A stretch of 64,000 nucleotides of DNA from positions 1 through 64,000 of the forward strand of contig JAHJQN010000003.1 in NCBI GenBank assembly GCA_018819225.1. Reading direction: 5' to 3'. Position 1 is the stretch's first letter; each line of letters opens with the position of its first letter. Below the pieces are notes generated by a model, which saw only the letters and a program-made list of their open reading frames with translations, did not search any database and was not told the DNA's origin. This stretch comes from Candidatus Micrarchaeota archaeon (GTDB taxonomy: Archaea; Micrarchaeota; Micrarchaeia; Norongarragalinales; SBBD01). This document shows positions 1 to 64,000 of this stretch, in pieces. The position numbers and the translations under genes were made by a program.

Positions 1-149
1 TCCCTTGAAAGTTCGGGTTCTTCCTTACAGGTGTCGGCAATATTGACGAGCTTCATCACGACCTCGTCGTAGCTCTCGTTCCGATATTCTTTATACCGGT
101 CCAAACCGGCTTTGGTTTTCTTGCGCAATCGAATCGTACTTGCCTCCAT
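1..149 (-). CDS. Partial small antitoxin-like (ribbon-helix-helix type) protein, runs off the window edge
   Basis: Manual translation MEASTIRLRKKTKAGLDRYKEYRNESYDEVVMKLV... matches the archaeal 'TI.l...TK..L...K....ESYDEVI..L' antitoxin pattern; TATA-like box upstream; alternative ATG at 155. Confidence 0.7.
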   Translation of the reverse strand, partial: MEASTIRLRKKTKAGLDRYKEYRNESYDEVVMKLVNIADTCKEEPELSR

Positions 150-168
150 ATACATCACGCATACAAAA

Positions 169-191
169 ATATACTAAAGTATATATAAAGG
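169..191 (-). promoter_or_regulatory. Near-palindrome ATATACTAAAGTATAT overlapping a TATA box; likely TA autoregulatory operator
   Basis: Inverted repeat at 169-184 adjacent to TTTATATA on the minus strand, about 30 bp upstream of the antitoxin start. Confidence 0.45.
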
Positions 192-220
192 TTCCGTTTC
201 GATAGGTCAACGAAACTCTG

Positions 221-274
221 CTTTCAGCCCAAGACTGCGCTTACTCCCCCCTGCACTCAGACTTGGGCTGGAAG
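221..274. repeat. Structured repeat family 1, copy 1 (core ACTCCCCCCTGCACTCAGA)
   Basis: 17-bp inverted arms 221-237 / 258-274 (15/17); 235-261 matches 1698-1724 at 26/27. Confidence 0.85.
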
Positions 275-281
275 TGCCCGC

Positions 282-551
282 TTACTTGAAAGAGGCGTAC
301 CACTTCTCATACTCCTTGTGCGTGGCAAAGCAGCGTATGATGTAAAGCGTGTCTTCTTTTACTTCGTATACCAGTCGGGATTGTCTCGTCACTTCTTCAA
401 CGAAAAAAGGAACGCCGAAACGCATGTGCCTTCGTGGAAGCTGAAGGCTGATTTTTTCCACGTGTTTCAGGAAGTATTTTCGAAGAGATGTTTCTAGCTC
501 CTTCAGATCCGTTTCAGCATGCTCCGTAAAAAGGACGCGCACGGGATTCAC
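282..551 (-). CDS. RelE/ParE-family toxin
   Basis: 89 aa, 'VLFTEHAETDLKEL...RLVYEV...LYIIRCF.TH.EY' RelE pattern; overlaps upstream antitoxin by 4 nt. Confidence 0.75.
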   Translation of the reverse strand: MNPVRVLFTEHAETDLKELETSLRKYFLKHVEKISLQLPRRHMRFGVPFFVEEVTRQSRLVYEVKEDTLYIIRCFATHKEYEKWYASFK

Positions 552-796
552 TTCGAATATTTTGCCTTGATTTTGTCGAAAGGTATGGTTTTCATCTGCC
601 CGCTTTCCACGAGCCTCATTTCATGATCTACCCCTTTGCGCACGAGCAGTACCTCTTCCTCGTCCACCTTCCGCTCATACGCCATCAACGCCTGGCGAAT
701 TAATTCGGTCTGGTTACCGGCATAACCCTTCTCAATAAGCCGTTTCATCAAGGCCTCATATGGCGGCCCTAAACTCACATTCATATGCTCACCCAA
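548..796 (-). CDS. ParD-like RHH antitoxin
   Basis: 'MNVSLGPPYE..MKRLIEKGYAGNQTELIRQAL' RHH motif; coupled to toxin; start may be the ATG at 784. Confidence 0.75.
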   Translation of the reverse strand: MGEHMNVSLGPPYEALMKRLIEKGYAGNQTELIRQALMAYERKVDEEEVLLVRKGVDHEMRLVESGQMKTIPFDKIKAKYSK

Positions 797-909
797 CGCA
801 CATTAATAATACGTTCTACTATATAAAGATTGCGCATTGGTTTTCGGAGAATAGTCTTCGCGAGGAATTCAGAACAAAAAAGGAATGCGATTAGACTACG
901 TCTTCGCGC

Positions 910-987
910 ACTCCCCCCTGCACTCAGATAGGGTCTAGGCGCAGGCCGGTACGTTTTCATGCCCAGATCCACGAAAAAACGTACCAT
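910..987. repeat. Structured repeat family 1, copy 2
   Basis: 78 bp, 77/78 identical to 1706-1783; contains hairpin GGTACGTTTT...AAAACGTACC at 948-985. Confidence 0.9.
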
Positions 988-1238
988 CCCTGCCAGTTAT
1001 AGGCTGCCTGATTTGGAATCATCGAACGGAATTTCGTCCAAGGCTAAAAAACCTTGGCGAGTTACGTTCTCATGACATTGAAGCCGGCTTCCCTGGTCCT
1101 GACGCGGCCTTTTCCAAACCAAAGAAGCATCCGGCGACGAACAATCGCATTAATAGCAAGTAAAACACGCTTCCTTGGAAACGTCCTTCCGCAACGGTTA
1201 ATAAGTTCTCAGGCGCAAAACGTTTTCGGTGGAATACC

Positions 1239-1439
1239 ATGTACGTTCCGGCATTGAAGAAGAACGCCGTCCATCTGATGCGACGAGAGGCGCTTCGCTT
1301 GCGCGAGGAATACTTGGAGCATGCGGAGGATATGAAACTTTACGCGAACCCGGAGTTCTGGGCGGCAGTTGAGGACGTGGAAAAAGGCAGGACTCGAAAG
1401 CTTTCCCTCAAGCAGCTCCGCAAGGAGTTGAAGCTCTGA
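1239..1439 (+). CDS. Antitoxin (RelB-like), partner of downstream RelE
   Basis: 66 aa with C-terminal 'EFWAAVEDVEKGRTRKLSLKQLRKELKL' typical of archaeal antitoxins; 1 nt before toxin. Confidence 0.7.
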   Translation: MYVPALKKNAVHLMRREALRLREEYLEHAEDMKLYANPEFWAAVEDVEKGRTRKLSLKQLRKELKL

Positions 1440-1440
1440 A

Positions 1441-1692
1441 ATGCCTATCTACTTTTCGGCGTTCAGCCACCGGTTCCTCGGCCAGTTAAAGAAACTGGAT
1501 CGGCGGCAAAAGGAATTGGTTTTCAAGCGGATCGAGAAAATCCTCCGAAATCCCGAGATGGGAAAGCCGCTGCATGCGCCGCTGGCTAACTACCTAAGCG
1601 AACGCTTTGAGAGCCACCGAATAATATTCAAAATACGGGGCAGCACAGTCGAATTCGCGTGGCTGGACAAACGCAAACGGGTTTACGAGTGA
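1441..1692 (+). CDS. RelE/ParE-family toxin
   Basis: 'F..QLKKLD...KRIEKIL.NPEMGKPL...L...S.R...HRIIF.I...V.F...KR..VY' canonical RelE. Confidence 0.85.
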   Translation: MPIYFSAFSHRFLGQLKKLDRRQKELVFKRIEKILRNPEMGKPLHAPLANYLSERFESHRIIFKIRGSTVEFAWLDKRKRVYE

Positions 1693-1693
1693 T

Positions 1694-1783
1694 CCGGCTG
1701 CGCTTACTCCCTCCTGCACTCAGATAGGGTCTAGGCGCAGGCCGGTACGTTTTCATGCCCAGATCCACGAAAAAACGTACCAT
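1694..1783. repeat. Structured repeat family 1, copy 3
   Basis: Starts 2 nt after the toxin stop; arms CCGGCTGCGCTTA / TAGGCGCAGGCCGG plus second hairpin 1744-1781. Confidence 0.9.
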
Positions 1784-1877
1784 TATCGGTTTTTATGGAC
1801 TGCCCGTTCGGTGTTCAACGGAATCGTTTTCGTATTATGCCAAGAATAACAAAACAGTACTTGCCAATGACGAGCCT

Positions 1878-1927
1878 GAAAAATTCGTGCGCATTAAGAT
1901 CGATCTGCAGGAGCGGATTAGGCGGCC
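1878..1927 (+). repeat. Repeat family 2, copy A (coding-like relic EKFVRIKIDLQERIRRP)
   Basis: 38/50 identical to 2833-2882 without gaps. Confidence 0.7.
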
Positions 1928-2139
1928 AAGTTCAGAAAAAATGGCTGATTTGAATATCATATCGATATAACCCAGTCTGTCGGCCTTTAAATACTGGAAA
2001 ATGAACGTCTACTCCAAACATTAAAAAACATCTATTTTCCTATTGTTTAGTATTGCATCCCCGTGTTTGCCCGCATCCTTCGGGGTTGGGCAACTACAGG
2101 CTGGCGTTTCTTTTCCGACTACGCTCAAGGTGGTCATGA

Positions 2140-2334
2140 ATGGATGGGAATTGTTCCGCATTTTCTGAAATCGACCAAGAGAAGTACATCGGTCAGTGGG
2201 TGGCCATCGTGGATAAGAAAATAGTGTCCAGCGGTAAGAGCTTTGCCGATGTCTACGCCAAGGCCAAGAAAAAATTCCCCTCCAAAATACCATTTTTAGC
2301 CCCAGTTACAACCAACAAAGTTTTCATTCTCTAG
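2140..2334 (+). CDS. DUF5678-like small protein
   Basis: 'KYIGQWVAIVDKKIVSSGKS...VY.KAKKKFP...PF' signature. Confidence 0.8.
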   Translation: MDGNCSAFSEIDQEKYIGQWVAIVDKKIVSSGKSFADVYAKAKKKFPSKIPFLAPVTTNKVFIL

Positions 2335-2354
2335 CCTTTCCCAGTGTTTCTTTT

Positions 2355-2807
2355 GTGACCCTGCACTTTGATTACAAGGTCAAGCCTCGCGCCGACGGCT
2401 CGTTTTCACGGAAAATGCCGCTTATTCCAGTCATGCTACGAGGCCCAGACGGAGAATTTGAGACCTTAGCGTTAGTGGATTCGGGCGCGGACTATTCCAC
2501 GATTTTCCTCCAACAGGCGCAAGTGCTCGGTTTGCTTCCTTCAAAGCCGTGGAAGACCGAGCCCGTATTCGGGTTGGGAGGAAAAGTCGAAGTCCTCCGT
2601 TCCGAGCTGAACTTGGCCTTTTCCGGGCGCGGAGAGCATAAGCGGTTTCGGATGCAAGTCCCCTGTTCCATCATCATTGAAGACAAGCCAGAATACAGCG
2701 ATTATCCCGTCATTCTCGGAAGGGAAGGCTTCTTCGATCGATTCAAGATAACCTTCTTCGAATACGCGCAACGGATAGAGTTGTCGGAAGCCCCACTTCC
2801 CCTCTAA
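2355..2807 (+). CDS. Retropepsin-like aspartyl protease
   Basis: 'ALVDSGADYS' catalytic motif and 'ILGREGFFDRFKITF' C-terminal motif. Confidence 0.85.
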   Translation: MTLHFDYKVKPRADGSFSRKMPLIPVMLRGPDGEFETLALVDSGADYSTIFLQQAQVLGLLPSKPWKTEPVFGLGGKVEVLRSELNLAFSGRGEHKRFRMQVPCSIIIEDKPEYSDYPVILGREGFFDRFKITFFEYAQRIELSEAPLPL

Positions 2808-2832
2808 CACACTCTGGGTAATAGATCAGTTC

Positions 2833-2890
2833 GGAAAATTCCTGCGCATCATGGTCGATCTACAGGCGCAGCTCAGGAAGCCGTTTGAAG
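2833..2890 (+). repeat. Repeat family 2, copy B (GKFLRIMVDLQAQLRKPFE)
   Basis: Similar to 1878-1927 (38/50) and to 4791-4829 (30/39). Confidence 0.7.
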
Positions 2891-3004
2891 CTCGAGTATC
2901 ATCGGTATTTATGAAAATAACGCAGGATAGGGGCTATAGGTGCAGTCTGCAGCTTTGAACTCTGAATAAAAAGTTATATATACGAAGAAATAGATACGTA
3001 GTTC

Positions 3005-3190
3005 ATGGGCATATTGGAATTCGCCTTATCGTTGATTGGAGTATCCATAGTGATTGCAATATTACTCTTTGTTACCAATGCAAAAGTAATGGAACAGATT
3101 TTTGGAAATTACTTTGTTGCAGGATTTGCATTAGCTTGTATAATCGGAATGATTTACAAAGGATTGCTAACCGGCCATGTTTCTCGCTGA
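3005..3190 (+). CDS. Small two-TM membrane protein
   Basis: 61 aa with two hydrophobic segments; AAAAG-TTATATAT BRE/TATA-like motif about 30 bp upstream. Confidence 0.55.
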   Translation: MGILEFALSLIGVSIVIAILLFVTNAKVMEQIFGNYFVAGFALACIIGMIYKGLLTGHVSR

Positions 3191-3278
3191 ATTTTCGAAT
3201 AATGGCGTTATAGAGAAACAGCAGTAGGAGGAAATTGGACGGGCAACCATATCATAAATTACCGCTTATCTGGTTCCT

Positions 3279-3770
3279 ATGGCTTCCAATTTATCAGAGA
3301 ATACCGCGATTCGGTTTCTAACCAACATACAAATCCCCGCCAAGGCATATTCGGAAGCGAAGTCTGAGCTTCAACTCAAATTCAAAAAAGAGCCGTCTCC
3401 GGGAGATGTTGCTTGGAGTGTTCTGAATGACTCTATTCTAGAGTGTTCTCATGAAAAAAACTATCAAAAGCTGTCATCTGTATACTATTCGATGGCACTT
3501 CTTCTGGATAAAGAAGGAAAAGACGCATTTACTATTCGGCAACAATCGGCAAAATGGGGGCTTCACCGATACTTAGCGGCAGGGCTCGTTCAAGACGTGC
3601 AGATTTTAAGCGCACGAGATAGCTGCCCCCAATGCAAAAAACTCGAAGGAAAAGTTTTCCCATTAGAAGAAGCTCTTCAAAAGCTTCCAGTTCCGTCGAG
3701 AGCCTGCAGCCGTCCTCTTCACCAGAAAACACGCGGCTTCTGCCGATGTACCTATGTGGCTGTTGTTTGA
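3279..3770 (+). CDS. Hypothetical protein with C-terminal Cys cluster (CPQC...C...CRC), resembling the MuF/minor-head C-terminal motif
   Basis: 'DSCPQCKKLEGKVF...LPVP...C...GFCRCTY'. Confidence 0.55.
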   Translation: MASNLSENTAIRFLTNIQIPAKAYSEAKSELQLKFKKEPSPGDVAWSVLNDSILECSHEKNYQKLSSVYYSMALLLDKEGKDAFTIRQQSAKWGLHRYLAAGLVQDVQILSARDSCPQCKKLEGKVFPLEEALQKLPVPSRACSRPLHQKTRGFCRCTYVAVV

Positions 3771-3811
3771 TTATTATGAAATCTGCATCCAGTTTGTGCT
3801 AACAGCTTTGC

Positions 3812-4174
3812 CTATAGACCAAACCAATGAAATTCCTTTGAAACTTGTAGGAGTAGAAACATCGCTTGTATTACCGTTAAAACGACGACTATTATCGTGA
3901 ATTTTGCCATTTGAACGGTTAAGGCTTCTGTTTTCCATGCGCTTGAAAGCATTGCACCGTTAGAACCAAGAATATAGCATTCTCTACCGTTCGAAGTTAT
4001 TTGTGTTAAAATTCCGCTTGCAATAAGCGTCTTAAGAATCTCGGGCCGTTTTAGAGTTTCGGGGAGTGCGTCTTCAGTAGTAATTACCCATGGAAAGTTG
4101 CGTCCCATCCTTTCAAAAAACTGCCTAGTCTCGTTAATTTGTTGCGCTATTTCCGCATCCGACATTGGTTCCAT
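3812..4174 (-). CDS. Hypothetical protein, possible wHTH-like N-terminus and C-terminal TM helix
   Basis: 120-aa ORF; hydrophobic C-terminus. Confidence 0.55.
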   Translation of the reverse strand: MEPMSDAEIAQQINETRQFFERMGRNFPWVITTEDALPETLKRPEILKTLIASGILTQITSNGRECYILGSNGAMLSSAWKTEALTVQMAKFTIIVVVLTVIQAMFLLLQVSKEFHWFGL

Positions 4175-4218
4175 ATACTCACTTCTTTTTCATTCCGCAA
4201 TTAGTGTTTACTCTACTT

Positions 4219-4503
4219 CTACTTTTTCTCGTTAAGATATTTTTCAATCGTTTCAAAATTCTCATAGGTTTGTACAAAAAGCGTTCGGATAAAAAGAAGA
4301 AATGCGATGAAAAGATAGCTACCAACAAAAAAACTAATTTTTGTAAGCAGATCGCCCCCAATAATAAAAAATGAAACAACGCCCAGAATAATTGCAAATA
4401 TCCCTCGATCCATCGAAAAAATTGCAGAGGTTACTTCCCACCATAATTTTTCCTTTGTAACCAAATGGATTTGTTTCTCAGTTTTGGTGTGGCTAGTCTT
4501 CAT
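4219..4503 (-). CDS. Hypothetical membrane protein
   Basis: 94 aa with two TM-like segments; overlaps upstream ORF. Confidence 0.5.
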   Translation of the reverse strand: MKTSHTKTEKQIHLVTKEKLWWEVTSAIFSMDRGIFAIILGVVSFFIIGGDLLTKISFFVGSYLFIAFLLFIRTLFVQTYENFETIEKYLNEKK

Positions 4504-4732
4504 AAACGCGCAACCCTAGAAGGAGAAAAATAACGCCAAATACAAACAAGAACATATTATTTTGTAAAATGATAGAAGTTGTTTGTGCAGTCAGATTTAC
4601 TATTAGAAAAGAAATTACGTCTGGCGATGGTTTTATGCCGCCAGTTGCGAGCATGACAAAATACGCGCCTAAAGTGAAAAGCAGACCCGCCGTAACTGTT
4701 CTGATCCAATGCTTTATGCTTTGCTTTGCCAT
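4493..4732 (-). CDS. Hypothetical membrane protein
   Basis: 79 aa with two TM-like segments; GGAGAG SD-like motif upstream. Confidence 0.55.
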   Translation of the reverse strand: MAKQSIKHWIRTVTAGLLFTLGAYFVMLATGGIKPSPDVISFLIVNLTAQTTSIILQNNMFLFVFGVIFLLLGLRVYED

Positions 4733-4790
4733 ATTCTCTCCTAAAATATATCTTTAACCTCTTCTTTAACCTGCCGACAATTAACTTCCC

Positions 4791-4829
4791 TGGTCGGTAT
4801 CTAGCCGCAGCTGCGAAAACCGTTTGAAG
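4791..4829 (+). repeat. Repeat family 2, copy C (degenerate, VGI*PQLRKPFE)
   Basis: 30/39 identical to 2852-2890; several differences are synonymous in the shared frame. Confidence 0.6.
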
Positions 4830-4866
4830 TTTGCGGTCTCGATTTAGGAATTGCTAAAATGATGTA

Positions 4867-5499
4867 TTAGGGTTGTGTCATTGATTTTTTCTTTTCATCT
4901 ACAAGGGACTTAGCGCCAAGAGCTTCGGCAAGCTTGCTTTTCATCATTTTTTCCGTAAACTCCTGGTAATCGACGAAGAACGCCACTCCATTGAAAACCA
5001 AAAGCGACTTGAATTCTGGCGTATAGGCTTCATGGATATTTCGTTTAACCAGTTCATCGTGGTTAATCCGTTCAAACATTTCATGCAGCGTATATTTACC
5101 TTCTTTAGCATGTTTTAGCATATCCACCAACGGGCCAAGAGTTGTGACTGATGTGCCCTTTACTACTTCCGGTGGAGGAAGAAACCGTTCCAAGAATTCC
5201 CGTCTCGGTATGAGAAACTCTTGGCCAGCATAAACATTTTCAGCTGTTAGATATGGGCGCAACACATCGACAAGGTAGCTTGCAACTATTGATTGGTCGG
5301 ATGTTGGAAGGATGTTCCGCCTTTTCCCAACACCACCCGGGAGGTTGCTTGTTTCATGCACACTCAATTTGCCATCTTTGGATATGAACGTAATGTGCTT
5401 GTTTGACCCTTCACTACCCATCAGGAAACCGTCCCGGGTACTTGCAAAAACCAAGCTAAAATCCGGGGTTCTAAGCTTTGAGCGCTTAACTTTGCCCAT
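4867..5499 (-). CDS. Hypothetical protein (about 210 aa)
   Basis: Long ORF; the likely start is MGKVKR at 5499, because the longer version overlaps the divergent wHTH gene. Confidence 0.6.
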   Translation of the reverse strand: MGKVKRSKLRTPDFSLVFASTRDGFLMGSEGSNKHITFISKDGKLSVHETSNLPGGVGKRRNILPTSDQSIVASYLVDVLRPYLTAENVYAGQEFLIPRREFLERFLPPPEVVKGTSVTTLGPLVDMLKHAKEGKYTLHEMFERINHDELVKRNIHEAYTPEFKSLLVFNGVAFFVDYQEFTEKMMKSKLAEALGAKSLVDEKKKSMTQP

Positions 5500-5550
5500 G
5501 ATATATCTTAATGAATTAGTAGTTATTATCTGTGCTGTTGGTTGGTTCAT

Positions 5551-5809
5551 ATGTCCAAGCTGTCCCGGCCACCGAGACGCGCGTCGCCGAGCAAATCCTT
5601 GCCTACCTCTACCAAGAGTACGACGAGGCTTGCTCAACGCACATGATGCCGACGAGGTTGTGCGTAGCGACCACTTCGTGCTCCGGGTCCTCGAGAAGCT
5701 CAAGGGAAAGCGGCTGGTGAGCTCGCAGAAGGGACAGAAGAACGCCTTGGAATGGGTGCTTACTGCGCCGGCGCATGCGGCGTATAAAGATAAGGTCAGT
5801 TCTCGATGA
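5551..5809 (+). pseudogene. Frameshifted winged-helix protein gene (DPANN-type)
   Basis: Adding one base near 5566 and one near 5647 gives MSKLSPATETRVAEQILAYLYQEYDEACSTHM(I)ADEVVRSDHFVLRVLEKLKGKRLV...WVLT..AY, a coherent wHTH. Confidence 0.6.
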
Positions 5810-6237
5810 GAAAAAACATTCCGAAATCATTGCAATTGAAAATATGGGCGCGAGATGGTTGGAGCTGCCGGTACTGCGGAGAGGCTGTATTCTTCGCCCC
5901 TACGCTGAAATTGCTTAATGAGCTCAGCCCGGGCCACGGATACTATCATCCTAACGGCAAAACTGGTTCTATGCTTCCTCTCTTCCAAATGCGATGGGCG
6001 TCTGTCGATCATGTCACGCCATTTTCAAAGGGTGGCGAGGATAACGAGCAAAATTACGTTACCGCCTGTTGGGGATGCAATCTAAAATACCGGGAACGGA
6101 CTCATGAACAAGGAAAACCTAGCCCCATAGAAATCAATATGAATGCGAAGAAACTCGGCTGGGATGGCCTCTCCTCAATCTACTTGAAATTATCTAAGAA
6201 ACGGGATGCTTGGACCGCTTTGTTCAATAATGACTGA
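5806..6237 (+). CDS. HNH endonuclease
   Basis: 'RDGWSCRYCG...DHVTPFSKGG....NYVTACWGCN'. Confidence 0.9.
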   Translation: MRKNIPKSLQLKIWARDGWSCRYCGEAVFFAPTLKLLNELSPGHGYYHPNGKTGSMLPLFQMRWASVDHVTPFSKGGEDNEQNYVTACWGCNLKYRERTHEQGKPSPIEINMNAKKLGWDGLSSIYLKLSKKRDAWTALFNND

Positions 6238-6376
6238 ATGTCATGGAATGGAAGCTCAAGGCCCCGTGAATGCAGCGTATAATGCAAAGGCGGTGCAGTC
6301 AAATCACCTTTCAAACGGAAGTGGAGTTCCACCCCATTTTATAAACATAAATCTGGTCTTTGAATAGGGTCTTTAA

Positions 6377-9238
6377 TTGCCACAAACTGATTACGAAAAC
6401 GCCAAGAAGGAAGTCCAAATTCTTGTCGAGAAATTCAATCAAGTGAATTCAAGCGGCAAGCTCAAGGGCTACAATGAAGAGAACACGAAAAAAGACTTCA
6501 TCACACCCCTCTTCCGCGCGCTTGGCTGGGACGTTGAAAACCGCCATTCGCCCGACGAGGTTACTAACGAGGACCGCGTCTCCAAAGGCCGGGTTGACTA
6601 TTCCTTCCGCATGAACGGAATCCCAAAGTTCTTCCTTGAAGCAAAAGCCATCAACAAGGGAATAGACGAAGCCAAGGATGCCGCGCAAGCCATCAGCTAT
6701 GCCTTTCATAAGAACACGACCTGGGCGGTTTTGACAAACTTCGAGTCGCTGGCAATCTATAACGCAGAAGTAAAGGAAAAAACTATATCCGATGCACGGT
6801 TCATCATCCTCAACTACAACCAGTATTTGGAAGAATTCCCCAAACTGTGGCTGCTTTCCAAACAAGGCTTCTTGGAAGAATTGCTTGACAAAAGCGCGGA
6901 GTCATGGGGCAAGAAGCTCAAGAAAACCAAGGTCGGCGACCAGCTTCTTTCCGAACTCATGTATTACCGTGAACTACTCTCCAAGAACATAGTCAAGAAT
7001 AACCCCAAGAAGAATCTTTCCCAGGAGGAAGTTGACGAGGCTGTTCAACGCATCATCGATCGCCTCATATTCATCCGCACTACCGAAGACCGCAACATCG
7101 AGCCCCCTACGCTTGCCCCCCTTGTCCGGGAATACGCTGACCGCAAGCGTGGCCAACTCACCCACGCGCTCAATGAAGTCTATCTCCGTTTCGACAAGAC
7201 ATACAATAGCAAGCTCTTTACATTCAACCCTGCCGACTTGACCCAGCGGCATTTATGTGAAACCCTCGAAATTGACAACGAGACATTGATTTCAGTTCTC
7301 GAAGGCCTCTACCAAAGCCTGGACGGGTTAATCAACTTTGATTTTTCAGCCATCGACGCCGATGTGCTCGGCAACATCTACGAGCAATACCTTAGTCACA
7401 TCCTACGGAAAACTGACAAACGAGCTAAGGTCGAAAGCAAGGAAGCACACAGGAAAGAACAAGGCATCTACTACACCCCAACCTACATCGTCGATTACAT
7501 CGTCCGCAACACACTGGGCGAGCTGCTAAAGAGCAAGAAGCCGGCTGAAGTTGATGAAATCAAAGTCCTGGACATGGCCTGCGGCTCCGGCTCCTTCCTC
7601 CTCAAGGCATTTGACGTGCTCGACGACTACTATCGAACCCACGATAAGAATTACGCGCAATCGACCTTGGACATGGAATCTGACGTCGCTAAAATCACGC
7701 GCAAGACTAAAATCCTACGGAACAACATCCACGGCGTCGACCTTGACCCCAAGGCTGTTGAAATTGCTCAGCTAAACCTGTTGCTGAAAGCTGCCGAAAC
7801 CAGACACCTTCTGCCCGACCTGAGGGATAATGTCAAATGTGGCAATTCATTGGTTGACCAGAGCTTTGCGGAAGACACACGTGCATTTGATTGGAAAAAT
7901 GAATTTCAGGACATTGTTCAAAACGGAGGATTTGATGTCATAATCGGAAATCCTCCATATGTTCGTCAAGAGGAGTTTTTACCGATAAAGCCTTTTCTTC
8001 AACAAAATTACGAGGTTTTCGCTGGTACGGCCGACCTATTTGTCTATTTCTTCGAAAGAGAATTGAAGTTGTTAAAGAATGGCGGTTATTTTGGCATGAT
8101 TGTGTCAAACAAATGGCTCAAGGCAGGATATGGTTTGAATCTTCGCAAGTTCTTAAGCAAGTTCTACATCGAGCAATTCATTGACTTCGGAGACTTGAAG
8201 GTTTTTCAGGACGCGACCACCTATCCATGTATTATCATTGTTCGCAAACTCACTAAACCTAATTCGAAAATCAGGATTTGTCAACCAAAAACATTGACTT
8301 TCGATAGCCTAGAGCGTTATATCCAAAAAAACAGTTTTACTGTTGACCAACGCGTACTAGATGTAACTTCTTGGAATTTCCAAAACAAAGCCAGTTCAAA
8401 CTTTACTGAAAAAATAAAGAGGGCAAGCACTCCGTTAAAGGATTATGTTGGGGAAAACATTTTTCGAGGGGTACTAACGGGTCTGAATGCAGCCTTTGTT
8501 ATAGACGAACAAACGAGGAACCGGCTTATTCGAGAAGACTCTAACAGCGAGAAAATTCTTCCCCCCTTTTTAACTGGAAATGAAGTTCGAAGATATTCAA
8601 TTGCTTCTAAAGGAAAATATTTAATTTTCACAAGACGGGGTATCGATATTGATGAATACCCCGCAATTAAACGGTATTTAGAAAAATTCAAAGTTGAACT
8701 TACTCCAAAAAAGAATACTACTCAAACGGTGGGTAGAAAACCCGGAGATTACAAATGGTATGAAATTCAAGATACAATTGCGTATTATAAAGAATTTGAA
8801 AAACCAAAACTGATATACGGTAAAATTACCACGCATCCCCGTTTCAGTATTGATAGAACTGGCTATATCATTAATGACTCCAATTTCTTTTTTCCGATAA
8901 TAGATTTCAAATTACTAGCTATCCTTAACTCTAAACTCGGATGGTTTCTAATTTCAAACACTTGCACAGAAATCCAAGGTGGCTACCAGCTTATTTGGAA
9001 GTATTTCGGTAATGTGCCTATTGCAAAGGCCAAATCTCCGGAGTTGGAAAGGCTTGCTGAGAAAATGCTTTCATTGAATGAGCGATTGCTTGACTTTGAA
9101 GGCAAGTCAACTGACGAGTCAGCTCGTTTGGAAAAGGAGATTGCGGATACTGATAGAAAGATTGATTCCCTTGTCTATGATTTGTATGGTTTGACTGAGG
9201 AAGAGCGAAAAATTGTTGAAGAGTCGGTAGGGAAATAA
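6377..9238 (+). CDS. Type IIG (Eco57I-like) fused restriction endonuclease / N6-adenine methyltransferase
   Basis: N-terminal 'VD...FLEAK' nuclease; GIYYTP; motif I 'LDMACGSGSF'; motif IV 'GNPPY'; TaqI-C-like TRD; C-terminal 'IDSLVYDLYGLTEEE'. Confidence 0.92.
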   Translation: MPQTDYENAKKEVQILVEKFNQVNSSGKLKGYNEENTKKDFITPLFRALGWDVENRHSPDEVTNEDRVSKGRVDYSFRMNGIPKFFLEAKAINKGIDEAKDAAQAISYAFHKNTTWAVLTNFESLAIYNAEVKEKTISDARFIILNYNQYLEEFPKLWLLSKQGFLEELLDKSAESWGKKLKKTKVGDQLLSELMYYRELLSKNIVKNNPKKNLSQEEVDEAVQRIIDRLIFIRTTEDRNIEPPTLAPLVREYADRKRGQLTHALNEVYLRFDKTYNSKLFTFNPADLTQRHLCETLEIDNETLISVLEGLYQSLDGLINFDFSAIDADVLGNIYEQYLSHILRKTDKRAKVESKEAHRKEQGIYYTPTYIVDYIVRNTLGELLKSKKPAEVDEIKVLDMACGSGSFLLKAFDVLDDYYRTHDKNYAQSTLDMESDVAKITRKTKILRNNIHGVDLDPKAVEIAQLNLLLKAAETRHLLPDLRDNVKCGNSLVDQSFAEDTRAFDWKNEFQDIVQNGGFDVIIGNPPYVRQEEFLPIKPFLQQNYEVFAGTADLFVYFFERELKLLKNGGYFGMIVSNKWLKAGYGLNLRKFLSKFYIEQFIDFGDLKVFQDATTYPCIIIVRKLTKPNSKIRICQPKTLTFDSLERYIQKNSFTVDQRVLDVTSWNFQNKASSNFTEKIKRASTPLKDYVGENIFRGVLTGLNAAFVIDEQTRNRLIREDSNSEKILPPFLTGNEVRRYSIASKGKYLIFTRRGIDIDEYPAIKRYLEKFKVELTPKKNTTQTVGRKPGDYKWYEIQDTIAYYKEFEKPKLIYGKITTHPRFSIDRTGYIINDSNFFFPIIDFKLLAILNSKLGWFLISNTCTEIQGGYQLIWKYFGNVPIAKAKSPELERLAEKMLSLNERLLDFEGKSTDESARLEKEIADTDRKIDSLVYDLYGLTEEERKIVEESVGK

Positions 9239-9243
9239 CTTTG

Positions 9244-9483
9244 TTACCTTTTTTTTATTCTCCGCTGTCGTTTTGGTTGAATTGTTGCTGTTATTCTGCC
9301 AAAACAAAAACTTCCTGATATTGAAAGCATCAGCACAAAGAAATCCTTTACTTGTGGAATTAATACTACGCTTACAATGGCCATGAAAAATGATACGATT
9401 GCCATTATGGCAGACCACATCGTAACCCAGTCATCCATGTTTTCACATTGTGGTGGAATTAATCGGTTTGAAAGGGATACCAT
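9244..9483 (-). CDS. Small hypothetical membrane protein
   Basis: 79 aa with two hydrophobic segments; follows zinc-ribbon gene by 1 nt. Confidence 0.45.
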   Translation of the reverse strand: MVSLSNRLIPPQCENMDDWVTMWSAIMAIVSFFMAIVSVVLIPQVKDFFVLMLSISGSFCFGRITATIQPKRQRRIKKR

Positions 9484-9484
9484 A

Positions 9485-9679
9485 TTAGTTTACCTTCCAG
9501 AAAATTTTTGTTCGACACCATGAGCATTCAGATTGGTGTGGTATTATCATTCCCCCGCAATTAGGACAACGGTATGTGTCGGCGTTTCCTCCGTTCTTTA
9601 TCAGTTCGCCAAGTAGCCAAAGCCCTACTGTTATGGCCCCGATTGCGATGAGTTCCTTTTCCTTTCCCACAATTTTCAC
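9485..9679 (-). CDS. Small membrane-anchored zinc-ribbon protein
   Basis: TM segment then CPNC...CSWC. Confidence 0.6.
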   Translation of the reverse strand: MKIVGKEKELIAIGAITVGLWLLGELIKNGGNADTYRCPNCGGMIIPHQSECSWCRTKIFWKVN

Positions 9680-9683
9680 TTAA

Positions 9684-10190
9684 TTAAAACTTCCATCCTT
9701 CTTGCCTGAAGAATGCCAGAGTGTTGAGGCATTGGATGCCTAACTTGTTGCAGACGAACGGAATTTTGTTTTCTTTCGTGAAGCTTTCCTCGGTGACTAC
9801 TACGCGCACGTTTTCAAATAGCTTGCTTTGTGGTTCTGTGCAGCAGGCCAAGGCGATGACATAGGGGTCGGCTTGTTCGTATTCACTTGCGGCGTCTATC
9901 AGTTTGGGGAATTGTTTGAGTATTTCCTTGACTTTGAGTATGTGCGCGGGGGTGGTGTCCTTGAATATTTTCTTGTGCTGTGTTGCCCATGTCTTGAGGT
10001 AGTCTTCGCGCGCGTACCGGTTTATTTCCTCGAAGACGAGTTTGGGTGCAATAATCTTGTCATTTTGGGCGAGCTCGGACAAGTTTGTCCAGAGAGACTT
10101 GAATACATCAATCGGGTATTTCCTCTGGATTTCGATAAGCGCGCTGGTGTCGGCGATGTAGGTGGCGGCTTCGTCAGCCATTTTTTCCAC
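9684..10190 (-). CDS. DUF4411 / PIN-like nuclease domain protein
   Basis: 'YIADTSALI...YP.DVF.SLW...EEI...ADPYVIALA...VVTEE...KIP.VC...F...GWKF'. Confidence 0.85.
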   Translation of the reverse strand: MEKMADEAATYIADTSALIEIQRKYPIDVFKSLWTNLSELAQNDKIIAPKLVFEEINRYAREDYLKTWATQHKKIFKDTTPAHILKVKEILKQFPKLIDAASEYEQADPYVIALACCTEPQSKLFENVRVVVTEESFTKENKIPFVCNKLGIQCLNTLAFFRQEGWKF

Positions 10191-11346
10191 TTTTTTGCCG
10201 GCTTCGCAGTGAATCCAGGTATTTCATTTGGATTGAAAGGTATCCTAGCGCGTCTTTTGTGTTGATTGCCCCGCGGTCGAGGTTTTCAAGCACCAAGGAA
10301 ACGTAATTGCTTCCCCGTTCCTGCTTGCAGCGGTCTAGCTGTGTAAGCCCCTTTCCACCCCCGCCCTTCTTTTTGATCGCCTTCCCGGCTTGTTCAATAA
10401 ACTCCGTCATTTGGGTGTCTTTAACCAAGCCGAATTCCTTCATCCGGATTAACAGGGCATATTTACTTACTTTGAGGTGGGTTGAACCCCGGTGAAGCAT
10501 CTTTCCAAGCCCATGTTGGCTGCCGTACTGGCTTGCTCCAACCAAGTAATCCTTTACCTGCGAAGGAAGGATGAATTCGGCAGCAAAGCGGTTGCACCAT
10601 CGTTCTACGGATGCAGTTTTTGACGAGTCCTTTGATGAACTTAGCTCGGGGATGCACACGCTCGTCTCTGAAAGGAGTATATGGCCGTATTCATGGAATA
10701 GGGTGAAGATTCTTGCGTTGATGTCGTCAGCCGAATTAACGACAACCAGAAACGGCTTTTTATCGACGAGTGAAAACCCGCGCGCTTCTTCAATCGGCAT
10801 GCTTACCTGGAACGTGCGAATGTTCTTTCTTTCAAGGAAATCCCGCCATTTGGCAAATGCTTCGTATGAGTTTTTCCATTTAATCTGGGTTTCTAGGGTA
10901 ATGCCGGAAGCCGAGCGTTCACTGGCCGCAATTTGTGCAGGTTCGTCTGAAATAGTGTGTTTTGAGCTTAAGGGGTCAAGCCCCAAGCTTAGGTTTGTCA
11001 TCAGTTCCTTACTGGAGTCTTGAAGCCAGCGGGCTTTTCTGAATACCCGCCGCATTTTTCTTGAAAATTCTCGCTTATCGTTGGGAATTTGTCTGAAATC
11101 CTGTGGAAGACTTGGCTCCTGCGCAGGCGAGGGTAGAAGGAACGCGGCAATTGGTCGGTGGAATGCCTTTGCAAGCATCTCAATTTGTCTCAAAGTGGGT
11201 TTCTTTTCGCCAGTTTCAATTTTGTTGTACGACTCTTCCAGAAGCCCCAACTTTTTGCTTACATCTGCGTGGGTCCAGCCGGCGCTAGTCCTAAGCCACT
11301 GCATGATGGCTGGTTCGACCGGAACTTCGATTGGTTCACGTCGCAT
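10174..11346 (-). CDS. XRE HTH - ImmA/IrrE metallopeptidase fusion
   Basis: N-terminal HTH (ETGEKKPTLRQIEMLAK); 'RIFTLFHEYGH' HExxH; 'ERWCNRFAAEFILP'. Confidence 0.9.
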   Translation of the reverse strand: MRREPIEVPVEPAIMQWLRTSAGWTHADVSKKLGLLEESYNKIETGEKKPTLRQIEMLAKAFHRPIAAFLLPSPAQEPSLPQDFRQIPNDKREFSRKMRRVFRKARWLQDSSKELMTNLSLGLDPLSSKHTISDEPAQIAASERSASGITLETQIKWKNSYEAFAKWRDFLERKNIRTFQVSMPIEEARGFSLVDKKPFLVVVNSADDINARIFTLFHEYGHILLSETSVCIPELSSSKDSSKTASVERWCNRFAAEFILPSQVKDYLVGASQYGSQHGLGKMLHRGSTHLKVSKYALLIRMKEFGLVKDTQMTEFIEQAGKAIKKKGGGGKGLTQLDRCKQERGSNYVSLVLENLDRGAINTKDALGYLSIQMKYLDSLRSRQKSGKNG

Positions 11347-11383
11347 TTAACCACGAGATAGGGAGAGTATGAAGGTCATTTGA

Positions 11384-11926
11384 TTACCCGAGGAATTTCC
11401 AATTATCCAGATATTTTGATAAGGGAATGGTTTTTCCGCCTCTATTATTGAATTCGAATGAACGCTTGTTTTTGTTGTCTATCCAAATAAAGAAATGATA
11501 TTTTCCGCCTTGACGTTCTTTCTTTTTCTTACAAATTTTCATCATATCTTTGGATGGAATAATCAAGTAGTCGATTTTGATTTCCTTTCGCGTAGTATTG
11601 TCTGCGAAACTGTGAAGGACAAAAATGAAAAAATCGATGTGATTTTGTGGATTAAAAACTGTTTCCGGGGAAAGAACTATCCACGCGCCACTTCCCTCTC
11701 CAAATTTTTCAACCTCGTTTTTCTTAGGTTCATAAGTGCGGCTTCCCTTGACTTGAATTGTTTGAGCTTTCGTTCGTTTTAGGTTGAGAAAAATCAGGTC
11801 AATATCTTTCAATTGAGCATTAGCAGGCAAAAATACCTCATGCTCTGATTTTTTGAACGTGTCTTTAAATTTATCAACAACCAACGCTTCATCAACGGTC
11901 AGCGTCCATAAATTTTTTATAGCCAT
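11384..11926 (-). CDS. PD-(D/E)XK-family nuclease (restriction-endonuclease-like)
   Basis: 'DIDLIF......TIQVKGSR' motif. Confidence 0.7.
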   Translation of the reverse strand: MAIKNLWTLTVDEALVVDKFKDTFKKSEHEVFLPANAQLKDIDLIFLNLKRTKAQTIQVKGSRTYEPKKNEVEKFGEGSGAWIVLSPETVFNPQNHIDFFIFVLHSFADNTTRKEIKIDYLIIPSKDMMKICKKKKERQGGKYHFFIWIDNKNKRSFEFNNRGGKTIPLSKYLDNWKFLG

Positions 11927-11936
11927 ATTTGATCAT

Positions 11937-12377
11937 CTATTTCAAAATTGACGTTCTTCTTGACTTCTCCTTTTCCTTCTTCGCGTTGGGGAATATCTCT
12001 TCCACAGCCTCGTTTCCGGTGCCTTCGCGCTCCCATTTAGCGTAGTAGTCCGCAAAGTTCTTAAGGGCGGGCGTGAAGCGATTCGCCATCACGTACTTGC
12101 CGGTCTCGTTGCTCAGCATCCCGAGCTGTACGCCGAAATCCAGGTAGCGCTTCCATGTGGCTGTTGGCAGGTCCTCGGGGCAATCCCGGAGCCTCAGGGC
12201 GCCCTTCTGCTTGACCAATAGCAGCGCCCGGCTGAAGCGGTAGGCTTGCGTCTCGTTGTCGAAGAAGAAGTTGGCGATCTCCTTGACAGTGAGCTGCTTC
12301 ATTTTCTCCTTGGCCGCAGGGCCTTCCCAGTCGAAGTAGTTGAAGGCCAATTCTATCCCCTTAGACACTGGTTCCAC
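11937..12377 (-). CDS. Hypothetical protein, possible winged-helix
   Basis: 146 aa, GC-rich coding pattern; 'TATWKRYLDFGVQLGML....GKY' wHTH-like. Confidence 0.55.
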   Translation of the reverse strand: MEPVSKGIELAFNYFDWEGPAAKEKMKQLTVKEIANFFFDNETQAYRFSRALLLVKQKGALRLRDCPEDLPTATWKRYLDFGVQLGMLSNETGKYVMANRFTPALKNFADYYAKWEREGTGNEAVEEIFPNAKKEKEKSRRTSILK

Positions 12378-12835
12378 TTAAGCATGTCGACTTCCCCCGT
12401 TCTGTCATCGACAAAGAACACGAAGCGGCAGTTGAAGGTCTTTCCGATTTTCCTCCAGTTCGTGGGCATCTTCCGAATCTTATTCAAATATTTTGCCTTG
12501 TGGCCTTTCCAAAAAGCCAGAGCGATCCTCCGATAATACGTTCTCCTGATTGCGTCTCCCTTGAACACGGGCTTTCTCGATTTTGGAGTATAATCCCTCC
12601 AGACGAGCTCCCCAAGCGTCTGCACAAACGAGCCATGCTCGCGGTTGTGCTTTCCCATGATTTCAATCACATACCTCCGTCCCTTGTGCGTGAATTCCAA
12701 ATCCCAGCCATGCGCGCCGGTGTGTGACGATCTCTTTTTCAAGTCCTCCTTCCAGCCTTTTTTCTTCAAAAACCTGATCAGGGGAGCGCCGATTTCTTGG
12801 AATTCTTTTGTCTCCCGTTTCTTCTTTCGTTTCAT
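12353..12835 (-). CDS. Basic PD-(D/E)XK-like protein
   Basis: 'FLKKKGW...HGWDLEF.....YVIEIMG' resembles the D...ExK core (K replaced by M); likely start MKRKKK at 12835. Confidence 0.55.
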   Translation of the reverse strand: MKRKKKRETKEFQEIGAPLIRFLKKKGWKEDLKKRSSHTGAHGWDLEFTHKGRRYVIEIMGKHNREHGSFVQTLGELVWRDYTPKSRKPVFKGDAIRRTYYRRIALAFWKGHKAKYLNKIRKMPTNWRKIGKTFNCRFVFFVDDRTGEVDMLKWNQCLRG

Positions 12836-13153
12836 AAATATGGTACATTTTTCATATATATATAAAACTATCGAATCGCTGTTTGTGGCAGAAGCCCGGA
12901 AAACACCCCCTCGTTTCCGCGTAGTGTTATTGTAGGCCATTCTCGGGCCATAGGGGCAAGCCTAAGTGATCCCGGAGGCCTGAAAAACGCCAAAGTAGGC
13001 GGGTTCCTAGAAATTTGTTTCATAGATATGAAACTGAGGAAATTGGAAAAAATGCGTTTCATAGATATGAAAATTAACAAAATAAACAGAGACTTTAAAC
13101 TATGTTCTTTGTATCGGATTTTACAATCCAAGAAGTTCACATAGATATGAACA
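12829..13153. promoter_or_regulatory. Cluster of palindromic sites TTTCATAGATATGAAA
   Basis: Near-perfect copies at 13017-13034 and 13056-13073; degenerate copies at 13136-13153 and 12829-12846, in an AT-rich intergenic region. Confidence 0.65.
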
Positions 13154-13180
13154 AAAAAGTAAATGGAAATATACTGTATT

Positions 13181-14368
13181 TTATTCCTCCTTAGTTTCAC
13201 TATGCGTTGCTTCGTGTTCTAATAACTCGTTAAGATATTGAAATTGCTGACGGCAGTACCTGCATCGGCCTTCTCGCTTTTGAGCATCCGCAACTATTGC
13301 GGACCAAAATAATTGATGTACGTATTTTGTAAGAATTGGGGTGAATTCCTCTTCGAGTTTATGGATGTTTCGAAAAATTGAATCACTAAAGAGACCTTTC
13401 TCCCGTTGGTCAGAATGGGGAATTTGTGATAATCGATCTCGGAGTGGGGGGTGAGAGTCGAAAATACCTCGTTTTTCATTTTCGAGTATTTGCTTCTTTA
13501 ATTCATCAGAATTTATCTTCATCAGATAATGCAAGTTAAATGAATCGTATACGTTTGTGAATTGCTGTTGTTGATTTGCAAGCTCCCAAATCCAGCGATA
13601 TCCGTGCTGAGTGAAATAGATCGAATACGCCGAATACTCTAATAACCCGTGATAGAATGGATTGTCGCCCGCAATCTGCCGCGCAATAAAATCAGCGCGT
13701 TTTTCCACTTGTCTGGAATGTAAGAAAAAAATGGCCGAAAAAATGCCTGAATAAATCCAAAATACAGCTGCACCAAGTAATGCATATAATGTGATGGCAA
13801 AATGAGGAGAATGTTCAAGAACCCTTAGAAAGAAATTTCTGGTTGATTCGATTGAGCGCACCAAATAGGCAAAAAACCCGCCGAGAATCGTATCATATCC
13901 GTAGAAATGAGCGAATTCATGAGCCAAGATAGCTCGAAATTCTTTTTCCTTTAGAATCCTCAAACTGATTAACCCGATATTCAGTTTCTTATTAATGAAC
14001 CCGCTTACAGAAATTTCGTCGAAAGGAGTTAATACCACTTGATTCGGGATAGGAACTCCTGTTTCAGTTGAAATGCTTTCAAGAAGTCGGAAAAGTCTTG
14101 GGTGATCATCCTTCGTTATAGGAACTTCGTGGTAGACTTCGCTCTTCTTCAGTACCACGTATCCAATAGGAAGAACAATGAACAAGAATGCATAGATATC
14201 GATATATAGATACATCAAATAGAACGCGAAGATAAAAACAATAAGAGCGAAAATTAGGCTAAAATATATTGATGCTTGGAGAACATTTGGAACGGAATAC
14301 TTGCCTTTTTCAATTTTGAAGCTTACTGTTCGTTTGGAAGGATTAATGTCAATTTGCAATCTCTTCAT
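13181..14368 (-). CDS. M48 (HtpX-like) membrane zinc metalloprotease with C-terminal C2H2 zinc finger
   Basis: TM helices, 'AILAHEFAH', 'E.RAD..A', 'SHPPL.DRL'; tail 'CRYC...F....ELLEHEATH'. Confidence 0.85.
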   Translation of the reverse strand: MKRLQIDINPSKRTVSFKIEKGKYSVPNVLQASIYFSLIFALIVFIFAFYLMYLYIDIYAFLFIVLPIGYVVLKKSEVYHEVPITKDDHPRLFRLLESISTETGVPIPNQVVLTPFDEISVSGFINKKLNIGLISLRILKEKEFRAILAHEFAHFYGYDTILGGFFAYLVRSIESTRNFFLRVLEHSPHFAITLYALLGAAVFWIYSGIFSAIFFLHSRQVEKRADFIARQIAGDNPFYHGLLEYSAYSIYFTQHGYRWIWELANQQQQFTNVYDSFNLHYLMKINSDELKKQILENEKRGIFDSHPPLRDRLSQIPHSDQREKGLFSDSIFRNIHKLEEEFTPILTKYVHQLFWSAIVADAQKREGRCRYCRQQFQYLNELLEHEATHSETKEE

Positions 14369-14438
14369 TTAAACCCCTTTCAAATAATATAATCAAAGTA
14401 AACAAAGACTTTTAACTTTGCTTACTTCTAATTAGCCC

Positions 14439-15644
14439 ATGAATGTCAGCCCCTTCCACTTGAGTCCTCCCCCAGCCTATTTCGTGGGCAGGAAGGAGGA
14501 GAAGAAGGCCTTCGAGCGTCTGGTGGAGAACGCCAAGGGAGGCAACCCCAGGAGCATGGCCGTCATTGGAGACCGGGGCATCGGCAAGACCGCGCTGTTG
14601 GCCGAATTCGAGCGCATCGCAATGCAGAAGGGGTGCGTGGTGGTGGGCCTCGAGCTTCACGAGGGCGTGAAGACGCTGGGCTACCTCTCCGTTGCGATTC
14701 TCGACGCCATGCAGAAGCAGCTGCGGGTGCTCTCGCTCAAGGAGAAGGCCAAGAACCGGCTGCTGGCCTTCTTCCAAAGAGTAGAAGTCAAATATCGGGA
14801 CATCGGGGTGTCGCTCAGGAAGCCGGAGGCCAAGGCAAAGCCCGAACTCGACCTCCACGGCGACCTAAAGGAGCTCTGGCGGCAGCTAAAGGAGGTGGGG
14901 GTTCCTGTCGTGGTGATCCAGATCGACGAGGCCGAGGGCTTGGAGCGCATTGACGGCGCGCTCACCTTCCTCAAGAACACGTTCCAGAAGCTCGGCCAAG
15001 ACAAGTGCAATTATGTGGCCGTGCTGGGCGGCAAGATCGACTTCTACAAGAAGGTGGAGGAGCTGCACTCCCCCATCGCGCGCTTCTTCCCGCAAACGGA
15101 GCTGAAGCCCCTTACAATAGAGGAAACGGCCGCTTATGTCCACGAGCTCATGGAGAAGCGGGGGAAAACGAAGGTTTCTGCTGATGCAATCCCCGCGATC
15201 CACGTGCTGAGCGACGGCAATCCCTTTGCCCTCAATGCCATCTGTGATGTGCTCTTTGAGAAAGCTCAGGAGGCCCACAAGACTATTGACAAGCCATTCC
15301 TCCAAATGTTCCGTCAGGAGTTGGTGAACAAGGCTGGATCCGGCCTTTTCCAGAAGCGGTACGTGCTGCTCAGCGATGTCGAGAAGGAAATATTGGAAGT
15401 GATCGCCCGGGAAAGCTCGAAGAAATGGCCCAACGGCGCGCCTTCCCTCCCCGAACTTTCAACTTCGGAAGTGGCAAAGCTGACCAAGAAATCGCTTCCC
15501 TACGCGAGCTCCTACCTTGACAGGCTTGCGGAAAAGGAGTGCCTCGTGAAGAAGGGCAGGGGCAAGTTCGCGCTCCCATACGTGCTGTTCGGGTGGTATG
15601 TGATGCTGGCGAGCGGGAGCTGGTCGAACGTTGGTAAAGGATAG
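14439..15644 (+). CDS. Archaeal AAA ATPase with C-terminal winged helix
   Basis: 'FVGRKEE', Walker A GDRGIGKT, Walker B IQIDEAE, 'SDGNPF', C-terminal 'SSYLDRLAEKECLVKKGRGKF'. Confidence 0.85.
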   Translation: MNVSPFHLSPPPAYFVGRKEEKKAFERLVENAKGGNPRSMAVIGDRGIGKTALLAEFERIAMQKGCVVVGLELHEGVKTLGYLSVAILDAMQKQLRVLSLKEKAKNRLLAFFQRVEVKYRDIGVSLRKPEAKAKPELDLHGDLKELWRQLKEVGVPVVVIQIDEAEGLERIDGALTFLKNTFQKLGQDKCNYVAVLGGKIDFYKKVEELHSPIARFFPQTELKPLTIEETAAYVHELMEKRGKTKVSADAIPAIHVLSDGNPFALNAICDVLFEKAQEAHKTIDKPFLQMFRQELVNKAGSGLFQKRYVLLSDVEKEILEVIARESSKKWPNGAPSLPELSTSEVAKLTKKSLPYASSYLDRLAEKECLVKKGRGKFALPYVLFGWYVMLASGSWSNVGKG

Positions 15645-15665
15645 ATTAGAAATTTTGGTGGTAAT

Positions 15666-15962
15666 ATGGAATTGACGGAAATTCAGAAAAAGAAAATATC
15701 TGATGAATACCCTGGCTTTATCGAATGGATTAAGGGAGATGGAAAAAATGAAAGAGAAGAGCACCTGGAGCATGGAAGAAAGATAAAAAGTTTAACCGAA
15801 CCGAAAAAAATCGACAAGCAAATCAAGGCGCTCAAAAAAGAAAGAACAAAGACGATGGAAAAACTGAGAAAAGAATATTGTTCCCAATGTCGAAAATACT
15901 ATCCTGAAAACCGATTCGATTCCAAAACATTCGACGACGGCTTCACGCAAATCGAAACATAG
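15666..15962 (+). CDS. Hypothetical protein (possibly truncated)
   Basis: 98 aa with GGTGGT SD-like motif upstream. Confidence 0.45.
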   Translation: MELTEIQKKKISDEYPGFIEWIKGDGKNEREEHLEHGRKIKSLTEPKKIDKQIKALKKERTKTMEKLRKEYCSQCRKYYPENRFDSKTFDDGFTQIET

Positions 15963-16082
15963 TGCCCAAAAGGCCACAAGCAGCCGGATTGAATCAAAAG
16001 GAAAAATTCCGCTGTTTGGACACTCAGAACGGATCGGAACAATTTGAGCGACGTCACCAAATCGGACAAGTCACCGAAAGAA

Positions 16083-18758
16083 ATGATTTCAATGAATGAA
16101 CTGAGCGAAGAAAAGAAACGGGTGCTTGAAAGCACAGGCAACGTGCTCGTCACCGCCAACCCCGGAACCGGAAAGACGACGCTGCTCGCCTACAAGTATT
16201 TGAAACTCCTTGAGAGTGGAGTAAAGCCCGAAGACATCCTCTGCCTTACCTTCACTGAAAAGGCCCGCAACGAGATGGAAACGCGAATCCTCAAGCTCCT
16301 GGAAGGAAAGAAACTGAAAGTCGAGTGGACGGACCTGAACATATTCACGTTCCACGAATACGCCCTCAACGCGATTGGCGAGGAAAACATCGTTTCGTCC
16401 AACCTCCTCCGCTACTGCATCTACCGCTACCTCAAGGAAAACGAGGTGCTCAACTACTCCGACAACTACCTTCTCACGGAAATCGTTCCCGGCATGGAAG
16501 GACACGTCAGCTACCTCAAAAGCTTCGGAATAACCCCCGACCAAATCCACCTCGAACAAGTCAAAGCCCAGATCACCGAAACCGAACGCTACACGAAACA
16601 AGAGCTGGACAAGTTCGCCGAATACTTCCTCAGCATCTACCAATACTACGAGGAATCCAAGCGCGGAAAGGGAATCGATTACGCGGACATGCTCCTCCGG
16701 TTCCTCGCCCTCCCAAAACACCGCGCATTCACATACGTTCTCGTGGACGAGCTGCAGGACGTCAACGACCTCGAAGCCACCATCGCGCTGAAGTCCGGCA
16801 AAACGTTCTTCGCAGTCGGCGACAAGAAACAGGCCATCTTCGGGTTCCAGGGCGGCTCCATCCTCAACTTCAAGAGATTCGGCGACTCCACCCAATTCAT
16901 CCTCGGCGACAACTACCGCTCCAGCAACGAAATCCTCGACTACGCAAAAGCCCTCTTTCTATCCAAAACAAAAAACCGGCCCGAACACGAAGCCGACCTC
17001 AACGCGCTAAAAAACCCGATCGCCAGCGCAGCCCAAAAACCCGAGGCGTACTCCATTGAGAAAGACAAGCTGTACCTTGCCGCATGCGAGCTTGCCAGAC
17101 AACTGCTTTCCGAAGGCCTCGAAACGGCCATCATCGCGCGCACCAACAGCCAAATCATGCGCGCCTCCAAAGAACTCAAGTCGCAGGGAATATTGCATTC
17201 TTCCACCTTCTTCGGAGGCTCCGGAACAGCGAAGGAACACGCCATACGGTTCCTGCGAAGCTTCTTCAGCGACGAACCGGAAGACTTGCGCGCGGCCATG
17301 TTCACGCCCTTCTTCCCCCTCCCCCTTTCGGACGCCTTTGCGCTCTCGGCATCAAAGACGCTGACCGTGGAAGACGTATGCGCGAAAAGCCCGGGGTACC
17401 GAAAGCTGCGGGAAGCCGCCAAAAACATTGAGGAAGTAAGCAAGGTGTTCAAGGAAGTGGTCTATCCGGTTGCGGTAACCTACGGAAAGGAATACCTGCT
17501 GGCCGCCATGACCGTGGAGAACGCGTTTGCCGAAGCCTTGCGGGTGCTTGACGAACTCAATCTTGAAAACGTCACCGCCTACCTCAAATCCTCGGACCTG
17601 CTGGCCGACGAAAGCGGGCAAAAGCAAAAACTTACTCTCACCACGGTGCACAAGGCCAAGGGATTGGAATTCGATGCCGTCATCTACCTACCCTCCAAAC
17701 CGCTGGGAAAAACGGACTTCCAGGACAACGTGGTGGAAGCCATCCTGAAAAACAAGGGAATCGACGCGACCGAAGAACTTGAGGAAGAACCCCTCCGAAT
17801 CGACTTCGTGGCCGTCACCCGCGCCAAAAAACGGTTGATCCTCCTTGCGCCGGACGTGGACGACTACCTCAACCCCTTCATCGAACACAAAACCATGGAC
17901 GTAAAAGGCGTCGGGGAAGGCGAATACTCCGAGCGCGCGAAAAAAGCCTACGATTTGTTCCTCTCGGGCGACACGGACAACGCAAAGCAATTGCTCGAAG
18001 ACAAGCAGCCGTGGCTCATGGACTTCGTGAAAAGCCACTTCGAAAAACTCAACCACCTATCCTATTCCAGCCTGCGAACCGACCCATACGCATACTTCAT
18101 TGACCGCATCCTCGGCATCCGGGAAACGTCCCCCGCGCTATTGCTCGGCTTGAAAGTTCATGCGCTTGCCGAACAAATCGTGAAAAACGAGAAACCTATT
18201 CTTGAAGAGGACGTAAAACCATTCGAGCAAGGCATACGGAACACCCTCACCCAAGTGAAAGCCGAATACCCCGAGGTCGTTGGAACCGAAGTAGATATTG
18301 ATCTTCCTCTAAAACGCCTGACGGCCACCGACACCGAAATGCGCTTCAAAGGCAAGATCGACGCCGTATTCCGCAACGCCGAAAACTATCTCCTACTCGA
18401 CTGGAAAACCGACAAGGACACCCGCCGCGATTCAGAGCACCGACGCCAGCTCGAAGTCTACAGGCGCGCCTACGCAGAACAAAACACCGTCCCATTGGAA
18501 AACATCAAAGTAGAAATCGGCTTCATCGGATTGCGCAAGAAAATCAACCTGGGCGTCATTGAAACAAAGCTTGACGCGGCCCAACCCAGGGCAAGCGCGT
18601 TCACCACCTTCCAAAAACACGCCAACGCCGTCCTCGCATGGAAACGGGATCCCGAACTCCTGCTCAAACAGCTCGCGCAAAAAGAGAGCGACGAACTGCT
18701 CTGGAAAAGCATCGTAGAACAATACCAACGGGAAGCCGATCCGGCGCCTTCCGAATAA
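16083..18758 (+). CDS. UvrD/Rep SF1 helicase with C-terminal PD-(D/E)XK nuclease (AddA/AdnB-like architecture)
   Basis: 'ANPGTGKT', 'VDELQD', 'VGDKKQAIFGFQG', 'NYRS', 'TVHKAKGLEF', 'VAVTRAK'; nuclease 'GKIDAV...LDWKT...QLEVY'; start at 16083 or 16092. Confidence 0.9.
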   Translation: MISMNELSEEKKRVLESTGNVLVTANPGTGKTTLLAYKYLKLLESGVKPEDILCLTFTEKARNEMETRILKLLEGKKLKVEWTDLNIFTFHEYALNAIGEENIVSSNLLRYCIYRYLKENEVLNYSDNYLLTEIVPGMEGHVSYLKSFGITPDQIHLEQVKAQITETERYTKQELDKFAEYFLSIYQYYEESKRGKGIDYADMLLRFLALPKHRAFTYVLVDELQDVNDLEATIALKSGKTFFAVGDKKQAIFGFQGGSILNFKRFGDSTQFILGDNYRSSNEILDYAKALFLSKTKNRPEHEADLNALKNPIASAAQKPEAYSIEKDKLYLAACELARQLLSEGLETAIIARTNSQIMRASKELKSQGILHSSTFFGGSGTAKEHAIRFLRSFFSDEPEDLRAAMFTPFFPLPLSDAFALSASKTLTVEDVCAKSPGYRKLREAAKNIEEVSKVFKEVVYPVAVTYGKEYLLAAMTVENAFAEALRVLDELNLENVTAYLKSSDLLADESGQKQKLTLTTVHKAKGLEFDAVIYLPSKPLGKTDFQDNVVEAILKNKGIDATEELEEEPLRIDFVAVTRAKKRLILLAPDVDDYLNPFIEHKTMDVKGVGEGEYSERAKKAYDLFLSGDTDNAKQLLEDKQPWLMDFVKSHFEKLNHLSYSSLRTDPYAYFIDRILGIRETSPALLLGLKVHALAEQIVKNEKPILEEDVKPFEQGIRNTLTQVKAEYPEVVGTEVDIDLPLKRLTATDTEMRFKGKIDAVFRNAENYLLLDWKTDKDTRRDSEHRRQLEVYRRAYAEQNTVPLENIKVEIGFIGLRKKINLGVIETKLDAAQPRASAFTTFQKHANAVLAWKRDPELLLKQLAQKESDELLWKSIVEQYQREADPAPSE

Positions 18759-18769
18759 CCGGCGGTAAC

Positions 18770-18927
18770 CCTCCTCCCCTCCCTGCATTCCGACCTTTTT
18801 CAAAAAAGGTCGATCAAAAAGTCGCTCGTCAAACACTCTTTGGCCGAGCTTTCTTCCCAAGAAAAGTCGTTGTGAACCCCTTCCCCCCTGCATTCAGACC
18901 GGGAGCTTGCGTGAATGTGGGAGAAGA
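18770..18927. repeat. Two degenerate copies of the family-1 core (CCCTGCATTC(C/A)GAC), each with a hairpin
   Basis: CCCTCCCTGCATTCCGAC then CGACCTTTTTCAAAAAAGGTCG (~18777-18812); CTTCCCCCCTGCATTCAGAC...TGAATGTGGGAGAAG (~18880-18927). Confidence 0.55.
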
Positions 18928-19066
18928 CGTGGGCTCGCCGTCGCTCGGCACGCGGATGGCAGGGCTCGCATCCACGGCCTTTTCCGGATAAATGATTTGC
19001 CGTGCGGTCGAACTATTGAGTAAGTAAGGCGCGGGTGCGATAACAGAATTTATAATCCGCGAGGAC

Positions 19067-19780
19067 GTGAAAGAAGTCATGGATATATTCGACAAGGCCT
19101 TGCTCGCGTGGCTCGCCGTCGGCATCGTCTTCTGGACCATCTATTCAGCGCTCGTTGTCCAAAACGCGGGATTCATTTACTACGTGATATGGGTAGCTGG
19201 ATTCGGAGGGTTCGGCTGGCTAAACCGGGAAAAAATTGCGGCCGCGATCCGCTCGCTTCCAGGCACCCGTTTTTCCAAGTTCGTTGCGCTAGGCTTCGGA
19301 ACCGTCTTGCTCGAGGAAACGTTTGCCGCCCTCCCGTACGCGATTTCCGAAGGGTTCACGATCATGCTGTACGCCCAACGAATACTGCAGCACTGGGCGT
19401 TCAACCTGTTTACGTTCACCGGATTCGTTTTCGGCTGGTACTTCCTGCTTTCCCGGTACGGCTATTCCGGCCGCGAAGTGTTTTTGCTGGCCGGAATCTG
19501 GGGGCTTTACGCCGAAAGCGTGATTTATTCGGTGTTCACGAATCCGCTGGCTTTCTTCATCTTCACACCGGTCATGGTGTTCACGTACGGGTTGATCGCA
19601 TGGCCGCCATTCCTTAGCTTCGGGGCAACCGGAAGCAGGCAACTGCATCCGGCGCTTAAGTATCCGCTCACGATGCTCGCATTATACCTTTTTTCGGTGG
19701 TGCCAATCCTCGTGCTCGGCGTTCTCCTGAATAATTACCCGTGGGCGTTCGCACCGTACATGACGTCTCCAACGGGCTGA
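19067..19780 (+). CDS. Multi-pass membrane protein (possibly related to CPBP/PrsW-type intramembrane proteins)
   Basis: About 7 hydrophobic helices, 'LLEET' and 'GLYAE' acidic residues within TMs. Confidence 0.65.
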   Translation: MKEVMDIFDKALLAWLAVGIVFWTIYSALVVQNAGFIYYVIWVAGFGGFGWLNREKIAAAIRSLPGTRFSKFVALGFGTVLLEETFAALPYAISEGFTIMLYAQRILQHWAFNLFTFTGFVFGWYFLLSRYGYSGREVFLLAGIWGLYAESVIYSVFTNPLAFFIFTPVMVFTYGLIAWPPFLSFGATGSRQLHPALKYPLTMLALYLFSVVPILVLGVLLNNYPWAFAPYMTSPTG

Positions 19781-19825
19781 ACCCCTAGAAGAATACGCGC
19801 ATACTACAAGAGACTACTATTTTTT

Positions 19826-20076
19826 TCAGTGATCCGCGTTCGTATTCACGGGTTTCAATGCCAGCGCTTTCACGGTGATCACATCGGCTTTCGTCTTCTT
19901 GCGCAGTTCTTCGCGCTTCGCCTCGTCGCGCAATTGCTGTTCAGCTGTCTTCTCGCCGCCCACCCACTTGTCCATCACCAAACAAGCCGTTAAGTCCCCG
20001 GTAACGTTTATGGCGGTACGGCTCATGTCCAGAATGCGGTCCACTCCAAAAATCAAGGCAATTCCAGCAGCGGGAA
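19826..20076 (-). pseudogene. Displaced 3' fragment of the dicarboxylate/amino-acid:cation symporter gene
   Basis: Encodes PAAGIALIFGVDRILDMSRT...ADVITVKA, near-identical to the C-terminus of 36645-38117, with its own tail and stop. Confidence 0.9.
19864..20076. repeat. 213-bp direct repeat, left copy
   Basis: 9 mismatches versus 36680-36892; 116-bp perfect block 19950-20065. Confidence 0.95.
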
Positions 20077-20138
20077 AAGGAAATAAACAAAATAGGGAAA
20101 CCATCCATGTTCTATTGCCTTAGAAGAAAACACAGAAA

Positions 20139-20224
20139 TATGACTACATATGGAAACGTATGACCACAATGTTTAAAAAGGAGCAAAGTGTAGTCATAAT
20201 ATGAAATTAGCACATATGACTACA
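20139..20224. promoter_or_regulatory. Four TATGAC(T/C)ACA boxes around a TATA-like element upstream of glgE
   Basis: Forward copies at 20139-20148, 20159-20168 and 20215-20224; inverted copy at 20189-20198; TTTAAAAA at 20172-20179. Confidence 0.75.
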
Positions 20225-20250
20225 AGTGAGAATTGAAAGGAACAGGACAA

Positions 20251-22605
20251 ATGGCTTTCATCGAAAAACAAAAACACGGGGGAATCACTTACTACTACCT
20301 AGCCCAATCCATTCGCGTTTCTCCTACAAAAGTGAAGAAGGTCAGGCGCTATTTGGGTAAAACGCTGCCTTCTGGAAAAAAAATCAAAGAGCTCACGACT
20401 CAACTCTCGCAAGGGAGAACAAGCACGAACATAAAGCAAGAAGTCAACATACCTGTTCAGATAACTCCCGAAACCAAGCCAAGAGCGCAAGAACTAAAGA
20501 CTCCTTTAAAAGAACATAAGGAATCAACGCCAAAGCTACCCGTTCCCTGCGTCATAGAAAACGTTTCCCCCGGAATGGATGAAGGACGATTTCCGGCAAA
20601 AAGCGTCATCGGAAAAGCGTTTCGCGTTGAAGCCGATGTGTTCTCACATGGCCATACCGTTCTTCAAGCGGTTCTTCTGCACCGAAGGAAAGGAGATAAG
20701 GAATGGAAAGAGGAGCGAATGGAAATCGTGGAAAACGACCGCTGGAAAGGAGTATTTACTCCTGAGGAGATAGGGGCATACGAATATGCCGTAAACGCAT
20801 GGGAGGATGAATTTCGTTCATGGCAAAAGTTGCTTGGGAAGAAGTGGACGTTGAAACAAGATGTAGTCATAGAAATAAACGTAGGCATACTGATGATTGA
20901 AGAGGCTATGAACGCAGTGGAAGGAGTAGTTCAGAGACAACTTAGAAGCTGGGCCAAACAAATCCGGAAAGAAAATGGGGGGAAGGCCGTAACTCTTGCG
21001 CTATCGGACGCGTTAGCGAAAAATATGAGTGCTTATTCGAGGAAACGCGTAACCCAGTCTCCAGTCATCGAACTATGGGTTGAATCAAAGGAAGCTGAAT
21101 TCAGTACTTGGTACGAGTTGTTCCCGCGTTCCACGTCGGACGACGGAACGCATGGAACGTTCAAGGATGTTGAAAAACGGCTTCCCCTGCTCAAGCACAT
21201 GCATTTCAACGTGCTATACCTTCCACCCATCCACCCCATCGGCGAAACGAATCGCAAAGGAAAGAACAATACGCTGCCTTGCGAACCCGGCGAACCCGGC
21301 AGTCCGTGGGCCATTGGCTCGCATCTCGGAGGCCATACCGCCATACACCCCCAGTTGGGAACACTTAAGGATTTCGATTCCCTTGTGAGAAAAGCGAGAG
21401 AGCAAGGCATTGAAGTGGCCCTAGATATGGCGTTCCAGTGCTCCGCGGATCATCCGTATATCAAGCAGCACCCGAAGTGGTTCAAGTGGAGGCCGGATGG
21501 AAGCATCCATCACGCGGAAAACCCGCCGAAGAAGTATGAGGACATCGTGCCGTTTGACTTTGATTCCGAAGACTGGAAGGCGTTATGGGAAGAGCTCAAG
21601 AACATCGTTCTATTTTGGATTGAAAAAGGAGTGCGTATTTTCCGAGTTGACAACCCGCACACCAAGCCTTTTCCGTTTTGGGAATGGTTGATCCGCACCA
21701 TCAAGAAAACGCATCCTGAAACCATTTTTCTGGCAGAAGCATTCACGCGACCGAAAGTCATGCATCGTCTCGCCAAAGCCGGTTTCACGCAATCGTATAC
21801 CTACTTTTCGTGGAGGAACACGAAATGGGAGCTCACGGAGTACGTGAAGGAATTGATGCGCCGGCCTGAATGCGATTACTTCCGCCCCCACTTCTGGCCG
21901 AACACGCCGGACATTTTGGCCCCCATTCTGCAAAAAGGAGGGAAGCCCGCGTTCAAGATTCGTTTGGCGTTGGCCGCCACCCTTTCATCGAACTACGGGG
22001 TTTACGGACCCGCATTCGAACTGGAAGAACATTTGGCGCTTCCGGAAAAAGAGGAGTATCAGGACTCGGAAAAGTACGAGATAAAGAAATGGGATTGGGG
22101 CCCCGAAAGCGGCATACGGGAATACATGGAGCGCATCAATCGGATACGCGTTGAAAACAAAGCGCTTCAGGAAACGTTCAATGCGCGCATGTTAGCAATA
22201 AACAACGACCACATCCTGACGTTCGAAAAACAAGAGACGGACGGATCGAACGCGTTATTGATCGCCATCTCGTTAGATCCCGTCAACCCGCAGAGCGGTT
22301 GGATGGAGTTGCCGGAATGGGCGAAGCCCGGAGAAGGAGAACGGATGGCCGTAGACGAACTGATCCATCAACGAAGCGTGGTGTGGGACGGGCGAAGCGC
22401 GTTCATCTCGTTGACGCCCGAAACCCCGGCACAGGTTTTGAGGATTCGGGGGGGCTTGAGGGTGCGGCGCATCCCCGAGGAAAAAAGGGCGGCGTTGCGA
22501 AAAACCCTAGAACGCGACCATTCAATGAAAGAAAACCAAGCAACGTCCACTGCATTAAAACAGGATATTAAAGGCGAAACGTCATTTGATTACTATATTT
22601 CGTGA
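20251..22605 (+). CDS. glgE: Alpha-1,4-glucan:maltose-1-phosphate maltosyltransferase GlgE (GH13_3) with extra N-terminal domain
   Basis: 'WYELFPRS', 'YLPPIHPIG..NRKGKNN', 'AENPPKKYEDI', 'FRVDNPHTKP', 'FLAEAFT', 'WPNTPDIL'; likely start MAFIEK at 20251. Confidence 0.95.
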   Translation: MAFIEKQKHGGITYYYLAQSIRVSPTKVKKVRRYLGKTLPSGKKIKELTTQLSQGRTSTNIKQEVNIPVQITPETKPRAQELKTPLKEHKESTPKLPVPCVIENVSPGMDEGRFPAKSVIGKAFRVEADVFSHGHTVLQAVLLHRRKGDKEWKEERMEIVENDRWKGVFTPEEIGAYEYAVNAWEDEFRSWQKLLGKKWTLKQDVVIEINVGILMIEEAMNAVEGVVQRQLRSWAKQIRKENGGKAVTLALSDALAKNMSAYSRKRVTQSPVIELWVESKEAEFSTWYELFPRSTSDDGTHGTFKDVEKRLPLLKHMHFNVLYLPPIHPIGETNRKGKNNTLPCEPGEPGSPWAIGSHLGGHTAIHPQLGTLKDFDSLVRKAREQGIEVALDMAFQCSADHPYIKQHPKWFKWRPDGSIHHAENPPKKYEDIVPFDFDSEDWKALWEELKNIVLFWIEKGVRIFRVDNPHTKPFPFWEWLIRTIKKTHPETIFLAEAFTRPKVMHRLAKAGFTQSYTYFSWRNTKWELTEYVKELMRRPECDYFRPHFWPNTPDILAPILQKGGKPAFKIRLALAATLSSNYGVYGPAFELEEHLALPEKEEYQDSEKYEIKKWDWGPESGIREYMERINRIRVENKALQETFNARMLAINNDHILTFEKQETDGSNALLIAISLDPVNPQSGWMELPEWAKPGEGERMAVDELIHQRSVVWDGRSAFISLTPETPAQVLRIRGGLRVRRIPEEKRAALRKTLERDHSMKENQATSTALKQDIKGETSFDYYIS

Positions 22606-22617
22606 GGTGTCTGAATA

Positions 22618-25600
22618 GTGGCTAACGATTCAACGTTGGAAAACGATCCGCTTTGGTTCAAGGATGCCGTGATCTACGAGGTGCACGTGAAAACGTTTTT
22701 CGACAGCGATGGTGACGGAATCGGCGACTTTAAAGGATTGATTGAAAAACTCGATTACCTGCGCGATTTGGGTGTCACCGCCCTCTGGCTATTGCCGTTT
22801 TATCCCTCGCCCATGAAAGACGACGGATACGATATTGCCGATTACTCGGGCGTGCACCCGACATTCGGATCCGTACGCGACTTCAAGGTATTGCTACGCG
22901 AAGCCCATCGAAAAGGAATTCGTGTCATCACGGAACTCGTGCTCAACCATACATCGGTCGAACACCCGTGGTTCAAGAAATCGCGGCGCGCGCCCAAGGA
23001 TTCGGAATGGCGCAATTTTTACGTGTGGAATGATTCGCCGGACAAGTATAAGGACGCGCGCATCATCTTCAAGGACTTCGAATCATCGAATTGGGCGTGG
23101 GATCCGGTAGCGAAATCGTATTATTGGCACCGGTTTTATTCCATGCAACCGGACCTGAACTTCAATTCGCCTCTCGTGGAAAAAGCCATTTTCAATGTCG
23201 TGGACTTTTGGTTCAAACTGGGCGTGGACGGCATGCGATTGGACGCCGTACCCTATCTTTTCGAGCGCGAAGACACGAATTGCGAAAACCTTCCGGAAAC
23301 GCATGCGTTCCTAAAAAAGCTGAGAGCGCGCATCGATAAAAAGTTCCCGAACCGCATGCTGCTGGCCGAAGCCAACCAATGGCCCACGGATGCCGTCAAC
23401 TATTTCGGTAAAGGCGACGAGTGCCACATGGCCTTCCACTTTCCGCTGATGACGCGCATGTTCATGTCCGTGCAGATGGAAGACCGGTTTCCGCTAATGG
23501 AAATCATTCGTCATACCCCTATCATTCCCGATACGTGCCAGTGGGCCGTCTTTTTGCGCAACCACGATGAACTCACGCTCGAAATGGTTACGGACGAAGA
23601 ACGCGATTACATGTACAGCATGTACGCCAAAGACCGCAAGGCCCGCATCAATCTAGGCATTCGCCGACGGCTCGCGCCATTACTGGAAAATGACCGCCGG
23701 AAAATCGAGCTCATGAACGTATTGTTGTTTACGCTGCCTGGAACGCCCGTCATCTACTACGGTGACGAAATCGGGATGGGCGACAACTATTTCCTGGGGG
23801 ATCGCGATGGCGTGCGGACGCCCATGCAATGGAATGCGGACACGAACGCAGGATTTTCAAAAGCCAATCCGCAACAAGTGTATTTGCCGCCCATCATCGA
23901 CCCCGAATACCATTACCAGACCATCAACGTCTCCAACCAGTCGCACCACCAAAACCTGTTGTGGTGGATGAAGAAAATGATTTCCATTCGCAAGCGGTTC
24001 AAGGCGTTCGGGAGAGGAAGCCTCCGTTTCTTGCAGAACGTCAACCCCAAAATTCTGGCATTCGTCCGAGAAATCGATGGCGAACGCCTGCTGGTGACCG
24101 TCAACTTGTCCCGACAACCGCAAACCGCGTCATTGGACTTGTCCCCATACGTTCAAGGCATTCCCCGCGAAGCATTCGGAAGCATCGAATTCCCGGCCAT
24201 TGAAAAAACACCCTACCCGCTCACGTTCGGTCCCTTCGGATACTATCTCTTCGTGCTCGAGAATCCGGACGTGAAATCCACTTCGACTCCCGCAAAAAAA
24301 ATCGTATTACCCACCGAACAAAGCTTGTGGAAGCCGACGCGCGGCGCGTTGAAACAAAAACTGGAGGAAAACGTGCTTCGGGATTTCCTGAAGAAGTGCC
24401 GATGGTTCGGCGGAAAAGGAAGAAAAATCGATTACGTGGACGTGCGAGAAGCCATTCCCATAGGAAAGATCAAGAAAGGCATTCAAGGCATCCTCGTGCT
24501 CGACGTGAATTACGTGGAAGGAGCACCCGAAACCTATCTGCTTCCAGCGGCATTCGCCCGAGAAGAAAAAGCGAAAGCCTTGGGAGAACAACACCCCGAA
24601 TCCGTGATCGCGCACATCAAAGCCGGGAAAGAGGAAGGCATCTTGTTTGATGCGTTATACGACGAAGCGTTCTGCCGGGAACTCTTGAAACTGGTTTCGA
24701 AAAATCGGGGGGAAATCGGATTGGGATCCAGAGGAAGAATGGACGGCTTTTCCCCGATGTCGCTTAAATCATTGGATGCCCTTTCTCCCGAGCTCCAGCC
24801 CTCCGTTTTATCCGCGGACCAAAGCAACACCTCCGTGGTTTATGGGAACAAACTCATCATCAAGTTCATCCGAAAAACGTCCCACGGACCAAATCCGGAA
24901 CTCGAGATCACGCGGTGGCTCACGAAAAACCGTTTCGCCTATTCGCCCGCCTTGCTGGGAGGCATCGTATACCGCGAGCGCAACTTGGAGGACGCTACCG
25001 TAGCCGTCCTGCAACCATTCATCAAAAACCAGGGATCGGCCTGGAAATTGTTTTCCGACGAGTTCAATCACTTCATGGACCGCGTGCTCCCCCAAAAAAC
25101 GCAGATGGAACAAAAAGAACAGCACGCGCCTTCATCCGACAACAAATTGAGCGGAGACATCAAGACGTTAGTGGGCCCGGTTTTCCTCGAACAAGTGAAA
25201 TTGTTGGGCGAACGCACCGGACAATTCCACCTGGCGCTTACCAGCGACGGGGAGGACGCGGATCTCGCCCCCGAACCCTTCGGGCACTGGGATTCCCTAT
25301 CCATTTCCCAATCCATGATTACGTACGCCGACCGCGTGTTCGAACTCGTCAATACGGCGTCCCCCCAAGATGAAAAAACCGCGAAGGAACTGAAATGGGT
25401 CCTTGAAAACCAGCAGGAAGTGCTGCGCCGATTCGAAGCCATTCGGGGCAAGAAGTTTGTGGCGTTGAAGACGCGCATCCACGGAGACTACCATTTGGGT
25501 CAAGTCCTGTTTACCGGAAACGACTACGTGATCATCGACTTCGAAGGCGAGCCGGCACGGCCGCTCGGTGAGCGACGTTTAAAACGTTCCCCGTTGCGGG

Positions 25601-25959
25601 ATGTCGCGGGAATGATTCGGTCGTTTCATTATGTGGCGTATTCCATGCTGCAATCGAACCTGTCTTTGAAGATGGAGGACCGTGCGTTTGCAGAACAATG
25701 GACGGAGCAATGGTTCCAAAGCGTCAAGCAAGCGTTTTTGGAATCGTACGAAAAAACCGTTGCGCGCACCGACATCGTTCCCAAGGACAAGAATACCTAC
25801 CGATTGCTGTTGGACTCGTTCCTGTTGGAAAAAGCGATTTACGAGTTGGGGTACGAGTTGAACAACCGACCGGAATGGGTGCTCGTTCCCGTGCGCGGCA
25901 TTCAAGCCATTCTAGGAAAACCATATGAATCCGCAGAAAAAAAAGAGGAACGCAAGTAG
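22618..25959 (+). CDS. treS: Trehalose synthase - maltokinase fusion (TreS-Mak/Pep2)
   Basis: 'RLDAVPYL', 'LLAEANQWP', 'FLRNHDELTLEMVTDEER'; C-terminal kinase 'DQSNTS', 'RIHGDYHLGQVL', 'IDFEGEP', 'EKAIYELGYELNNRP'. Confidence 0.96.
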   Translation: MANDSTLENDPLWFKDAVIYEVHVKTFFDSDGDGIGDFKGLIEKLDYLRDLGVTALWLLPFYPSPMKDDGYDIADYSGVHPTFGSVRDFKVLLREAHRKGIRVITELVLNHTSVEHPWFKKSRRAPKDSEWRNFYVWNDSPDKYKDARIIFKDFESSNWAWDPVAKSYYWHRFYSMQPDLNFNSPLVEKAIFNVVDFWFKLGVDGMRLDAVPYLFEREDTNCENLPETHAFLKKLRARIDKKFPNRMLLAEANQWPTDAVNYFGKGDECHMAFHFPLMTRMFMSVQMEDRFPLMEIIRHTPIIPDTCQWAVFLRNHDELTLEMVTDEERDYMYSMYAKDRKARINLGIRRRLAPLLENDRRKIELMNVLLFTLPGTPVIYYGDEIGMGDNYFLGDRDGVRTPMQWNADTNAGFSKANPQQVYLPPIIDPEYHYQTINVSNQSHHQNLLWWMKKMISIRKRFKAFGRGSLRFLQNVNPKILAFVREIDGERLLVTVNLSRQPQTASLDLSPYVQGIPREAFGSIEFPAIEKTPYPLTFGPFGYYLFVLENPDVKSTSTPAKKIVLPTEQSLWKPTRGALKQKLEENVLRDFLKKCRWFGGKGRKIDYVDVREAIPIGKIKKGIQGILVLDVNYVEGAPETYLLPAAFAREEKAKALGEQHPESVIAHIKAGKEEGILFDALYDEAFCRELLKLVSKNRGEIGLGSRGRMDGFSPMSLKSLDALSPELQPSVLSADQSNTSVVYGNKLIIKFIRKTSHGPNPELEITRWLTKNRFAYSPALLGGIVYRERNLEDATVAVLQPFIKNQGSAWKLFSDEFNHFMDRVLPQKTQMEQKEQHAPSSDNKLSGDIKTLVGPVFLEQVKLLGERTGQFHLALTSDGEDADLAPEPFGHWDSLSISQSMITYADRVFELVNTASPQDEKTAKELKWVLENQQEVLRRFEAIRGKKFVALKTRIHGDYHLGQVLFTGNDYVIIDFEGEPARPLGERRLKRSPLRDVAGMIRSFHYVAYSMLQSNLSLKMEDRAFAEQWTEQWFQSVKQAFLESYEKTVARTDIVPKDKNTYRLLLDSFLLEKAIYELGYELNNRPEWVLVPVRGIQAILGKPYESAEKKEERK

Positions 25960-27856
25960 CGTGGCATCGGAAGTGTGGGAGTACCGGCGACTTAGTGAAA
26001 TGGATGCCTATCTCTTCAAGGAAGGAACGCACAGTCGTTTGTATGAAAAATTCGGGGCCCACATCATGGAAGTGGACGGCACGTCCGGCACGAGTTTCGG
26101 GGTTTGGGCCCCGCACGCAAAAAAAGTTTCCATCATCGGTGATTTCAATGATTGGAACAAACAAGCTCACCCGCTGATCGCAGGCGACGAGGGCACGTGG
26201 GGCGGCTTCCTTCCCGGAGTCCCAAGGGGAGCGCGGTACAAGTATTTCATTGAGTCGCGCGTAGGCGGTTACCGGACCGATAAAGGCGATCCCTTCGCGT
26301 TTCAATGGGAGACGCCTCCGGCGACTGCATCCATCGTTCATTCCGATTCATACGAATGGAAGGACCGCGCGTGGATGAGCCAACGCCGGAAACGAAATGC
26401 GCATGACGCGCCCCTATCCATTTACGAGATGCATATGGGTTCATGGAAAAGCGGGGAAGGCGGCCGCGTGGAGTACCAAGTGCTGGCACCGTTGGTGGCA
26501 GATTACGTAAACGATTTGGGGTTTACGCACATCGAATTACTGCCGATCATGGAACACCCGTTCTACGGATCCTGGGGGTATCAAACCACGGGATTCTATG
26601 CGCCGACTGGCCGGTACGGGCGGCCTGAAGACTTGAAGTATTTCATCGATTACTTGCACCAGAAGAATATCGGCGTGTTTCTGGATTGGGTGCCCTCGCA
26701 TTTTCCGTCCGACGAACACGGCCTCGCATTTTTCGACGGCACGCATTTGTTCGAACCGGATGACGCGCGCCGCCGCATTCAGCCGGACTGGAACAGTTAT
26801 ACCTTTGATTTCACGAAAAAAGAGGTATGCTCGTATTTGACGAGCAACGCCTGTTTCTGGCTCGACCGATACCATGCCGATGGGCTGCGCGTGGACGCGG
26901 TCGCGTCCATGCTCTATTTGGATTACTCGCGTAAGCCCGGGGAATGGACGCCGAACGTGCGAGGAGGAAGAGAAAATTTGGAAGCCATCGACTTCTTAAA
27001 AAAAATGAATGAAACGGTCTACCGAGAATTTCCGGACGTCCAGATGACGGCGGAAGAGTCGACCGCTTGGCCCATGGTATCGCGGCCCACGTACGCAGGC
27101 GGACTGGGGTTCGGCATGAAATGGAACATGGGTTGGATGCACGATACGCTAACCTATTTTTCCAAAGACCCGGTGTTTCGTCCATTCCATCACGACCAAC
27201 TCACGTTTAGCATCTTGTACGCATTCTCTGAAAACTTTATTCTCCCGTTATCCCACGATGAAGTCGTGTACGGAAAAGGATCTCTGTTGAACAAGATGCC
27301 CAAAGACGAATGGCAAAAATTGGCTAACATGCGTTTGTTACTCGCCTATTTTTTTGCGCACCCCGGAAAAAAACTGTTGTTCATGGGAGGCGAGTTCGGG
27401 CAATGGACGGAGTGGTCGCATGAAAAAAAACTGGACTGGAATCTATTGGAGCAGTCTCCTCACCAGGGCATTCGACGACTCACCCAAGATTTGGCGCGCG
27501 CCTACCGCAACGAACCATCCCTTCATGAAAGGGATTTCGAACCCGACGGATTCGAATGGGTCGAATGGTGGGACCGCCAAGCCGGAGTGGTCAGTTTTCT
27601 GAGGAAAACGCATGACGCGAAGGAAGATGTATTGGTGGTACTGAACTTCACGCCGGTGCCTCGCACCGCGTACCCCATTCATGTTAAACGAAAAGGAGTC
27701 TGGAAAGAAATACTGAATACGGATTCCGCTGATTATGGCGGGAGCGGTCAAGGCAATTTGGGGCAGGTTAAAACACGAGAGCACGCGCAAAAAGGCATTG
27801 TCCTGAGTTTGACACTTCCGCCGCTGGGCGCCATATTCTTGAAATGCGGGGAATGA
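25925..27856 (+). CDS. glgB: 1,4-alpha-glucan branching enzyme (GH13_9)
   Basis: 'EHPFYGSWGYQ', 'DWVPSHF', 'GLRVDAVASMLY', 'AEEST', 'LSHDEVV'. Confidence 0.96.
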   Translation: MNPQKKKRNASSVASEVWEYRRLSEMDAYLFKEGTHSRLYEKFGAHIMEVDGTSGTSFGVWAPHAKKVSIIGDFNDWNKQAHPLIAGDEGTWGGFLPGVPRGARYKYFIESRVGGYRTDKGDPFAFQWETPPATASIVHSDSYEWKDRAWMSQRRKRNAHDAPLSIYEMHMGSWKSGEGGRVEYQVLAPLVADYVNDLGFTHIELLPIMEHPFYGSWGYQTTGFYAPTGRYGRPEDLKYFIDYLHQKNIGVFLDWVPSHFPSDEHGLAFFDGTHLFEPDDARRRIQPDWNSYTFDFTKKEVCSYLTSNACFWLDRYHADGLRVDAVASMLYLDYSRKPGEWTPNVRGGRENLEAIDFLKKMNETVYREFPDVQMTAEESTAWPMVSRPTYAGGLGFGMKWNMGWMHDTLTYFSKDPVFRPFHHDQLTFSILYAFSENFILPLSHDEVVYGKGSLLNKMPKDEWQKLANMRLLLAYFFAHPGKKLLFMGGEFGQWTEWSHEKKLDWNLLEQSPHQGIRRLTQDLARAYRNEPSLHERDFEPDGFEWVEWWDRQAGVVSFLRKTHDAKEDVLVVLNFTPVPRTAYPIHVKRKGVWKEILNTDSADYGGSGQGNLGQVKTREHAQKGIVLSLTLPPLGAIFLKCGE

Positions 27857-29664
27857 ATCGAATGCTTCACGGACCCCTGTTGAATAACGACGAAGCGCGT
27901 TTCAATGTATGGGCGCCCCATCGAAACCATGTGGCGGTGCGCGTTAAGGACGACGTGCAATCCATGAAACGGGAATACAACGGCATTTGGAGTACTACCT
28001 TGTCCGGAGCGCGAATGGGAACGCGCTATTCCTTTTTGTTGGATGAAACATTGGACCGCCCGGATCCCGCATCGCATTTCCAGCCGGAAGGCGTTCACCA
28101 ATCATCGGAACTCGTTGACCATAACGTGTTCGAATGGGATGACGATCATTGGCGAGGTCCGAATCCCGCGTCCCTCATAATATACGAACTGCATGTGGGC
28201 ACGTTTACTCGAAAAGGAACCTTCGATGGCGTGATCCGCAGATTACGCGAACTCAAGGAACTCGGCATTACTGCTTTGGAGCTCATGCCCGTATCCCCGT
28301 TTCCAGGAACCCGCAATTGGGGGTACGATGGCGTATACCCTTACGCGGTTCAGCATTCGTACGGAGGACCACATGGATTGAAAAGGCTCGTCAACGCGGC
28401 CCATCAAGAAAACATCGCCGTCCTATTAGACGTGGTGTACAACCATTTGGGTCCGGAAGGCAATTATTTCGCGGATTTCGGACCCTACTTTACGGAACGT
28501 TATTCCACGCCGTGGGGAAAGGCCATCGACTTCGACGGAAAAAACGCTCAACCCGTACGCGCGTATTTCATTCAGAATGCCTTGCATTGGATGGCGCATT
28601 ATCGAATGGATGGACTGCGGTTGGATGCCATTCACGCGATTTTCGACCGGAGCCGAAAACACGTGCTCAAGGAACTCGCAGAAGAAGTAACGCGGTATGA
28701 GAAAAAAAGCGGCCGCCAACGCATACTCATCGCCGAAAGCGATTTGAATGATTCGAAAGTCGTGCGCCCATGGACCCAAAAAGGGTATGGAATCAATGAG
28801 CAGTGGCTGAATGATTTTCATCACAGCATCCATGGACTCCTCACGCATGAAACGCAGGGCTACTACGAGGATTTTAAGGGACTGGACTCCCTCGTCAAGT
28901 GCCTGAATGAAGGATTCGTTTATTCGGGCCAATACTCGCGGTACCGAAAGCGCCATCACGGCAATGCGACCCATGATATGTCACCTCGGCACTTTGTTTC
29001 ATTTATCCAAAGCCATGACGAAGTCGGCAATCGGGCTCTCGGAGAACGCTTGTCGTCCCTGGTTTCATTTCCAGTACTGAAGGTCGCGGCCAGCCTATTG
29101 TTTTTTTCGCCATACACGCCCATGTTGTTTATGGGAGAAGAGTATGGCGAACGACATCCGTTCCAGTATTTTATCAGCCATTCGGATGCCCGTTTGATTC
29201 AGGCGGTTCGCAGCGGCCGTAAGAAAGAATTTTCAGCCTTTCGATGGAAAGACCGCTTGGCGGATCCACAAGATCCTAAAACCTTCCTTCGTTCAATACT
29301 CAGTGAAACCAAACCATTCACGGGAAAGGCGCGTCATTTAAGGGAAGCGTATCAAACGCTCTCTTCCCTCAGAAAAACCATTCCGGCGCTATCGGATCCC
29401 AAACGCCGGTATACCCATGCGTGGGCGGACAAAAAAAACAAGGTGTTGTACCTGAGTCGCAAGGGATACCGGTCTCAGGTACTAGCGATTTTTCACTTCG
29501 GGCGCCCGCCCATAACCATTCATTTACCGTTCCGGGGCGAACGATGGCAAAGGGTCTGGGACTCCGAAAATAATCAAAGGAAAGCAAACCCGCTAGCTCC
29601 CGACAAGGCCATACGCTTAAAGAACATGCATTCGATCCTATTGGAAAAGGTGAACAACGAATGA
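27844..29664 (+). CDS. treZ: Malto-oligosyltrehalose trehalohydrolase
   Basis: 'RNWGYDGV', 'DVVYNHLGPEGNY', 'LRLDAIHAI', 'LIAESD', 'QSHDEVGNRALGER'. Confidence 0.95.
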   Translation: MRGMNRMLHGPLLNNDEARFNVWAPHRNHVAVRVKDDVQSMKREYNGIWSTTLSGARMGTRYSFLLDETLDRPDPASHFQPEGVHQSSELVDHNVFEWDDDHWRGPNPASLIIYELHVGTFTRKGTFDGVIRRLRELKELGITALELMPVSPFPGTRNWGYDGVYPYAVQHSYGGPHGLKRLVNAAHQENIAVLLDVVYNHLGPEGNYFADFGPYFTERYSTPWGKAIDFDGKNAQPVRAYFIQNALHWMAHYRMDGLRLDAIHAIFDRSRKHVLKELAEEVTRYEKKSGRQRILIAESDLNDSKVVRPWTQKGYGINEQWLNDFHHSIHGLLTHETQGYYEDFKGLDSLVKCLNEGFVYSGQYSRYRKRHHGNATHDMSPRHFVSFIQSHDEVGNRALGERLSSLVSFPVLKVAASLLFFSPYTPMLFMGEEYGERHPFQYFISHSDARLIQAVRSGRKKEFSAFRWKDRLADPQDPKTFLRSILSETKPFTGKARHLREAYQTLSSLRKTIPALSDPKRRYTHAWADKKNKVLYLSRKGYRSQVLAIFHFGRPPITIHLPFRGERWQRVWDSENNQRKANPLAPDKAIRLKNMHSILLEKVNNE

Positions 29665-32084
29665 ACCAACACGTTTGCATACACGGACACTTCTATCAGC
29701 CCCCGCGCGAAAATCCGTGGCTGGAGGAAGTGGAAATACAGGAAGCCGCTTATCCGTTCCACGATTGGAATGACCGCATCACGGAAGAATGTTACAAACC
29801 CAACCTCACGGCCCGAGTCATCGACGAGCACGGGTTGATCACCGACTTGATCAACAATTTTTCGACGATCAGCTTCAATGTCGGGCCCACGTTATTATCC
29901 TGGATGGAACGGCATAAACCAAATACGTACGCAGCGATCATTGAAGCGGACGAAAACAGCATGAAAAAATTCAGCGGGCATGGAGCCGCCATGGCGCAGG
30001 TATACAACCACATGATCATGCCACTCGCGCACCCGCGAGACAAAATCACGCAAGTGCGCTGGGGAATCCAAGATTTCAAGAAGCGTTTTCGCCGAGACCC
30101 CGAAGGCATGTGGCTTCCCGAAACCGCGGTGGACACCGAAACGCTTGAGGTCCTTGCGCAACACGGAATACGGTTCACGGTATTGGATCCCCGGCAAGCC
30201 AAAAAAGTGCGGCGCATCAACGGACGACGATGGGTCGACGTATCCGATAGCCGCATTGCCCCGCAGTACCCATACCTATGCCACCTACCGTCAGGAAAAA
30301 CCATCACCCTCTTTTTTTACGACAAACCCATTTCACAAGACATCGCGTTCGGGGGCTTATTGAAGAACGGGGAACGATTCGCGCATCGGATTCTCGAAGG
30401 GTTTTCACCCAAGGACAAGCCGCAGTTGGTGCACGTGGCAACGGACGGGGAAACGTACGGCCACCACCAAAAGAAAGGCGAAATGGCCTTAGGATATGGA
30501 TTGCATTACTTGGAGAGCCGCGAACTCGCCAAGATAACGATCTATGCGGAATTTCTGGAGCGTTATCCTCCTGAACACGAAGTCACTATCGCGGAACGAA
30601 GCGCTTGGAGCTGCGCGCACGGCGTGGACCGATGGTGGAAAGACTGCGGATGCAACAGCGGCAGCAGACCGGGCTGGCATCAACGCTGGCGCGAACCCTT
30701 ACGAAATGCGTTGGACTGGCTGCGAACCCACCTAATGGGCATCTACGAAAGGGAAGCGGCTGCATACGTCAAAGATCCGTGGCAAACGCGAGACGATTAT
30801 ATCTCGGTAGTACTCGACCGCTCCGCGGAAAACGTCGAAGCCTTCTTTACGGCGCACGGGATCCGCCCGCTTTCAGACGACGAAAAACAGAGGCTCCTGA
30901 AGCTACTGGAAATGTCGCGCCACGGCATGCTCATGTACACGAGCTGCGGATGGTTCTTCGATGAAATATCGGGCATTGAAACCGTTCAAGTCATTCAATA
31001 CGCCGCGCGGGCGTCCCAACTGGCCCAAGAGGTATCCGGAGAAGACCTGGAAAGCACATTCGTCCGGTTGCTGGAAAAAGCGCCAAGTAATGTATCCGAA
31101 GTCGGGCATGGAGCCAACGTGTTCCACCGATTCGTAAAACCCGCTTCCCTGGACCTCGTCAAAGTAGCGGCCCATTTCGCCCTCTCAAGCATTTTCGACA
31201 ACACGCGGAATCGCGCATTCAACATGTACTGTTATCAAGTAGAAGAAAAAGCCAACGAAATAACGGAGTCTGGGAAACACCGGCTTTCCGTCGGGCAGTT
31301 ACGCATTTCCTCCCGCATCACAAGGGAAACGCAACACGTCAGTTACGGGGTCTTGTGGCTGGGAGACCACAACTTGTTTGGAGGCGTGCGGCCTTATCGA
31401 AATGAAAAAGACTTTACACAGCTCAAACAGGAATTGCGCGAGCAATTCGAGAAAGCGGAAGTACCCCAGCTTGCTCACCTCATCGAAAAACACTTTGAAG
31501 CCGGACGGTACTCCTTGAGAGACCTTTTCCGGGACGAGCAGCGCAAAACCATCGACTATATTCTCGATTCATCCGTAAAGAACGCGTTGGTGCTCTATAA
31601 AAAAATTTTCGAGGATCATTATACGCTCATACGGTACGTGAATGACTTGGGGATTCACCGGCTCGGCCCCCTTCAAATTGCGGCGGAAGAAGTGTTCCAG
31701 AACGAATTGATTCAAGGACTTAAAGCACCTGATCTCGACTGGAATGCGCTGGAAAAAACCGCTTTGGAGATCAACCGTTTTTCCATCTTGACGGACTGGC
31801 AACCGGTCCGAATGGAAGCCGAAGCCCGCCTCAACAACGAAACAGCGCGTTGGGCCGAAGACCCCCTCCAGGTCAGCCGGATCGAGACGCTGTTGCGCCT
31901 TTCCGTGCTCTACGCTCACCTGCCCATCGAACCCGATTGGCGAGAACTGCAAAACCAAGTATTTATCATTGGAAAAAAATATTTTGAACCAAAAGAGAAG
32001 GCGTCGAAAAAAGGAGGCGTTCACGCCCAACAATGGGCGAACGCGTTCGCTCAACTGAGCCGCCAAGTAGGGGTCAAGTTCTGA
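29661..32084 (+). CDS. GH57 glycoside hydrolase with DUF3536
   Basis: 'IHGHFYQPPRENPW', 'GMWLPETAVD', 'ATDGETYGHH', 'WSCAHGV.RW', 'MYTSCGWFFDE'. Confidence 0.93.
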   Translation: MNQHVCIHGHFYQPPRENPWLEEVEIQEAAYPFHDWNDRITEECYKPNLTARVIDEHGLITDLINNFSTISFNVGPTLLSWMERHKPNTYAAIIEADENSMKKFSGHGAAMAQVYNHMIMPLAHPRDKITQVRWGIQDFKKRFRRDPEGMWLPETAVDTETLEVLAQHGIRFTVLDPRQAKKVRRINGRRWVDVSDSRIAPQYPYLCHLPSGKTITLFFYDKPISQDIAFGGLLKNGERFAHRILEGFSPKDKPQLVHVATDGETYGHHQKKGEMALGYGLHYLESRELAKITIYAEFLERYPPEHEVTIAERSAWSCAHGVDRWWKDCGCNSGSRPGWHQRWREPLRNALDWLRTHLMGIYEREAAAYVKDPWQTRDDYISVVLDRSAENVEAFFTAHGIRPLSDDEKQRLLKLLEMSRHGMLMYTSCGWFFDEISGIETVQVIQYAARASQLAQEVSGEDLESTFVRLLEKAPSNVSEVGHGANVFHRFVKPASLDLVKVAAHFALSSIFDNTRNRAFNMYCYQVEEKANEITESGKHRLSVGQLRISSRITRETQHVSYGVLWLGDHNLFGGVRPYRNEKDFTQLKQELREQFEKAEVPQLAHLIEKHFEAGRYSLRDLFRDEQRKTIDYILDSSVKNALVLYKKIFEDHYTLIRYVNDLGIHRLGPLQIAAEEVFQNELIQGLKAPDLDWNALEKTALEINRFSILTDWQPVRMEAEARLNNETARWAEDPLQVSRIETLLRLSVLYAHLPIEPDWRELQNQVFIIGKKYFEPKEKASKKGGVHAQQWANAFAQLSRQVGVKF

Positions 32085-34642
32085 TGCACGCACCCGTGGC
32101 TACATACCGATTGCAATTCAACCCGGAATTCGCATTTCGTGACGCGGCGAAAATCATCCCATACCTGGATTCGCTGGGAGTCAGCACCATTTACGCCAGC
32201 CCGATCTTCCAAGCCCGTAAAAAAAGCATGCACGGATATGATATCGTTAACGTTCGGCAAATCCGGAACGAGCTCGGAGGAACGCAGGGTTTCCAACGAT
32301 TACTGAAAGCCGTTCGGAGGAAAAAAATGAACTGGCTGCAAGACATCGTGCCCAACCACATGGCATACGATCGGGATAATGCGTGGTTGATGGATGTACT
32401 ACTTAAAGGAAAAGGATCGCGGTACCGCTTTTTTTTCGACGTGGATTGGAACCACCCTTCCCCTGCATTGAAAGGAAGGGTGCTGGCGCCGTTTCTCGGC
32501 AAACCGTATTCGCAATGTCTTCGGGACAGCGAACTGATAATTGAATGGAAAAACGGGTGGCGCGTCCGATATTTTGATACCCTTTTCCCGATCGCGCTGC
32601 CTCGAAATAGTCATGGCAGAGTGCAAGCATCGTTTCGCGGGCACGCTCCAGATCGAAAAGTATTGGAAGAGTGGATGGAACAGCAGCACTATCGCCTCAC
32701 GGACTGGAGAACCACGGCACACGAAACCAATTACCGTAGATTCTTCGACATCAATGGCCTCATAGCCATCTCCGTAGAACATCCCCGCGTCTTCAAAGCC
32801 ACGCATCGACTCATACGCCGTATGTCGCGATGGAAAGGAATCATCGGTTTTCGAGTCGACCACGTCGACGGATTGAAGGACCCCCGCGGGTATCTAGCCA
32901 GGCTTCGGAAAACCGTGCGCGACTACATCATCATTGAAAAAATATTGGCAGAAAATGAAGTGCTTAATGATTGGCCCATCCAAGGAACAACGGGGTACGA
33001 GTTTCTCTATAACGTGAACGGATTATTCGTGGATAAAAAAAAGGAGCCGGCATTTAATGAAATATATACCGCGTTTACGGGAGTACACGGATCTCCCGAA
33101 CAACGCGCCTTCCACACCCGACTTCAAGTAGCCCGCAACTTGTTTTTTGGGGATGCAAAGAATCTGGCCCGCATGGCGCTCGCAACTTCGAAGAAACCCC
33201 GAAGTGACCAATCCGTGGAAGAAGTGGCGAAAGCGTTGTGTCGACTTATGGCGGCATTTCCCGTATACCGCACCTATTTTGAAAAAAAACATTGGAACGT
33301 TAAAGACCAACAAACGATGCAAGACGTTTTTCGCGCCGTAGCATCCAAGTCAAAAAAACAACAACGCCTATTCCGACTGCTTCAACAGTCTTTCGAGACC
33401 GCGGGTAATCGTTCCCCTTCCCGAGCATTCGTGACACGCTTCCAACAATACACGGGCGCAGTCATGGCAAAAGGTTTCGAGGACACGTTCATGTTCCGGT
33501 ACAACCGCCTGCTGTCCCTCAATGAAGTCGGCGGAAACCCCGCTCGATTCGGAATAAGCCCGGAATCCATGCACGCATTCGGGGTTCAGCGCCAACAATC
33601 GAACCCGTTGTCGCTCAACGCATCCAGTACGCACGATACGAAGCGAGGGGAAGATGCGCGGGCACGGTTGAACGTGTTGTCTGAAATTCCGGACGAATGG
33701 AAATCGCATCTCCGTAAATGGGCTCACCTCAACGCGCATTGGAAGCAAAAAAAAAACGGAAGCGCCATTCCTACCCCCAATGAAGAATATTATTTTTATC
33801 AAACGTTGCTGGGAGCCCAACCGTTCGGAAAACCTACTGGGTTGTTTCGCGATCGACTTAAAGAGCACATGACGAAAGCGTTGAGGGAAGCCAAGGAGCA
33901 TTCCAGTTGGACGGCTCCATCACAAGCATACGAAGAAGCAACCCAGCAGTTCATTGACCGCGTAATGCATCCTCGAAGAAACCAAGCGTTTCTTCACTCA
34001 TTCCGCGTGTTTAAAGACCGCGTAGCAGAGTTTGGCATATGGAACTCTCTTTCTCAAACCCTCATCAAAATCACGTTTCCAGGCGTTCCGGATATATACC
34101 AAGGAAGCGAAAGCTGGAATTACTCCTTAACGGATCCAGACAACCGAACACCCGTTTCGTATGCATCCCTGCAGAAAAAAATGAAACGACTTCCGAGAAC
34201 CGCTACTCCATCCAGTATACGACAATGGCTGAAACACCGTTCGGATGGACGTATTAAACTATTCGTCGTGCGCTCGAGCCTTCAACTGCGAAAGCAACAC
34301 CGCGTCCTGTTTGAAAAAGGAACGTATAGTCCACTCTACTTCCAAGGCCCGAAAAAACATCACGCGTTCGGATATCTTCGTCAACATCAGAATGATGCAG
34401 TCATGGTCGTTGTTCCTCGACTTGTTGCGACGCTATGCAAGAATCAACGAATACCATTTGGAAAACGAGCTTGGGAAAACACGCACGTGCTACTGCCGTC
34501 GAACGCACCCAACACGTGGAGAAATATTTTTACAAACGAAATCATTATTGCTACTCAAAGACGCGGGCAACCAACGATCGCATGCGCAGATCTCATGCAA
34601 CGGTTTCCCGTATCCCTGTTGGTTCCCGTGAAAACCATATGA
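32084..34642 (+). CDS. treY: Malto-oligosyltrehalose synthase
   Basis: 'ATYRLQF', 'DIVPNHM', 'NYRRFFDIN', 'RVDHVDGL', 'IEKIL', 'STHDTKRGED'; ATG at 32084 overlaps the upstream TGA. Confidence 0.95.
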   Translation: MHAPVATYRLQFNPEFAFRDAAKIIPYLDSLGVSTIYASPIFQARKKSMHGYDIVNVRQIRNELGGTQGFQRLLKAVRRKKMNWLQDIVPNHMAYDRDNAWLMDVLLKGKGSRYRFFFDVDWNHPSPALKGRVLAPFLGKPYSQCLRDSELIIEWKNGWRVRYFDTLFPIALPRNSHGRVQASFRGHAPDRKVLEEWMEQQHYRLTDWRTTAHETNYRRFFDINGLIAISVEHPRVFKATHRLIRRMSRWKGIIGFRVDHVDGLKDPRGYLARLRKTVRDYIIIEKILAENEVLNDWPIQGTTGYEFLYNVNGLFVDKKKEPAFNEIYTAFTGVHGSPEQRAFHTRLQVARNLFFGDAKNLARMALATSKKPRSDQSVEEVAKALCRLMAAFPVYRTYFEKKHWNVKDQQTMQDVFRAVASKSKKQQRLFRLLQQSFETAGNRSPSRAFVTRFQQYTGAVMAKGFEDTFMFRYNRLLSLNEVGGNPARFGISPESMHAFGVQRQQSNPLSLNASSTHDTKRGEDARARLNVLSEIPDEWKSHLRKWAHLNAHWKQKKNGSAIPTPNEEYYFYQTLLGAQPFGKPTGLFRDRLKEHMTKALREAKEHSSWTAPSQAYEEATQQFIDRVMHPRRNQAFLHSFRVFKDRVAEFGIWNSLSQTLIKITFPGVPDIYQGSESWNYSLTDPDNRTPVSYASLQKKMKRLPRTATPSSIRQWLKHRSDGRIKLFVVRSSLQLRKQHRVLFEKGTYSPLYFQGPKKHHAFGYLRQHQNDAVMVVVPRLVATLCKNQRIPFGKRAWENTHVLLPSNAPNTWRNIFTNEIIIATQRRGQPTIACADLMQRFPVSLLVPVKTI

Positions 34643-36627
34643 ATCATCTTGCGCTTAATACGCTGGCACGGCAGTATGGAATCCAAACGCAGTACCAAGA
34701 CGCCTCCGGAAAAAAAAGGCGGCCTCCTGAACGAACCATTCTGGCCCTTCTGAATGCGTTGGGTTGCCCCATCCATAAAAAAGAAGAGGCAGCATCCTGG
34801 CTTAAAAAAGAACAATTATTGAAATGGCGGCGAACGCTGGACCCCGTAATCATTAACTGGGACAAGGAAACGCTTCACGTACCAATTCGTATTCCCGAAA
34901 GCGAATCGAAAGCAACCTATTCGTACTTGCTACAATTAGAAAACGGAGAAATACGTCGGGGAGTCGCTCGAATGAAAAACGCGCGTACGAAACAACGATG
35001 GGGACCAAACGGACACGCATTTTTGTTAAAGGACATCCGAATTCCAACGAAGCTGCCATGGGGGTACCACCAATTACATATGCGAATTAAAAAGAAAAAA
35101 GCGAGTGCCTACGTCATAACCGCACCTCGTAAAGCAGCTGCTCCTCATCAAAGAAAAACATGGGGCGTGTTTTTACCCCTTCATGCATTTCACTCCGTGA
35201 AGAACCCGTACCCCGCGTATACCGCATGGAGCGCGTTCGTTGGCTGGATAAAAGAAATGAAAGGGGGCGTCGTGGCAACACTTCCTTGGCTTCCCTTGTT
35301 CTTAGAAAATGAAGGGGATGTGAGTCCGTATTCTCCGGTCAGCCGACTCGCCTGGAACGAATTATGGATTGGCTCTCCAAAACCAGATACCCGTTCATCG
35401 ACAGCGAATCCTTCAGAACACGATTTCCTCAACTATGCCGCTCTCTGGAAAAAACGGAAAAAGGCCCTTGAAACAGAGGCGCTGGCCATGAAACCCGGAA
35501 GCGGTAAAAACTATACGGCATTTCAGCGTTTTCAGAGAAATCACCCTACCGTGCAAGCGTATGCGTTATTCCGAGCGCAGAAGATGATGAAAAAAAGGAA
35601 TCAAAGGAAGATGAGTCAAGTCATCAAAATGTTTGCCTATGCCCAATTCGCAGCTGACCAACAAATCCGAATGCTTTCTGAGAAAGCCCGTTGCCAAGGA
35701 GTGCAATTGTATCTCGATTTTCCTCTCGGAGTCCATCCGCAAGGATTTGACGTGTCGGCGTACCCCCAGTCATTTGTACCGGAAGCGCGGGTAGGTGCTC
35801 CTCCGGACCCAGTATTCAAACGAGGCCAAGATTGGGGATTCTTTCCGCTACATCCGCGCCGATTGAGGGAGCAAGGGTATCACTATTTCCATAACTGCTT
35901 ATCGCATCACATGACGTACGCCGATATTTTACGCATTGACCATATCATGGGACTGCACCGTCTTTGGATGATTCCAAAGGATGCGACCTCGGACGAAGGC
36001 GCGTACGTTCATTACAACGCGGAAGAAATGTACGCGGTATTGTGCCTCGAATCTCGTCGGCACCACACCACCATCGTAGGAGAAAATCTAGGAACCGTGC
36101 CTCCCACGGTCAACAAAGCCATGCAACGGCACGGATTGCTCTCCATGTACGTGCTCCAGTACGAGCTGGCTACTGAGGTGCGACCACCACCCGTACCTCA
36201 CAATACGGTAGCCAGTTTGAATACACACGACATGCCGTTATTTTCAGCGTTTTGGAGCGGAAAAGACATTTCCGTTATGACCAAACGACGCGTTTGGAGA
36301 CCAGACGATGCAAAACGCGAAAAACAGTTTAGAAACAAGACGCGAACGGCTTTCTCACGGTATCTTCAACGAAACGGATTTCTTCGGACGCCGTCAACGG
36401 ACACCACAAGCGTTCGAAACGCCGCACACGCTTTCTTAGGTAAATCAAAAGCGGCGCTCGTCGTGTTGAATCTGGAAGATGTATGGAACGAAACCCGGCC
36501 ACAAAATGTTCCTTCAACGAACAGCCGCTTCAATTGGCGGAGGAAAACGAAATACACGTTCGACGCATTCCGAAAACGAGTGGATGTTCTGGAAGCGTTG
36601 GAAGAAATGAAAGAGACCCGAAAATAA
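34639..36627 (+). CDS. malQ: 4-alpha-glucanotransferase (amylomaltase, GH77)
   Basis: 'SPYSPVSR', 'GAPPD...GQDWG', 'LRIDHIMGLHR', 'GENLG', 'NTHDMP'; ATGA overlap with treY. Confidence 0.93.
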   Translation: MNHLALNTLARQYGIQTQYQDASGKKRRPPERTILALLNALGCPIHKKEEAASWLKKEQLLKWRRTLDPVIINWDKETLHVPIRIPESESKATYSYLLQLENGEIRRGVARMKNARTKQRWGPNGHAFLLKDIRIPTKLPWGYHQLHMRIKKKKASAYVITAPRKAAAPHQRKTWGVFLPLHAFHSVKNPYPAYTAWSAFVGWIKEMKGGVVATLPWLPLFLENEGDVSPYSPVSRLAWNELWIGSPKPDTRSSTANPSEHDFLNYAALWKKRKKALETEALAMKPGSGKNYTAFQRFQRNHPTVQAYALFRAQKMMKKRNQRKMSQVIKMFAYAQFAADQQIRMLSEKARCQGVQLYLDFPLGVHPQGFDVSAYPQSFVPEARVGAPPDPVFKRGQDWGFFPLHPRRLREQGYHYFHNCLSHHMTYADILRIDHIMGLHRLWMIPKDATSDEGAYVHYNAEEMYAVLCLESRRHHTTIVGENLGTVPPTVNKAMQRHGLLSMYVLQYELATEVRPPPVPHNTVASLNTHDMPLFSAFWSGKDISVMTKRRVWRPDDAKREKQFRNKTRTAFSRYLQRNGFLRTPSTDTTSVRNAAHAFLGKSKAALVVLNLEDVWNETRPQNVPSTNSRFNWRRKTKYTFDAFRKRVDVLEALEEMKETRK

Positions 36628-36644
36628 GAATTGCGGTTAGTTCG

Positions 36645-38117
36645 TCACGGGCTCAACGAACTGGATGCCTTAGGAGCTGGCGCTTTCACGGTGATCACAT
36701 CGGCTTTCGTCTTCTTGCGCAGCTCTTCGCGCTTCGCCTCGTCCTTCAACTGCTCTTCAGCGGTTTTCTCGCCGCCCACCCACTTGTCCATCACCAAACA
36801 AGCCGTTAAGTCCCCGGTAACGTTTATGGCGGTACGGCTCATGTCCAGAATGCGGTCCACTCCAAAAATCAAGGCAATTCCGGCAGCGGGAATGCCGACT
36901 CCACCTAATACCAACGAAAGAATCGCGATTCCGATGCCAGGAGTCGCTGGCGCGCCAATGGAGGCAACGACTACGGTAACGACAATGAACGCCAACGCGC
37001 TAAGCCCCAAATCCAGGCCGAATACTTGCGCGAGAAAAACAGCGGCGACTCCTTGGTATAATGCCGTGCCGTCCATGTTGACTGTGGCGCCCAACGGAAT
37101 AATAAAATGCGAAATGGACGGACGCACGCCTAACTTCTCTTCGGCAGTGCGCATGGATAGCGGCATGACTACCGCAGAGCTTGACGTGGAAAACGCAAGA
37201 AGTTGAGCATCTCGAATGGCTCCCATGAACACCCACGGGTTCTTGCCCGCAACTATCCACACCAACGCCAAATAGAAAACGAGCAGCAAAACAAGTCCCA
37301 GCAATACCACGCCCACGTACGCCGACAAGCCCGTTAACGTTTCAATCCCAAAACGCGAAGTCAATTGCGCCATGAGCCCGAACACGGCCAGCGGAGCCAA
37401 CAACATCGCCCACTTGACGATCGTCATGCATACTTGCTGCAACGAGCCCAACAATTCAAGCAGCGGTCGCGACTGCTTCGTGTCCATGTTCACGAGAGCG
37501 ATCCCGAAAATCAATGAAAATATGACGAGCTGCAACATTTCGCCATTAATGGCAGACCCCAACGGATTCGTGGGGAGCAACGTGCCCACCAACCCCGGAA
37601 TTTCTTTAAACGAAGGAGTCGCCATCCGGCTCTGATTGATTTCAAGCGAATCCGTGCCGATCACGTCCGCAGCGAATTCCTGGCTGACGAACTGTCCGGG
37701 ATTCAACCACGAAGCTAACGCGATACCGATTACAATGGCGAGCGTGGTCGTCAAAATGAAGTAAATGGCGAGTACCGTGCCCTTTTTTTTCAGCTGCTGC
37801 ATGCTCTCGCTCGCGGCAATCCCGCGAATAATGGATGCGAAAATAAGCGGAATAACAATCATTTGAATGACGCGCAAGAACACGTTGCCGGGCAAACCCA
37901 TCCATTCCCCTAGCGCATACGACGTGGCGGGATCAATGAAACCGAAGTAAGGCCTCATGAGGAAGCCGGCCAGGATGCCGAAAACCATTGCGATAATGAT
38001 TTTCAGCCACAACCGGCCTTTCACGAGCCCTTCCAAATGCTCGCTCAAGTATTTCAGGGGGCGCGGGTGAATACTGGCCAACGGATTAGAAGAATCTGGT
38101 TTCGGCACGATGCACAA
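36645..38117 (-). CDS. Dicarboxylate/amino acid:cation symporter (DAACS, GltP/GltPh family)
   Basis: 'AFSTSSS', 'PLGATVNMDGTALY', 'DRILDMSRTAINVTGD'. Confidence 0.95.
   Translation of the reverse strand: MCIVPKPDSSNPLASIHPRPLKYLSEHLEGLVKGRLWLKIIIAMVFGILAGFLMRPYFGFIDPATSYALGEWMGLPGNVFLRVIQMIVIPLIFASIIRGIAASESMQQLKKKGTVLAIYFILTTTLAIVIGIALASWLNPGQFVSQEFAADVIGTDSLEINQSRMATPSFKEIPGLVGTLLPTNPLGSAINGEMLQLVIFSLIFGIALVNMDTKQSRPLLELLGSLQQVCMTIVKWAMLLAPLAVFGLMAQLTSRFGIETLTGLSAYVGVVLLGLVLLLVFYLALVWIVAGKNPWVFMGAIRDAQLLAFSTSSSAVVMPLSMRTAEEKLGVRPSISHFIIPLGATVNMDGTALYQGVAAVFLAQVFGLDLGLSALAFIVVTVVVASIGAPATPGIGIAILSLVLGGVGIPAAGIALIFGVDRILDMSRTAINVTGDLTACLVMDKWVGGEKTAEEQLKDEAKREELRKKTKADVITVKAPAPKASSSLSP
36680..36892. 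repeat. 213-bp direct repeat, right copy (inside the intact symporter gene)
   Basis: Matches 19864-20076. Confidence 0.95.
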
Positions 38118-38167
38118 CCCGAAACGGTTACGTCCCCATCATTTAAAAAACGCGTTTTCAAATCCGT

Positions 38168-39085
38168 TCAATCTGCGGCGGACGGAAAGAGAGTCGTGCT
38201 GTAATATCGATCCGAAGAATCCGGAAGCACCGTAATAACGACTCCTTCACCAAGCTCTTTAGCCGTATGTAAAGCCGCCGCGTAATTCGCTCCCGCGCTG
38301 ATGCCCGCTCCAAAACCTTGATGGGCCAATTTCCTCGAATGCGCAATTGCCTGCGGAGTCGAGACCTTCTTCCAGGCACTCACCATGGAACGGTTTGCGG
38401 CAATGATACCGGGCACAAAACCGATGCCGATGCCCCCGATTCCATGCGAACCCTTCCTGCCTTCTGAAATCATAGGACTTTCCTCAGGCTCCACGCCAAT
38501 GATTTTTACGCCTGAAAACGATTTCCGAACAGCTCTCGCGACTCCAATCAACGTGCCACCGGTACCGGCACCGGCGACGAATGCGGACAACTCACCGGCT
38601 TTTCGTTCCTCGAGTTGTCTCAGGATTTCAGGCCCAGTGCATTCCTCGTGCGCGCGAATGTTTTCCACATTATCGTATTGGGAAGGAAGCCATGCGCCGG
38701 ATTCCTCGGAAACCGCTTTCGCTTTCTCTACGGCTCCGGAATAGCCTTCTACAGCGGATACCAGCATGAGATTCGCTCCGTACAGTTTCATGATGGAACG
38801 GCGTTCCACGGTAGCCATTTCAGGCATGACCGCAGTAAACTCGTAACCCCGCACAGCGGATAGCCATGCAAACGATATGCCGGTGTTCCCGCTCGTGGCT
38901 TCCACGATGCGCTTGCGACCCAATAAATCGTTGGCCTCTGCCGCATCCGCCATATGCTTGGCCATGCGGTCCTTGACGCTCCCACTGGGATTCAAGTACT
39001 CCAGCTTCGCGAAAATGCGCGCTCCCTCCGGAGATTCAAGCTCCATCAACGGCGTGTTTCCAACTTCTTTGCAAATACCGTGCAC
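38168..39085 (-). CDS. cysK: Cysteine synthase (CysK/CysM family, PLP)
   Basis: 'GNTPL', 'KLEYLNPSGSVKDR', 'EATSGNTG', 'GAGTGGT', 'GISAGAN'. Confidence 0.88.
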   Translation of the reverse strand: MHGICKEVGNTPLMELESPEGARIFAKLEYLNPSGSVKDRMAKHMADAAEANDLLGRKRIVEATSGNTGISFAWLSAVRGYEFTAVMPEMATVERRSIMKLYGANLMLVSAVEGYSGAVEKAKAVSEESGAWLPSQYDNVENIRAHEECTGPEILRQLEERKAGELSAFVAGAGTGGTLIGVARAVRKSFSGVKIIGVEPEESPMISEGRKGSHGIGGIGIGFVPGIIAANRSMVSAWKKVSTPQAIAHSRKLAHQGFGAGISAGANYAAALHTAKELGEGVVITVLPDSSDRYYSTTLFPSAAD

Positions 39086-39163
39086 AGGCTCCCACCTCCG
39101 CTTATCTTCAATCCAACGATTTTTTGGAAGAAAGGAAAATGATAAAACAATTGCGTTTTGATT

Positions 39164-40087
39164 TCAGCTCACCGACGGCGGCGGAGGACACGAACCCGGC
39201 GGAACATTTTGATTCGAAGGGTTTCCTGCGAGCGCGTCCTCAAATTGTTGCAAGGTCTGCGGACCCACCATGACGATGCCGTTCAAGAAGAAAGTCGGGG
39301 TTCCATAGACTCCTGCAGTGGTGGCTGCATCCTTATCTAATTGAACGCGTTGCGCGGTTTGCTCATTACCCATACACGAACGGAAAGCGGATTCGTCCAT
39401 ACCCATTTTGCGTGCCACCGCAATTAACGATTCAGGAGAACGATCGTTCAGTTCAAACAACGCATCGTGGTACGCCCAGTAATTATTCTGTTCCAATGCG
39501 CAGAAAGAGGCTTTCGCTGCATCCAGACTATTTTCATGAGCCGGAAGCGGAAGCACGCGGAATTCGAGGGAAATTTCCGGATGCCTGGAAAGGAATTCCT
39601 TGAGCGCCGGCTGCGTTTGCTTCGTATACGGACAAGTGAAACAACCCACTTCCACTAAAACAATTTCCCCTGAGCCGCGCACGGGCCCGACTCCCGGAAT
39701 AATGGGAATGACTTCATCCGGCGTGTTGTCCCCAAAAACCAAATCAAACGGACAGAAACCAGTGCCTTGCGGGCCATCGCAATGCCCGTAAACCGCGTAA
39801 TTGTAGGAAGCGTAAGCCGTGTAGAACATGCTCGCAAAGAAGAGTGCCGTAAAGAAAAATGAGATGAAACGGAAATGTTTATTCAAACTTCCGGCCATCG
39901 AAGGAGAAAACGTAATGACGTGAACCAGAATCGTGGCCTTCAACCGTTCATCCAACTTGCTCTCGCACGGACGAAAGGTAGCGGTTCGGATGACGCAGTC
40001 AAACGCCTCACCGGCCAGCGCGCGATATTTCGCAGAGAATATGCCGAGTACGGCAAACACGAACAATGCCACGAAACAAAGAACCAT
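39164..40087 (-). CDS. Membrane-anchored DsbA-like thioredoxin-fold protein
   Basis: N-terminal TMs; 'GCFTCPYT', 'PLPAH.NS..AA.A..CA.EQ..YW.YHD.LF', 'GVYGTPTFF.NG'. Confidence 0.85.
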   Translation of the reverse strand: MVLCFVALFVFAVLGIFSAKYRALAGEAFDCVIRTATFRPCESKLDERLKATILVHVITFSPSMAGSLNKHFRFISFFFTALFFASMFYTAYASYNYAVYGHCDGPQGTGFCPFDLVFGDNTPDEVIPIIPGVGPVRGSGEIVLVEVGCFTCPYTKQTQPALKEFLSRHPEISLEFRVLPLPAHENSLDAAKASFCALEQNNYWAYHDALFELNDRSPESLIAVARKMGMDESAFRSCMGNEQTAQRVQLDKDAATTAGVYGTPTFFLNGIVMVGPQTLQQFEDALAGNPSNQNVPPGSCPPPPSVS

Positions 40088-40094
40088 GCGCGAT

Positions 40095-41267
40095 TCAACT
40101 CAAAGCCGCCAACGTCTTTAAAGCTTCCCCGAAACGAGTCACTTGCTCTTCCGTATTGTAGACGTGCAACGAAGCCCTCACCGTGCCCGGCACGCCCAGT
40201 TTTTTAGTGAGGGGAATCGCGCAATGATGTCCGGAACGACATGCAAACCCCAATTGATCGAGCATGACCGCCGCTTGATGGTGCGGAACATTTTTTACGG
40301 AAAACGGGAATATTGCTCCTGCTTTTTCCTCCGCTTGGTTCGAACCGAACAACGTGACATGCGGCGACTCTTGAAAAACGCGCAACATCGCGGCAATCAA
40401 TTTCTGATCGTGAGACTGAATAACAGAATAACCGATTTGGTTAATGACATCTAACGCGGCCCCGAGCCCCAGCCATTCAGCTATGGGCGGCGTTCCTGCT
40501 TCAAAGCGCTCCCGGTGCTTCAATAAGTTGTAATCGGATAAGGATACGTCGCGAACGGTTCCACCGCCGACAAACCAAGGCGAGAGATCGACATTCTTTC
40601 GATGAAATAGAACGCCGATTCCCGTGGGGCCAAAGCTCTTGTGACCGGAAAACGCGAGAAAATCAACAGGCCATTGCTTCAAGCTAACGGGATGATGGCC
40701 CACGTATTGAGCGGCATCCACGAAAACGAGCGCGCCGGCTTTCTTGGCCGTGCTCGCCAAATCCGTTATTGGAATCGTCCCGCCCAACACGTTACTGCAA
40801 GCAGTAAATGACACTAAACGCGTCTTCTTGGAGATCACGGACACAAGCTTTTCAGGAGACAAGCGGCCTTCCGCATCCGACTCCAATATGCGAACAAGGA
40901 CTCCCTGCTTTTTCAAGCGCAGCCAAGGCAACAGATTCGAATGATGCTCAATATCCGTGACAATGACTTCGTCTCCTTTACTCCATTCCAACCCCAAAGC
41001 GACGGCATTAACGGCTTCCGTCGTATTGCGTACTGCAGTAAACTCCTGCGCGTCCGCTTGAAAGAAGTGCGCTAATTTTCCATAAACGGACTCGTATTCA
41101 TCCGATGCTTTTAGAGTTAGTCGATGCGCTCCGCGGTGAATGTTCGCCCGGTAATCCCGATAGTATTCCTGCATTTTCTCCAAAGCGGGCGTACACGTCA
41201 GCGAAGTAGCTGCGGAATCGAAGTACGCCATTCCTGCTGGTTGTTGGAATAGCTCGGATACGTCCAT
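40095..41267 (-). CDS. sufS: Cysteine desulfurase, SufS subfamily
   Basis: 'YFDSAATS', 'ANIHRG', 'EHHSN', 'FSGHK', 'FEAGTP', 'RSGHHCA'. Confidence 0.92.
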   Translation of the reverse strand: MDVSELFQQPAGMAYFDSAATSLTCTPALEKMQEYYRDYRANIHRGAHRLTLKASDEYESVYGKLAHFFQADAQEFTAVRNTTEAVNAVALGLEWSKGDEVIVTDIEHHSNLLPWLRLKKQGVLVRILESDAEGRLSPEKLVSVISKKTRLVSFTACSNVLGGTIPITDLASTAKKAGALVFVDAAQYVGHHPVSLKQWPVDFLAFSGHKSFGPTGIGVLFHRKNVDLSPWFVGGGTVRDVSLSDYNLLKHRERFEAGTPPIAEWLGLGAALDVINQIGYSVIQSHDQKLIAAMLRVFQESPHVTLFGSNQAEEKAGAIFPFSVKNVPHHQAAVMLDQLGFACRSGHHCAIPLTKKLGVPGTVRASLHVYNTEEQVTRFGEALKTLAALS

Positions 41268-41332
41268 GGCTAAATCATTGGGAAAAGGGATTTAAAAGCG
41301 CTCGAAATCATGAGCCCTTGAAGCACGGGGGC

Positions 41333-41722
41333 TCATTCCTCGCTTTCGTAGCAAAGCCCGTCTTCACCGCTACAAAACTCGTTTCCCACGCAACCGCAAT
41401 CCGCTGGACACAAATCGCACCGTTCGTCCGCCTGGCAAATGGCGTCCCCGCATTCCGGTAATGCGAATTCGTCTTCATCCCCAGCCGGAGCAGGCGCCAC
41501 AGCTTCTCCTTCATCGAATAACTCGCCTCCGGAAGGAGCAGGAGTCGCGGTTAGAGATGGAGGTGAAGCCGTTGGAACGGGTTCGTTATCGGGAGTGGGA
41601 AAGGAAGGAGAAGGAGTTGTATCCGCTGTTTTGAATCCCAAATACCAAATGCCTAAAATAATCACTAACGCAATGGCTCCCCACACGAGCAGGTTCACTC
41701 CTTTTCTTTTCAATAATTTCAT
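41333..41722 (-). CDS. Small membrane-anchored protein: N-terminal TM, Pro/Thr linker, 8-Cys C-terminal module
   Basis: 'CGDAICQADERCDLCPADCGCVGNEFCSGEDGLC'; paralogue of 45057-45464. Confidence 0.8.
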   Translation of the reverse strand: MKLLKRKGVNLLVWGAIALVIILGIWYLGFKTADTTPSPSFPTPDNEPVPTASPPSLTATPAPSGGELFDEGEAVAPAPAGDEDEFALPECGDAICQADERCDLCPADCGCVGNEFCSGEDGLCYESEE

Positions 41723-41738
41723 GCAATCAACTTATGAG

Positions 41739-44700
41739 TTAGTCTTGGACACCCGCTACTGCCGGCGTATACGTAGAAACGAGAACAATAACCTCGAACT
41801 CGCCTTTAGAATTCTCTTCAATACCGCAGAAACGTGCTTCAACCCCTTCCATTTTGCCTTCGCCGGCACATAGCACGGACGGAGGAGCCATCGCACAATC
41901 CACAACACTTGAATAAACCTGCAATTGAGTTGAATCATCCAACACGTCCTCGCAGATCTGCGTAGAGATCTCGAAAGGAGTATCGCCTTCCTTTTCATAA
42001 ATGCGTAGAGTCAACTTTTCAAGAAGCGGTTCCGCGTAATCACTTGACGTAAACGGATGGGATAAATGATTGTATGCTGAGATGGGTGTTTTAAATATTG
42101 TGGATAGCTTTCCCGTGTCTCCCAGCTCAATGACTCGTGTCCAAGGTTCCGCTTTTTTAGCTGCAGAAAGCCTGTATGAAACCCAGTATCGGTCACCCCA
42201 AGCGGTTTCAGTCACAATAGTATTGTCTACGGGAATCACGGGGATCGGGGACGTGACGATTGCTGGAGACGGGGAAGGCGTCGGAGTCGCCTCGACAACG
42301 GGTTCGTCAAAAAATAAGGGAATGGATGGATCGCCCGTTAAATGAAACGCGTAGGGGAAAACGTATACATTGGGATTCAGATTTTTAGACGGAATATCGG
42401 GCGAGATCAATTCTCTTTTAAGCACCAACAATGCTTCCCCTAACGTTCCCGTTTTTTGTTTTTCATGAAGACCGGCAAAAATCATTCCGATTAACCCGTA
42501 ATTTTCTTCGATGACTTGAGCATTGCGTTCACTGATGAGCGCCGCTGCGCCCCGGCCTAATGTTGAAGAGATGCCAAGAAGCGAATCATCCCGGCGAGCG
42601 ATGAAAACGATGGGCCGATTTTCAAGATCAAACTTCGGAAAATCTTTGTCGGAAAACGAGCTCAGCATGAAATACGGATTCTTTGAGGTATCTTTCGCCA
42701 ATACAGCGACATCCGTCAAATGACTCGGAAAAAGGGCAATGAAGCTGCTGCCCTCCAACCGATTCACATAGGATTTTGAATCCGTACACGATCCGGTATA
42801 TGAATGAATGCAATAGGGAGGAGAAAACACGCATAATTCGGGATATGCGGAACACCCGTAATGGTCAAAATCAAAATGGTCAATATGATTGTTAAAACCC
42901 TCCACAAACGCATCCAGCCTCACATCGATATATCGCGGATCCACGATCTCCAAGTGTTCCGCCGGGCCAACCACGAGAGGCTTGCGGTTTTCCTTCAAAG
43001 GAGTCAAGGCGTCTGCGGTTTGCTGCAACATGATGGCGAGAGTCGCGGGATCCGAGGCGTCTCCGTTGCGGGGATCAAAACCCGTGATTCGTCCCACCGG
43101 AATTTTTGGAAATACGTCGTTTGGAATCATTCCATACGCATCGTCGGTTTCAAACGATAGGGAACCTCCGCTTGAAGTCTGGTATGTTTTGATGCCAAAG
43201 GGAAGAACTCGCTCATCTCCCAATAATACGACTTGAATCGGATTTACTTTTCTTCGAACGCGATTCACCACGAGCCGGTTTCGCGTGGTTTCATCGTTAA
43301 CACGCTCGAACATCGTTTTGGCGTTAGGATCAAAGGATTGCAGTGACCCCACATCGTCAATAACTGCCAATCGCGTTCTCAACGGATGCGATTCGACGTA
43401 ATTTCTTAAAGCGGCATTCAACGTGGAGTCTTCTAAATCTAATTTCTTACTTGTTAATACTAGATTATCCGCGGAACAAGAAAAGCGGGCCCGGATAGTA
43501 TTCGGTTTCTCCAATATGCCGGGCACGGAAACTTCAACGGCATCGAATACTCCGCACATTTGACACAGGGGGTCATATTCAAATGATAGCGCGAACACGT
43601 TTTCCTTATCCGTGGCTTTAAATGATTCCCCGGCCTTCAAGCATGAGGATGCGGACTCTACGACCTTGAAAAGAATATCCGGATTCTTGAGGATCCAACC
43701 CTTTTCCGATACGGGATCCAAGGATACGAGTTTGAGTTCGGCTTGCGTATTCTTGGAATTAAAAACGAACTCCGAGTTATCAAAGAAAACGCGCTGGGAA
43801 AGTCGCGGTTGCGAATGAGCATCCAAATAGGCCGTATCCAACGGAGATCGCTCCGCACCATTTTCTTCTTCGTAGGAATAGGTCCTGAGACCCGCTCGCA
43901 TATGGTACTCCCGATCCTTGAATTGGAAACCGCAGAACGACACTTCAAATATTTCATCGCGCCCCGGACCGGCACAGCGAATGTAGGAAGGTGAAGCAGA
44001 GCAATCCGCTTTTTCAGATCCTAATAGCCCGTCAGGCTCTTCAATGACTCCGGTGCATAAGACGTTTTTCCCTTCATCATAAAGAGTTAGCCCAAGTTTT
44101 GTGACGCTCACATCCATCGCAGGGGCATATTTAAGGTCGGATGGAAATATCGCGCGATCTATTGTTTGGGAATACCGCGACGTCACTTTATCAATAAATT
44201 GGGGCTTTTCGGGATTCAATGGATCTAATACTCGAACGGTATATGATAATTGGTATCGGTCACCCCACGTTTTTTCCGGGATTTCAAAGACGGGTTCTTG
44301 CTCTAATTGACGTGTTTCGCCTTCTCCGGAAACGAGTTCGATGAAAAAGGTCTTGTCGGAATACCCCCAGTACCGATCGGCATCCCCGCCCCGATCCCTA
44401 ATCGTGGAATAATCAGTATAAGTATGGGCCACGAACACGCGGTATTTTCCGGGCTGCCACGGATTCGTGGTGCGCGCACCCACCCCGGTTGCACCCAAAA
44501 CAGGGCACTCGAACTTGATCTTGAATTTCGAGTTCGCATGCTGATCATCTTGGAATTCATAGCTGCACAACCGACTGCCGTAACGTTCATCAATGGGCAC
44601 TAACGTAACCGTGAGCTTCTCTCCTTTACGCGCGTTCTGCATCTTGACCATAAAGTAAATGCTATCTTCCCCGATCGTAAACTGAGCGGCTTTCTCGTCG

Positions 44701-44957
44701 CGGTAGGAATATCCATCAGGGTTCTCTTCCGTTGCCACAAAAATATCAAACAACGCGGGTTCGCGGGATGGAAGAGATTCTCCGGGAGGAGTCAGTTGAA
44801 CGCTGGAAGTGGGAAGAATGGTCCAGCAAAACAAGGAAGTACTGCAGGCCAGCTCAAGTTCTGAAAATCCAAGTGATTGAGCGTGAGCAGAGAACGGTAG
44901 CAATAGAACAAGAAACACGATGAGTAGAATGAACCGGTTGGGCCAGCGCATGAACAT
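41739..44957 (-). CDS. Large secreted protein with peptidase C25 (gingipain)-like domain and a duplicated Cys-containing domain
   Basis: Signal peptide; 'VVLLGD..VLP', 'TDDAYG', 'IPVGRI', 'TLGEAL', 'LTGDPS'. Confidence 0.75.
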   Translation of the reverse strand: MFMRWPNRFILLIVFLVLLLPFSAHAQSLGFSELELACSTSLFCWTILPTSSVQLTPPGESLPSREPALFDIFVATEENPDGYSYRDEKAAQFTIGEDSIYFMVKMQNARKGEKLTVTLVPIDERYGSRLCSYEFQDDQHANSKFKIKFECPVLGATGVGARTTNPWQPGKYRVFVAHTYTDYSTIRDRGGDADRYWGYSDKTFFIELVSGEGETRQLEQEPVFEIPEKTWGDRYQLSYTVRVLDPLNPEKPQFIDKVTSRYSQTIDRAIFPSDLKYAPAMDVSVTKLGLTLYDEGKNVLCTGVIEEPDGLLGSEKADCSASPSYIRCAGPGRDEIFEVSFCGFQFKDREYHMRAGLRTYSYEEENGAERSPLDTAYLDAHSQPRLSQRVFFDNSEFVFNSKNTQAELKLVSLDPVSEKGWILKNPDILFKVVESASSCLKAGESFKATDKENVFALSFEYDPLCQMCGVFDAVEVSVPGILEKPNTIRARFSCSADNLVLTSKKLDLEDSTLNAALRNYVESHPLRTRLAVIDDVGSLQSFDPNAKTMFERVNDETTRNRLVVNRVRRKVNPIQVVLLGDERVLPFGIKTYQTSSGGSLSFETDDAYGMIPNDVFPKIPVGRITGFDPRNGDASDPATLAIMLQQTADALTPLKENRKPLVVGPAEHLEIVDPRYIDVRLDAFVEGFNNHIDHFDFDHYGCSAYPELCVFSPPYCIHSYTGSCTDSKSYVNRLEGSSFIALFPSHLTDVAVLAKDTSKNPYFMLSSFSDKDFPKFDLENRPIVFIARRDDSLLGISSTLGRGAAALISERNAQVIEENYGLIGMIFAGLHEKQKTGTLGEALLVLKRELISPDIPSKNLNPNVYVFPYAFHLTGDPSIPLFFDEPVVEATPTPSPSPAIVTSPIPVIPVDNTIVTETAWGDRYWVSYRLSAAKKAEPWTRVIELGDTGKLSTIFKTPISAYNHLSHPFTSSDYAEPLLEKLTLRIYEKEGDTPFEISTQICEDVLDDSTQLQVYSSVVDCAMAPPSVLCAGEGKMEGVEARFCGIEENSKGEFEVIVLVSTYTPAVAGVQD

Positions 44958-45056
44958 GTCCTCGTTCTCTATGATTGAAAAAATATGGAACCAGAGTTAT
45001 TAAATGCTTTTGGAGCTATTGCTCGACCCAAAAAAAAAGAACGTGAAAAAGTTTCT

Positions 45057-45464
45057 CTATTCGGAGGGATAGCAGACGCCGTTGTCCCCGCTGCAATATT
45101 CTTCTCCCGTGCACCCGCAATCCTGGGGGCACGTGTCACAACGCTCGCTGGATTGACAAGTAAAGTCCCCGCAAGACTCCTCCTCAAACGACTCGAAATC
45201 AAGGGGCATGGGCGCACCGTCCACGACATTATCCGCATAATGTTCGTTATCCAGCAAGGTGAGGGAACCGGTTATCGATTCCGTTGGAATGGGAGTCGCA
45301 ACAATAGCGGGTTGGGTAGGGATGGCAGTAGGTTGAACAGGCCCGGGGCCAATCGGTACCGGCGAAGGTTGGTTGAAACCGAAGTACCAGACAGAGGCGA
45401 GAATGATCACCACGCCGACTGCAATCCATGTTCCCGAAGCCATTCCTTTTTCCTTGTTTTCCAT
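45057..45464 (-). CDS. Small membrane-anchored protein: N-terminal TM, Pro/Thr linker, 8-Cys C-terminal module
   Basis: 'CGDFTCQSSERCDTCPQDCGCTGEEYCSGDNGVC'; GGAGGTGA SD upstream. Confidence 0.8.
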   Translation of the reverse strand: MENKEKGMASGTWIAVGVVIILASVWYFGFNQPSPVPIGPGPVQPTAIPTQPAIVATPIPTESITGSLTLLDNEHYADNVVDGAPMPLDFESFEEESCGDFTCQSSERCDTCPQDCGCTGEEYCSGDNGVCYPSE

Positions 45465-45481
45465 TTAATCATTCACCTCCT

Positions 45482-48400
45482 CTAATTCGCGTTCCCAGCC
45501 GGTTGGACCGTCAACTTCCCGTACTCGGTATCGCCAGTTGTCGCGCCAGGTGCTATCGGAATATCGGCGCATGTGATAGTGTAGGTGCCAGTTGAATCCG
45601 GAGCGTTGAAATGGAATTTTTCGCCATTTATCAACTGCTCTGCTTGATTCTTGAGGACTTGGTTTGCGATTATGAGTCCCGAAGTACAACGCGTAGAACC
45701 CGCCGGGATTTGAATGGTTAATTCGACTTCTTCACCGGGTTTGGCACTGATCGAATTGATATTACTTTGCGTGTTCAACGTCGCCTTCTTTGCTACGGGG
45801 GCAGGCGTAGGCTTAATGTTCTCGGGATTGGGAATCAGGGAAATCGCGGGGTCTCCGGACAAGCTAAGCATGTACGGATTCTTTGAATTCTTTCCGTAGA
45901 TCTCGAGGAGTGCTTCTTTCGCTTTCTTCAAAGCGGTTCCCAAAGGATATGAGACGTATGGGCTAAATATCTTCTTGGGGGAAAGACTTTCTCCCAGGGA
46001 AGCGTACGCTTTGGGCTCGTACGAGGTGTCGCGCACGCTTACCAAAGCACCTGCTCCTTTTCCGATGGTGAACGGCAATGACTTCCAGTCCTCCTGCCCT
46101 CCAACGAACACGATCGCGTCAGAGGAAAGGGTGTACGGCGGAAAGTCGAACTTGCCCGTGGGCGTTTTGTCGTAAAGTAAATCGTATTGCGTGCCCGCCT
46201 GATCCTTTACGGAAACTTCCTTGTCTAAAACGTGGTTTGAAATCAAGGAAAGCATTTTGGCATCCTTAATTTTCTGAATGTATCCATCGTTTGAAAGATC
46301 GCATCCGATGGCGGCTTCACCCAATCCGTATAGGCAGAATGGAGGTGCCATCAGGCATTCCTTCGCGTGGTCCTTGCACGCTTTTCCATCCAAGAAATAA
46401 TTCTCGGAAAATTGCCTCAACTTGTTGACTTCGTCGGGATAGGGATTCCAGCCATCCTTTTCATCTGCCGGACCCACGATAAAGTTCTCCCGATAGTTTG
46501 TAAGGGGCTTGAGCGCCTCCATGGTCTGCTGCATCGCCTTCTTCAACGAAGTCGTATCCGTTGCGTCGTCGCCTTCAAAACCCTGGATGCGGCCCACAGG
46601 AACCGCCAATTGTTTCGAGCCGAACAACATGCCGTAAGCGTCGTCGGAGTTTACCTTCGAATTATCGGAGACCTGCACTTCTCCGAGGGGAAGCACGCTC
46701 TCGTCTCCCAGTATCACTACCTGCTGGGCCTTGGTGCCTAACCGCACCTTGTCCATGGCTTGCATGTATTCTTCCGAGGTAGGATCTTCTGGTAACAGTA
46801 CGGAAGTCAGACCGAAATTGGAATAGAAATCGGGATCCGTGAGAATCACGAAACGCGTGACGTACGGATGTTCTGTCACGTATTTTTTCAACTCGTCATT
46901 CACGGAGGATAGTTTCAACTTGTTTGAAGTCACCACGAGGTTTTCCGCTTGGCACGGGATTTTTGCCGGAACTTGCACGGGCTTGCTCATCATGCCAGGC
47001 ACATTCACTTCAATGGCCTTGAAACCCCCGTCTTTGCAGAACCCGCAGAGCGGATCGTACGTAACCTTTAATGAATAGACGTTGCCGGACTTGGACGCTT
47101 TTTCAAAGCGGTCGGCAACGGTCAGGCAAGCACTTGCCTCGGGAAGCACCTTGAAAAAGATTTGCGGGGTTTTCTTGCCATTCCACCAATCCGCTTTGTC
47201 TATGGTGGCAGCTTTCTCGGCGATCTTATCGCGGGATATGACTTTCAGTTCTCCCTTCAAATTCTTTGAGTCAAATACGAGATCGTCGTAATTAACTTTT
47301 ATTGAAACTGCGGGCAAGGCTTCTTTTCTTCCGTTTGCATATGCTTCGTCGATGCCGGGTCGGTCCATTGGTTTACCGTCATTCGTAAGACCCGCAGCAA
47401 ATGTAAACTCGGCAAGCGTAGCAAGCATGCCGTAAATCCCAGAATCCGCTTTCTCCGGAACTAAGGTGCAATAATCGAGGGATACTACGTTATTACTATT
47501 TGGGGCAGCGCAGTCAAGGCCGGTAGGCGAATCGTGGGGAGCACACGACTTTGCTTGGGAAATAGGAATACCGAATTTGTCCATCAGACCCAATAAACCA
47601 TTTTCATCTTCAACGAAGGACGTACAAAGCGCCTTACCTTGTTCATCAAATATGCTGAGGCCGAGTTTGACGAGCCGAACGTCTAAGCTAGGATCGTATT
47701 CGGTGTTTGTGGGGAAAAAGGAAGGCCACGAACTGGGAATTTCCGTGAATTCTTTGGTGTAGCTCTCGGTCTTCTCTTCGAGCTTATCGAAATCGCGGAC
47801 GAGAATGGAATAGGAGACTTGATATTTAGCGCCCCATGAACTCGGGTCTAAAACATTACCGGTATTCGTTGTGTTTGAAGGAGGGGCAACGGGAGTCGGC
47901 GTTGGTTTAGCGGGTTGGTCTCCGGTGAGCACGATTTTGTAGGCGAGGTTGGTGCGGCCCCAGTAACGGGCAGGGAAGCCGCGCGTAATGGTCTTATAAT
48001 TCTCATCTTCGATGGCTACGTAAACGCGGTATTCGCCGGGCTCGTGCGGAAATGTTTTTCTTTTTTTGGGTCCAAGTACGGGACAGCGGAATTTTACAAC
48101 CGTAACGAAGGGATTATCGGACTGGAATTGGTAGCTGCACAACCGGTGACCGTACCGTTCGTTGACGGGAACCAAATAAACGGACAAGCGCTCGTTCTTT
48201 TTCGTCGCTTGCGTTTTAATCTTGAAGAAAATGGGTTTGGATTCGTCTCCAATCTCAAACGTGGCGCCTTTCTCGTCAAGGTAGTTGGAATCGTCATCCA
48301 CGAAAATATCGAAAAGCGTAGGTTTGGCTTCGGGGAGAACGGGATCGCCACGGTCTACTTTCGGTAAACACGCCGATCCCATCGAAAGACAATCGGTCCA

Positions 48401-48544
48401 GTAGATGGCAGAAGAAAGGGACGGTTCAGAAGGCTTAAGCTGGTCTGGATTAATGAAGTTGGTAGTAACGGCATTCACGTTCGGAGAAATAGAGACCAGA
48501 AGTATCAGGAAAAAAGCAGCGCAACCTATCCAGAACGGTTTCAT
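45482..48544 (-). CDS. Large secreted protein with C25-like domain and C-terminal Ig-like domain; paralogue of 41739-44957
   Basis: Signal peptide; 'VVILGDESVLP', 'SDDAYG', 'VPVGRI', 'PLGTAL', 'LSGDPA'. Confidence 0.75.
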   Translation of the reverse strand: MKPFWIGCAAFFLILLVSISPNVNAVTTNFINPDQLKPSEPSLSSAIYWTDCLSMGSACLPKVDRGDPVLPEAKPTLFDIFVDDDSNYLDEKGATFEIGDESKPIFFKIKTQATKKNERLSVYLVPVNERYGHRLCSYQFQSDNPFVTVVKFRCPVLGPKKRKTFPHEPGEYRVYVAIEDENYKTITRGFPARYWGRTNLAYKIVLTGDQPAKPTPTPVAPPSNTTNTGNVLDPSSWGAKYQVSYSILVRDFDKLEEKTESYTKEFTEIPSSWPSFFPTNTEYDPSLDVRLVKLGLSIFDEQGKALCTSFVEDENGLLGLMDKFGIPISQAKSCAPHDSPTGLDCAAPNSNNVVSLDYCTLVPEKADSGIYGMLATLAEFTFAAGLTNDGKPMDRPGIDEAYANGRKEALPAVSIKVNYDDLVFDSKNLKGELKVISRDKIAEKAATIDKADWWNGKKTPQIFFKVLPEASACLTVADRFEKASKSGNVYSLKVTYDPLCGFCKDGGFKAIEVNVPGMMSKPVQVPAKIPCQAENLVVTSNKLKLSSVNDELKKYVTEHPYVTRFVILTDPDFYSNFGLTSVLLPEDPTSEEYMQAMDKVRLGTKAQQVVILGDESVLPLGEVQVSDNSKVNSDDAYGMLFGSKQLAVPVGRIQGFEGDDATDTTSLKKAMQQTMEALKPLTNYRENFIVGPADEKDGWNPYPDEVNKLRQFSENYFLDGKACKDHAKECLMAPPFCLYGLGEAAIGCDLSNDGYIQKIKDAKMLSLISNHVLDKEVSVKDQAGTQYDLLYDKTPTGKFDFPPYTLSSDAIVFVGGQEDWKSLPFTIGKGAGALVSVRDTSYEPKAYASLGESLSPKKIFSPYVSYPLGTALKKAKEALLEIYGKNSKNPYMLSLSGDPAISLIPNPENIKPTPAPVAKKATLNTQSNINSISAKPGEEVELTIQIPAGSTRCTSGLIIANQVLKNQAEQLINGEKFHFNAPDSTGTYTITCADIPIAPGATTGDTEYGKLTVQPAGNAN

Positions 48545-48634
48545 GTTTCAACCACCATCGAAGGTATTAATATGGTAACCAACTATAAAACATCTTTTAA
48601 AAAGGTTGCGCAGAGGAAAAAAAGAGAAAAAATC

Positions 48635-49111
48635 ATGGGAACGTATTTTTCAACGTCGAGAAGACCGTCACAGCTCACGCGCCGAATCGTGCGCAAGCTC
48701 GCGTACCTGCTGCAAGGCAAGTATGAAAATCGAGGCAAGCGAAGCGGGGAAGAGCTTGCGGAGAGAGCGCAGCACTTTGGTTTCTCACGCGTATGCTTTC
48801 TTTATGAAAAGAACGGAAACCCCAGCGAAATGCAGTTCTTTGACGTGGAAAAAGGATGGCTGGAAGAAAAAGTGCGCGTGCTGGGAGTGAGAGAATTTGA
48901 GCGGAACAAGAGAGCACCGAAAGAATTGCTGTTGAAAGCTCATGATGCGGCAGGAAAGAAAATGAAAGAGCTGTTCATGCTGGAGGATAGCGAAGTGGAC
49001 GGGCTGGAGGAAGAGGAAGCCGTGGTAGTGGAAATGAACGCGCAGCGGATCGCTTTGAAAGCCAAGGGAGAGGCGGCGCTGGAGTTGCGCGTGAAGTTGG
49101 AGAAAGCGTGA
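48635..49111 (+). CDS. Brix-domain ribosome biogenesis protein (archaeal Imp4-like)
   Basis: 'STSRRPSQLTRR....LA...GKYENRGK.S...YEKNGNPS'; start MGTYF at 48635. Confidence 0.8.
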   Translation: MGTYFSTSRRPSQLTRRIVRKLAYLLQGKYENRGKRSGEELAERAQHFGFSRVCFLYEKNGNPSEMQFFDVEKGWLEEKVRVLGVREFERNKRAPKELLLKAHDAAGKKMKELFMLEDSEVDGLEEEEAVVVEMNAQRIALKAKGEAALELRVKLEKA

Positions 49112-49165
49112 GGAAGTACTCGAAAGCTTTTTTATTGCTCGTGAATTAAGCGGTAGTGATTGCCT

Positions 49166-49414
49166 ATGCCTTTGAACCCCGAAGTCAAGAAAGCGTTTGA
49201 TAAAGTCCACGCGAAACTCGAGCTATTGAACAAAGGGCAAGAGGAGAGCAAAGAAAAACTGTTTGACCTCGCGGAATTCGACGAGAAAGTGGAAAAGGTC
49301 GTGGAAGAGAAGGTGCTGGAGATCAAGGGAGTCGCGTACATGATTCTCATCATCGTAGCGATTCTATTAGCGATTGTTTTGGGCGCGTTGCTGCGCCTCT
49401 ACTTCGGAGAGTGA
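49166..49414 (+). CDS. Small coiled-coil protein with C-terminal TM anchor
   Basis: Charged helical N-terminus, hydrophobic tail; operonic with tpiA. Confidence 0.6.
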   Translation: MPLNPEVKKAFDKVHAKLELLNKGQEESKEKLFDLAEFDEKVEKVVEEKVLEIKGVAYMILIIVAILLAIVLGALLRLYFGE

Positions 49415-49424
49415 AAAAAATAGG

Positions 49425-50105
49425 ATGAAAACACCGGTTATTGCATTGAATCTTAAAACGTACAAGGAAGCCGCGGGGTATAAAGCGGAAAAATTGGCGG
49501 TCATGGCTAAAGAGCTCGCGAATCGAAGCGATAAACATGTGATCGTTTGCCCCCAGAATCCGGAGCTCGCGTATCTGGCACGCAAATATGCGTCGGAGAA
49601 AAACTTCTCCGTTTATGGACAGCACGTGGACGCGGAAAAACAAGGCGCGTTCACGGGAAGCATCGTTCCCGAAACGTTGCGGGATGCCGGCGCGAAAGGA
49701 AGTTTGCTGAACCACGCGGAAAAGAAAGTGGGTTTGGAAACCGTTGAAAAAACCATTGCGCGGGCTAAAGAAGCGGGAATCGAATTGATTGTTTGCGCGG
49801 ATTCCGTTCAAGAAGCCATAGCGATCGCAAAATTTCGCCCGCCGTGCATCGCCGTAGAACCACCGGAATTGATTGGAAAAGGCGTTTCCATAAGTACGGC
49901 TAAACCGGACGCGATATTAAAATGCGTGAAAGAGATTAAGACAATTGACCCGGCCATCGTCGTGCTCGTGGGTGCAGGCGTTTCAACGGCCGAGGATGTA
50001 CGGAAGTCGAGGGAGCTTGGAGCGGAAGGCGTTCTGCTCGCGAGCGCATTCGCAAAGAACAAGAGTCCGCGAACCCTTTTGGAGCAGATGCTGCAGCAGC
50101 TTTAA
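49425..50105 (+). CDS. tpiA: Triosephosphate isomerase (archaeal type)
   Basis: 'NLKTY', 'QHVD', 'LLNHAE', 'AVEPPELIG', 'GVLLASA'. Confidence 0.96.
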   Translation: MKTPVIALNLKTYKEAAGYKAEKLAVMAKELANRSDKHVIVCPQNPELAYLARKYASEKNFSVYGQHVDAEKQGAFTGSIVPETLRDAGAKGSLLNHAEKKVGLETVEKTIARAKEAGIELIVCADSVQEAIAIAKFRPPCIAVEPPELIGKGVSISTAKPDAILKCVKEIKTIDPAIVVLVGAGVSTAEDVRKSRELGAEGVLLASAFAKNKSPRTLLEQMLQQL

Positions 50106-50129
50106 CGAATCCGCCGGCTAACAATAGAA

Positions 50130-51080
50130 TTAGGAACACGTGACGGATACCCCGTACGTGAGCGCGCTGGGAACATCGAGCTTGAACCAGCCGTACGTCG
50201 CGTTGTTGACGGTGCAGCCATCGATGTCCGTGGAGGCAAAGTAAAGGTAATCCACGACGGTCTGATTGGTTTTCACAGGTATTCCCACGCCCGACAGTTG
50301 CATGAGATCCACGAAACTCTCCATACCCTCGTTTCCGCTCACGTTGTACTTCGCTGAAAGATTTAATTGGCCTTCCATGCGGTCTAAAAAGCTCGCGCCC
50401 GCGCTGGAATTCCCGTAGAGCCGCAAAACCGACGCGTTGTTCACGTCGAAAATTCCGTATATGGAGCCATTGGACCGGTTGACCACGCGTTTGACGAACC
50501 CGTTCGTGTAAAGAGGGTAGAGCGGATCCTCAAATCCTTCCACGGAAACCAAAGCGTATTCCCGGTAGACGCGATCCACCTGTATTTGCGTCAGCGAATC
50601 CAACGATTTGACGGACATGGTCATGGAGAAATTGAGCGTAAACGAGTCGGCCGGAACCACGGTGAGATCTAGAATTTCAATCTCGGTTTGAAGACCGAAT
50701 CGAGAGCCCAATAATTCCATTTCATTCGCCCAATCCATCAACCCACTCCCATTCATGAACGAAGAGTTTTGGCCGTAGAGAGTGGAGTTAAGCATGAGTT
50801 CCGTCAATCGCAATTGCGCATCATCCAATGCCGTACCGTTGGCATCGATTTCGTTCAGCGCCGCAACAAAAGCGAGTTTGGAAGTGATATCGAGGATGCG
50901 GGGAACATCTAAGGATATGGATTCCATGTAATTCGCGAGTTCGGCGCCCCGGACTTTCAGAACCGTGTGTTCGTCTTGCGTTCGAACGGATTCCAAATAG
51001 ACGAGGACGTAAAACAATAGGGGGGCCAGAATAACGATGACCATGATCGAGAAGAAAATGCCGCGGAATTTCACGTCCAT
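50130..51080 (-). CDS. Pilin-like protein (class III signal peptide)
   Basis: 'KFRG/IFFSIMVIVILAPLL'; 'EGFEDPLYPL.TNG...R' motif; in pilus operon; start at 51080. Confidence 0.7.
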   Translation of the reverse strand: MDVKFRGIFFSIMVIVILAPLLFYVLVYLESVRTQDEHTVLKVRGAELANYMESISLDVPRILDITSKLAFVAALNEIDANGTALDDAQLRLTELMLNSTLYGQNSSFMNGSGLMDWANEMELLGSRFGLQTEIEILDLTVVPADSFTLNFSMTMSVKSLDSLTQIQVDRVYREYALVSVEGFEDPLYPLYTNGFVKRVVNRSNGSIYGIFDVNNASVLRLYGNSSAGASFLDRMEGQLNLSAKYNVSGNEGMESFVDLMQLSGVGIPVKTNQTVVDYLYFASTDIDGCTVNNATYGWFKLDVPSALTYGVSVTCS

Positions 51081-54000
51081 ACCACCATGCTGATGTCCAC
51101 GGGACCCCAAATGTACGGAATGAACGTCAACACATCCGTTTCAACCCGAACATTCGAGGAGAGGATGACATCCACCGGATTGTTTTCCGAACCGGAACGG
51201 CCGAAGTTGGCGCCCGTGATCACGAAATTGATTTGGTCCAGTAATCGCAAAAGGGAATCATGCAAGGCATTGTTGATGGGATCCAAATCCTCCACCAGAA
51301 TGGGAGTGGCATTGAATCCCGGGAGACCGGCACCGATGGCCACGTAGACAAACCCGTCCTCGATGCCATCGTGATCCGTATCGTAATAAACCGTGACATT
51401 GCTGCCGTTCATTTCCTCAAAAACGCCTTCGAACGGAGCGTAGGCGCGCAAACGGAGGTTATAGATGACGCGGTTGCGGTCCGAACACGTCGGATTCACG
51501 TGAGAAACATTGAATCCGAGTTCGTCGCGTATTTGATTGGTTTCGTTTGGAGCCAACAAATTGATGGGAAGATAGACGTGATACGGATCGCCGAGATCCG
51601 TGTAGTTCGGGCCGTGAACCGACAAATTGAAAATGTTCTGCCATCCCCCGCCCGTCAACGAACTTTGCAGGTAAGCCCCTTTCGTCCAATAGAAACCCGA
51701 ATAGGAAGTGAGTTTGGCATCCGTAATCGTCATACCCGGCGGAATGAGGAAGCTTCCATCGCATCCGGGAAATGCGGCGGTTTCCGCATTGAGCGTAATT
51801 TCCTGGTATGCCGGAGGCGGGATATCGGGGTCGTAGACGATCTTGATGTACGAAGACGGATCGAGAATCGAGTCCGTCAGATTGCCTTGCGTCATGACTT
51901 GTTGCGTCGTGGTGACGCTGGTAAGAATATTCTCGACAATTTGACAATAAATGGTTTGAAGTTCCGAGGCGTTGGAACTGCTGTACGAGCTTCCGTTTCC
52001 GGCCAGCGCGATTTGAGTCACCGTATCGTTCCCGAGATTACAGGATGAAATGGGTCCGAATCCAACGGAATCAACCGTAACGTTAATGAGGTCTCGGAAC
52101 GCGCGATAGGAGGAATAATTGGCATTGAGGGCGGGCCATGAATCGGAAACCGAAAGGCTGCAGCTGTCATCATCACTGCAATAAATTCCGGTGGTGAGGT
52201 TCCCATGATAATACACGGGAGCGTACGTGCGAGCCCACGTCGTGCCATCCCATTCCCACACATCATAATCTCCTACCGCGTAAGCCATCGAGGAATTGAC
52301 GAGGTGAATTCCGTACAGGGCAGCACCCGTATTGACGGCTTGACTCCACGAGGACCCGTCCCATTCGTAAATGCGGTTGTTCGTGGTAACGGAAAATGCC
52401 GTGTTGGCATCGAGAATAGCCGCATCACGATGCGTATTACTGCCGGTATCCTCTTCTTCAGACCACGCACCTCCCAGCCAGCGATAAATCTTTCCGCTGC
52501 TTCCCACGGCGAGCGCATTCGTATTGCCATAAGTAGCCACCCCGTACAACGTTCCGCTGCCCATATCCTGAAACTCGTACCAGCCCGTTCCATCCCACGC
52601 CCAAATCTTATTGCTTTGACCAACGGCCCAAGCCCACGAGCTGTTTTGGAACGCTATGGCCAATACATCATTGCTACCGAAATCCGCGTCCTGCGCCCAA
52701 TTGCTTCCATCCCATCGCCAAATCCTGGAGCTATCTCCACCTGAAAATGCCAATGTTTCATTAAACATATCCACGCCGAAAATGTTGAGAGTCCCCAGGT
52801 CCTGTTCCAGCAACCACGCGGTTCCGTTCCAGTAATAGATTTCTCCGGCGTCGCCAACTGCCCTCGCCAGCGTGCGGTTAAGCGCAGACACGTGATTGAG
52901 ATCCGTCGTGGTTTGACCCGTTGTTTCCGGACTCCACGGAGGATGCCGTAACGCAAAACCCCCGCTGTCTGCCACCGCCAGATCGAGATCCGCATCGTTC
53001 ATGTAATTGCAGGAAGGCGTTGACCGATAATTCGCTACCCCGTCGGTCATCACCACAATATATTTGGAGCGGTTCGGACCGCTTTCCGAAGCCAGAATTT
53101 CGTAGGCGCGGTTAATGGCACACGAAACGCACGTTCCACCGCCTGCAGAATACAAATCCACTTGAGACGTCAAGTAACCGATATCGTCCGTAAGACTTTC
53201 CCAGTTATTGGCTTGCGTACTAAAGCCCACGAGTCCCACGTTGTTTCCAGGCGTGGGCGTTCCACCCGTGCACACGGACTCGTTACCGCCCAGCACCGCG
53301 TTGATGAACCATTTATCGAGACAGCGAGCGAGGGAAATGCGGCTGGTAGAGGACAAGAAGAGATCGGGGTCGCTGCAATTCGTAATGGAATTCCCGCCTA
53401 CTCCATCCTGATCCAGGCGCCAATTCATGCTGCCGGACAAGTCCGTGATAAGCGCGATGTCAACGGTTCCGTTGATGAGACCGCCGGTCAGGTTCGCGCT
53501 GACCAGCATTCGAAGCGGAATCGTGGTGTTGCTCAAATCAATGAACGTCACGTTATGGTCGCTGAAATTCTGCTGAAAATCGGAATTCTGGATGCGGATG
53601 GTCTGCGAGGAATTGGTGCCGGTGTGATTGAGAACGGTCGTGTTCCCAATCATGAGAACCGTCGAATAATTGTGCCCCGTAAAGAAGGTTACATTGGCAT
53701 TCATGGTCGTAATGTTTCCGGGAACGTAAAACGAATCGTACAAGTTAACCAGTCCGTGAATTCCGGGAAAATGGTAGTAAAGCACGTTGTCGGAATCGCT
53801 ATAAAGTTCTTGCGTGGAATAAACGAGTTTCAAGAACCCACCGCCCACGAATTGATCGGTAAAGTTGGAGCCGGAAGAGAAATTAAGGGAAAAATTGTTG
53901 ACACCGCTTGAGACGATATCATCGAGGCAAGCCGGCGCGGTAATCGTCCAATTGTCGACCGTGAAATTGCCGGGGGAAACGCTCATGGATTGACAAAACA

Positions 54001-54682
54001 CGTTATTGACATAAAAATCGAAATCGGCGCCGCCGTTCAGCTCCATATAGATCTTTGAAACGTTGGCGTCCGAAGGAAGATCATGAATGGTGGCGGTGAT
54101 GTTTCCTTGTCCTACGAACCCCCCGAAGAAGAAATAGGAGGCCAAATCGGTTCCAATAATGTTCTCGAGGTATGCCCGCGCCACAATGCCCGTCAAGGGA
54201 GCGGTTCGACTGAACCCGGATGCGGCGCGGCGGCTGACCGTGGTCGTCAGAATGGACGCATTGATTCGATCCGTGGTGTTGTAAATCACGTCCCCTCCTA
54301 TCTGAAGCTCCCAACCCATATTCGCGGGTAAAAAGGGAGAGAGAAGCTGTTGCGTCACATTATGGGCATCGCTGAGGTTGCTGGGATTGTTCGCGCTCCA
54401 AAACAAGCCAATCGCATTGAGTAAGGACGCGTTCAAATCCGAATCTTGAAGAACGCCTCGTTGAAATAAGTCGTCAATAGCGGGTTCATTGCGCACGTCG
54501 GAAATTTTCACCAATGCCACGACATCCACGGAATCCTCCGCAAGAAAATGCAGATACTCCGTGGTGTGATGGGTGGGAACCGGTTGGGAACTGATGAGCA
54601 ATAGAACCGGAATCGTCGAGACGACCACGAGTAACGCAAACGATGCATCTAATGTGAATACAATACTTTTCCTCAATCCCAT
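51071..54682 (-). CDS. Large pilin-like adhesin with vWA domain and beta-propeller repeats
   Basis: 'RKS/IVFTLDA' class III-like N-terminus; MIDAS 'DLSGSM', 'VMTDG'; repeated 'WxWDGxxW' blades; many N-x-S/T sequons. Confidence 0.85.
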   Translation of the reverse strand: MGLRKSIVFTLDASFALLVVVSTIPVLLLISSQPVPTHHTTEYLHFLAEDSVDVVALVKISDVRNEPAIDDLFQRGVLQDSDLNASLLNAIGLFWSANNPSNLSDAHNVTQQLLSPFLPANMGWELQIGGDVIYNTTDRINASILTTTVSRRAASGFSRTAPLTGIVARAYLENIIGTDLASYFFFGGFVGQGNITATIHDLPSDANVSKIYMELNGGADFDFYVNNVFCQSMSVSPGNFTVDNWTITAPACLDDIVSSGVNNFSLNFSSGSNFTDQFVGGGFLKLVYSTQELYSDSDNVLYYHFPGIHGLVNLYDSFYVPGNITTMNANVTFFTGHNYSTVLMIGNTTVLNHTGTNSSQTIRIQNSDFQQNFSDHNVTFIDLSNTTIPLRMLVSANLTGGLINGTVDIALITDLSGSMNWRLDQDGVGGNSITNCSDPDLFLSSTSRISLARCLDKWFINAVLGGNESVCTGGTPTPGNNVGLVGFSTQANNWESLTDDIGYLTSQVDLYSAGGGTCVSCAINRAYEILASESGPNRSKYIVVMTDGVANYRSTPSCNYMNDADLDLAVADSGGFALRHPPWSPETTGQTTTDLNHVSALNRTLARAVGDAGEIYYWNGTAWLLEQDLGTLNIFGVDMFNETLAFSGGDSSRIWRWDGSNWAQDADFGSNDVLAIAFQNSSWAWAVGQSNKIWAWDGTGWYEFQDMGSGTLYGVATYGNTNALAVGSSGKIYRWLGGAWSEEEDTGSNTHRDAAILDANTAFSVTTNNRIYEWDGSSWSQAVNTGAALYGIHLVNSSMAYAVGDYDVWEWDGTTWARTYAPVYYHGNLTTGIYCSDDDSCSLSVSDSWPALNANYSSYRAFRDLINVTVDSVGFGPISSCNLGNDTVTQIALAGNGSSYSSSNASELQTIYCQIVENILTSVTTTQQVMTQGNLTDSILDPSSYIKIVYDPDIPPPAYQEITLNAETAAFPGCDGSFLIPPGMTITDAKLTSYSGFYWTKGAYLQSSLTGGGWQNIFNLSVHGPNYTDLGDPYHVYLPINLLAPNETNQIRDELGFNVSHVNPTCSDRNRVIYNLRLRAYAPFEGVFEEMNGSNVTVYYDTDHDGIEDGFVYVAIGAGLPGFNATPILVEDLDPINNALHDSLLRLLDQINFVITGANFGRSGSENNPVDVILSSNVRVETDVLTFIPYIWGPVDISMVVWT

Positions 54683-55185
54683 ACGACCACGTTCAAATTG
54701 ACGATCTGACGAGACGTTTCATTCCATTGAAGCAAAGCGATTCGGGTAACGGAAATCACGTCCCTTGCCGAAGAACTGTCTCGGCCAAACCTCGTTTCAT
54801 TCCCTTGAATCGTCAAGGGAGTTCCATTGGCATCCGTGACGGATACATTCAAGTCATACCGCGGAATGCCGATGAGACTTTTAATGTGATAATAATCGGA
54901 CTCCAGCGCGTTCATGAACAAGAGCACTTTAGTGACATTGAGTAGGTGTTCGGTATTCGCGAGACCCGCGCTTTGTACACTCGTTTCATTCCAGTCGGAA
55001 GGAGATCCCGGACTGCGCACCAGCATATCCGAAACCGCGAGGGCCCGGGAATGAATCATGCGCTGATTGGCCGACTCCACCGTATGAAAACGGATATTAT
55101 CCCACAAGGGAAGAATGAGGGCAAGCACCACGAGAAACACCAGTAGACCAATCGCAAAATCGCTGGAGAACATGCCCCTATTCAA
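54673..55185 (-). CDS. Minor pilin-like protein
   Basis: 'NRG/MFSSDFAIGLLVFL', 'SPGSPSDW...GLA'; TTG start at 55185. Confidence 0.75.
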   Translation of the reverse strand: MNRGMFSSDFAIGLLVFLVVLALILPLWDNIRFHTVESANQRMIHSRALAVSDMLVRSPGSPSDWNETSVQSAGLANTEHLLNVTKVLLFMNALESDYYHIKSLIGIPRYDLNVSVTDANGTPLTIQGNETRFGRDSSSARDVISVTRIALLQWNETSRQIVNLNVVVWD

Positions 55186-55573
55186 GGTAAACCACCCCGC
55201 CTTCGTTGCGAACCTGAACGGAATAGCCCGCAATATTTAAATTGAAATTCGTCGTGGATACCGGCGCGGAATAACTGAAATTCTCGGTGCCCCATATGAC
55301 GACCACGCGTTGTTCATCCGGAAAACCCGTCACGGCATAGGTTTCGCCGTCCAAATGGGAGGGAATAGTAAAATTAGCGGAGTATCCATCACCGACGGAA
55401 ACCGCCGTATTGATGTGCGCGGCCAACAACTGGCCGATTCGCTCGCCTTCCACCAGCGAACGCGCCCGTAACACTTCATTATTTCGCTCGAAAGAAACCC
55501 AAAGAAAAACCATGAGCAAAATAATCATGAATCCAACATAGGTAGTGAGCTCGATGCCCGATTGCGCCCGAAT
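55178..55573 (-). CDS. Pilin-like protein with apparent non-canonical ATT start
   Basis: The frame extends upstream to (I)RAQSGIELTTYVGFMIILL; 'INTAVSVGDGYS..F.IP' pilin motif. Confidence 0.7.
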   Translation of the reverse strand: MRAQSGIELTTYVGFMIILLMVFLWVSFERNNEVLRARSLVEGERIGQLLAAHINTAVSVGDGYSANFTIPSHLDGETYAVTGFPDEQRVVVIWGTENFSYSAPVSTTNFNLNIAGYSVQVRNEGGVVYLE

Positions 55574-55574
55574 G

Positions 55575-55982
55575 TCAACCGCCCTCCGTAATATTCACGA
55601 ACGTTCCTTCGGATTTGATGAGAAGCACCACGGGCCCCGCTCGCGTCGGCAGCGTCCCTTGAACATCTCCCAACGTCACCGCGTATACGTCCGTCAACCC
55701 CGCGGGAGTGGAAAGTTTAATCATCACTTCCTTCAAATCGACCGTAGCCGCTTGAATGTTATCGGGAAATACCACTTGCACGCGAAGCTGGGACGGCTCT
55801 CCTTGGATGTAGACGAGATCCGCCGCATCCGCAATTTTATGCACGGCGAGTTTAGCGTAAGCAAACTGAAGCTCCTGACGCGACGCATTCATTTCATTGT
55901 TGACATAAAGCCAAAGGGGAAGCACGATGGCCATACTGAGACCTAAGACGACGAGATATTCCATAGCGACTTGGGCACGCAT
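55575..55982 (-). CDS. Archaeal pilin (class III signal peptide, RA/QxxxE)
   Basis: 'MRAQVAMEYLVVLG...IADAAD.VY.QG.PS'. Confidence 0.85.
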   Translation of the reverse strand: MRAQVAMEYLVVLGLSMAIVLPLWLYVNNEMNASRQELQFAYAKLAVHKIADAADLVYIQGEPSQLRVQVVFPDNIQAATVDLKEVMIKLSTPAGLTDVYAVTLGDVQGTLPTRAGPVVLLIKSEGTFVNITEGG

Positions 55983-56073
55983 GGAAATGGGTAAGGACCC
56001 GTTCTTAAAAAAGGTTGTTTCTGGATGAGAAAATACCTAAGCCTTTTATATTCGGCGAATGTAATGCCTGGCA

Positions 56074-56685
56074 ATGGAAAAGAGGGAGGGAAAGCTCGAT
56101 ACGTCTATCGATCGCCTCGTCGAGTTCATCCGTCTTAAGAAGTCAACGACCGTCGATGAAGCAGCGAGAGCCTTATCGTTATCGCAGAAGCAGGTGGAAG
56201 AAATTGCCGAAGTCCTCGCGGAAAGCGGCCTCATCCATTTGAAATACGAGTTTTCGGGAATTCGGCTGTCCCCCCAACTCGTTCAAAAACACGATGTGAG
56301 CACCGAACGGGAACCGAAAGACCAAAGTCCCCTTCAACGCATGAACGAAATCAAGACGGAATTGGATTCCGTGGAAGGCATGCTTGATTTTTCGCAAAAG
56401 GATATCGGCCGGCGCATCGACAATATCACCGAACACTTTCGCGAAACGGAACGCATGGACCTGGAAAACGAAAACACGCAGGACATGACGCGACACATCG
56501 ATGGTTTGTTGCACCAGATGGAAATGATTCAAGCCAAAGTGACGCTGCTGGAAACCAAAGCTCAAAAAGCGCGAGAAGAAATGAAGCGATTCGAACGCGA
56601 ATTGGAAATGCATGGAGGAAAAACAGCAGGAAAACTGACTCGCGCCTGGAGGAAACTGCGCAGGATCATTCGGAAAAAGACATAA
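56074..56685 (+). CDS. HTH + coiled-coil protein preceding the pilus ATPase
   Basis: 'TSIDRLVEFI......VDEAARAL......VEE.AEVL.ESGLI...Y' followed by a coiled coil. Confidence 0.7.
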   Translation: MEKREGKLDTSIDRLVEFIRLKKSTTVDEAARALSLSQKQVEEIAEVLAESGLIHLKYEFSGIRLSPQLVQKHDVSTEREPKDQSPLQRMNEIKTELDSVEGMLDFSQKDIGRRIDNITEHFRETERMDLENENTQDMTRHIDGLLHQMEMIQAKVTLLETKAQKAREEMKRFERELEMHGGKTAGKLTRAWRKLRRIIRKKT

Positions 56686-56724
56686 GAATAAATACGGGGA
56701 ATCCGTAATGCACAGGAGGAAGTC

Positions 56725-58359
56725 ATGAAAGTCTTAGCGGTTTACAAAGTGGAAAGCGAGCAGGTCGTTGCGGACGTGCGGGTGCTCCAGCGGGACGACG
56801 AGTACATCAACACCTATGAATTGGAATACTTGCATTTGAATCCGGCGACCCGCGCCGTACTCCAGCGATTAAAGGAACGAATTATCGATAGCGTGGACGT
56901 GAAGATTTCGGATCTCGTCTCCAAAGCCGAAGACGAAAATATCCGGCGCACGTTTTATAAACGGGCCAAAGAAATTTTGAAACGCGAACTTCCGGACGCG
57001 ACGGAAGATGAAGAAAACTTCCTTTCGGGAAGACTCATGCAGGAAATGCTGGGGCTCGGGGACCTGGAGCTTTTGCTTTCGGATCCGCAACTGGAAGAAG
57101 TGATCGTTAATTCCGCGAAAGAAAACGTATGGGTATACCACCGCACGTTTGGATGGCTGAAATCCAACATCATCATCAAGAAAGAGGAGCAAATCCAAAA
57201 CTATTCGGAAATCATCGGACGGAAAATTGGTCGACAGATTACAACTCTCAATCCCTTGATGGACGCGAACCTACTCTCCGGAAACCGAGTGAACTGCGTG
57301 TTACTGCCGATCAGCAGCAAAGGAAACAGCATCGTGATACGAAAATTCCGCGCGGATCCATGGACGATCGTGCACCTCATCGATCCCGTTAACAAAACGC
57401 TGTCAGCGGAAGTCGCGGCGCTCCTCTGGCTGTGCATCCAATACGAAATGAACATTCTCGTCGGAGGGGGAACCGGTAGCGGAAAAACATCGTTCTTGAA
57501 CGCCGTGTTATTGTTCACGCCGCCGAATCAACGAGTCGTCAGCATTGAAGATACGCGCGAGCTCGTGCTGCCCGATTTCCTGCATTGGACGCCCATGGTC
57601 ACGAGACAACCGAATACGGAAGGAAAAGGAGAAATCACGATGTTGGATCTCATGATCAACAGTTTGCGTATGCGACCGGACCGAATCGTGTTAGGTGAAA
57701 CGCGCAGGCAGCGGGAAGCCGAGGTTCTATTTGAGGCGATGCATACGGGGCATTCGGTGCTCAGTACCTTTCACGCGGAAGACGTGTTCCAACTGAAAAA
57801 TCGGTTGATTCACGCACCCGTAAACATTCCCGAACTCTTACTGAGTGCCATTAACCTCGTGGTCATCCAGTACCGGCAACGACGCACCGGATTTCGACGC
57901 ACATTCGAGATAGCGGAATTCCTGGAGGAAGAAGACAAAGTCTCGGCGAACGTGCTTTACCGATGGAACCCCCAGCAGGATGAGTTGGAGAAAGTGGGCG
58001 AATCCATCAAACTGTATTCCACGTTAAGTTTGTACACGGGCATGACGCCGAAAGAAATTCATGGGGAATTGAAGGAGCGCCAATCGGTATTGGAATACAT
58101 GTTGAAGCATCGGATTTTCGGGGTCAACGAAGTCGGACGCATCGTCGCCTGGTACTACCGAGATAAAAAGCGGTTGATTAACGTCGTGGAAAACGACGAG
58201 GAACCCAATAAATTACTGGAACCGGAAGAAACGGGAAAAGAAGAAGAAGAGAATCAACCGATGGAAAATCAAAAGAAGAAAAAGGAAGTCCATGCCCCGA
58301 AGAAAGAAAGCAAGGACAGCATCCGCAAAAAATTGAAAGCCATCCTCGGGGAGAAGTAA
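56725..58359 (+). CDS. Type II/IV secretion system (pilus assembly) ATPase, CpaF/TadA/ArlI-like
   Basis: Walker A GGTGSGKT, 'SIEDTREL', 'LRMRPDRIVLGE.R', 'MHTGH...STFHA'. Confidence 0.93.
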   Translation: MKVLAVYKVESEQVVADVRVLQRDDEYINTYELEYLHLNPATRAVLQRLKERIIDSVDVKISDLVSKAEDENIRRTFYKRAKEILKRELPDATEDEENFLSGRLMQEMLGLGDLELLLSDPQLEEVIVNSAKENVWVYHRTFGWLKSNIIIKKEEQIQNYSEIIGRKIGRQITTLNPLMDANLLSGNRVNCVLLPISSKGNSIVIRKFRADPWTIVHLIDPVNKTLSAEVAALLWLCIQYEMNILVGGGTGSGKTSFLNAVLLFTPPNQRVVSIEDTRELVLPDFLHWTPMVTRQPNTEGKGEITMLDLMINSLRMRPDRIVLGETRRQREAEVLFEAMHTGHSVLSTFHAEDVFQLKNRLIHAPVNIPELLLSAINLVVIQYRQRRTGFRRTFEIAEFLEEEDKVSANVLYRWNPQQDELEKVGESIKLYSTLSLYTGMTPKEIHGELKERQSVLEYMLKHRIFGVNEVGRIVAWYYRDKKRLINVVENDEEPNKLLEPEETGKEEEENQPMENQKKKKEVHAPKKESKDSIRKKLKAILGEK

Positions 58360-58366
58360 AGGTGCG

Positions 58367-59257
58367 TTGGCCGTGAAAGTACCCTTCAGCATTCTTCCGC
58401 CACCCGTTGTTGAAAAAATCGCGACGGTCGGATCGATAGCCCGCGCCGGAAATGTGGCGAGCACGTTCTTTCCCCATCTCGGGGAGCAACTCATTCAAGT
58501 CAGCGGGGACGTTCACCATCGCACGTACATGGCTCAAGCACTCGTCGCGTCATTCTTCAACTTTTTTTTCTTGTTCGTTGGAAGCATCGCGTTATACCAA
58601 ATAACTCAAAACCCCGACATTCTCTGGCAAGGCCCTCTGGTGGCCCTTTTCATGGGATTCATCTCGCTGATCACGATCGTCAATTACCCGCGCATCATCG
58701 CTCGAAAACAAGCGAGGAATATCGAAAACGAGTTGATTCCCGCCATGCGTCAGTTGCTCATTCAAGTGAAAAGTGGCGTTCCCTTGTTCGATGCCATGGC
58801 CAGTATTTGCGCCGATTACGGAAGCGTCTCCCGCGAATTCCGGAAAATGGTCAAGAAAATTAACGGCGGCTTAAGCATCGAAAGCACCTTTGAAGAAGAA
58901 AGCAAGCGCACCCCCTCCAAACAACTCAAACGCATTCTCTGGCACATCTCGAATGCCCTGAAAGTCGGGACCGATGTCGGCATCGCACTGGAAGAAATCA
59001 TTGAAGATTTGACCAAGGAACGCATTGACGATATCCGCAGGTACGGACAGGAGCTGAGTCCGTGGACCATGATATATATGCTCGCGGCCATCATCGTCCC
59101 GTCACTCGGAATCACGATGATGCTCGTCGTTATTTCATTCCTAGGCGTTCAAGTGCCCCCTATTTTCTTCGCGTTCACGTTATTGTTTATCATCGGTTTC
59201 CAACTATTTTTTATGGATTTTGTCCGCAGCCGTCGCCCGGCAGTCGAAGACGTGTGA
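58367..59257 (+). CDS. Type II secretion system F-domain (TadB/TadC-like) membrane platform protein
   Basis: 'IENELIPAMRQL...VKSG.PL...YG.VS.EF'; TM helices. Confidence 0.88.
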   Translation: MAVKVPFSILPPPVVEKIATVGSIARAGNVASTFFPHLGEQLIQVSGDVHHRTYMAQALVASFFNFFFLFVGSIALYQITQNPDILWQGPLVALFMGFISLITIVNYPRIIARKQARNIENELIPAMRQLLIQVKSGVPLFDAMASICADYGSVSREFRKMVKKINGGLSIESTFEEESKRTPSKQLKRILWHISNALKVGTDVGIALEEIIEDLTKERIDDIRRYGQELSPWTMIYMLAAIIVPSLGITMMLVVISFLGVQVPPIFFAFTLLFIIGFQLFFMDFVRSRRPAVEDV

Positions 59258-59263
59258 TCCCCT

Positions 59264-60316
59264 ATGCCCCGCATCCGTTTGTATTACATTCTCTCGCAGA
59301 TCTTCCCGAATCAAGGCCTTCAATCCATTGAAAAAATGATTGTCCAGGCGGGTTTCACCACCATTGATCCGAGAAAGTACGCGGGATTCATGGTCATCTT
59401 CACGATAGCCGCCGCAATCGTTGCGGCCATTGTTATCAACCAATTCTATCCGGATCCGTTGTGGATGGGGCCAGCGGCAGGCCTCTTTTCCCTGATCGTC
59501 GTGGGCGGAACGTTTTATATCGTGCTGTACATGTCCGCTGAAAATCGCGCGATGGCCATTGAAGAAAACCTTCCGGAAGCGCTTCGAATCATTTCCGCCA
59601 ATATCCGAGCCGGGATGACGATCGAGAACGCGGTATGGAGCGTCAGCAAACCCGAGTTCGGGGTTTTGGGAGAAGAAATCAAACGCGTCTCCGTCGGGGT
59701 TTACGGAGGAAAACCCATCCAGCAAAGCCTGATGGAAATGGGCGAACGAGTCGACTCCAAAATATTGCAGCGGTCCGTGAAACTATTATCAGAAGGCATT
59801 ACACTCGGAGGAGAAATTGCGAATTTGCTGGATTCCGTATCCGACAATATCAAACAAACCAAGAACTTGCGGAAAGAAATTCGCAATGCGACGCTGTCGT
59901 ATACGTTGTTCATTGTCTTCTCCGCGATTCTGGTGGCCCCCATGCTGTTCTCCGTATCGCTGTACTATGCTGAAACGAACGAACGCATCGCACAACAACA
60001 GCAAGCCGTTAACTTCAGCAATATTCAGCAAGGCGGGCCGGGGTCGCAATTTGCCGGAGGAGGGATCAGCAGCATGGCATTCCAGAACATCCAATCTGAA
60101 ATCACCGCGAAGGATATCCGAATTTTCGCGTTGAGCGCCATCAGCATTACGGCGTTCTTCAGTGCACTACTCATTGGACTCATCCAGCATGGAAAAGCCC
60201 GTTGGGGCCTCAAACTCGTGCCGATTTTCATCATTGTATCGATCGGCATCTTCTTTTTCGTGAGAAGCATGCTGGGGGCCGCTTTTGGAAGTATCATCGG
60301 TTCCAGTCCCACTTAA
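59264..60316 (+). CDS. Type II secretion system F-domain (TadC-like) membrane platform protein
   Basis: 'IEENLPEAL..ISANIRAGMT.E.A......EFG.L..EI'. Confidence 0.88.
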   Translation: MPRIRLYYILSQIFPNQGLQSIEKMIVQAGFTTIDPRKYAGFMVIFTIAAAIVAAIVINQFYPDPLWMGPAAGLFSLIVVGGTFYIVLYMSAENRAMAIEENLPEALRIISANIRAGMTIENAVWSVSKPEFGVLGEEIKRVSVGVYGGKPIQQSLMEMGERVDSKILQRSVKLLSEGITLGGEIANLLDSVSDNIKQTKNLRKEIRNATLSYTLFIVFSAILVAPMLFSVSLYYAETNERIAQQQQAVNFSNIQQGGPGSQFAGGGISSMAFQNIQSEITAKDIRIFALSAISITAFFSALLIGLIQHGKARWGLKLVPIFIIVSIGIFFFVRSMLGAAFGSIIGSSPT

Positions 60317-60340
60317 AAACATTATAGGCGACAATACCGC

Positions 60341-62050
60341 TTGATGACCCTCGAAACCATCATTCGTAAATTCGTACTCAAGAACGCGCACGAGTACGGA
60401 AAAGCGTCTCCGAAAGCCGTCGCGGGCAAAGTCATTGCCGCATCATCGGAAGCCAAGACGGACCTGAAGAAAACCATGCAACTCATTCAAGAAATGATTC
60501 GGGAAGTGGAAACGCTATCCAAAGAACAAATCGAAAACGAGTTGAAAGGACACGCGTTCGTTCAAAAAGAAGAAGGCCCGCGCGTCCTGCGATTGGAAGA
60601 CGCGGAAGAAGGAAAAGTGATCACGCGATTCCTCCCGGAACCGAACGGCTGGATGCACTTGGGACACGCCAAAGCCGCTTTTCTCTCCATGGAAGCCGCC
60701 CAACAATTCAAAGGAAGTTGCCATTTACGATTTGATGACACGAATCCCGAAACCGAAAAGCAGGAGTACGAGGACGCGATTCGCGAGGACTTGAACTGGC
60801 TGGGATTGACGTTCTCGAAAGAAACGCATACCTCTGATTTGATGTCGCAATTCCAACAATTTATCAGCAAGCTCCTCATCCTCGGACGCGCGTACGTCTG
60901 CACGTGCACGCAAGAACACATGAACACGAACCGATACGAAAAAAAGGTGTGCAACTGCCGCGAGCGCCGTGGCGGAGAACAACTCGTGCTCTGGCAACGC
61001 ATGCAGAAAGGGGACGCGGAAAAAGGGGAGATGGTGGTGCGGTTGAAAGGGGACATGAAAAGCGACAACACGGCCATGCGGGACCCGACGCTGTTTCGCA
61101 TCAATAAAACCGCGCATTACCGGCTCGGCAACACATTCAACGCCTGGCCGACGTATGACTTCAGCGTGAGCATCGCCGACTCCATTGAGGATGTCACGCA
61201 CGCCTTACGCAGCAAGGAATACGAGTTGCGCGATGAATTGTATGACGCGATCTTGACCGCAGTCAACCTGCGCAAACCCAGGGTATACGATTTCGCGCGC
61301 TTGAAAATGAAGGGAACGGCATTAAGCAAGCGCTTCCTCAAACCGCTCATCGAACAAGGCAAAGTGCACGGATGGAATGATCCGCGTCTGCCGACGCTTC
61401 GCGGCATGAAACGGCGAGGCATTCTCCCGGAAGCCATCAAGGAATTCGTGATGTCGCTCGGGCTCAGCAAACAAGAAAGCCAACCCTCATTCGATCAACT
61501 CCTTCAAATCAATCGCCGTTGCTTGGATCCCATGGCCGAACACTACTTCTTTGTATCCAATCCATTCAAGCTCACGATTCCATCACTGACCGAAAAGCAA
61601 ACGCACGGGATTCCCAAGAGGGGAAACAGCAAAGGGAATCGGGGAGTGGCGTTCAAAAACGCGTTCTGGCTCTCGAAATCCGATGTTCAAGAATGGAAAG
61701 AAGGCCTGCGAGTGCGCCTGAAAGATTTATTCGATGTGAAGATTTCGGCGCTGAACGAAAACGAAATCGCGGGAGAATTTGTAGGCAAAGAGCCTGCATC
61801 GGGAGCGAAGGTCGTGCAATGGGTTTCCGCAATGGAAGGCGAATCCGTTCCGTGCTCGGTCATCGAAATCGCGGATTTACTCAATGATAAAGACGAATTT
61901 AATCCGGAAAGCTGGAGGGAAACAACGGGAGTCTGCGAAAAGGAATGCCGAAGCCTGAAAGAAGGAGCGATCATTCAATTCGAACGCACGGGATTCTGCC
62001 GACTCGACGAAAAACGAGAGAATCAGCTGACATTCATCAAAAGCGGATAG
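60341..62050 (+). CDS. gltX: Glutamyl-tRNA synthetase (archaeal type)
   Basis: 'TRF.PEPNG..HLGH', 'RFDDTNP', 'MRDP', 'LSKR', 'W.DPRLPT', 'QFER.GF'. Confidence 0.95.
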   Translation: MMTLETIIRKFVLKNAHEYGKASPKAVAGKVIAASSEAKTDLKKTMQLIQEMIREVETLSKEQIENELKGHAFVQKEEGPRVLRLEDAEEGKVITRFLPEPNGWMHLGHAKAAFLSMEAAQQFKGSCHLRFDDTNPETEKQEYEDAIREDLNWLGLTFSKETHTSDLMSQFQQFISKLLILGRAYVCTCTQEHMNTNRYEKKVCNCRERRGGEQLVLWQRMQKGDAEKGEMVVRLKGDMKSDNTAMRDPTLFRINKTAHYRLGNTFNAWPTYDFSVSIADSIEDVTHALRSKEYELRDELYDAILTAVNLRKPRVYDFARLKMKGTALSKRFLKPLIEQGKVHGWNDPRLPTLRGMKRRGILPEAIKEFVMSLGLSKQESQPSFDQLLQINRRCLDPMAEHYFFVSNPFKLTIPSLTEKQTHGIPKRGNSKGNRGVAFKNAFWLSKSDVQEWKEGLRVRLKDLFDVKISALNENEIAGEFVGKEPASGAKVVQWVSAMEGESVPCSVIEIADLLNDKDEFNPESWRETTGVCEKECRSLKEGAIIQFERTGFCRLDEKRENQLTFIKSG

Positions 62051-62058
62051 GAATCCAC

Positions 62059-62775
62059 ATGACGAATTTCTTGTTTCAAAAAGACGCGTACGTGAAGGAA
62101 TTTGATGCGCGCATCGTGGAACGGGAAGGAACGGAAGTGGTGTTGGATCAAACCGCGTTTTACTATACGTCGGGAGGCCAACCCCACGATACCGGAACCT
62201 TTCACGCGAATGGAATAACGTACGAAATCCAAGACGTGTACCGGCATAAACCCACGGGAAAAATCAGACACCAACTGAATCAACCGATCCCTGAAGAGAT
62301 AACGAGCGGACACGGAAAAGTGAATTGGGAGCGTCGGTACGGACACATGCGCCACCACACCGCACTGCACATGATTTCGCGCGTGGCACTCGACGAATTT
62401 CAATGTCTCGTGACGGGATCGCAGGTGTACGCGGACCGCGGACGCATTGATTTTGCTCTCGAGGATTTAAGCGAAGAACGGCTCCGGCTTCTGGAAGAAA
62501 AGACGAATGAGGCGAACGCGAAAGCCTACCCGGTAACGATTCAATTCCTTCCGAGGGAGGAAGCGTTGAAGAATCCCGAGCTCATTCGCACGCAAATCAA
62601 CCTCGTGCCCGAATCCGCAACAATCATCCGTTGTGTTGAAATCAAGGGATTCGATTTCCAGGCATGCGGGGGCACCCATGTGGGTAACACCCGAGAAATC
62701 GGCCGAATCCAAATCACGAAATACGAAAACAAGGGCGTGGGAAAGAAACGATTGGAACTCACGGCGACCCCCTGA
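62059..62775 (+). CDS. alaX: Alanyl-tRNA editing protein AlaX
   Basis: 'LDQTAFY..GGQP.D.G', 'HMRHHTALH', 'CGGTHV'; start MTNF at 62059. Confidence 0.92.
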   Translation: MTNFLFQKDAYVKEFDARIVEREGTEVVLDQTAFYYTSGGQPHDTGTFHANGITYEIQDVYRHKPTGKIRHQLNQPIPEEITSGHGKVNWERRYGHMRHHTALHMISRVALDEFQCLVTGSQVYADRGRIDFALEDLSEERLRLLEEKTNEANAKAYPVTIQFLPREEALKNPELIRTQINLVPESATIIRCVEIKGFDFQACGGTHVGNTREIGRIQITKYENKGVGKKRLELTATP

Positions 62776-62832
62776 AAAGGCATTTCATGAAAACAAAGAA
62801 AGGTATTTAAGGCTCGAGGGCGGTAATGGAAT

Positions 62833-63978
62833 ATGGCATCTTCTTTCGACCCCAAAGAACTCGTTAAGGGATACGAGAAAAACGAGCTGACTATTGCGGT
62901 CATTGGCAGTCATTCCGCCCTAGAGATTGCCCGAGGCGCCAAAGACGAAAGCATTCACAGCCTCGTGGTCTGCCAGAAAGGACGCGACAAAACCTATTCC
63001 AAGCACTACTTGAACCGGCAGCGAAAAGGCGTGGAAGGAACCGTGGGATGCGTGGATGAAGTCATCATCCTCGACCAATTCTCCGACCTCGTCTCCGAAG
63101 ACATTATGAAGGATTTGCGCATCAAGGCCGCGATCTTCGTACCGAACCGCTCGTTCTGCGTATACGTTCCATACCAGGATATAGAAACCCGCTTCTCGAT
63201 CCCCATTTTCGGAAACCGCTACCTGTTGAGAGCGGAAGAGAGGGATGAAGCTTGGAACCAATACACGCTCATGAAAGAAGCCGGTATCCGAACCCCGCGG
63301 CGATTTGAAAAACCCAGCGATATCCATCAACTCGCCATCGTCAAGGCGTCGGAAGCGCAACGAAAATACGAACGCGCGTTCTTTTTTGCATCGAACGAAA
63401 AAGAATTCGAGGAGAAGAGTGCCAACCTGTTGAAAGAAAAACGGGCCACGGAAGAAGGCATACAAAACGCAGTCATCGAAGAAGTGATTCTGGGCGCGCA
63501 ATTCAACTTCAATTTCTTTTATTCCCCGCTCCATCAAGAAATCGAGTTGATGGGCATAGACATGCGCCGGCAAACGAATCTCGACGGATTGCTGAGACTT
63601 CCGGCTGCGCAGCAACTCGAGGTCATGAAACACGTTCCCGTTAACCACATCGAGGTCGGTCACGTCGCATCAACGATACGCGAATCCCTGCTTGAAAAAG
63701 CGTTCGCGGCAGCCGAACGATTGGTGGCGGCCGCCAAGAAAGCGAAGCCGCCTGGAATCATTGGACCGTTCGCGCTTCAAGGCGCCATCACGAGCGAAGA
63801 AGGACACGAAGATCTCGTGGTCTTCGACTTGAGTCTCCGCGTGCCGGGCTCGCCCGGCATTGCCGCCACGCCATACTCCTATTACTTGAACGGAAAACGC
63901 GTATCCATCGGCCGACGGATAGCCCAAGAAGTCAAACTCGCCATGGAAAAAGAACGTTTGCATGAAATCGTGACGTGA
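62833..63978 (+). CDS. purP: 5-formaminoimidazole-4-carboxamide ribonucleotide synthetase (PurP family, ATP-grasp)
   Basis: 'GSHSALEI..GAK.E', 'PNRSF', 'YERAFF', 'IGPFALQ', 'D.SLRVPGSP', 'GRRIA.E'. Confidence 0.88.
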   Translation: MASSFDPKELVKGYEKNELTIAVIGSHSALEIARGAKDESIHSLVVCQKGRDKTYSKHYLNRQRKGVEGTVGCVDEVIILDQFSDLVSEDIMKDLRIKAAIFVPNRSFCVYVPYQDIETRFSIPIFGNRYLLRAEERDEAWNQYTLMKEAGIRTPRRFEKPSDIHQLAIVKASEAQRKYERAFFFASNEKEFEEKSANLLKEKRATEEGIQNAVIEEVILGAQFNFNFFYSPLHQEIELMGIDMRRQTNLDGLLRLPAAQQLEVMKHVPVNHIEVGHVASTIRESLLEKAFAAAERLVAAAKKAKPPGIIGPFALQGAITSEEGHEDLVVFDLSLRVPGSPGIAATPYSYYLNGKRVSIGRRIAQEVKLAMEKERLHEIVT

Positions 63979-64000
63979 CATGATACCCCAAAAAGAAATC

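Follow-up and report, generated by a model that had tools for sequence, protein, structure and literature searches.

Tyrosine integrases that target tRNA genes classically use the 3' end of the gene as their att core. In Islander-type genomic islands and with the archaeal "classical" tyrosine integrases, an intact tRNA gene and a displaced fragment of it bracket the insert, the integrase gene lies beside att, integration occurs in tandem at one locus, and related integrases go to different tRNAs (PMC4383910, PMC8371274). The tycheposons of Prochlorococcus are tyrosine-recombinase elements at a few tRNA genes, where newcomers push older units inward and "plug-in" cassettes form the cargo; they carry integration and replication modules with up to 10 kb of cargo, and scattered partial tRNAs and degenerate remnants accompany them, as is usual in tRNA-linked islands (10.1101/2020.12.28.424599). 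In Streptococcus and other bacteria, cis-mobilizable elements (CIMEs) and integrative mobilizable elements have functional-looking att flanks and no recombinase of their own; they are stacked next to a relative that bears an integrase, which presumably serves them in trans (PMC5704250). In integrons, archaeal ones included, the integrase gene is divergent from the leading site of a row of small cassettes, which commonly carry toxin-antitoxin (TA) cargo, and the system as a whole captures genes at a single locus (10.1101/2022.02.06.479319).

The locus described here, at the start of a window of 64,000 nucleotides, resembles all of these systems in the traits listed, the modules and cargo size of tycheposons aside, and departs from each. 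Unlike in tRNA-targeting islands, the integrase is Xer-like with a C-terminal Cys4 zinc ribbon, and many units are integrase-less, with one or two genes in 0.7-1.2 kb. Unlike in tycheposons, the recurrent unit is minimal, with neither integrase nor replication gene, and the host is archaeal. Compared with CIMEs, again in an archaeal rather than a bacterial host, the units are much smaller and stand in arrays of at least three, and mobilization in trans is suggested by sequence comparison. Integrons differ in having an IntI-type integrase and attC and attI sites, all absent here; the site core of our locus is a tRNA-derived att of the double-strand type, and its cassettes occur in both orientations, each with its own promoter.

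The assignment of the window to a DPANN archaeon in the initial annotation was correct, the closest records being Candidatus Micrarchaeota. DPANN archaea have tiny genomes with few recognized mobile elements, so their gain of accessory and defense genes is poorly understood. The locus provides a concrete route for such gain, with a lineage-specific integrase family at tRNA-Leu, sister clades at other tRNAs, and minimal integrase-less cassettes that pile up behind the tRNA. We consider it probable that the array grew by integrase-mediated tandem accretion of units, non-autonomous mini-cassettes among them, at a tRNA-Leu att site. Tandem site-specific accretion at such a site is of a known kind; the arrays of integrase-less mini-cassettes are an integron-like variant of it. 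The relevant features of the window are as follows.

1-158, minus strand: 5' part of a DUF7557/RHH antitoxin gene (Pfam DUF7557, E 2.4e-07)
194-206, no strand: empty target site of a 1,092-bp HNH-gene element with terminal inverted repeats, from contig comparison
208-285, plus strand: att junction 1, with left arm 208-242, core 243-261, and family 1 right arm 262-285
282-796, minus strand: cargo of cassette A, a RelE/ParE-like toxin (282-551) and an antitoxin (548-796)
875-987, plus strand: att junction 2, with left arm 875-909, core 910-928, and family 2 right arm 929-987
1239-1692, plus strand: cargo of cassette B, an antitoxin (1239-1439) and a ParE toxin (1441-1692)
1695-1846, plus strand: att junction 3, with left arm cut to 1695-1705, core 1706-1724, and family 2 right arm
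2140-2807, plus strand: next unit rightward, a DUF5678 protein and an aspartyl-protease-like protein
18760-18900, plus strand: displaced tRNA-Leu 3' end region, with core 18781-18788, a native trailer of ~100 nt, and a pseudo 3' half

Three same-orientation core copies had been reported and are present at 243-261, 910-928, and 1706-1724. The motif as first typed has no match even with two mismatches allowed, because one C was missing from it; the corrected core is 19 nt, ACTCCC(C/T)CCTGCACTCAGA, with 0.03 matches expected by chance, and none of 100 shuffles reached four. Copy 1 lies between the RHH antitoxin gene (3-158, minus) and the RelE/ParE-like pair (282-796, minus), copy 2 separates that pair from the ParE pair (1239-1692, plus), and copy 3 lies 2 nt past the stop codon at 1692, all as first described, and the proposal that these are recombination sites delimiting gene cassettes is supported. 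The mosaic of their flanks also held up: the left flanks of copies 1 and 3 match at 26 of 27 positions (235-261 versus 1698-1724), and copies 2 and 3 match at 77 of 78 from the core rightward. The block shared by copies 2 and 3 (899-987 versus 1695-1783) is 94% identical over 89 nt, with the remaining mismatches all left of the core; to its right they agree at 59 of 59 positions, after which identity falls sharply to ~70%. In an att site of this kind, the core stands between a conserved left arm of ~33 nt, which is not tRNA-derived and is found at every joint, and a right arm that measures 25-150 nt. With the covariance model R1, junction 1 scores 52 bits; junction 3, whose core carries one C-to-T change, scores 27 bits with the covariance model.

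The core is a displaced tRNA-Leu 3' end, made of the acceptor 3' strand with the discriminator (CCCCTGCA) and ~5 nt of trailer. The genome has five tRNA-Leu genes, each ending in (C/T)CCCTGCA; CCCCTGCA forms the last 8 nt of three of them, and in the TAG and TAA genes the first of these bases differs (TCCCTGCA). The core has 12 nt identical to tRNA-Leu(TAA) plus its trailer, CTCAG, and at junction 1 the tRNA-identical part is 248-260. The likeness extends into the right arms. Junction 1 has an arm resembling the further trailer of the contig 2 gene tRNA-Leu(TAA). The arm of junction 2, which contains a 10-bp hairpin (948-985), and the trailer of the contig 7 gene tRNA-Leu(CAA) are 83% identical. 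The arm of junction 3 equals that of junction 2 up to 1783, matches the CAA trailer in the same way, and aligns with contig 7 tRNA-Leu trailers to ~1846. ARAGORN and Rfam found nothing over the window, and the link to tRNA was traced solely through weak genome-wide matches. The initial annotation had taken the repeats for an undescribed recombination-site family. They are no new kind of site, since their invariant part is the tRNA-Leu 3' end, and ordinary integrative elements of 3.3-6.5 kb in relatives are bounded by the same site together with an integrase. Past the unit at 2140-2807, there is no further att copy of the site family before 18.8 kb. There, the flank of the displaced 3' end aligns by eye with the trailers of two tRNA-Leu genes, TAG on contig 7 and CAG on contig 1, and the pseudo 3' half has a core at 18886-18893; this region is likely the right boundary of the whole accreted island.

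The TA modules of the window are integrase-less units of 0.67-0.8 kb, and those between junctions 1 and 2 and between junctions 2 and 3 have att sites on both sides, TA genes only, and no recombinase gene. Cargo orientation is mixed: cassette A is encoded on the minus strand, cassette B on the plus. TATA-like boxes precede the minus-strand operons at 182-196 and 820-834, the latter belonging to cassette A itself. The cassette A toxin has a weak ParE/YoeB Pfam match (E 0.035-0.046), and DNA homologues of this cassette in relatives are 65-74% identical. The cassette B toxin matches Pfam ParE_toxin (E 1.9e-06), and its cassette is bracketed by a 78-nt direct repeat with one mismatch. The antitoxin at 1-158 belongs to a unit left of copy 1, cassette X, whose ParE partner is outside the window.

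The recombinase had been predicted to lie outside the window, and we located it on an ENA metagenome contig. This contig, k141_237666, matches window 194-7692 at 99.99% identity and reaches further left, where it encodes an intact tyrosine integrase of 374 aa (PF00589, E 7.7e-20) ~1.7 kb left of base 1 in its own version of the window; this gene belongs to the same population as the window. In the coordinates of this locus, L033, window 1-206 corresponds to 3455-3660 and the full pair of cassette X to 3113-3609 on the minus strand; the integrase gene (1738-2862, minus) starts 100-117 nt from a fourth site copy (core 2964-2971, plus), from which it is divergent and which is followed by the cassettes. 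A tyrosine recombinase with the R-K-H-R-H/W-Y catalytic set thus lies beside the att site, and R169, K195, H267, R270, W292, and Y302, with the four Cys, are invariant in eight homologues. The only match in a scan of JGI metagenomes was a 1.4-kb contig with the same arrangement. The left 6.2 kb of the ENA contig contain no tRNA-Leu, and no available contig has the intact tRNA-Leu gene that should close the island on its left. The present assembly (G000, 90% complete) lacks the integrase itself; its sole tyrosine recombinase is a truncated paralogue, 35% identical, beside tRNA-Ser, and the genome has no serine recombinase and no Y1 HUH transposase. Three site patterns gave no match to IMG/VR viral contigs, and therefore no free viral or plasmid attP was found there.

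The closest solved relative of the integrase is archaeal XerA (PDB 4A8E, 5HXY; E 6.7e-18), with the same catalytic residues. Unlike XerA, it scores 110 bits against a XerA family cut-off of 220, has the zinc ribbon in addition, is tRNA linked, and is multi-copy in some genomes; by context it is no chromosome-dimer resolvase. An SSV-type (suicidal) integrase is rejected, as the att site is outside an unsplit reading frame, and pdif/Xer-dependent modules, in which sites alternate in inverted orientation, are rejected because all copies of an array point the same way. We found no published description of the zinc-ribbon family in the literature searched, and it is so far known almost only from Micrarchaeota metagenome-assembled genomes. 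Across 80 loci on genome contigs, homologues of at least 53% identity are typically placed 105-270 nt downstream of tRNA-Leu genes, with all five anticodons represented; a few lie instead ~118-128 nt from a displaced tRNA fragment, and more distant homologues adjoin other tRNAs.

Comparison with relatives reveals complete elements between an intact tRNA-Leu and a displaced fragment, of 3.3 kb in G022, 4.1 kb in G013, 5.7 kb in G040, and 6.5 kb in G057, with identity blocks of just 8-13 nt centered on the core. An intact tRNA and a fragment in direct orientation bracket the insert in these four genomes, in G055 and G038, and in an array on contig 2 of the present genome. The mini-cassettes in the window and the integrase-bearing elements have left arms that align with each other. 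By spacing, the sites form two classes, one of ~0.67-1.25 kb that lacks an integrase and one of 3.3-6.5 kb that includes it. Arrays with short spacing (0.69-1.2 kb) were found in no fewer than six other genomes of the order (G011, G055, G038, G025, G022, and G001), and in G055 and G038 they directly follow a tRNA-Leu gene. The contig 2 array stands behind tRNA-Leu(TAA) and consists of a TA pair, a Fic gene, and another TA pair; by exact-protein lookup its Fic protein returned the same arrangement and its toxin returned nothing. Homologous mini-cassettes bounded by sites are found at different loci in different genomes, as with the contig 2 TA cassette and a cassette between aroA and csp in G001 (74% over 701 nt), a locus with no counterpart in G000, and with the Fic cassettes of G000 and G011 (72% over 829 nt). 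Cargo beyond TA pairs includes Fic, a methyltransferase, and a secreted protein. The locus also varies among relatives, with one breakpoint at the 3' end of the same tRNA: the interval from tRNA-Leu(TAA) to the aIF2-beta gene ranges from 0.9 to 5.8 kb in ten relatives, with no fragment in G005 and G006 and one different cassette of 1.24 kb in G008. In the contigs compared, we saw neither an excision product nor a circular junction, nor a strain differing by exactly one of the window's cassettes.

These observations suggest a mechanism in which Xer-like zinc-ribbon integrases of Micrarchaeota would insert elements into the 3' end of tRNA-Leu genes, strand exchange probably taking place inside the 8-13-nt core. 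Repeated integrations at one core would push older units rightward, so that each joint would be a hybrid of one unit's left arm, the core, and the next unit's right arm. Such joints would yield the mosaic of flanks, and the new mechanism of which that mosaic had been thought a sign is not needed. The mini-cassettes, each a promoter and a TA pair, would be non-autonomous relatives of the 3-6.5-kb integrase-bearing elements, whose integrase most likely inserts and excises them in trans, as the shared arms and the same minimal units at different loci suggest. Were this so, the system would be a functional analogue of the integron with an independent origin in ordinary tRNA att sites. A crossover restricted to the core is at odds with two observations, namely, the identity of copies 2 and 3 to its right with the sharp drop that follows, and the different right-of-core arms of the homologous TA cassettes of G000 and G001. 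Tentatively, one may go further and picture integron-like capture on tRNA att sites across Micrarchaeota, in which a Xer-like zinc-ribbon integrase, either resident or brought in by a transient 3-6-kb element, would insert, excise, and reshuffle integrase-less cassettes of one or two genes (TA, Fic, methyltransferases, and others) behind tRNA-Leu genes and sister integrases would do so at other tRNAs; the dyad-symmetric arms may be partly recognized by structure, and a second exchange point where the right arm ends could account for the arm swaps. For annotation, tRNA-Leu 3'-end fragments in these genomes can be read as cassette boundaries.

A different history, which we think unlikely and yet the strongest competitor, is that the units are decayed integrase-bearing elements whose sites are scars and whose movement has ceased, TA pairs outlasting deletions of the integrase and other genes because their loss is costly. 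In the elements of relatives, the arm in front of the integrase gene is homologous to the family 2 right arms, and 310-415 nt of non-coding DNA separate the latter from the cargo. G011 has the most site copies (11) and no close integrase homologue, so arrays can persist as fossils; the G001 cassette toxin is frameshifted; and remnants and partial tRNAs are, as cited above, usual in tRNA-linked islands. Decay fits poorly with unit sizes that cluster at 0.67-1.25 kb rather than forming a continuum, with the retention of both arms by nearly every unit, with the same minimal unit at different loci in different families, and with cargo wider than TA pairs. Moreover, tblastn with eight integrase homologues (E<5) found no integrase remnant in or beside any G000 cassette; for cassette B this, together with its near-perfect 78-nt flanking repeat, suggests that it was inserted recently and already small. 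If no site-specific recombinase was involved, segmental duplication or homologous recombination between the trailers of tRNA-Leu paralogues might account for the 89-nt block of copies 2 and 3 with its identical right 59 nt, given that trailers are conserved among paralogues and that right-of-core arms sometimes part from their cargo. We regard it as improbable, considering the integrase gene beside the array, its homologues beside tRNA-Leu across the phylum, the conserved non-tRNA left arm at every joint, and the identity blocks of complete elements, which at 8-13 nt are too short for homologous recombination.

Hairpins bear on the first reading of the locus, a new attC-like family of sites recognized by structure as a folded single strand and independent of tRNA. 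A core-spanning hairpin had been claimed for each copy; it is found at copy 1 (z -2.7) and at copy 3 (z -2.2), there with the unpaired base described, and not at copy 2 (z -0.9), where the best fold leaves the core unspanned. The integrase-proximal copy also beats its shuffles (z -3.75), with arm sequences that differ between copies, and the divergent integrase and TA-rich cargo give an integron-like layout. The two contig 2 copies folded, C2c and C2d, have no spanning hairpin, and a short 5-bp hairpin in the left arm shows weak covariation that 29 of 500 shuffles equal. The hairpin is a reflection of dyad symmetry in the site arms and is absent at some copies. As first noted, attC boxes are lacking: window 1-3000, read on both strands, has no inverted RYYYAAC...GTTRRRY pair at a spacing of 40-130 nt. 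With TIGR02249 the integrase scores 46.7 bits and with NF011946 31.5, against cut-offs of 265 and 435, and the cassettes have their own promoters and both orientations. Above all, what stays invariant between copies is the tRNA-Leu 3' end, and arrays and elements have an intact tRNA-Leu gene at one end, so that this reading is largely refuted and very improbable. An ordinary dispersed repeat (REP/MITE), a terminator, or a small RNA gene is barely credible even with intergenic copies of which some form hairpins and one directly follows a stop codon, as there is no Rfam match and the copies lack the T-run typical of archaeal terminators. It is the distribution of copies that refutes it: the genome-wide scatter that such a repeat would show is not seen, as the seven covariance-model matches in the 1.37-Mb genome all fall in three tRNA-Leu-linked regions, and the ~ten copies in total, including more diverged ones on contig 2 (three) and contig 7 (one or two), all lie within tRNA-Leu-linked islands.

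Two further observations concern the surroundings of the array. In G045, the homologue of the cassette A TA pair lies between two tRNA-Arg genes, without att fragments, so such TA pairs are not always in cassettes. The target site of the HNH element at 194-206, empty in the present genome, is filled in two metagenome contigs; in L033, within 3648-4765, a 13-bp duplication flanks its 14-bp inverted ends.

Three same-strand copies of a 19-nt core lie near the left end of the window, at 243-261, 910-928 and 1706-1724, all on the plus strand, as the initial annotation had described; its motif as typed, from which one C was missing, gave 0 matches. Chance expectation for core matches is 0.03, and the motif search of the window found a further copy, with 3 mismatches, at 18880. 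The cargo separating the copies consists of small toxin-antitoxin (TA) pairs, recognized by profile matches:

3-158, minus strand, DUF7557
282-796, minus strand, weak RelE/ParE-like pair (cassette A)
1239-1692, plus strand, ParE pair (cassette B)

The mosaic pattern reported among the copies is real: copy 3 matches copy 1 at 26/27 positions over 235-261 and, from the core on, matches copy 2 with one mismatch. Copies 2 and 3 are 94% identical over 89 nt (899-987 versus 1695-1783), with all mismatches except one falling left of the core. Their right arms (929-987 and 1725-1783) are identical at 59/59 positions before an abrupt fall to ~70%, a step that crossover confined to the core does not explain; the identity stops exactly past a 10-bp hairpin (948-985, z -3.1). 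The hairpin said to span the core at each copy was borne out against shuffled sequence at copy 1 (z -2.7) and copy 3 (z -2.2), and not at copy 2 (z -0.9).

When the core was searched under relaxed settings through the complete genome (1.37 Mb in 8 contigs), the weak matches obtained fell at the 3' ends of tRNA genes. ARAGORN, supplemented by matching of 5' acceptor ends, located all five tRNA-Leu genes, and every one terminates in (C/T)CCCTGCA. At tRNA-Leu(TAA) on contig 2 the same CTCAG comes next, followed by a trailer resembling the right flank of copy 1, and tRNA-Leu(CAA) on contig 7 has a trailer that shares 83% identity with the sequence flanking copies 2 and 3 on the right. Because these gene ends and trailers match the core and its flanks, the core is the displaced 3' end of a tRNA-Leu gene, the trace usually left when an element integrates site-specifically into a tRNA gene (PMC4383910; PMC8371274). 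The undescribed recombination-site family proposed earlier gives way to a member of the tRNA-targeting integrative-element kind. A displaced 3' end of tRNA-Leu, a native trailer of ~100 nt and a pseudo 3' half occupy 18760-18900, where the entire 19-kb accessory region probably ends on the right. The same layout, with the pseudo 3' half likewise ~100 nt downstream, occurs behind tRNA-Leu(CAG) (contig 1, c145600) and tRNA-Leu(TAG) (contig 7, c14810).

Other features of these tRNA genes were also observed. ARAGORN overlooked tRNA-Leu(GAG) (contig 3, ~46,480-46,566, minus strand), which has an apparent ~40-nt insertion within the T-loop, a non-canonical intron position; introns interrupt many of the genome's other tRNAs. 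On contig 7 (235,051; stretch L002), the intact, intron-containing tRNA-Leu(CAA) gene is preceded, 76 nt upstream, by a 5' fragment of the same tRNA; downstream of the gene lies a family 2 right arm, the type found at copies 2 and 3, and there is a very weak integrase-like match at 236,643-236,795 (E 0.2-1.4).

The recombinase had been predicted to lie outside the window, and a candidate is found there. Exact-protein lookups with the window's toxins led to ENA contig k141_237666 (26.4 kb), which is 99.99% identical to window 194-7692 and extends further left through a ParE/DUF7557 pair, a fourth site copy (left arm, core and family 2 right arm) and, about 100-117 nt beyond that copy, a divergent 374-aa tyrosine integrase. 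The enzyme has every residue of the catalytic set and bears a Cys4 zinc ribbon at its C terminus; its closest solved relative is archaeal XerA, and it falls below curated cut-offs for XerA, XerC/D and integron integrases. The contig's leftmost 6.2 kb encode CARF-wHTH, TIR (ThsB-like), methyltransferase and other genes, and do not contain the intact tRNA-Leu that would be expected to close the island on the left. This genome's own assembly contains just one tyrosine recombinase, truncated and beside a tRNA-Ser, with no serine recombinase, HUH enzyme or clear XerA. The tyrosine recombinase (306 aa; contig 2, 97,235-97,954; L005 1417-2337; beside tRNA-Ser(CGA)) shares 35% identity with the array's integrase; its N-terminal domain is missing and a Cys-rich tail is retained, and it may represent a sister-clade integrase in decay.

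Window 194-206 is also the empty site of an element of 1,092 bp that ends in 14-bp inverted repeats and has a 13-bp target duplication; its occupied site lies on the ENA contig (stretch L033, 3648-4765). The element's products are an HNH endonuclease (178 aa) and a protein of 117 aa. Both the ENA contig and JGI contig Ga0180009_10111507 carry the element, and the contig of this genome does not; an end related to it occurs on contig 1 of the assembly (~184,917-184,953).

Integrase homologues occur in 30/61 related genomes and in 142 genome_contigs stretches, nearly all from Candidatus Micrarchaeota MAGs; we found no published description of this Micrarchaeota integrase family or these arrays in the literature. 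Among the 80 best loci, homologues of at least 53% identity are typically found 105-270 nt downstream of tRNA-Leu genes, with all five anticodons represented, and the neighbors of more distant ones are tRNA-Thr, Ser, Glu, Gly, Arg or Asn. At four loci the neighbor is instead a displaced fragment, ~118-128 nt from the integrase and on the other strand, the layout seen here. Complete elements, from tRNA-Leu to fragment, measure 3.3 kb in G022, 4.1 kb in G013, 5.7 kb in G040 and 6.5 kb in G057 (all related genomes). The two ends of each have only 8-13 nt in common, centred on CCCCTGCA, so that the crossover would fall within the core, and their ~33-nt left arms align with those of the window's integrase-less mini-cassettes. 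A homologue adjoining tRNA-Leu(TAA) in G024 (contig 1, ~568,236 onward; L069/L037) lies in an open frame of ~1,050 aa, suggesting that a large C-terminal extension is fused to it.

A covariance model of the site, built from 15 fragments, has matches in 28/68 genomes of the order and only seven in this genome, confined to three tRNA-Leu-linked regions. Downstream of tRNA-Leu(TAA) on contig 2, three more fragments, oriented as the tRNA, bound a TA pair, a Fic gene and another TA pair, followed by housekeeping genes. Across ten genomes of the same family, synteny of L40e-tRNA-Leu(TAA) and aIF2-beta is kept and the interval between tRNA and aIF2-beta varies between about 0.9 and 5.8 kb; fragments are lacking from it in G005 and G006, and G008 has a single different 1.24-kb cassette closed by a fragment. 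Arrays spaced 0.69-1.2 kb occur in G011, G055, G038, G025, G022 and G001, directly behind a tRNA-Leu gene in G055 and G038 and as a 3.3-kb integrase element followed by a 0.95-kb cassette in G022. Mini-cassette cargo comprises RelE/ParE-like pairs, Fic, methyltransferase, HEPN-like proteins and a secreted protein.

Two cassettes recur, whole and site-bounded, at other loci of other genomes: the contig 2 TA cassette in G001, between aroA and csp (74% over 701 nt), and the Fic cassette in G011 (72% over 829 nt, beginning at the core). The homologous TA bodies have right-of-core arms of different families in the two genomes. The G001 cassette (L022, contig 50, ~41,000-41,860) has two flanking site copies, a frameshifted toxin gene and no tRNA-Leu nearby. 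For the TA pair of cassette A, the nearest homologue at the DNA level (74%; G045 contig 1, ~8,200-9,100; L007) sits between tRNA-Arg(CCG) and tRNA-Arg(TCG), where displaced tRNA fragments are absent.

How the array arose can be framed as trans mobilization or random decay of integrase-bearing elements. That no integrase remnant is detectable in this genome's cassettes, that units fall into two size classes and that a 78-nt near-perfect repeat brackets cassette B favor mini-cassettes being non-autonomous units mobilized in trans. Fossil arrays clearly exist, since G011 has 11 sites and no close integrase. Every joint is a hybrid of the left-hand unit's left arm, the core and the right-hand unit's right arm; copy 3 resembles copy 1 on the left because both units have one left-arm subtype, and copy 2 on the right because neighboring units both have the family 2 right arm. 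Left and right arms roughly mirror each other as inverted repeats, most clearly at the integrase-proximal copy (z -3.75), and this dyad symmetry, which accounts for the hairpin potential of the sites, fits inverted binding sites around an overlap region. Covariation support for a short hairpin within the left arm is weak.

Among known systems, an integron is contradicted by the lack of IntI and of attC boxes, the latter already remarked upon and upheld by a box search on both strands of window 1-3000, and by cassettes with their own promoters in both orientations. Pdif-like modules are ruled out by the single orientation of all sites, and SSV-type integration by an integrase ORF that is intact and beside the site. 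The closest analogies to the locus include tandem accretion and cis-mobilizable elements (PMC5704250), as well as tycheposon islands.

Follow-up and report, generated by a model that had tools for sequence, protein, structure and literature searches.

A recombination scar at the 3' end of an SDF-family symporter gene flanks a glucan and trehalose operon in a Micrarchaeota genome

Islands inserted in tRNA and tmRNA genes, as well as archaeal integrated elements, are bounded by direct repeats that equal the 3' end of their target, by which the target is restored. The tRNA/tmRNA islands and the CIME and MGI elements possess a defined att core and a tyrosine integrase that is either on board or supplied by a cognate element. 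To our knowledge, the gain of metabolic genes by DPANN archaea, which have tiny genomes, is poorly documented at the actual DNA junctions. In E. coli K-12 the cryptic prophage e14 (and phage 21) resides in the protein-coding gene icd, and the orphan C-terminal pseudogene left there is icdC (PMC13626634, citing Hill et al. 1989). Moreover, E. coli conjugation experiments described in PMC3240628 have shown that when a circle with a truncated gene end integrates by a single crossover, 109-950 bp of that gene end are duplicated.

The locus described here lies in a window of 64,000 nucleotides, the whole stretch of DNA that was analyzed, from a Candidatus Micrarchaeota archaeon (GCA_018819225.1, JAHJQN010000003.1:1-64000; Table 1). 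A repeat search found a 213-bp direct repeat at 19864-20076 (copy L) and 36680-36892 (copy R), 16,816 bp apart, and the copies are identical at 204 of the 213 positions (95.8%; repeat search and whole-genome BLAST), with no third copy elsewhere in the 1.37-Mb genome according to whole-genome BLAST. Both copies correspond to the 3' end of a symporter gene of the SDF family: the intact gene terminates in one of them, and the other stands alone as an orphan. Read in the orientation of the gene (minus strand), the repeat is made up of 10 identical nt, 1 mismatch, 116 identical nt, a 43-nt patch with 8 mismatches, and 43 identical nt. The homology breaks off at 20076/20077 on the symporter 5' side, with at most 2 nt of microhomology, and tapers toward both stops on the stop-codon side (APAPK/ALALK); the taper looks as it would for two natural gene ends, and the abrupt 5' break as it would at an illegitimate junction. 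The C-terminal helix (..AEEE..R..EDVI) of both copies is also present in close SDF homologues. Promoter boxes aside, no hairpin, inverted repeat or att-like motif was found at the junctions of the block. A preliminary description of this DNA had given the repeat as 213 bp with 9 mismatches, a 116-bp perfect block and an offset of 16,816 bp, and every detail was reproduced; the 8 of the 9 mismatches that it had placed 3' of the perfect block all fall inside the 43-nt patch. It had likewise correctly reported that the intact SDF gene closes with ...VKAPAPKASSSLSP and the orphan ORF with ...VKALALKPVNTNADH, and the geometry that it proposed, an intact gene with one 3' end and an orphan 3' end beyond the insert, holds.

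Table 1. Features of the symporter-glucan operon locus (positions in the window)
Feature	Position	Strand	Evidence or remark
Gene for a 233-aa multi-pass membrane protein	19079..19780	+	ORF; convergent with orphan; left flank ("B context"); no Pfam family
Orphan ORF, last 76 codons of SDF symporter, allele B	19826..20104	-	PF00375 E=5e-12; own tail ALALKPVNTNADH and stop codon
Predicted Fic-type promoter and leader	20077..20250	+	Four TATGACYACA boxes: 20139, 20159, 20189 (inverted), 20215
MAFIEKQ-type Fic gene, first 52 codons	20251..20406	+	N-terminal match to ~300-aa proteins of relatives
glgE (maltosyltransferase) with captured N-terminus	20251..22605	+	PF11896, PF21702, PF00128
treS-mak (trehalose synthase fused to maltokinase)	22618..25959	+	TIGR02456 876 bits, TIGR02457 470 bits, both above cut-off
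glgB (branching enzyme)	25925..27856	+	NF003811 939 bits
treZ (malto-oligosyltrehalose trehalohydrolase)	27853..29664	+	TIGR02402 703 bits
GH57/DUF3536 glucan enzyme	29661..32084	+	PF12055 E=9e-116, PF03065
treY (malto-oligosyltrehalose synthase)	32084..34642	+	TIGR02401 899 bits
malQ (4-alpha-glucanotransferase)	34639..36627	+	TIGR00217 218 bits, PF02446
Intact SDF (DAACS) symporter, allele A tail APAPKASSSLSP	36645..38108 (or 38117)	-	PF00375 E=9e-117
cysK-like, DsbA-like and NifS/IscS-like genes	38168..41267	-	Upstream of symporter, same strand

The repeat is a real recombination scar. It resembles the boundaries of tRNA/tmRNA islands in that direct repeats equal the 3' end of the target and the target is restored, and it differs from those of tRNA/tmRNA islands and CIME/MGI elements in that no att core or matching integrase was found here. 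The closest known geometry is that of e14 in icd of E. coli. As that case is portrayed in PMC13626634, an insert of ~15 kb occupies the 3' end of a protein-coding gene, as here; in both, the working gene is closed by the insert-side copy, the displaced C-terminal fragment lies at the far end, and the changes that distinguish the copies are silent or conservative. According to the same account, a functional in-frame chimeric gene results when a deletion occurs between the icd copies, an outcome that is predicted from the sequence for the present locus. In contrast, e14 is described there as a prophage with a site-specific recombination system and SOS-induced excision, whereas the present insert has neither recombinase nor phage genes, carries a metabolic operon, and sits in an accessory gene of a DPANN archaeon. 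The Campbell-type crossovers of E. coli reported in PMC3240628 share with this locus the lack of an integrase, the doubling of the gene end around the insert, and one junction set by the end of a fragment. However, that system, as reported, consists of a laboratory plasmid and identical sequences, and the present case is natural and archaeal (RadA), with diverged alleles and a mosaic repeat. Homology-facilitated illegitimate recombination, as outlined in the same source, likewise combines one homologous with one illegitimate junction and may explain the sharp junction with its minimal microhomology, although it is said there typically to delete recipient DNA and to leave no duplication, unlike here.

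Among the differing codons, 5 of 7 are silent and 2 of 7 conservative (Q/E, R/K; P=0.013 versus random change), and 8 mismatches are clustered in 43 nt (P~4e-4). Because the differences are mostly silent and gathered in one patch, they indicate that the copies are two alleles that diverged under selection, while functional. Duplication in situ followed by neutral decay, which we considered, is ruled out by the excess of silent changes and the clustering of the mismatches. The reading frame of the orphan ORF is intact.

A search of 400 other genomes of the phylum turned up the symporter in 1, and thus the "target" is a rare accessory gene and not a conserved one. The sole other Micrarchaeote SDF protein (G388) is without the C-terminal tail and stands in an unrelated context. 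The homologues nearest to the symporter share no more than 59% identity with it over the whole length and 73% in the C-terminal part, with no relative above 61%; the 90% cluster holds just three start-codon variants of the same gene, the intact symporter scores under every NCBIfam equivalog cut-off, and no full-length allele-B gene occurs among 5.8 billion proteins. At 160 SDF homologue loci, no neighbor was found that both recurs and is shared with the window. The 233-aa membrane protein on the left flank is absent from the 400 other genomes of the phylum and has only two homologues (38-40% identity) among the 5.8 billion proteins, neither of which adjoins an SDF gene. On the right, the DsbA-like and NifS/IscS-like genes are the nearest to the symporter with conserved synteny: in one relative (G001, contig C50) NifS (63%) adjoins DsbA (57%), followed by an M20 peptidase in place of cysK-SDF, and no synteny beyond this pair was found among 40 relatives and 400 genomes of the phylum. 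Position 1 to ~39 kb of the window is lineage-specific, its defense modules, membrane protein, SDF gene, glg cluster and cysK all missing from relatives. Gene-end relics at 1878-4829, examined as a related signal, have no relation to SDF.

Seven glucan-metabolism genes occupy 20251-36627 with gaps of at most 12 nt, in the order glgE, treS-mak, glgB, treZ, GH57/DUF3536, treY, malQ, and the malQ stop lies 17 nt from the SDF stop. By Pfam, the GlgE, TreS-maltokinase, GlgB, TreY, TreZ and MalQ of a GlgE-pathway/TreYZ cluster are all present and intact, and NCBIfam scores are above cut-off for TreS, Mak, GlgB, TreZ, TreY and MalQ. Bacterial contigs carry the same sub-orders of glucan/trehalose genes, and the best GlgE homologues are bacterial proteins of ~660 aa, at most 55% identical, that start ~9 residues ahead of VIENV. 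The cluster (glgE/malQ) was found in 0 of 40 relatives. The tetranucleotide composition of the block is ordinary for the genome (51st-66th percentile), unlike that of window positions 1-16 kb (95th-99th percentile).

At the left end of the block the TATGACYACA boxes surround a TATA-like box, TTTAAAAA, and in an alignment (A2) of this upstream region with those of the Fic genes of five relatives from five genera there is a conserved core, TATGACCACAAT-TTTAAA-TGTAGTCATA. The Fic N-terminus is 46-58% identical to that of relatives (37% over a longer span in one), with E-values of 2e-14 to 3e-11 for the best five and up to 4e-5 for others, and the matched protein of relative G026 is a PF02661 Fic protein; no full Fic orthologue was found in G000. 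A linker of ~45 codons (20407-20545) joins the 52 Fic codons in frame to glgE, for a fusion protein of 784 aa, and codons 35 to 109 of the fusion include no in-frame start codon. The left 350 bp, that is, the Fic promoter and 5' coding sequence, are of native origin as judged from these matches, and this Fic-type left end is typical of this archaeal order. Since the promoter and the 52 codons match Fic genes of relatives and glgE is without a start codon of its own, the block had probably lived in a Micrarchaeote chromosome; with this lineage-typical left end and its ordinary composition, the block, on sequence grounds, is not a self-contained foreign element. A motif upstream of the Fic genes of relatives (GACTTTGC...), considered as an att or hairpin signal, is not a repeat in this genome.

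We put at about one in two the probability that the scar arose in a one-off event in which a piece of a close relative's chromosome was inserted, either by a RadA-type single crossover or by homologous recombination on one side. It would stem from a single recombination of two close Micrarchaeota genomes carrying different alleles of the accessory SDF symporter. One parent would have had the membrane protein gene convergent with SDF(B), and the other a bacterial-type alpha-glucan/trehalose operon tail to tail with SDF(A), the operon being already expressed from the captured Fic promoter and start codon. The segment transferred in this direction would begin immediately upstream of the Fic promoter and extend to codon ~409 of SDF(A). 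It may have entered by a Campbell-type route, in which a circularized fragment crosses over once, through RadA, within the SDF end that both alleles have in common, or else as linear DNA, of which one junction was homologous and the other illegitimate. By either route the working gene would take the tail of the incoming allele and the resident end would be left as an orphan, which is how such an entry accounts for the arrangement observed. In agreement with a Campbell-type event, a homologous duplication flanks the insert, one side ends at an arbitrary non-homologous junction (20076/20077), and the host RecA/RadA recombinase is present (RadA, PF08423, 289.6 bits, C3:77424-78140). A simple crossover between alleles is insufficient for the identical-divergent-identical mosaic, which further requires patchy repair of a heteroduplex or gene conversion at a later time. 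No second genome with either parental arrangement was found in the collections searched.

If this one-off recombination took place, the locus preserves three readable junctions, namely a displaced transporter-gene end, a sharp illegitimate join and an in-frame fusion, the last of which gives the bacterial-type glgE a native (predicted) Fic promoter, a start codon and an N-terminal module. It would be a concrete case in which seven imported genes of a GlgE/TreS/TreYZ pathway became connected to an archaeal chromosome and later, in the proposed sequence of events, passed from one close relative to another by recombination that needed no dedicated integrase. The block has no mobility functions of its own, but a 127-nt near-perfect block in the repeat would permit occasional RadA-dependent deletion of the operon, leaving an in-frame hybrid symporter gene; the repeats, 16.8 kb apart, may thus offer a natural in-frame deletion route that could turn the pathway off. 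It is doubtful, in our opinion, that this is the largest example among Micrarchaeota of recombinase-independent, gene-end-templated DNA movement, in which segments pass from cell to cell among relatives, each bringing a diverged functional substitute for the gene end that it breaks, RadA exchange occurs in a short conserved core, and the unit stays excisable.

The rival to be weighed first, which we regard as unlikely though a serious contender, is that the locus lies in a plasticity zone and was scarred by events that have nothing to do with one another. A second SDF gene, either a paralogue or an allele acquired earlier, would once have been full-length and have lost its 5' 1.2 kb, the orphan being what is left of it, and the duplication would have no causal tie to the arrival of the operon. 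Such a history would suit the wholly lineage-specific surroundings, the two truncated pieces standing back to back (SDF 3' end and Fic 5' end), the array of att relics that ends ~1 kb to the left of the locus, and the pattern of silent changes, by which the orphan was once part of a working gene. However, it requires two SDF genes in the same direction that exactly bracket the operon and at least one extra deletion, and, given how seldom SDF occurs in the phylum, it is unlikely that one locus came to have two copies independently, unless they were made by the proposed recombination.

It is improbable that the block is a mobile, integrase-less island whose 127-nt block serves as att core for a recombinase encoded elsewhere, so that the 16.8-kb unit can leave the chromosome and re-enter it at SDF genes. 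The geometry, as in e14/icd and tRNA islands, and the long identical block beside a sharp junction speak for it. On the other hand, the genome, which is 90% complete, contains one match to the tyrosine recombinases (PF00589, contig C2) and none to the serine recombinases (PF00239); the repeat occurs nowhere else in it; a gene almost missing from the phylum is a poor landing site; the left end of the unit is a truncated host gene; neither junction has a hairpin or att-like motif; and the composition is native. A nearby att-like family (tRNA-Leu type, 18781/18886) is missing at the block ends, and no att sites matching a cognate integrase-bearing element were found for a repeat without a third copy in the genome. 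The repeat geometry is that of a site-specific element, and neither an integrase beside an att site nor foreign content accompanies it; nothing shows the block to be a self-mobile island. As stated in the preliminary description, no recombinase gene lies between the copies, where all seven genes are assigned to glucan metabolism. Its integrated island stands as regards geometry, absence of a recombinase, lack of the cluster in 40 relatives and sound assembly, and is weakened by the rare target, the Fic-derived left end and the native composition. The integrase in trans that it envisaged found no backing, the single tyrosine recombinase being unassigned in function, and its Campbell-type integration is a good candidate mechanism for a one-off event between related genomes and not for the lifestyle of a mobile island. 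Contig C4, considered as a recombinase-supplying plasmid (near-identical ends), carries housekeeping genes.

More improbable still is that a small Fic cassette at the SDF end made the duplication and that Fic subsequently lost its 3' part to the incoming glucan operon. In relative G011 a Fic gene and its promoter do lie between 58-nt direct repeats 1,123 bp apart, just past the stop of the neighboring gene, and the orphan here abuts the Fic promoter. But no repeats were found around Fic in four other relatives, Fic points the other way here with respect to the repeat-bearing gene, and a second precise event would be needed to put the malQ stop so near the SDF stop.

An error of assembly, whether a collapse or a chimeric join at a repeat common to two strains, is hardly credible: the Logan k=31 contig SRR6514730_32303 does break precisely at the repeated k-mers (20036-36709), which makes the graph ambiguous at small k, but an independent MEGAHIT assembly at k141 (ENA, ERZ27247117) has a 423-kb contig that takes in the window from 18259 on, both copies included, with a k that exceeds the 116/127-nt identical block, so that both junctions rest on real k-mers. 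The misassembly at the repeat that the preliminary description had named as fatal to its reading was not borne out. Compared with the window, the k141 contig is identical over 18259-32605 and differs once (at 33752) over 26639-44627, and the three records (NCBI, JGI and ENA) agree, with 1 SNP between the window and the ENA contig over 18259-44627.

The 3' end of an intact SDF/DAACS symporter gene occurs twice in the window, as a direct repeat of 213 nt (204/213 identical, spacing 16,816 nt; repeat search), one copy lying within the gene and the other in an orphan ORF, as the preliminary description had stated. A genome-wide sequence search of the 1.37-Mb, 8-contig genome found no further copies. 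In the orphan, the final 76 codons of the symporter remain in frame; the tail differs, and the ORF closes with a stop codon of its own. In gene orientation, the repeat consists of 10 identical nucleotides, one mismatch, 116 identical nucleotides, a 43-nt patch with 8 mismatches, and 43 identical nucleotides (mismatch clustering, P ~4e-4). Seven codons differ between the copies, five silently and two conservatively (Q/E, and R/K with all three bases changed; P=0.013 vs random change). Past the repeat, a faint resemblance between the tails (APAPK vs ALALK) gives way to unrelated sequence; on the 5' side the break in homology, at 20076/20077, is sharp, and microhomology there does not exceed 2 nt. 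Moreover, the C-terminal helix common to the closest symporter homologues is present in both copies. Because of this codon-change pattern, mismatch clustering, tail anatomy and shared helix, we conclude that the copies are the ends of two alleles that diverged while both coded working proteins and were partly homogenised later. The first two features rule out an in situ duplication followed by decay.

Features of the symporter locus and its surroundings (window coordinates)
Feature	Position	Strand	Remarks
Weaker copies of tRNA-Leu-type core	249-263; 916-930		in TA-cassette array at window start
Degenerate tRNA-Leu 3' end	18760-18900	+	..CCCTCCCTGCA, then ~100-nt two-hairpin trailer, then second CCCCCCTGCATTCAGACC
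Orphan ORF	19826-20104	-	92 codons; contains left repeat copy
Left repeat copy	19864-20076		
Four TATGACYACA boxes	20139-20224		
52-residue N-terminal module	20251-20406		on GlgE
Operon	20251-36627	+	in order: glgE, treS-mak, glgB, treZ, GH57/DUF3536, treY, malQ
GlgE C-terminus	22400-22605		~35-residue insertion
Symporter gene	36645-38108	-	PF00375, E=9e-117
nifS/iscS-like, DsbA-like, cysK-like and symporter genes	36645-41267	-	co-oriented, short gaps
Right repeat copy	36680-36892		3' end of symporter gene
NifS and DsbA genes	39.2-41.3 kb		first syntenic genes

Between the copies, the seven genes of an alpha-glucan/trehalose operon, six of them above NCBIfam equivalog cut-offs, are separated by gaps of at most 12 nt; no recombinase was found in this interval, which has no space for one, so the claim that none is aboard holds. 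The best GlgE homologues are bacterial (at most 55% identical), the same sub-orders of operon genes are seen on bacterial contigs, and tetranucleotide composition is ordinary for the genome (51st-66th percentile). Compared with bacterial homologues, the GlgE insertion precedes the conserved terminal ETSFDYY motif. In the proposed synteny comparison, glgE, malQ and the target symporter were not found among 40 relatives.

The first 52 residues of the glgE ORF resemble the N-termini of ~300-aa proteins in relatives (46-58% identity, 37% over a longer span in one; E 2e-14 to 3e-11 for the five best, up to 4e-5 for the rest), and the matching protein of relative G026 belongs to the Fic family (PF02661, profile match). 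The 120 nt upstream, with TATGACYACA boxes round a TATA-like box, align with Fic promoters from five relatives in five genera; a search of the source genome for a complete orthologue of this Fic type found none. Bacterial GlgE proteins begin ~9 residues ahead of VIENV. Since the ORF has no in-frame start between codons 35 and 109, glgE would rely on a captured Fic promoter and start codon, and the whole operon probably relies on that promoter. In the same alignment, Fic genes throughout the order share the boxes and the N-terminal module as a conserved unit, and the module is plausibly a DNA-binding autoregulator. Because the repeat-bounded unit opens with a truncated gene of the host lineage, it must, judging from sequence, have resided in a Micrarchaeote chromosome before the duplication-making event, and we consider that the block is not a self-contained import. 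Thus, of the proposed island in a transporter gene, the geometry stands, whereas self-contained import does not, given this left end and the ordinary composition.

The most economical account, to which we assign a probability of about 0.5, is that two related genomes recombined once. One parent would have carried the membrane protein gene convergent with the orphan allele, SDF(B), and the other a Fic-N::glgE...malQ operon convergent with the intact allele, SDF(A); the incoming segment would begin upstream of the Fic promoter and end at SDF codon ~409. Entry could have occurred by a single RadA-dependent crossover within the shared gene end (Campbell type), or by one homologous and one illegitimate join. 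RadA is encoded in the genome, and the tested features of Campbell-type homologous insertion were found at the locus. In E. coli experiments, single crossovers with circles bearing truncated gene ends gave gene-end duplications of 109-950 bp (PMC3240628). The repeat mosaic would require patchy heteroduplex repair or later gene conversion. Given the shared frame, recombination between the copies would fuse them into an in-frame hybrid symporter, with loss of the operon.

The same geometry is known from E. coli icd with e14 (and phage 21): the 15-kb e14 insert separates icd from orphan icdC, silent and conservative changes distinguish the two copies, and a functional chimera results from excision (PMC13626634). 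However, our locus lacks the integrase that defines that class and its foreign content. It is not a new mobility mechanism; its chief interest is as a readable trace of how an operon was acquired, and a promoter captured, in a DPANN archaeon.

Among alternatives to recombination between two genomes, it is possible, though only half as probable, that the orphan is what remains of a second SDF gene, in a plasticity zone. A genuinely mobile island without an integrase is improbable, and the preliminary suggestion of an integrase acting in trans is not supported: the genome encodes a single tyrosine recombinase and lacks serine recombinases, there is no third repeat copy, the junctions lack an att or hairpin motif, and of 400 other genomes of the phylum just one carries the symporter, with unrelated surroundings. 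Slightly less credible still, a Fic cassette might have created the duplication, the operon then replacing the Fic 3' part. In its favour, at the L010 locus of relative G011 (contig C6), 58-nt direct repeats (641-698 and 1764-1821; 91% identical, 1,123 nt apart), directly behind the stop of the neighbouring gene, bracket a Fic gene and its promoter, which suggests a cassette-like module. A second, 27-nt repeat family lies nearby (591, 623, 2727).

Assembly artefact, raised in the preliminary description, is very improbable. An ENA 423-kb MEGAHIT k141 contig begins at 18259 and crosses both copies, with 0 differences from the window over 18259-32605 and one (at 33752) over 26639-44627; since k=141 exceeds the longest identical stretch of the repeat (116 nt, or 127 nt with one mismatch allowed), both junctions are supported by real k-mers. 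Moreover, a Logan k=31 contig spans exactly 20036-36709, breaking at repeated 31-mers as expected, and the NCBI, JGI and ENA records all contain this symporter gene.

The nearest symporter homologues, at most 59% identical, are found in bacteria, CPR bacteria and a small number of DPANN MAGs, and the protein falls under every NCBIfam equivalog cut-off considered (GltP, DctA, SstT). Its substrate may be serine or cyst(e)ine, imported for the nifS/DsbA/cysK sulfur module. NifS and DsbA also lie side by side in relative G001, with a peptidase next in place of cysK-SDF. Left of the orphan, a 233-aa membrane protein is unique to this genome among the relatives and the 400 other genomes of the phylum compared; a wide protein search gave only two homologues (38-40% identity).

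The genome is small and 90% complete, with only 12 tRNAs (ARAGORN). The part of the window left of 19 kb is a defence region with TA modules, an HNH nuclease, an Eco57I/MmeI-like type IIG restriction-modification enzyme, a DUF4411 PIN-like protein with an HTH-IrrE/M78 partner, an M48 peptidase-like protein, an AAA ATPase and a UvrD-nuclease; positions 1-16000 are compositionally foreign (GC 0.37-0.52; tetranucleotide distance 95th-99th percentile). Judging by the tRNA-Leu 3'-end/trailer relic and the weaker core copies, positions 1-18.9 kb resemble a stretch built up by accretion of modules at an att site of tRNA-Leu type. Both tRNA-Leu genes of the genome (C1:145600, C7:14810) are followed by this trailer; the motif is absent from the glucan block. 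Contig C4 (27,178 nt), whose two terminal 131-nt stretches are 98.5% identical, was rejected as a plasmid, its genes being housekeeping (thioredoxin reductase, D-aminoacyl-tRNA deacylase, asparaginase); this end repeat is probably part of large, repetitive genes for surface proteins. At the defence-region edge the contigs of other assemblers are broken, the ENA k141 contig inside the UvrD/PD-(D/E)XK gene and a Logan contig at 18798 beside a GACCTTTTTCAAAAAAGGTC palindrome, possibly due to strain variation.

Follow-up and report, generated by a model that had tools for sequence, protein, structure and literature searches.

The gene at positions 20251-22605 of the analysed window (the whole 64,000-nucleotide stretch of archaeal DNA) is best explained as a chimera, whose front part is an archaeal Fic-type expression unit, followed in the same reading frame by a bacterial-type glgE of horizontal origin; taken as a whole, this explanation is considered about as likely to be right as wrong. 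The unit would comprise the operator-like boxes and the TATA box together with codons 1-56, start codon included, which specify a small beta-beta-beta-alpha module (hereafter the head), and it would be connected through a 44-residue low-complexity linker to a glgE deprived of its first ~9 codons. The more general part of the explanation, that a foreign operon was fused to an archaeal promoter and start, is well supported, since the head and the promoter are Fic-like, the body is of bacterial type, GlgE passes the Pfam cut-off in no other of the 401 genomes sampled and the head is otherwise not found on proteins of GlgE length. The preliminary description of this DNA had offered the same idea, an imported operon fused to a native promoter and start, and the idea agrees with the collinearity of boxes, TATA box and start with the Fic genes of relatives, the bacterial-type body and the restriction of GlgE, among the genomes sampled, to this one (G000). 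The features of the locus are as follows.

19864-20076, minus strand: left member of a pair of 213-nt direct repeats, an orphaned piece from the 3' part of a symporter gene, lying at the left edge of a 16.8-kb unit
20139-20148, plus strand: box A, TATGACTACA, distal operator-like box, at the same position upstream of Fic orthologues
20159-20168, plus strand: box C, TATGACCACA, adjoining the TATA box
20172-20179, plus strand: TATA-like box TTTAAAAA, read from the sequence
20189-20198, minus strand: box D, TGTAGTCATA as read on the plus strand, proximal, lying after the TATA box and before the position of the ancestral start
20201-20236, plus strand: upstream open reading frame (uORF) of 11 codons, first part of a ~50-nt insertion, read from the sequence
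20215-20224, plus strand: box E, a further exact copy of TATGACTACA within the inserted leader
20251-20418, plus strand: Fic-type N-terminal module, residues 1-56, by homology; three beta-strands, then a helix
20419-20550, plus strand: linker, residues 57-100, low complexity, rich in K/T/P/E/Q
20551-22605, plus strand: GlgE body (predicted maltosyltransferase, GH13), residues 101-784, lacking its own first ~9 codons
20862-20871, minus strand: fifth box, an exact TATGACTACA within the coding sequence of glgE
22618-36627, plus strand: remaining co-directional genes of the alpha-glucan/trehalose operon; TreS-Mak, GlgB, two GH13 amylase-family genes, a GH57 gene and MalQ, by Pfam

The open reading frame extends on the plus strand from the ATG at 20251 to 22605 and encodes, without an internal stop, a protein of 784 residues beginning with MAFIEKQKHGGITYYYLAQSIRVSPTKVKKVRRYLGKTLP. 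The enzyme body starts only at about residue 101 (Pfam GlgE_dom_N_S from 101, GLGE_C to 732), and the solved GlgE structures (3ZSS, 4U2Y and others) align to residues 102-731 only. Close GlgE homologues are ~660 residues long and begin with M-x(5-8)-RRVVIENV, so that about nine native codons are expected ahead of the VIENV strand. The late start of the body and the short N-termini of the homologues therefore leave ~90-100 residues as an extension, in keeping with the ~95 extra residues reported earlier.

Candidate in-frame starts are TTG 20233, ATG 20251, GTG 20332 (codon 28), TTG 20353 (codon 35) and ATG 20575 (codon 109), the last lying within the conserved first strand of GlgE. A translation start downstream of the extension had been named as a threat to the fusion, and the scan of start codons detected no usable in-frame start between codons 35 and 109. 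It is highly improbable that the extension is not made, whether because translation begins at M109 (ATG 20575) or at some non-canonical codon, or because the junction is an assembly chimera. A merely moderate Shine-Dalgarno-like AGGA ahead of ATG 20251 speaks for such a reading, but a start at M109 would delete the VIENVSPG strand conserved in all the homologues, the ~100 N-terminal codons are open in DNA of 44% GC and carry a homologous head in frame, the identical 784-residue product is found on contigs of two assemblies (ENA, 423 kb; Logan, 16.7 kb) and the junction is devoid of a repeat. GlgE is very probably made as a fusion protein, with the seven-gene GlgE/TreS-Mak/GlgB operon transcribed from the Fic-type promoter.

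The body is predicted from its domains and motifs to be GlgE, an alpha-1,4-glucan:maltose-1-phosphate maltosyltransferase. It matches PF11896 (161.8 bits, cut-off 25), PF21702 (44.9 bits, cut-off 27) and PF00128, and solved GlgE chains score 525 bits across residues 102-731, covering all five GlgE domains. Its identity to the ~660-residue bacterial GlgEs is 52-56%, and the best matches are bacterial (47-56% identity), all from residue ~100 onward. The catalytic-motif stretches FRVDNPHTKPF, LAEAFTRPKVM and FWPNTPDIL are conserved in pairwise alignment; the Asp in RVDNPH, the Glu in AEAF and the Asp in NTPD are presumably the GH13 nucleophile, the acid/base and the third acidic residue, respectively. 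The fusion shares with bacterial GlgE (GH13_3; Streptomyces coelicolor GlgEI, 3ZSS; mycobacterial 4U33 and 5CGM) the five domains, the RVDNPH/AEAFT/NTPD motifs and an operon context of TreS-Mak and GlgB, but differs in the 100 extra N-terminal residues, in an insertion of ~40 residues ahead of the conserved DFDY tail at the C-terminus and in its archaeal host, in whose genome a TBP gene and an archaeal SSU rRNA are present. GlgE was not found in 40 relatives, and among the 401 sampled genomes of the phylum only this one encodes a GlgE above the Pfam cut-off.

The left 213-nt repeat is 96% identical to 36680-36892, and the protein encoded by the left fragment is 95% identical to residues 410-483 of the intact sodium:dicarboxylate symporter at 36645-38117. 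The fusion gene, together with its Fic-type promoter and head, lies inside the 16.8-kb unit bounded by these symporter repeats; the fusion may therefore have been formed in a related archaeon and have arrived as a finished cassette. A search of 20 relatives at E <= 1e-20 did not find the symporter gene, and consequently no 'empty site' was recovered. No synteny was detected between the Fic loci of relatives and the window.

The head is related to the module at the N-termini of archaeal Fic proteins, a resemblance that had been noticed by eye, that is far above chance and on which two kinds of search now agree. A phmmer search against 1.84 billion representatives matched the head to Fic protein N-termini (15 hits, E = 7.5e-9 to 6e-4), and a profile of nine Fic orthologues scored 68 bits on residues 1-56 (E = 7e-23, two-sequence search), the head displaying the family pattern M-x-[FY]-[IV]-E-K ... 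G ... Y-Y-Y-L ... R ... K-[VW]-K-K-x-R-x-[FY]-L-G. Identity to the N-terminal module of the ~300-residue class-II-like Fic proteins of related, Micrarchaeota-labelled DPANN archaea is 46-62%, with 57% to that of a relative in the same family (G008) and 62% to P0136. A profile search returned 146 matches at E <= 0.001; the best 120 of the 146 are almost all archaeal Fic proteins of ~290-320 residues, the fusion protein (P0001) being the sole one among these 120 with a glycoside-hydrolase body, and the head was found on no other protein of GlgE length among 5.8 billion proteins. The resemblance to IS1634-type transposases, suggested at the same time, was not borne out, as no transposase occurs among the 15 phmmer hits or the best 120 of the 146 profile matches, although a distant kinship may exist.

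The likeness of the fusion to the archaeal class-II-like Fic proteins comprises the head, its predicted beta-beta-beta-alpha fold and the boxes flanking a TATA box that lies shortly before the start; in contrast, the fusion has a bacterial-type GlgE in place of the Fic domain, and ahead of its start there is an inserted 50-nt leader containing a uORF and an additional box. The fusion protein contains neither a PF02661 match nor an HPFx[D/E]GN[G/K]R motif, a Fic family search of contig 1 yielded nothing beyond a 12.6-bit chance match on the other strand, and no Fic remnants follow codon 56 in any frame. The linker contains a weak 17-codon internal repeat (20436-20454 and 20487-20505) and neither an in-frame start codon nor a stop. 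It resembles the Fic genes in none of the frames, a profile built on Fic residues 57-115 fails to match it, and judging from its composition it is probably disordered.

An AlphaFold2 model of the head (pLDDT 81) has strands at residues 2-9, 12-22 and 28-36 and a helix at 42-58. Foldseek, one of the checks proposed earlier (HHpred or Foldseek on residues 1-55), gave no significant match of this model to the PDB (best E 0.22). VIA structure alignment gave a best Z of 4.6, not above background; Arm-type and AP2-like folds score similarly (3jtz, Z 4.5, rmsd 3.0 over 55 residues; 6sy0, Z 4.1), and many unrelated chains tie with them. Pfam assigned no family to the head and 22 family members, apart from one stray Arm-DNA-bind_5 match (E = 0.09) in one of the 22; a PDB sequence-profile search with the head gave chance-level matches only, and NCBIfam had no real match for the head and no model matching the body as GlgE. 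Searches of Pfam and of papers found no description of the archaeal Fic N-terminal head.

The promoter resembles those of Fic genes in arrangement as well as in sequence. TATGACCACA occurs identically, 3 nt ahead of the TATA box, in the Fic promoters of three relatives (G026, G011 and G013), and TTTAAAAA aligns with TTTAAATA and TTTATATA of the Fic orthologue promoters. Box D agrees in sequence and spacing with the Fic promoter of G026, in which the distance from TATA box to ATG is likewise 21 nt, and the ATG of the uORF occupies the leaderless start position of the Fic orthologues (L106-L110 and L139 compared). The spacing of box C, TATA box, box D and ATG is the same in this genome and in Fic orthologues of other families. 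Upstream of the fusion gene there are three exact boxes and one with a single mismatch. The exact 10-mer TATGACTACA has four copies in the 1.37-Mb genome, all at the glgE locus, the one inside glgE perhaps being there by chance. The Fic promoters of the relatives have a box B that is missing at the glgE locus, and the ~50-nt insertion with the uORF separates the promoter from the fusion start; both changes could be signs of decay. A reading of the boxes as recombination sites at the ends of the island was rejected because the same boxes stand at the Fic promoters of other genomes, and searches of those genomes found no GlgE.

Such signs bear on a plausible but distinctly less probable alternative, according to which only the promoter and start were captured, and the head is a tolerated, decaying passenger whose DNA binding is gone or irrelevant. 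Besides the lost box B and the insertion with its uORF after the promoter, it draws on the occurrence of the fusion in a single genome, on the low-complexity linker without traceable ancestry and on the divergence of the head, which has been faster than that of its orthologues (mean identity 50%, against 66% among the Fic orthologues), four invariant positions having changed, including V18A and K19Q in strand 2. However, 19 of the 23 columns invariant in eight Fic orthologues are kept, as are all the residues conserved family-wide (R22, R32, G36, Y14, Y16, K27 and K30), and the 56-codon frame is intact. The boxes, three exact and one near-exact, likewise speak against a passenger, an extra box having been gained and not lost.

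A regulatory role of the head is suggested by comparison across the order, in which 42 out of 68 genomes encode the module. Exact repeats of 10 nt or more occur in the 100 nt upstream of 21 of the 32 module genes, compared with 2.4% of 701 upstream regions taken as controls, the genomes compared being kin and hence non-independent samples. There are at least six module subtypes, each with its own box sequence in the form of ~10-nt repeats around the TATA box, and both arms of the box change together between subtypes (TACCCTTACAT/ATGTAAGGGTA against TACCCCTACAT/ATGTAGGGGTA). Boxes also accompany modules with non-Fic partners, namely a nucleotidyltransferase, PEP-utilizer-domain proteins and a stand-alone form of 58 residues. 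Because each subtype goes with its own TATA-flanking repeats, non-Fic partners included, the head module is, on comparative grounds, probably an autoregulatory DNA-binding domain.

The covariation also bears on whether the boxes are read in trans, by a resident Fic protein or an unrelated regulator, with the head of GlgE irrelevant or competing. Three Fic genes with related heads are located on contig 2 of the same genome, and the upstream region of one Fic gene (L014) has the similar GTAGTCATA and TGTAGTCACC around its TATA box. Such reading in trans is nevertheless unlikely, given that the box sequence follows the subtype of the head encoded in cis in at least six subtypes and that the GlgE head is the sole type-1 head in this genome.

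We tentatively propose, with slightly less than even confidence, that the module is a sequence-specific DNA-binding domain which, carried by dimeric GlgE, binds the TATGACTACA boxes, whereby the abundance of GlgE would feed back negatively on its operon. In the mechanism envisaged, the head tethered to the enzyme would occupy the boxes around the TATA box and the start site and thereby repress the whole operon. GlgE is a homodimer with most of the dimer contacts contributed by the N domain, and GlgE constructs with N-terminal tags have been expressed and crystallised (PMC4663749). The dimer would present two heads per enzyme, an arrangement suited to paired boxes. That maltose-1-phosphate or glucan modulates the putative binding of head to boxes is conjectural and rather improbable. 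The same low likelihood attaches to a broader conjecture, in which head and boxes form a portable regulatory cassette plugging foreign and housekeeping genes into DPANN transcription, and GlgE is here a true trigger enzyme whose occupancy by maltose-1-phosphate or glucan alters TATGACTACA binding. If true, the expression of the operon would be coupled to the flux through a pathway with a toxic intermediate.

Bifunctional enzyme-regulators with a fused DNA-binding domain ('trigger enzymes') include archaeal RbkR, BirA, PutA and NadR. In these a metabolic enzyme carries, on the same polypeptide, a small DNA-binding domain whose operators lie at the gene or operon of the enzyme, and the architecture of the fusion is compatible with this plan, the head being a putative counterpart of that domain. 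The DNA binding of RbkR is reported to be tuned by substrate and product (PMC5397151). RbkR, BirA, PutA and NadR have wHTH or RHH domains, occur in many lineages and bind DNA in validated fashion, whereas the GlgE fusion has a predicted beta-sheet head and occurs in one genome. CccR of Yersinia pseudotuberculosis is described as a Fic protein that represses its own promoter by means of a DNA-binding domain of its own (PMC9755527); the ancestral archaeal Fic unit is proposed to have worked by the same combination of Fic enzyme, DNA-binding domain and autorepression. The DNA-binding domain of CccR is C-terminal, however, no similarity between it and the head was seen, and the enzyme is Fic and not GlgE.

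What is novel here is the fusion of GlgE to an archaeal Fic head, by which a metabolic enzyme joins the partners of a small and widespread archaeal domain, at the sole GlgE-pathway locus found in the sampled phylum. A head domain with cis-linked and co-varying boxes is a promising candidate for a novel DNA-binding fold, and one protein with four 10-nt boxes makes a compact and testable system. The locus offers a base-by-base view of how an operon of bacterial origin could become expressible in an archaeon with a reduced genome, by placing the first gene of the operon on a resident TATA promoter with operators and a start codon, and thereby bears on the old question of how gene transfers between domains get past incompatible transcription and translation signals.

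The chimeric gene analysed here is real and unique: it is read as a stop-free frame from the ATG at 20251 to 22605 in the translation of the window, and the identical 784-residue product (P0001) has been called on contigs of two assemblies. By its domain content and motifs, P0001 is assigned to the GlgE family; its identification as a Fic protein is ruled out by the absence of the Fic domain. The domains predicted with Pfam are as follows.

Residues 101-278 of P0001: GlgE-specific N/S domain
C-terminal to the N/S domain: GH13 core
Ending at residue 732: GLGE_C domain

The Pfam scan of residues 1-100 gave no family match, and residues 102-731 are the sole part of P0001 aligned by solved GlgE structures. 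The closest homologues (about 660 residues, 52-56% identity to P0001) have the N-terminus M-x(5-8)-RRVVIENV, so that the VIENV strand is preceded by only about nine residues in the native enzyme, in whose place P0001 has ...STPKLPVPC. With a GlgE match beginning at about residue 101 and closest homologues that lack this extension, the additional N-terminal segment reported in the preliminary description is confirmed. The in-frame start candidates are TTG 20233, ATG 20251, GTG 20332, TTG 20353 and next only ATG 20575. The last corresponds to M109 within the conserved first GlgE strand, and a complete GlgE is thus impossible without at least the linker (residues 57-100), which bears on the possibility, raised earlier, of a start downstream of the head (residues 1-56): past TTG 20353, the next candidate is M109. 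Homology to Fic proteins beginning MAF... marks ATG 20251 as the start. In P0001 an insertion of about 40 residues, IPEEKRAALRKTLERDHSMKENQATSTALKQDIK (window 22470-22580), also separates the conserved C-terminal E-x-DFDY tail from the end of domain C; in homologues, which lack it, RxRLKRE leads directly to TDFDYF.

When residues 1-100 were run through a full HMMER search of 1.84 billion representatives, the matches were short proteins of archaea, at their N-termini (E = 7.5e-9 to 6e-4); those of full length have a Fic domain. When the whole of P0001 was searched in 40 related genomes, the GlgE body was not found, and open frames of about 300 residues, which are Fic proteins, were recovered with their first 54 residues 46-57% identical to the head. 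A head profile detected the module in 42 of 68 genomes of the order. A profile search of 5.8 billion proteins gave 146 matches, the best 120 of which are almost all archaeal Fic proteins of 287-320 residues, labelled, where named, as Micrarchaeota, Diapherotrites, Aenigmarchaeota, Nanoarchaeota and others. P0001 alone among these best 120 of 146 matches has a glycoside-hydrolase body. The proposed likeness to the N-terminal module of archaeal Fic proteins is thus established as homology by these searches, while that to IS1634-type transposases found no support, as no transposase appeared among the matches listed in any search. No Pfam family was found for the head, and literature searches found no paper describing the module. 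The same head is also fused to proteins of about 580 residues with a C-terminal PEP-utilizer mobile domain (L116:1-1677:- in G035; L117:1-1677:- in G039), in whose genes direct repeats of GTGGACACAA surround the TATA box, and to a 152-residue nucleotidyltransferase (L123:868-1323:+ in G063).

Promoters were compared among the Fic genes with a type-1 head (MAFIEKQ...) of the related genomes G026, G011, G032, G013 and G008 and the metagenomic locus L139. Their upstream elements, in order before the ATG, are listed below, followed by the counterparts in the genome under study (G000).

Box A: TATGRCYACA
Box B, between A and C: inverse of box A
Box C: TATGACCACA or TATGGACACA
TATA box, 3 nt past box C: TTTAAATA or TTTATATA
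Box D: TGTAGYCATA
20139 in G000: box A
20159 in G000: box C
20172-20179 in G000: TATA box TTTAAAAA
20189 in G000: box D

In most of these genes box D lies 2-5 nt from the ATG, a spacing that is, as judged from position, that of a leaderless archaeal gene; in G032 the distance is about 30 nt. The ATG at 20201 in G000 lies exactly 21 nt past the TATA box, as in G026, and starts an 11-codon uORF at the ancestral leaderless start position. An insertion of about 50 nt (window 20201-20250) separates the conserved promoter from the ATG of the head at 20251 and adds another exact box (20215) together with an SD-like AGGA; relative to its relatives, the G000 promoter has lost box B and gained one box. 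Since element order and spacing are common to G000 and the Fic genes, the archaeal promoter, putative operators, start and head are, on this comparison, a single inherited block. The exact 10-mer TATGACTACA has four copies in the 1.37-Mb genome, all at the glgE locus. A fifth box, an exact TATGACTACA at 20862-20871 (-), lies within the glgE coding region 610 nt past the start, and may serve as an auxiliary site or have arisen by chance.

The predicted enzyme itself is foreign. Among 401 sampled genomes of the phylum, GlgE_dom_N_S exceeds the Pfam cut-off in G000 only, and none of the 40 closest relatives searched has it; the best genomic matches are in diverse bacteria (47-52% identity). TBP and an archaeal SSU rRNA are among the genes of G000. 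By GC content the island can no longer be told from the genome (51% vs 50.5%), and lower values are seen for the head (44%) and for the region upstream of it (33%). On either side of the unit at 20077-36679 stands a copy of a symporter 3' end; the two copies form a direct repeat of 213 nt with 96% identity:

19864-20076: first copy, symporter 3' end
36680-36892: second copy, symporter 3' end

The two symporter gene ends differ over the last 12 or so codons. No integrase was found inside the unit. As the Fic-type promoter and head fall inside the repeat-bounded unit, one possible order of events is that a related archaeon was the place of the fusion and that G000 then received the complete cassette through recombination at the symporter gene, a gene likewise not found in 20 relatives. 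The earlier proposal of a foreign operon fused to the promoter and start of an archaeal gene is well supported by the collinear Fic promoter, the homologous head and the bacterial-type GlgE. In the left flank (window 1-19800), GC content varies strongly along a mosaic of genes of the defence type, including an Eco57I-like RM fusion, an HTH-IrrE protein, an AAA/BrxC-like ATPase and a UvrD-PD-(D/E)XK helicase-nuclease. Fic homology of P0001 stops at residue 56, and the 44-residue linker showed no similarity to the Fic genes in any frame; a weak internal tandem repeat of 17 codons (window 20436-20454 vs 20487-20505, QEVNIPVQITPETKPRA / QELKTPLKEHKESTPKL) suggests growth of the linker by duplication.

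An AlphaFold2 model of the head (pLDDT 81) comprises three antiparallel strands and a helix. Fold searches with it gave nothing above background, Arm-type and AP2 domains being among many ties (Z about 4-4.5), and a structural search of the ESM-Atlas paired residues 1-58 with N-terminal parts of archaeal Fic, nucleotidyltransferase and ProRS-family clusters, as leads only. Comparison between genomes gives stronger evidence. Of 32 head-bearing genes, 21 have a sequence of 10 nt or more repeated exactly within the 100 nt upstream, as against 2.4% of 701 control regions, the genomes being related and the counts not independent. These repeats flank the TATA box, and every head subtype comes with a box sequence of its own (GTGCCCCCTAA; GTGGACACAA; TACCCTTACAT / ATGTAAGGGTA; TTACATTTT / AAAATGTAA; GTAGTCACC; TATGRCYACA). 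Palindrome arms co-change between genomes (TACCCTTACAT/ATGTAAGGGTA vs TACCCCTACAT/ATGTAGGGGTA; TTACAT..ATGTAA vs CACACAT..ATGTGTG), as seen upstream of L124, L130, L131, L132 and L015:1021-1950:+, and the boxes are kept with the head on non-Fic partners (nucleotidyltransferase, PEP-utilizer-domain proteins and a stand-alone 58-residue form). As these genes have no protein feature in common other than the head, its action as a cis-encoded autoregulator would be the most economical reading, and the regulatory half of the earlier interpretation appears plausible, with support from these comparisons. A Fic gene of G000 itself (L014:1024-1962:+, contig 2, upstream region about 329450-329500) has a TATA box surrounded by boxes GTAGTCATA and TGTAGTCACC, which are similar to those of glgE, and cross-talk between the two heads is therefore conceivable.

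Of the 23 positions that do not vary among eight Fic orthologues, the head of P0001 keeps 19, together with every residue conserved across the family; it is more diverged (mean identity 50% vs 66% for the orthologues), with V18A and K19Q changes in strand 2. GlgE forms homodimers, mainly through its N domain, and constructs with an N-terminal tag have been expressed and crystallised (PMC4663749); a GlgE dimer could thus present two heads to paired boxes. It is highly probable that the fusion protein is made and that the operon is driven by the Fic-type promoter. That the head still autoregulates in G000 is slightly less likely than not, and a role of P0001 as a putative metabolite-responsive trigger enzyme is improbable. 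The logic proposed for the head resembles that of CccR, a Fic enzyme whose own DNA-binding domain serves to repress the promoter of its gene (PMC9755527). Likewise the archaeal RbkR is an enzyme-regulator with the enzyme joined to a DNA-binding domain in one protein, an arrangement P0001 would share through its putative DNA-binding head (PMC5397151). What is new here is GlgE as the partner of the head, and the capture of a bacterial operon.
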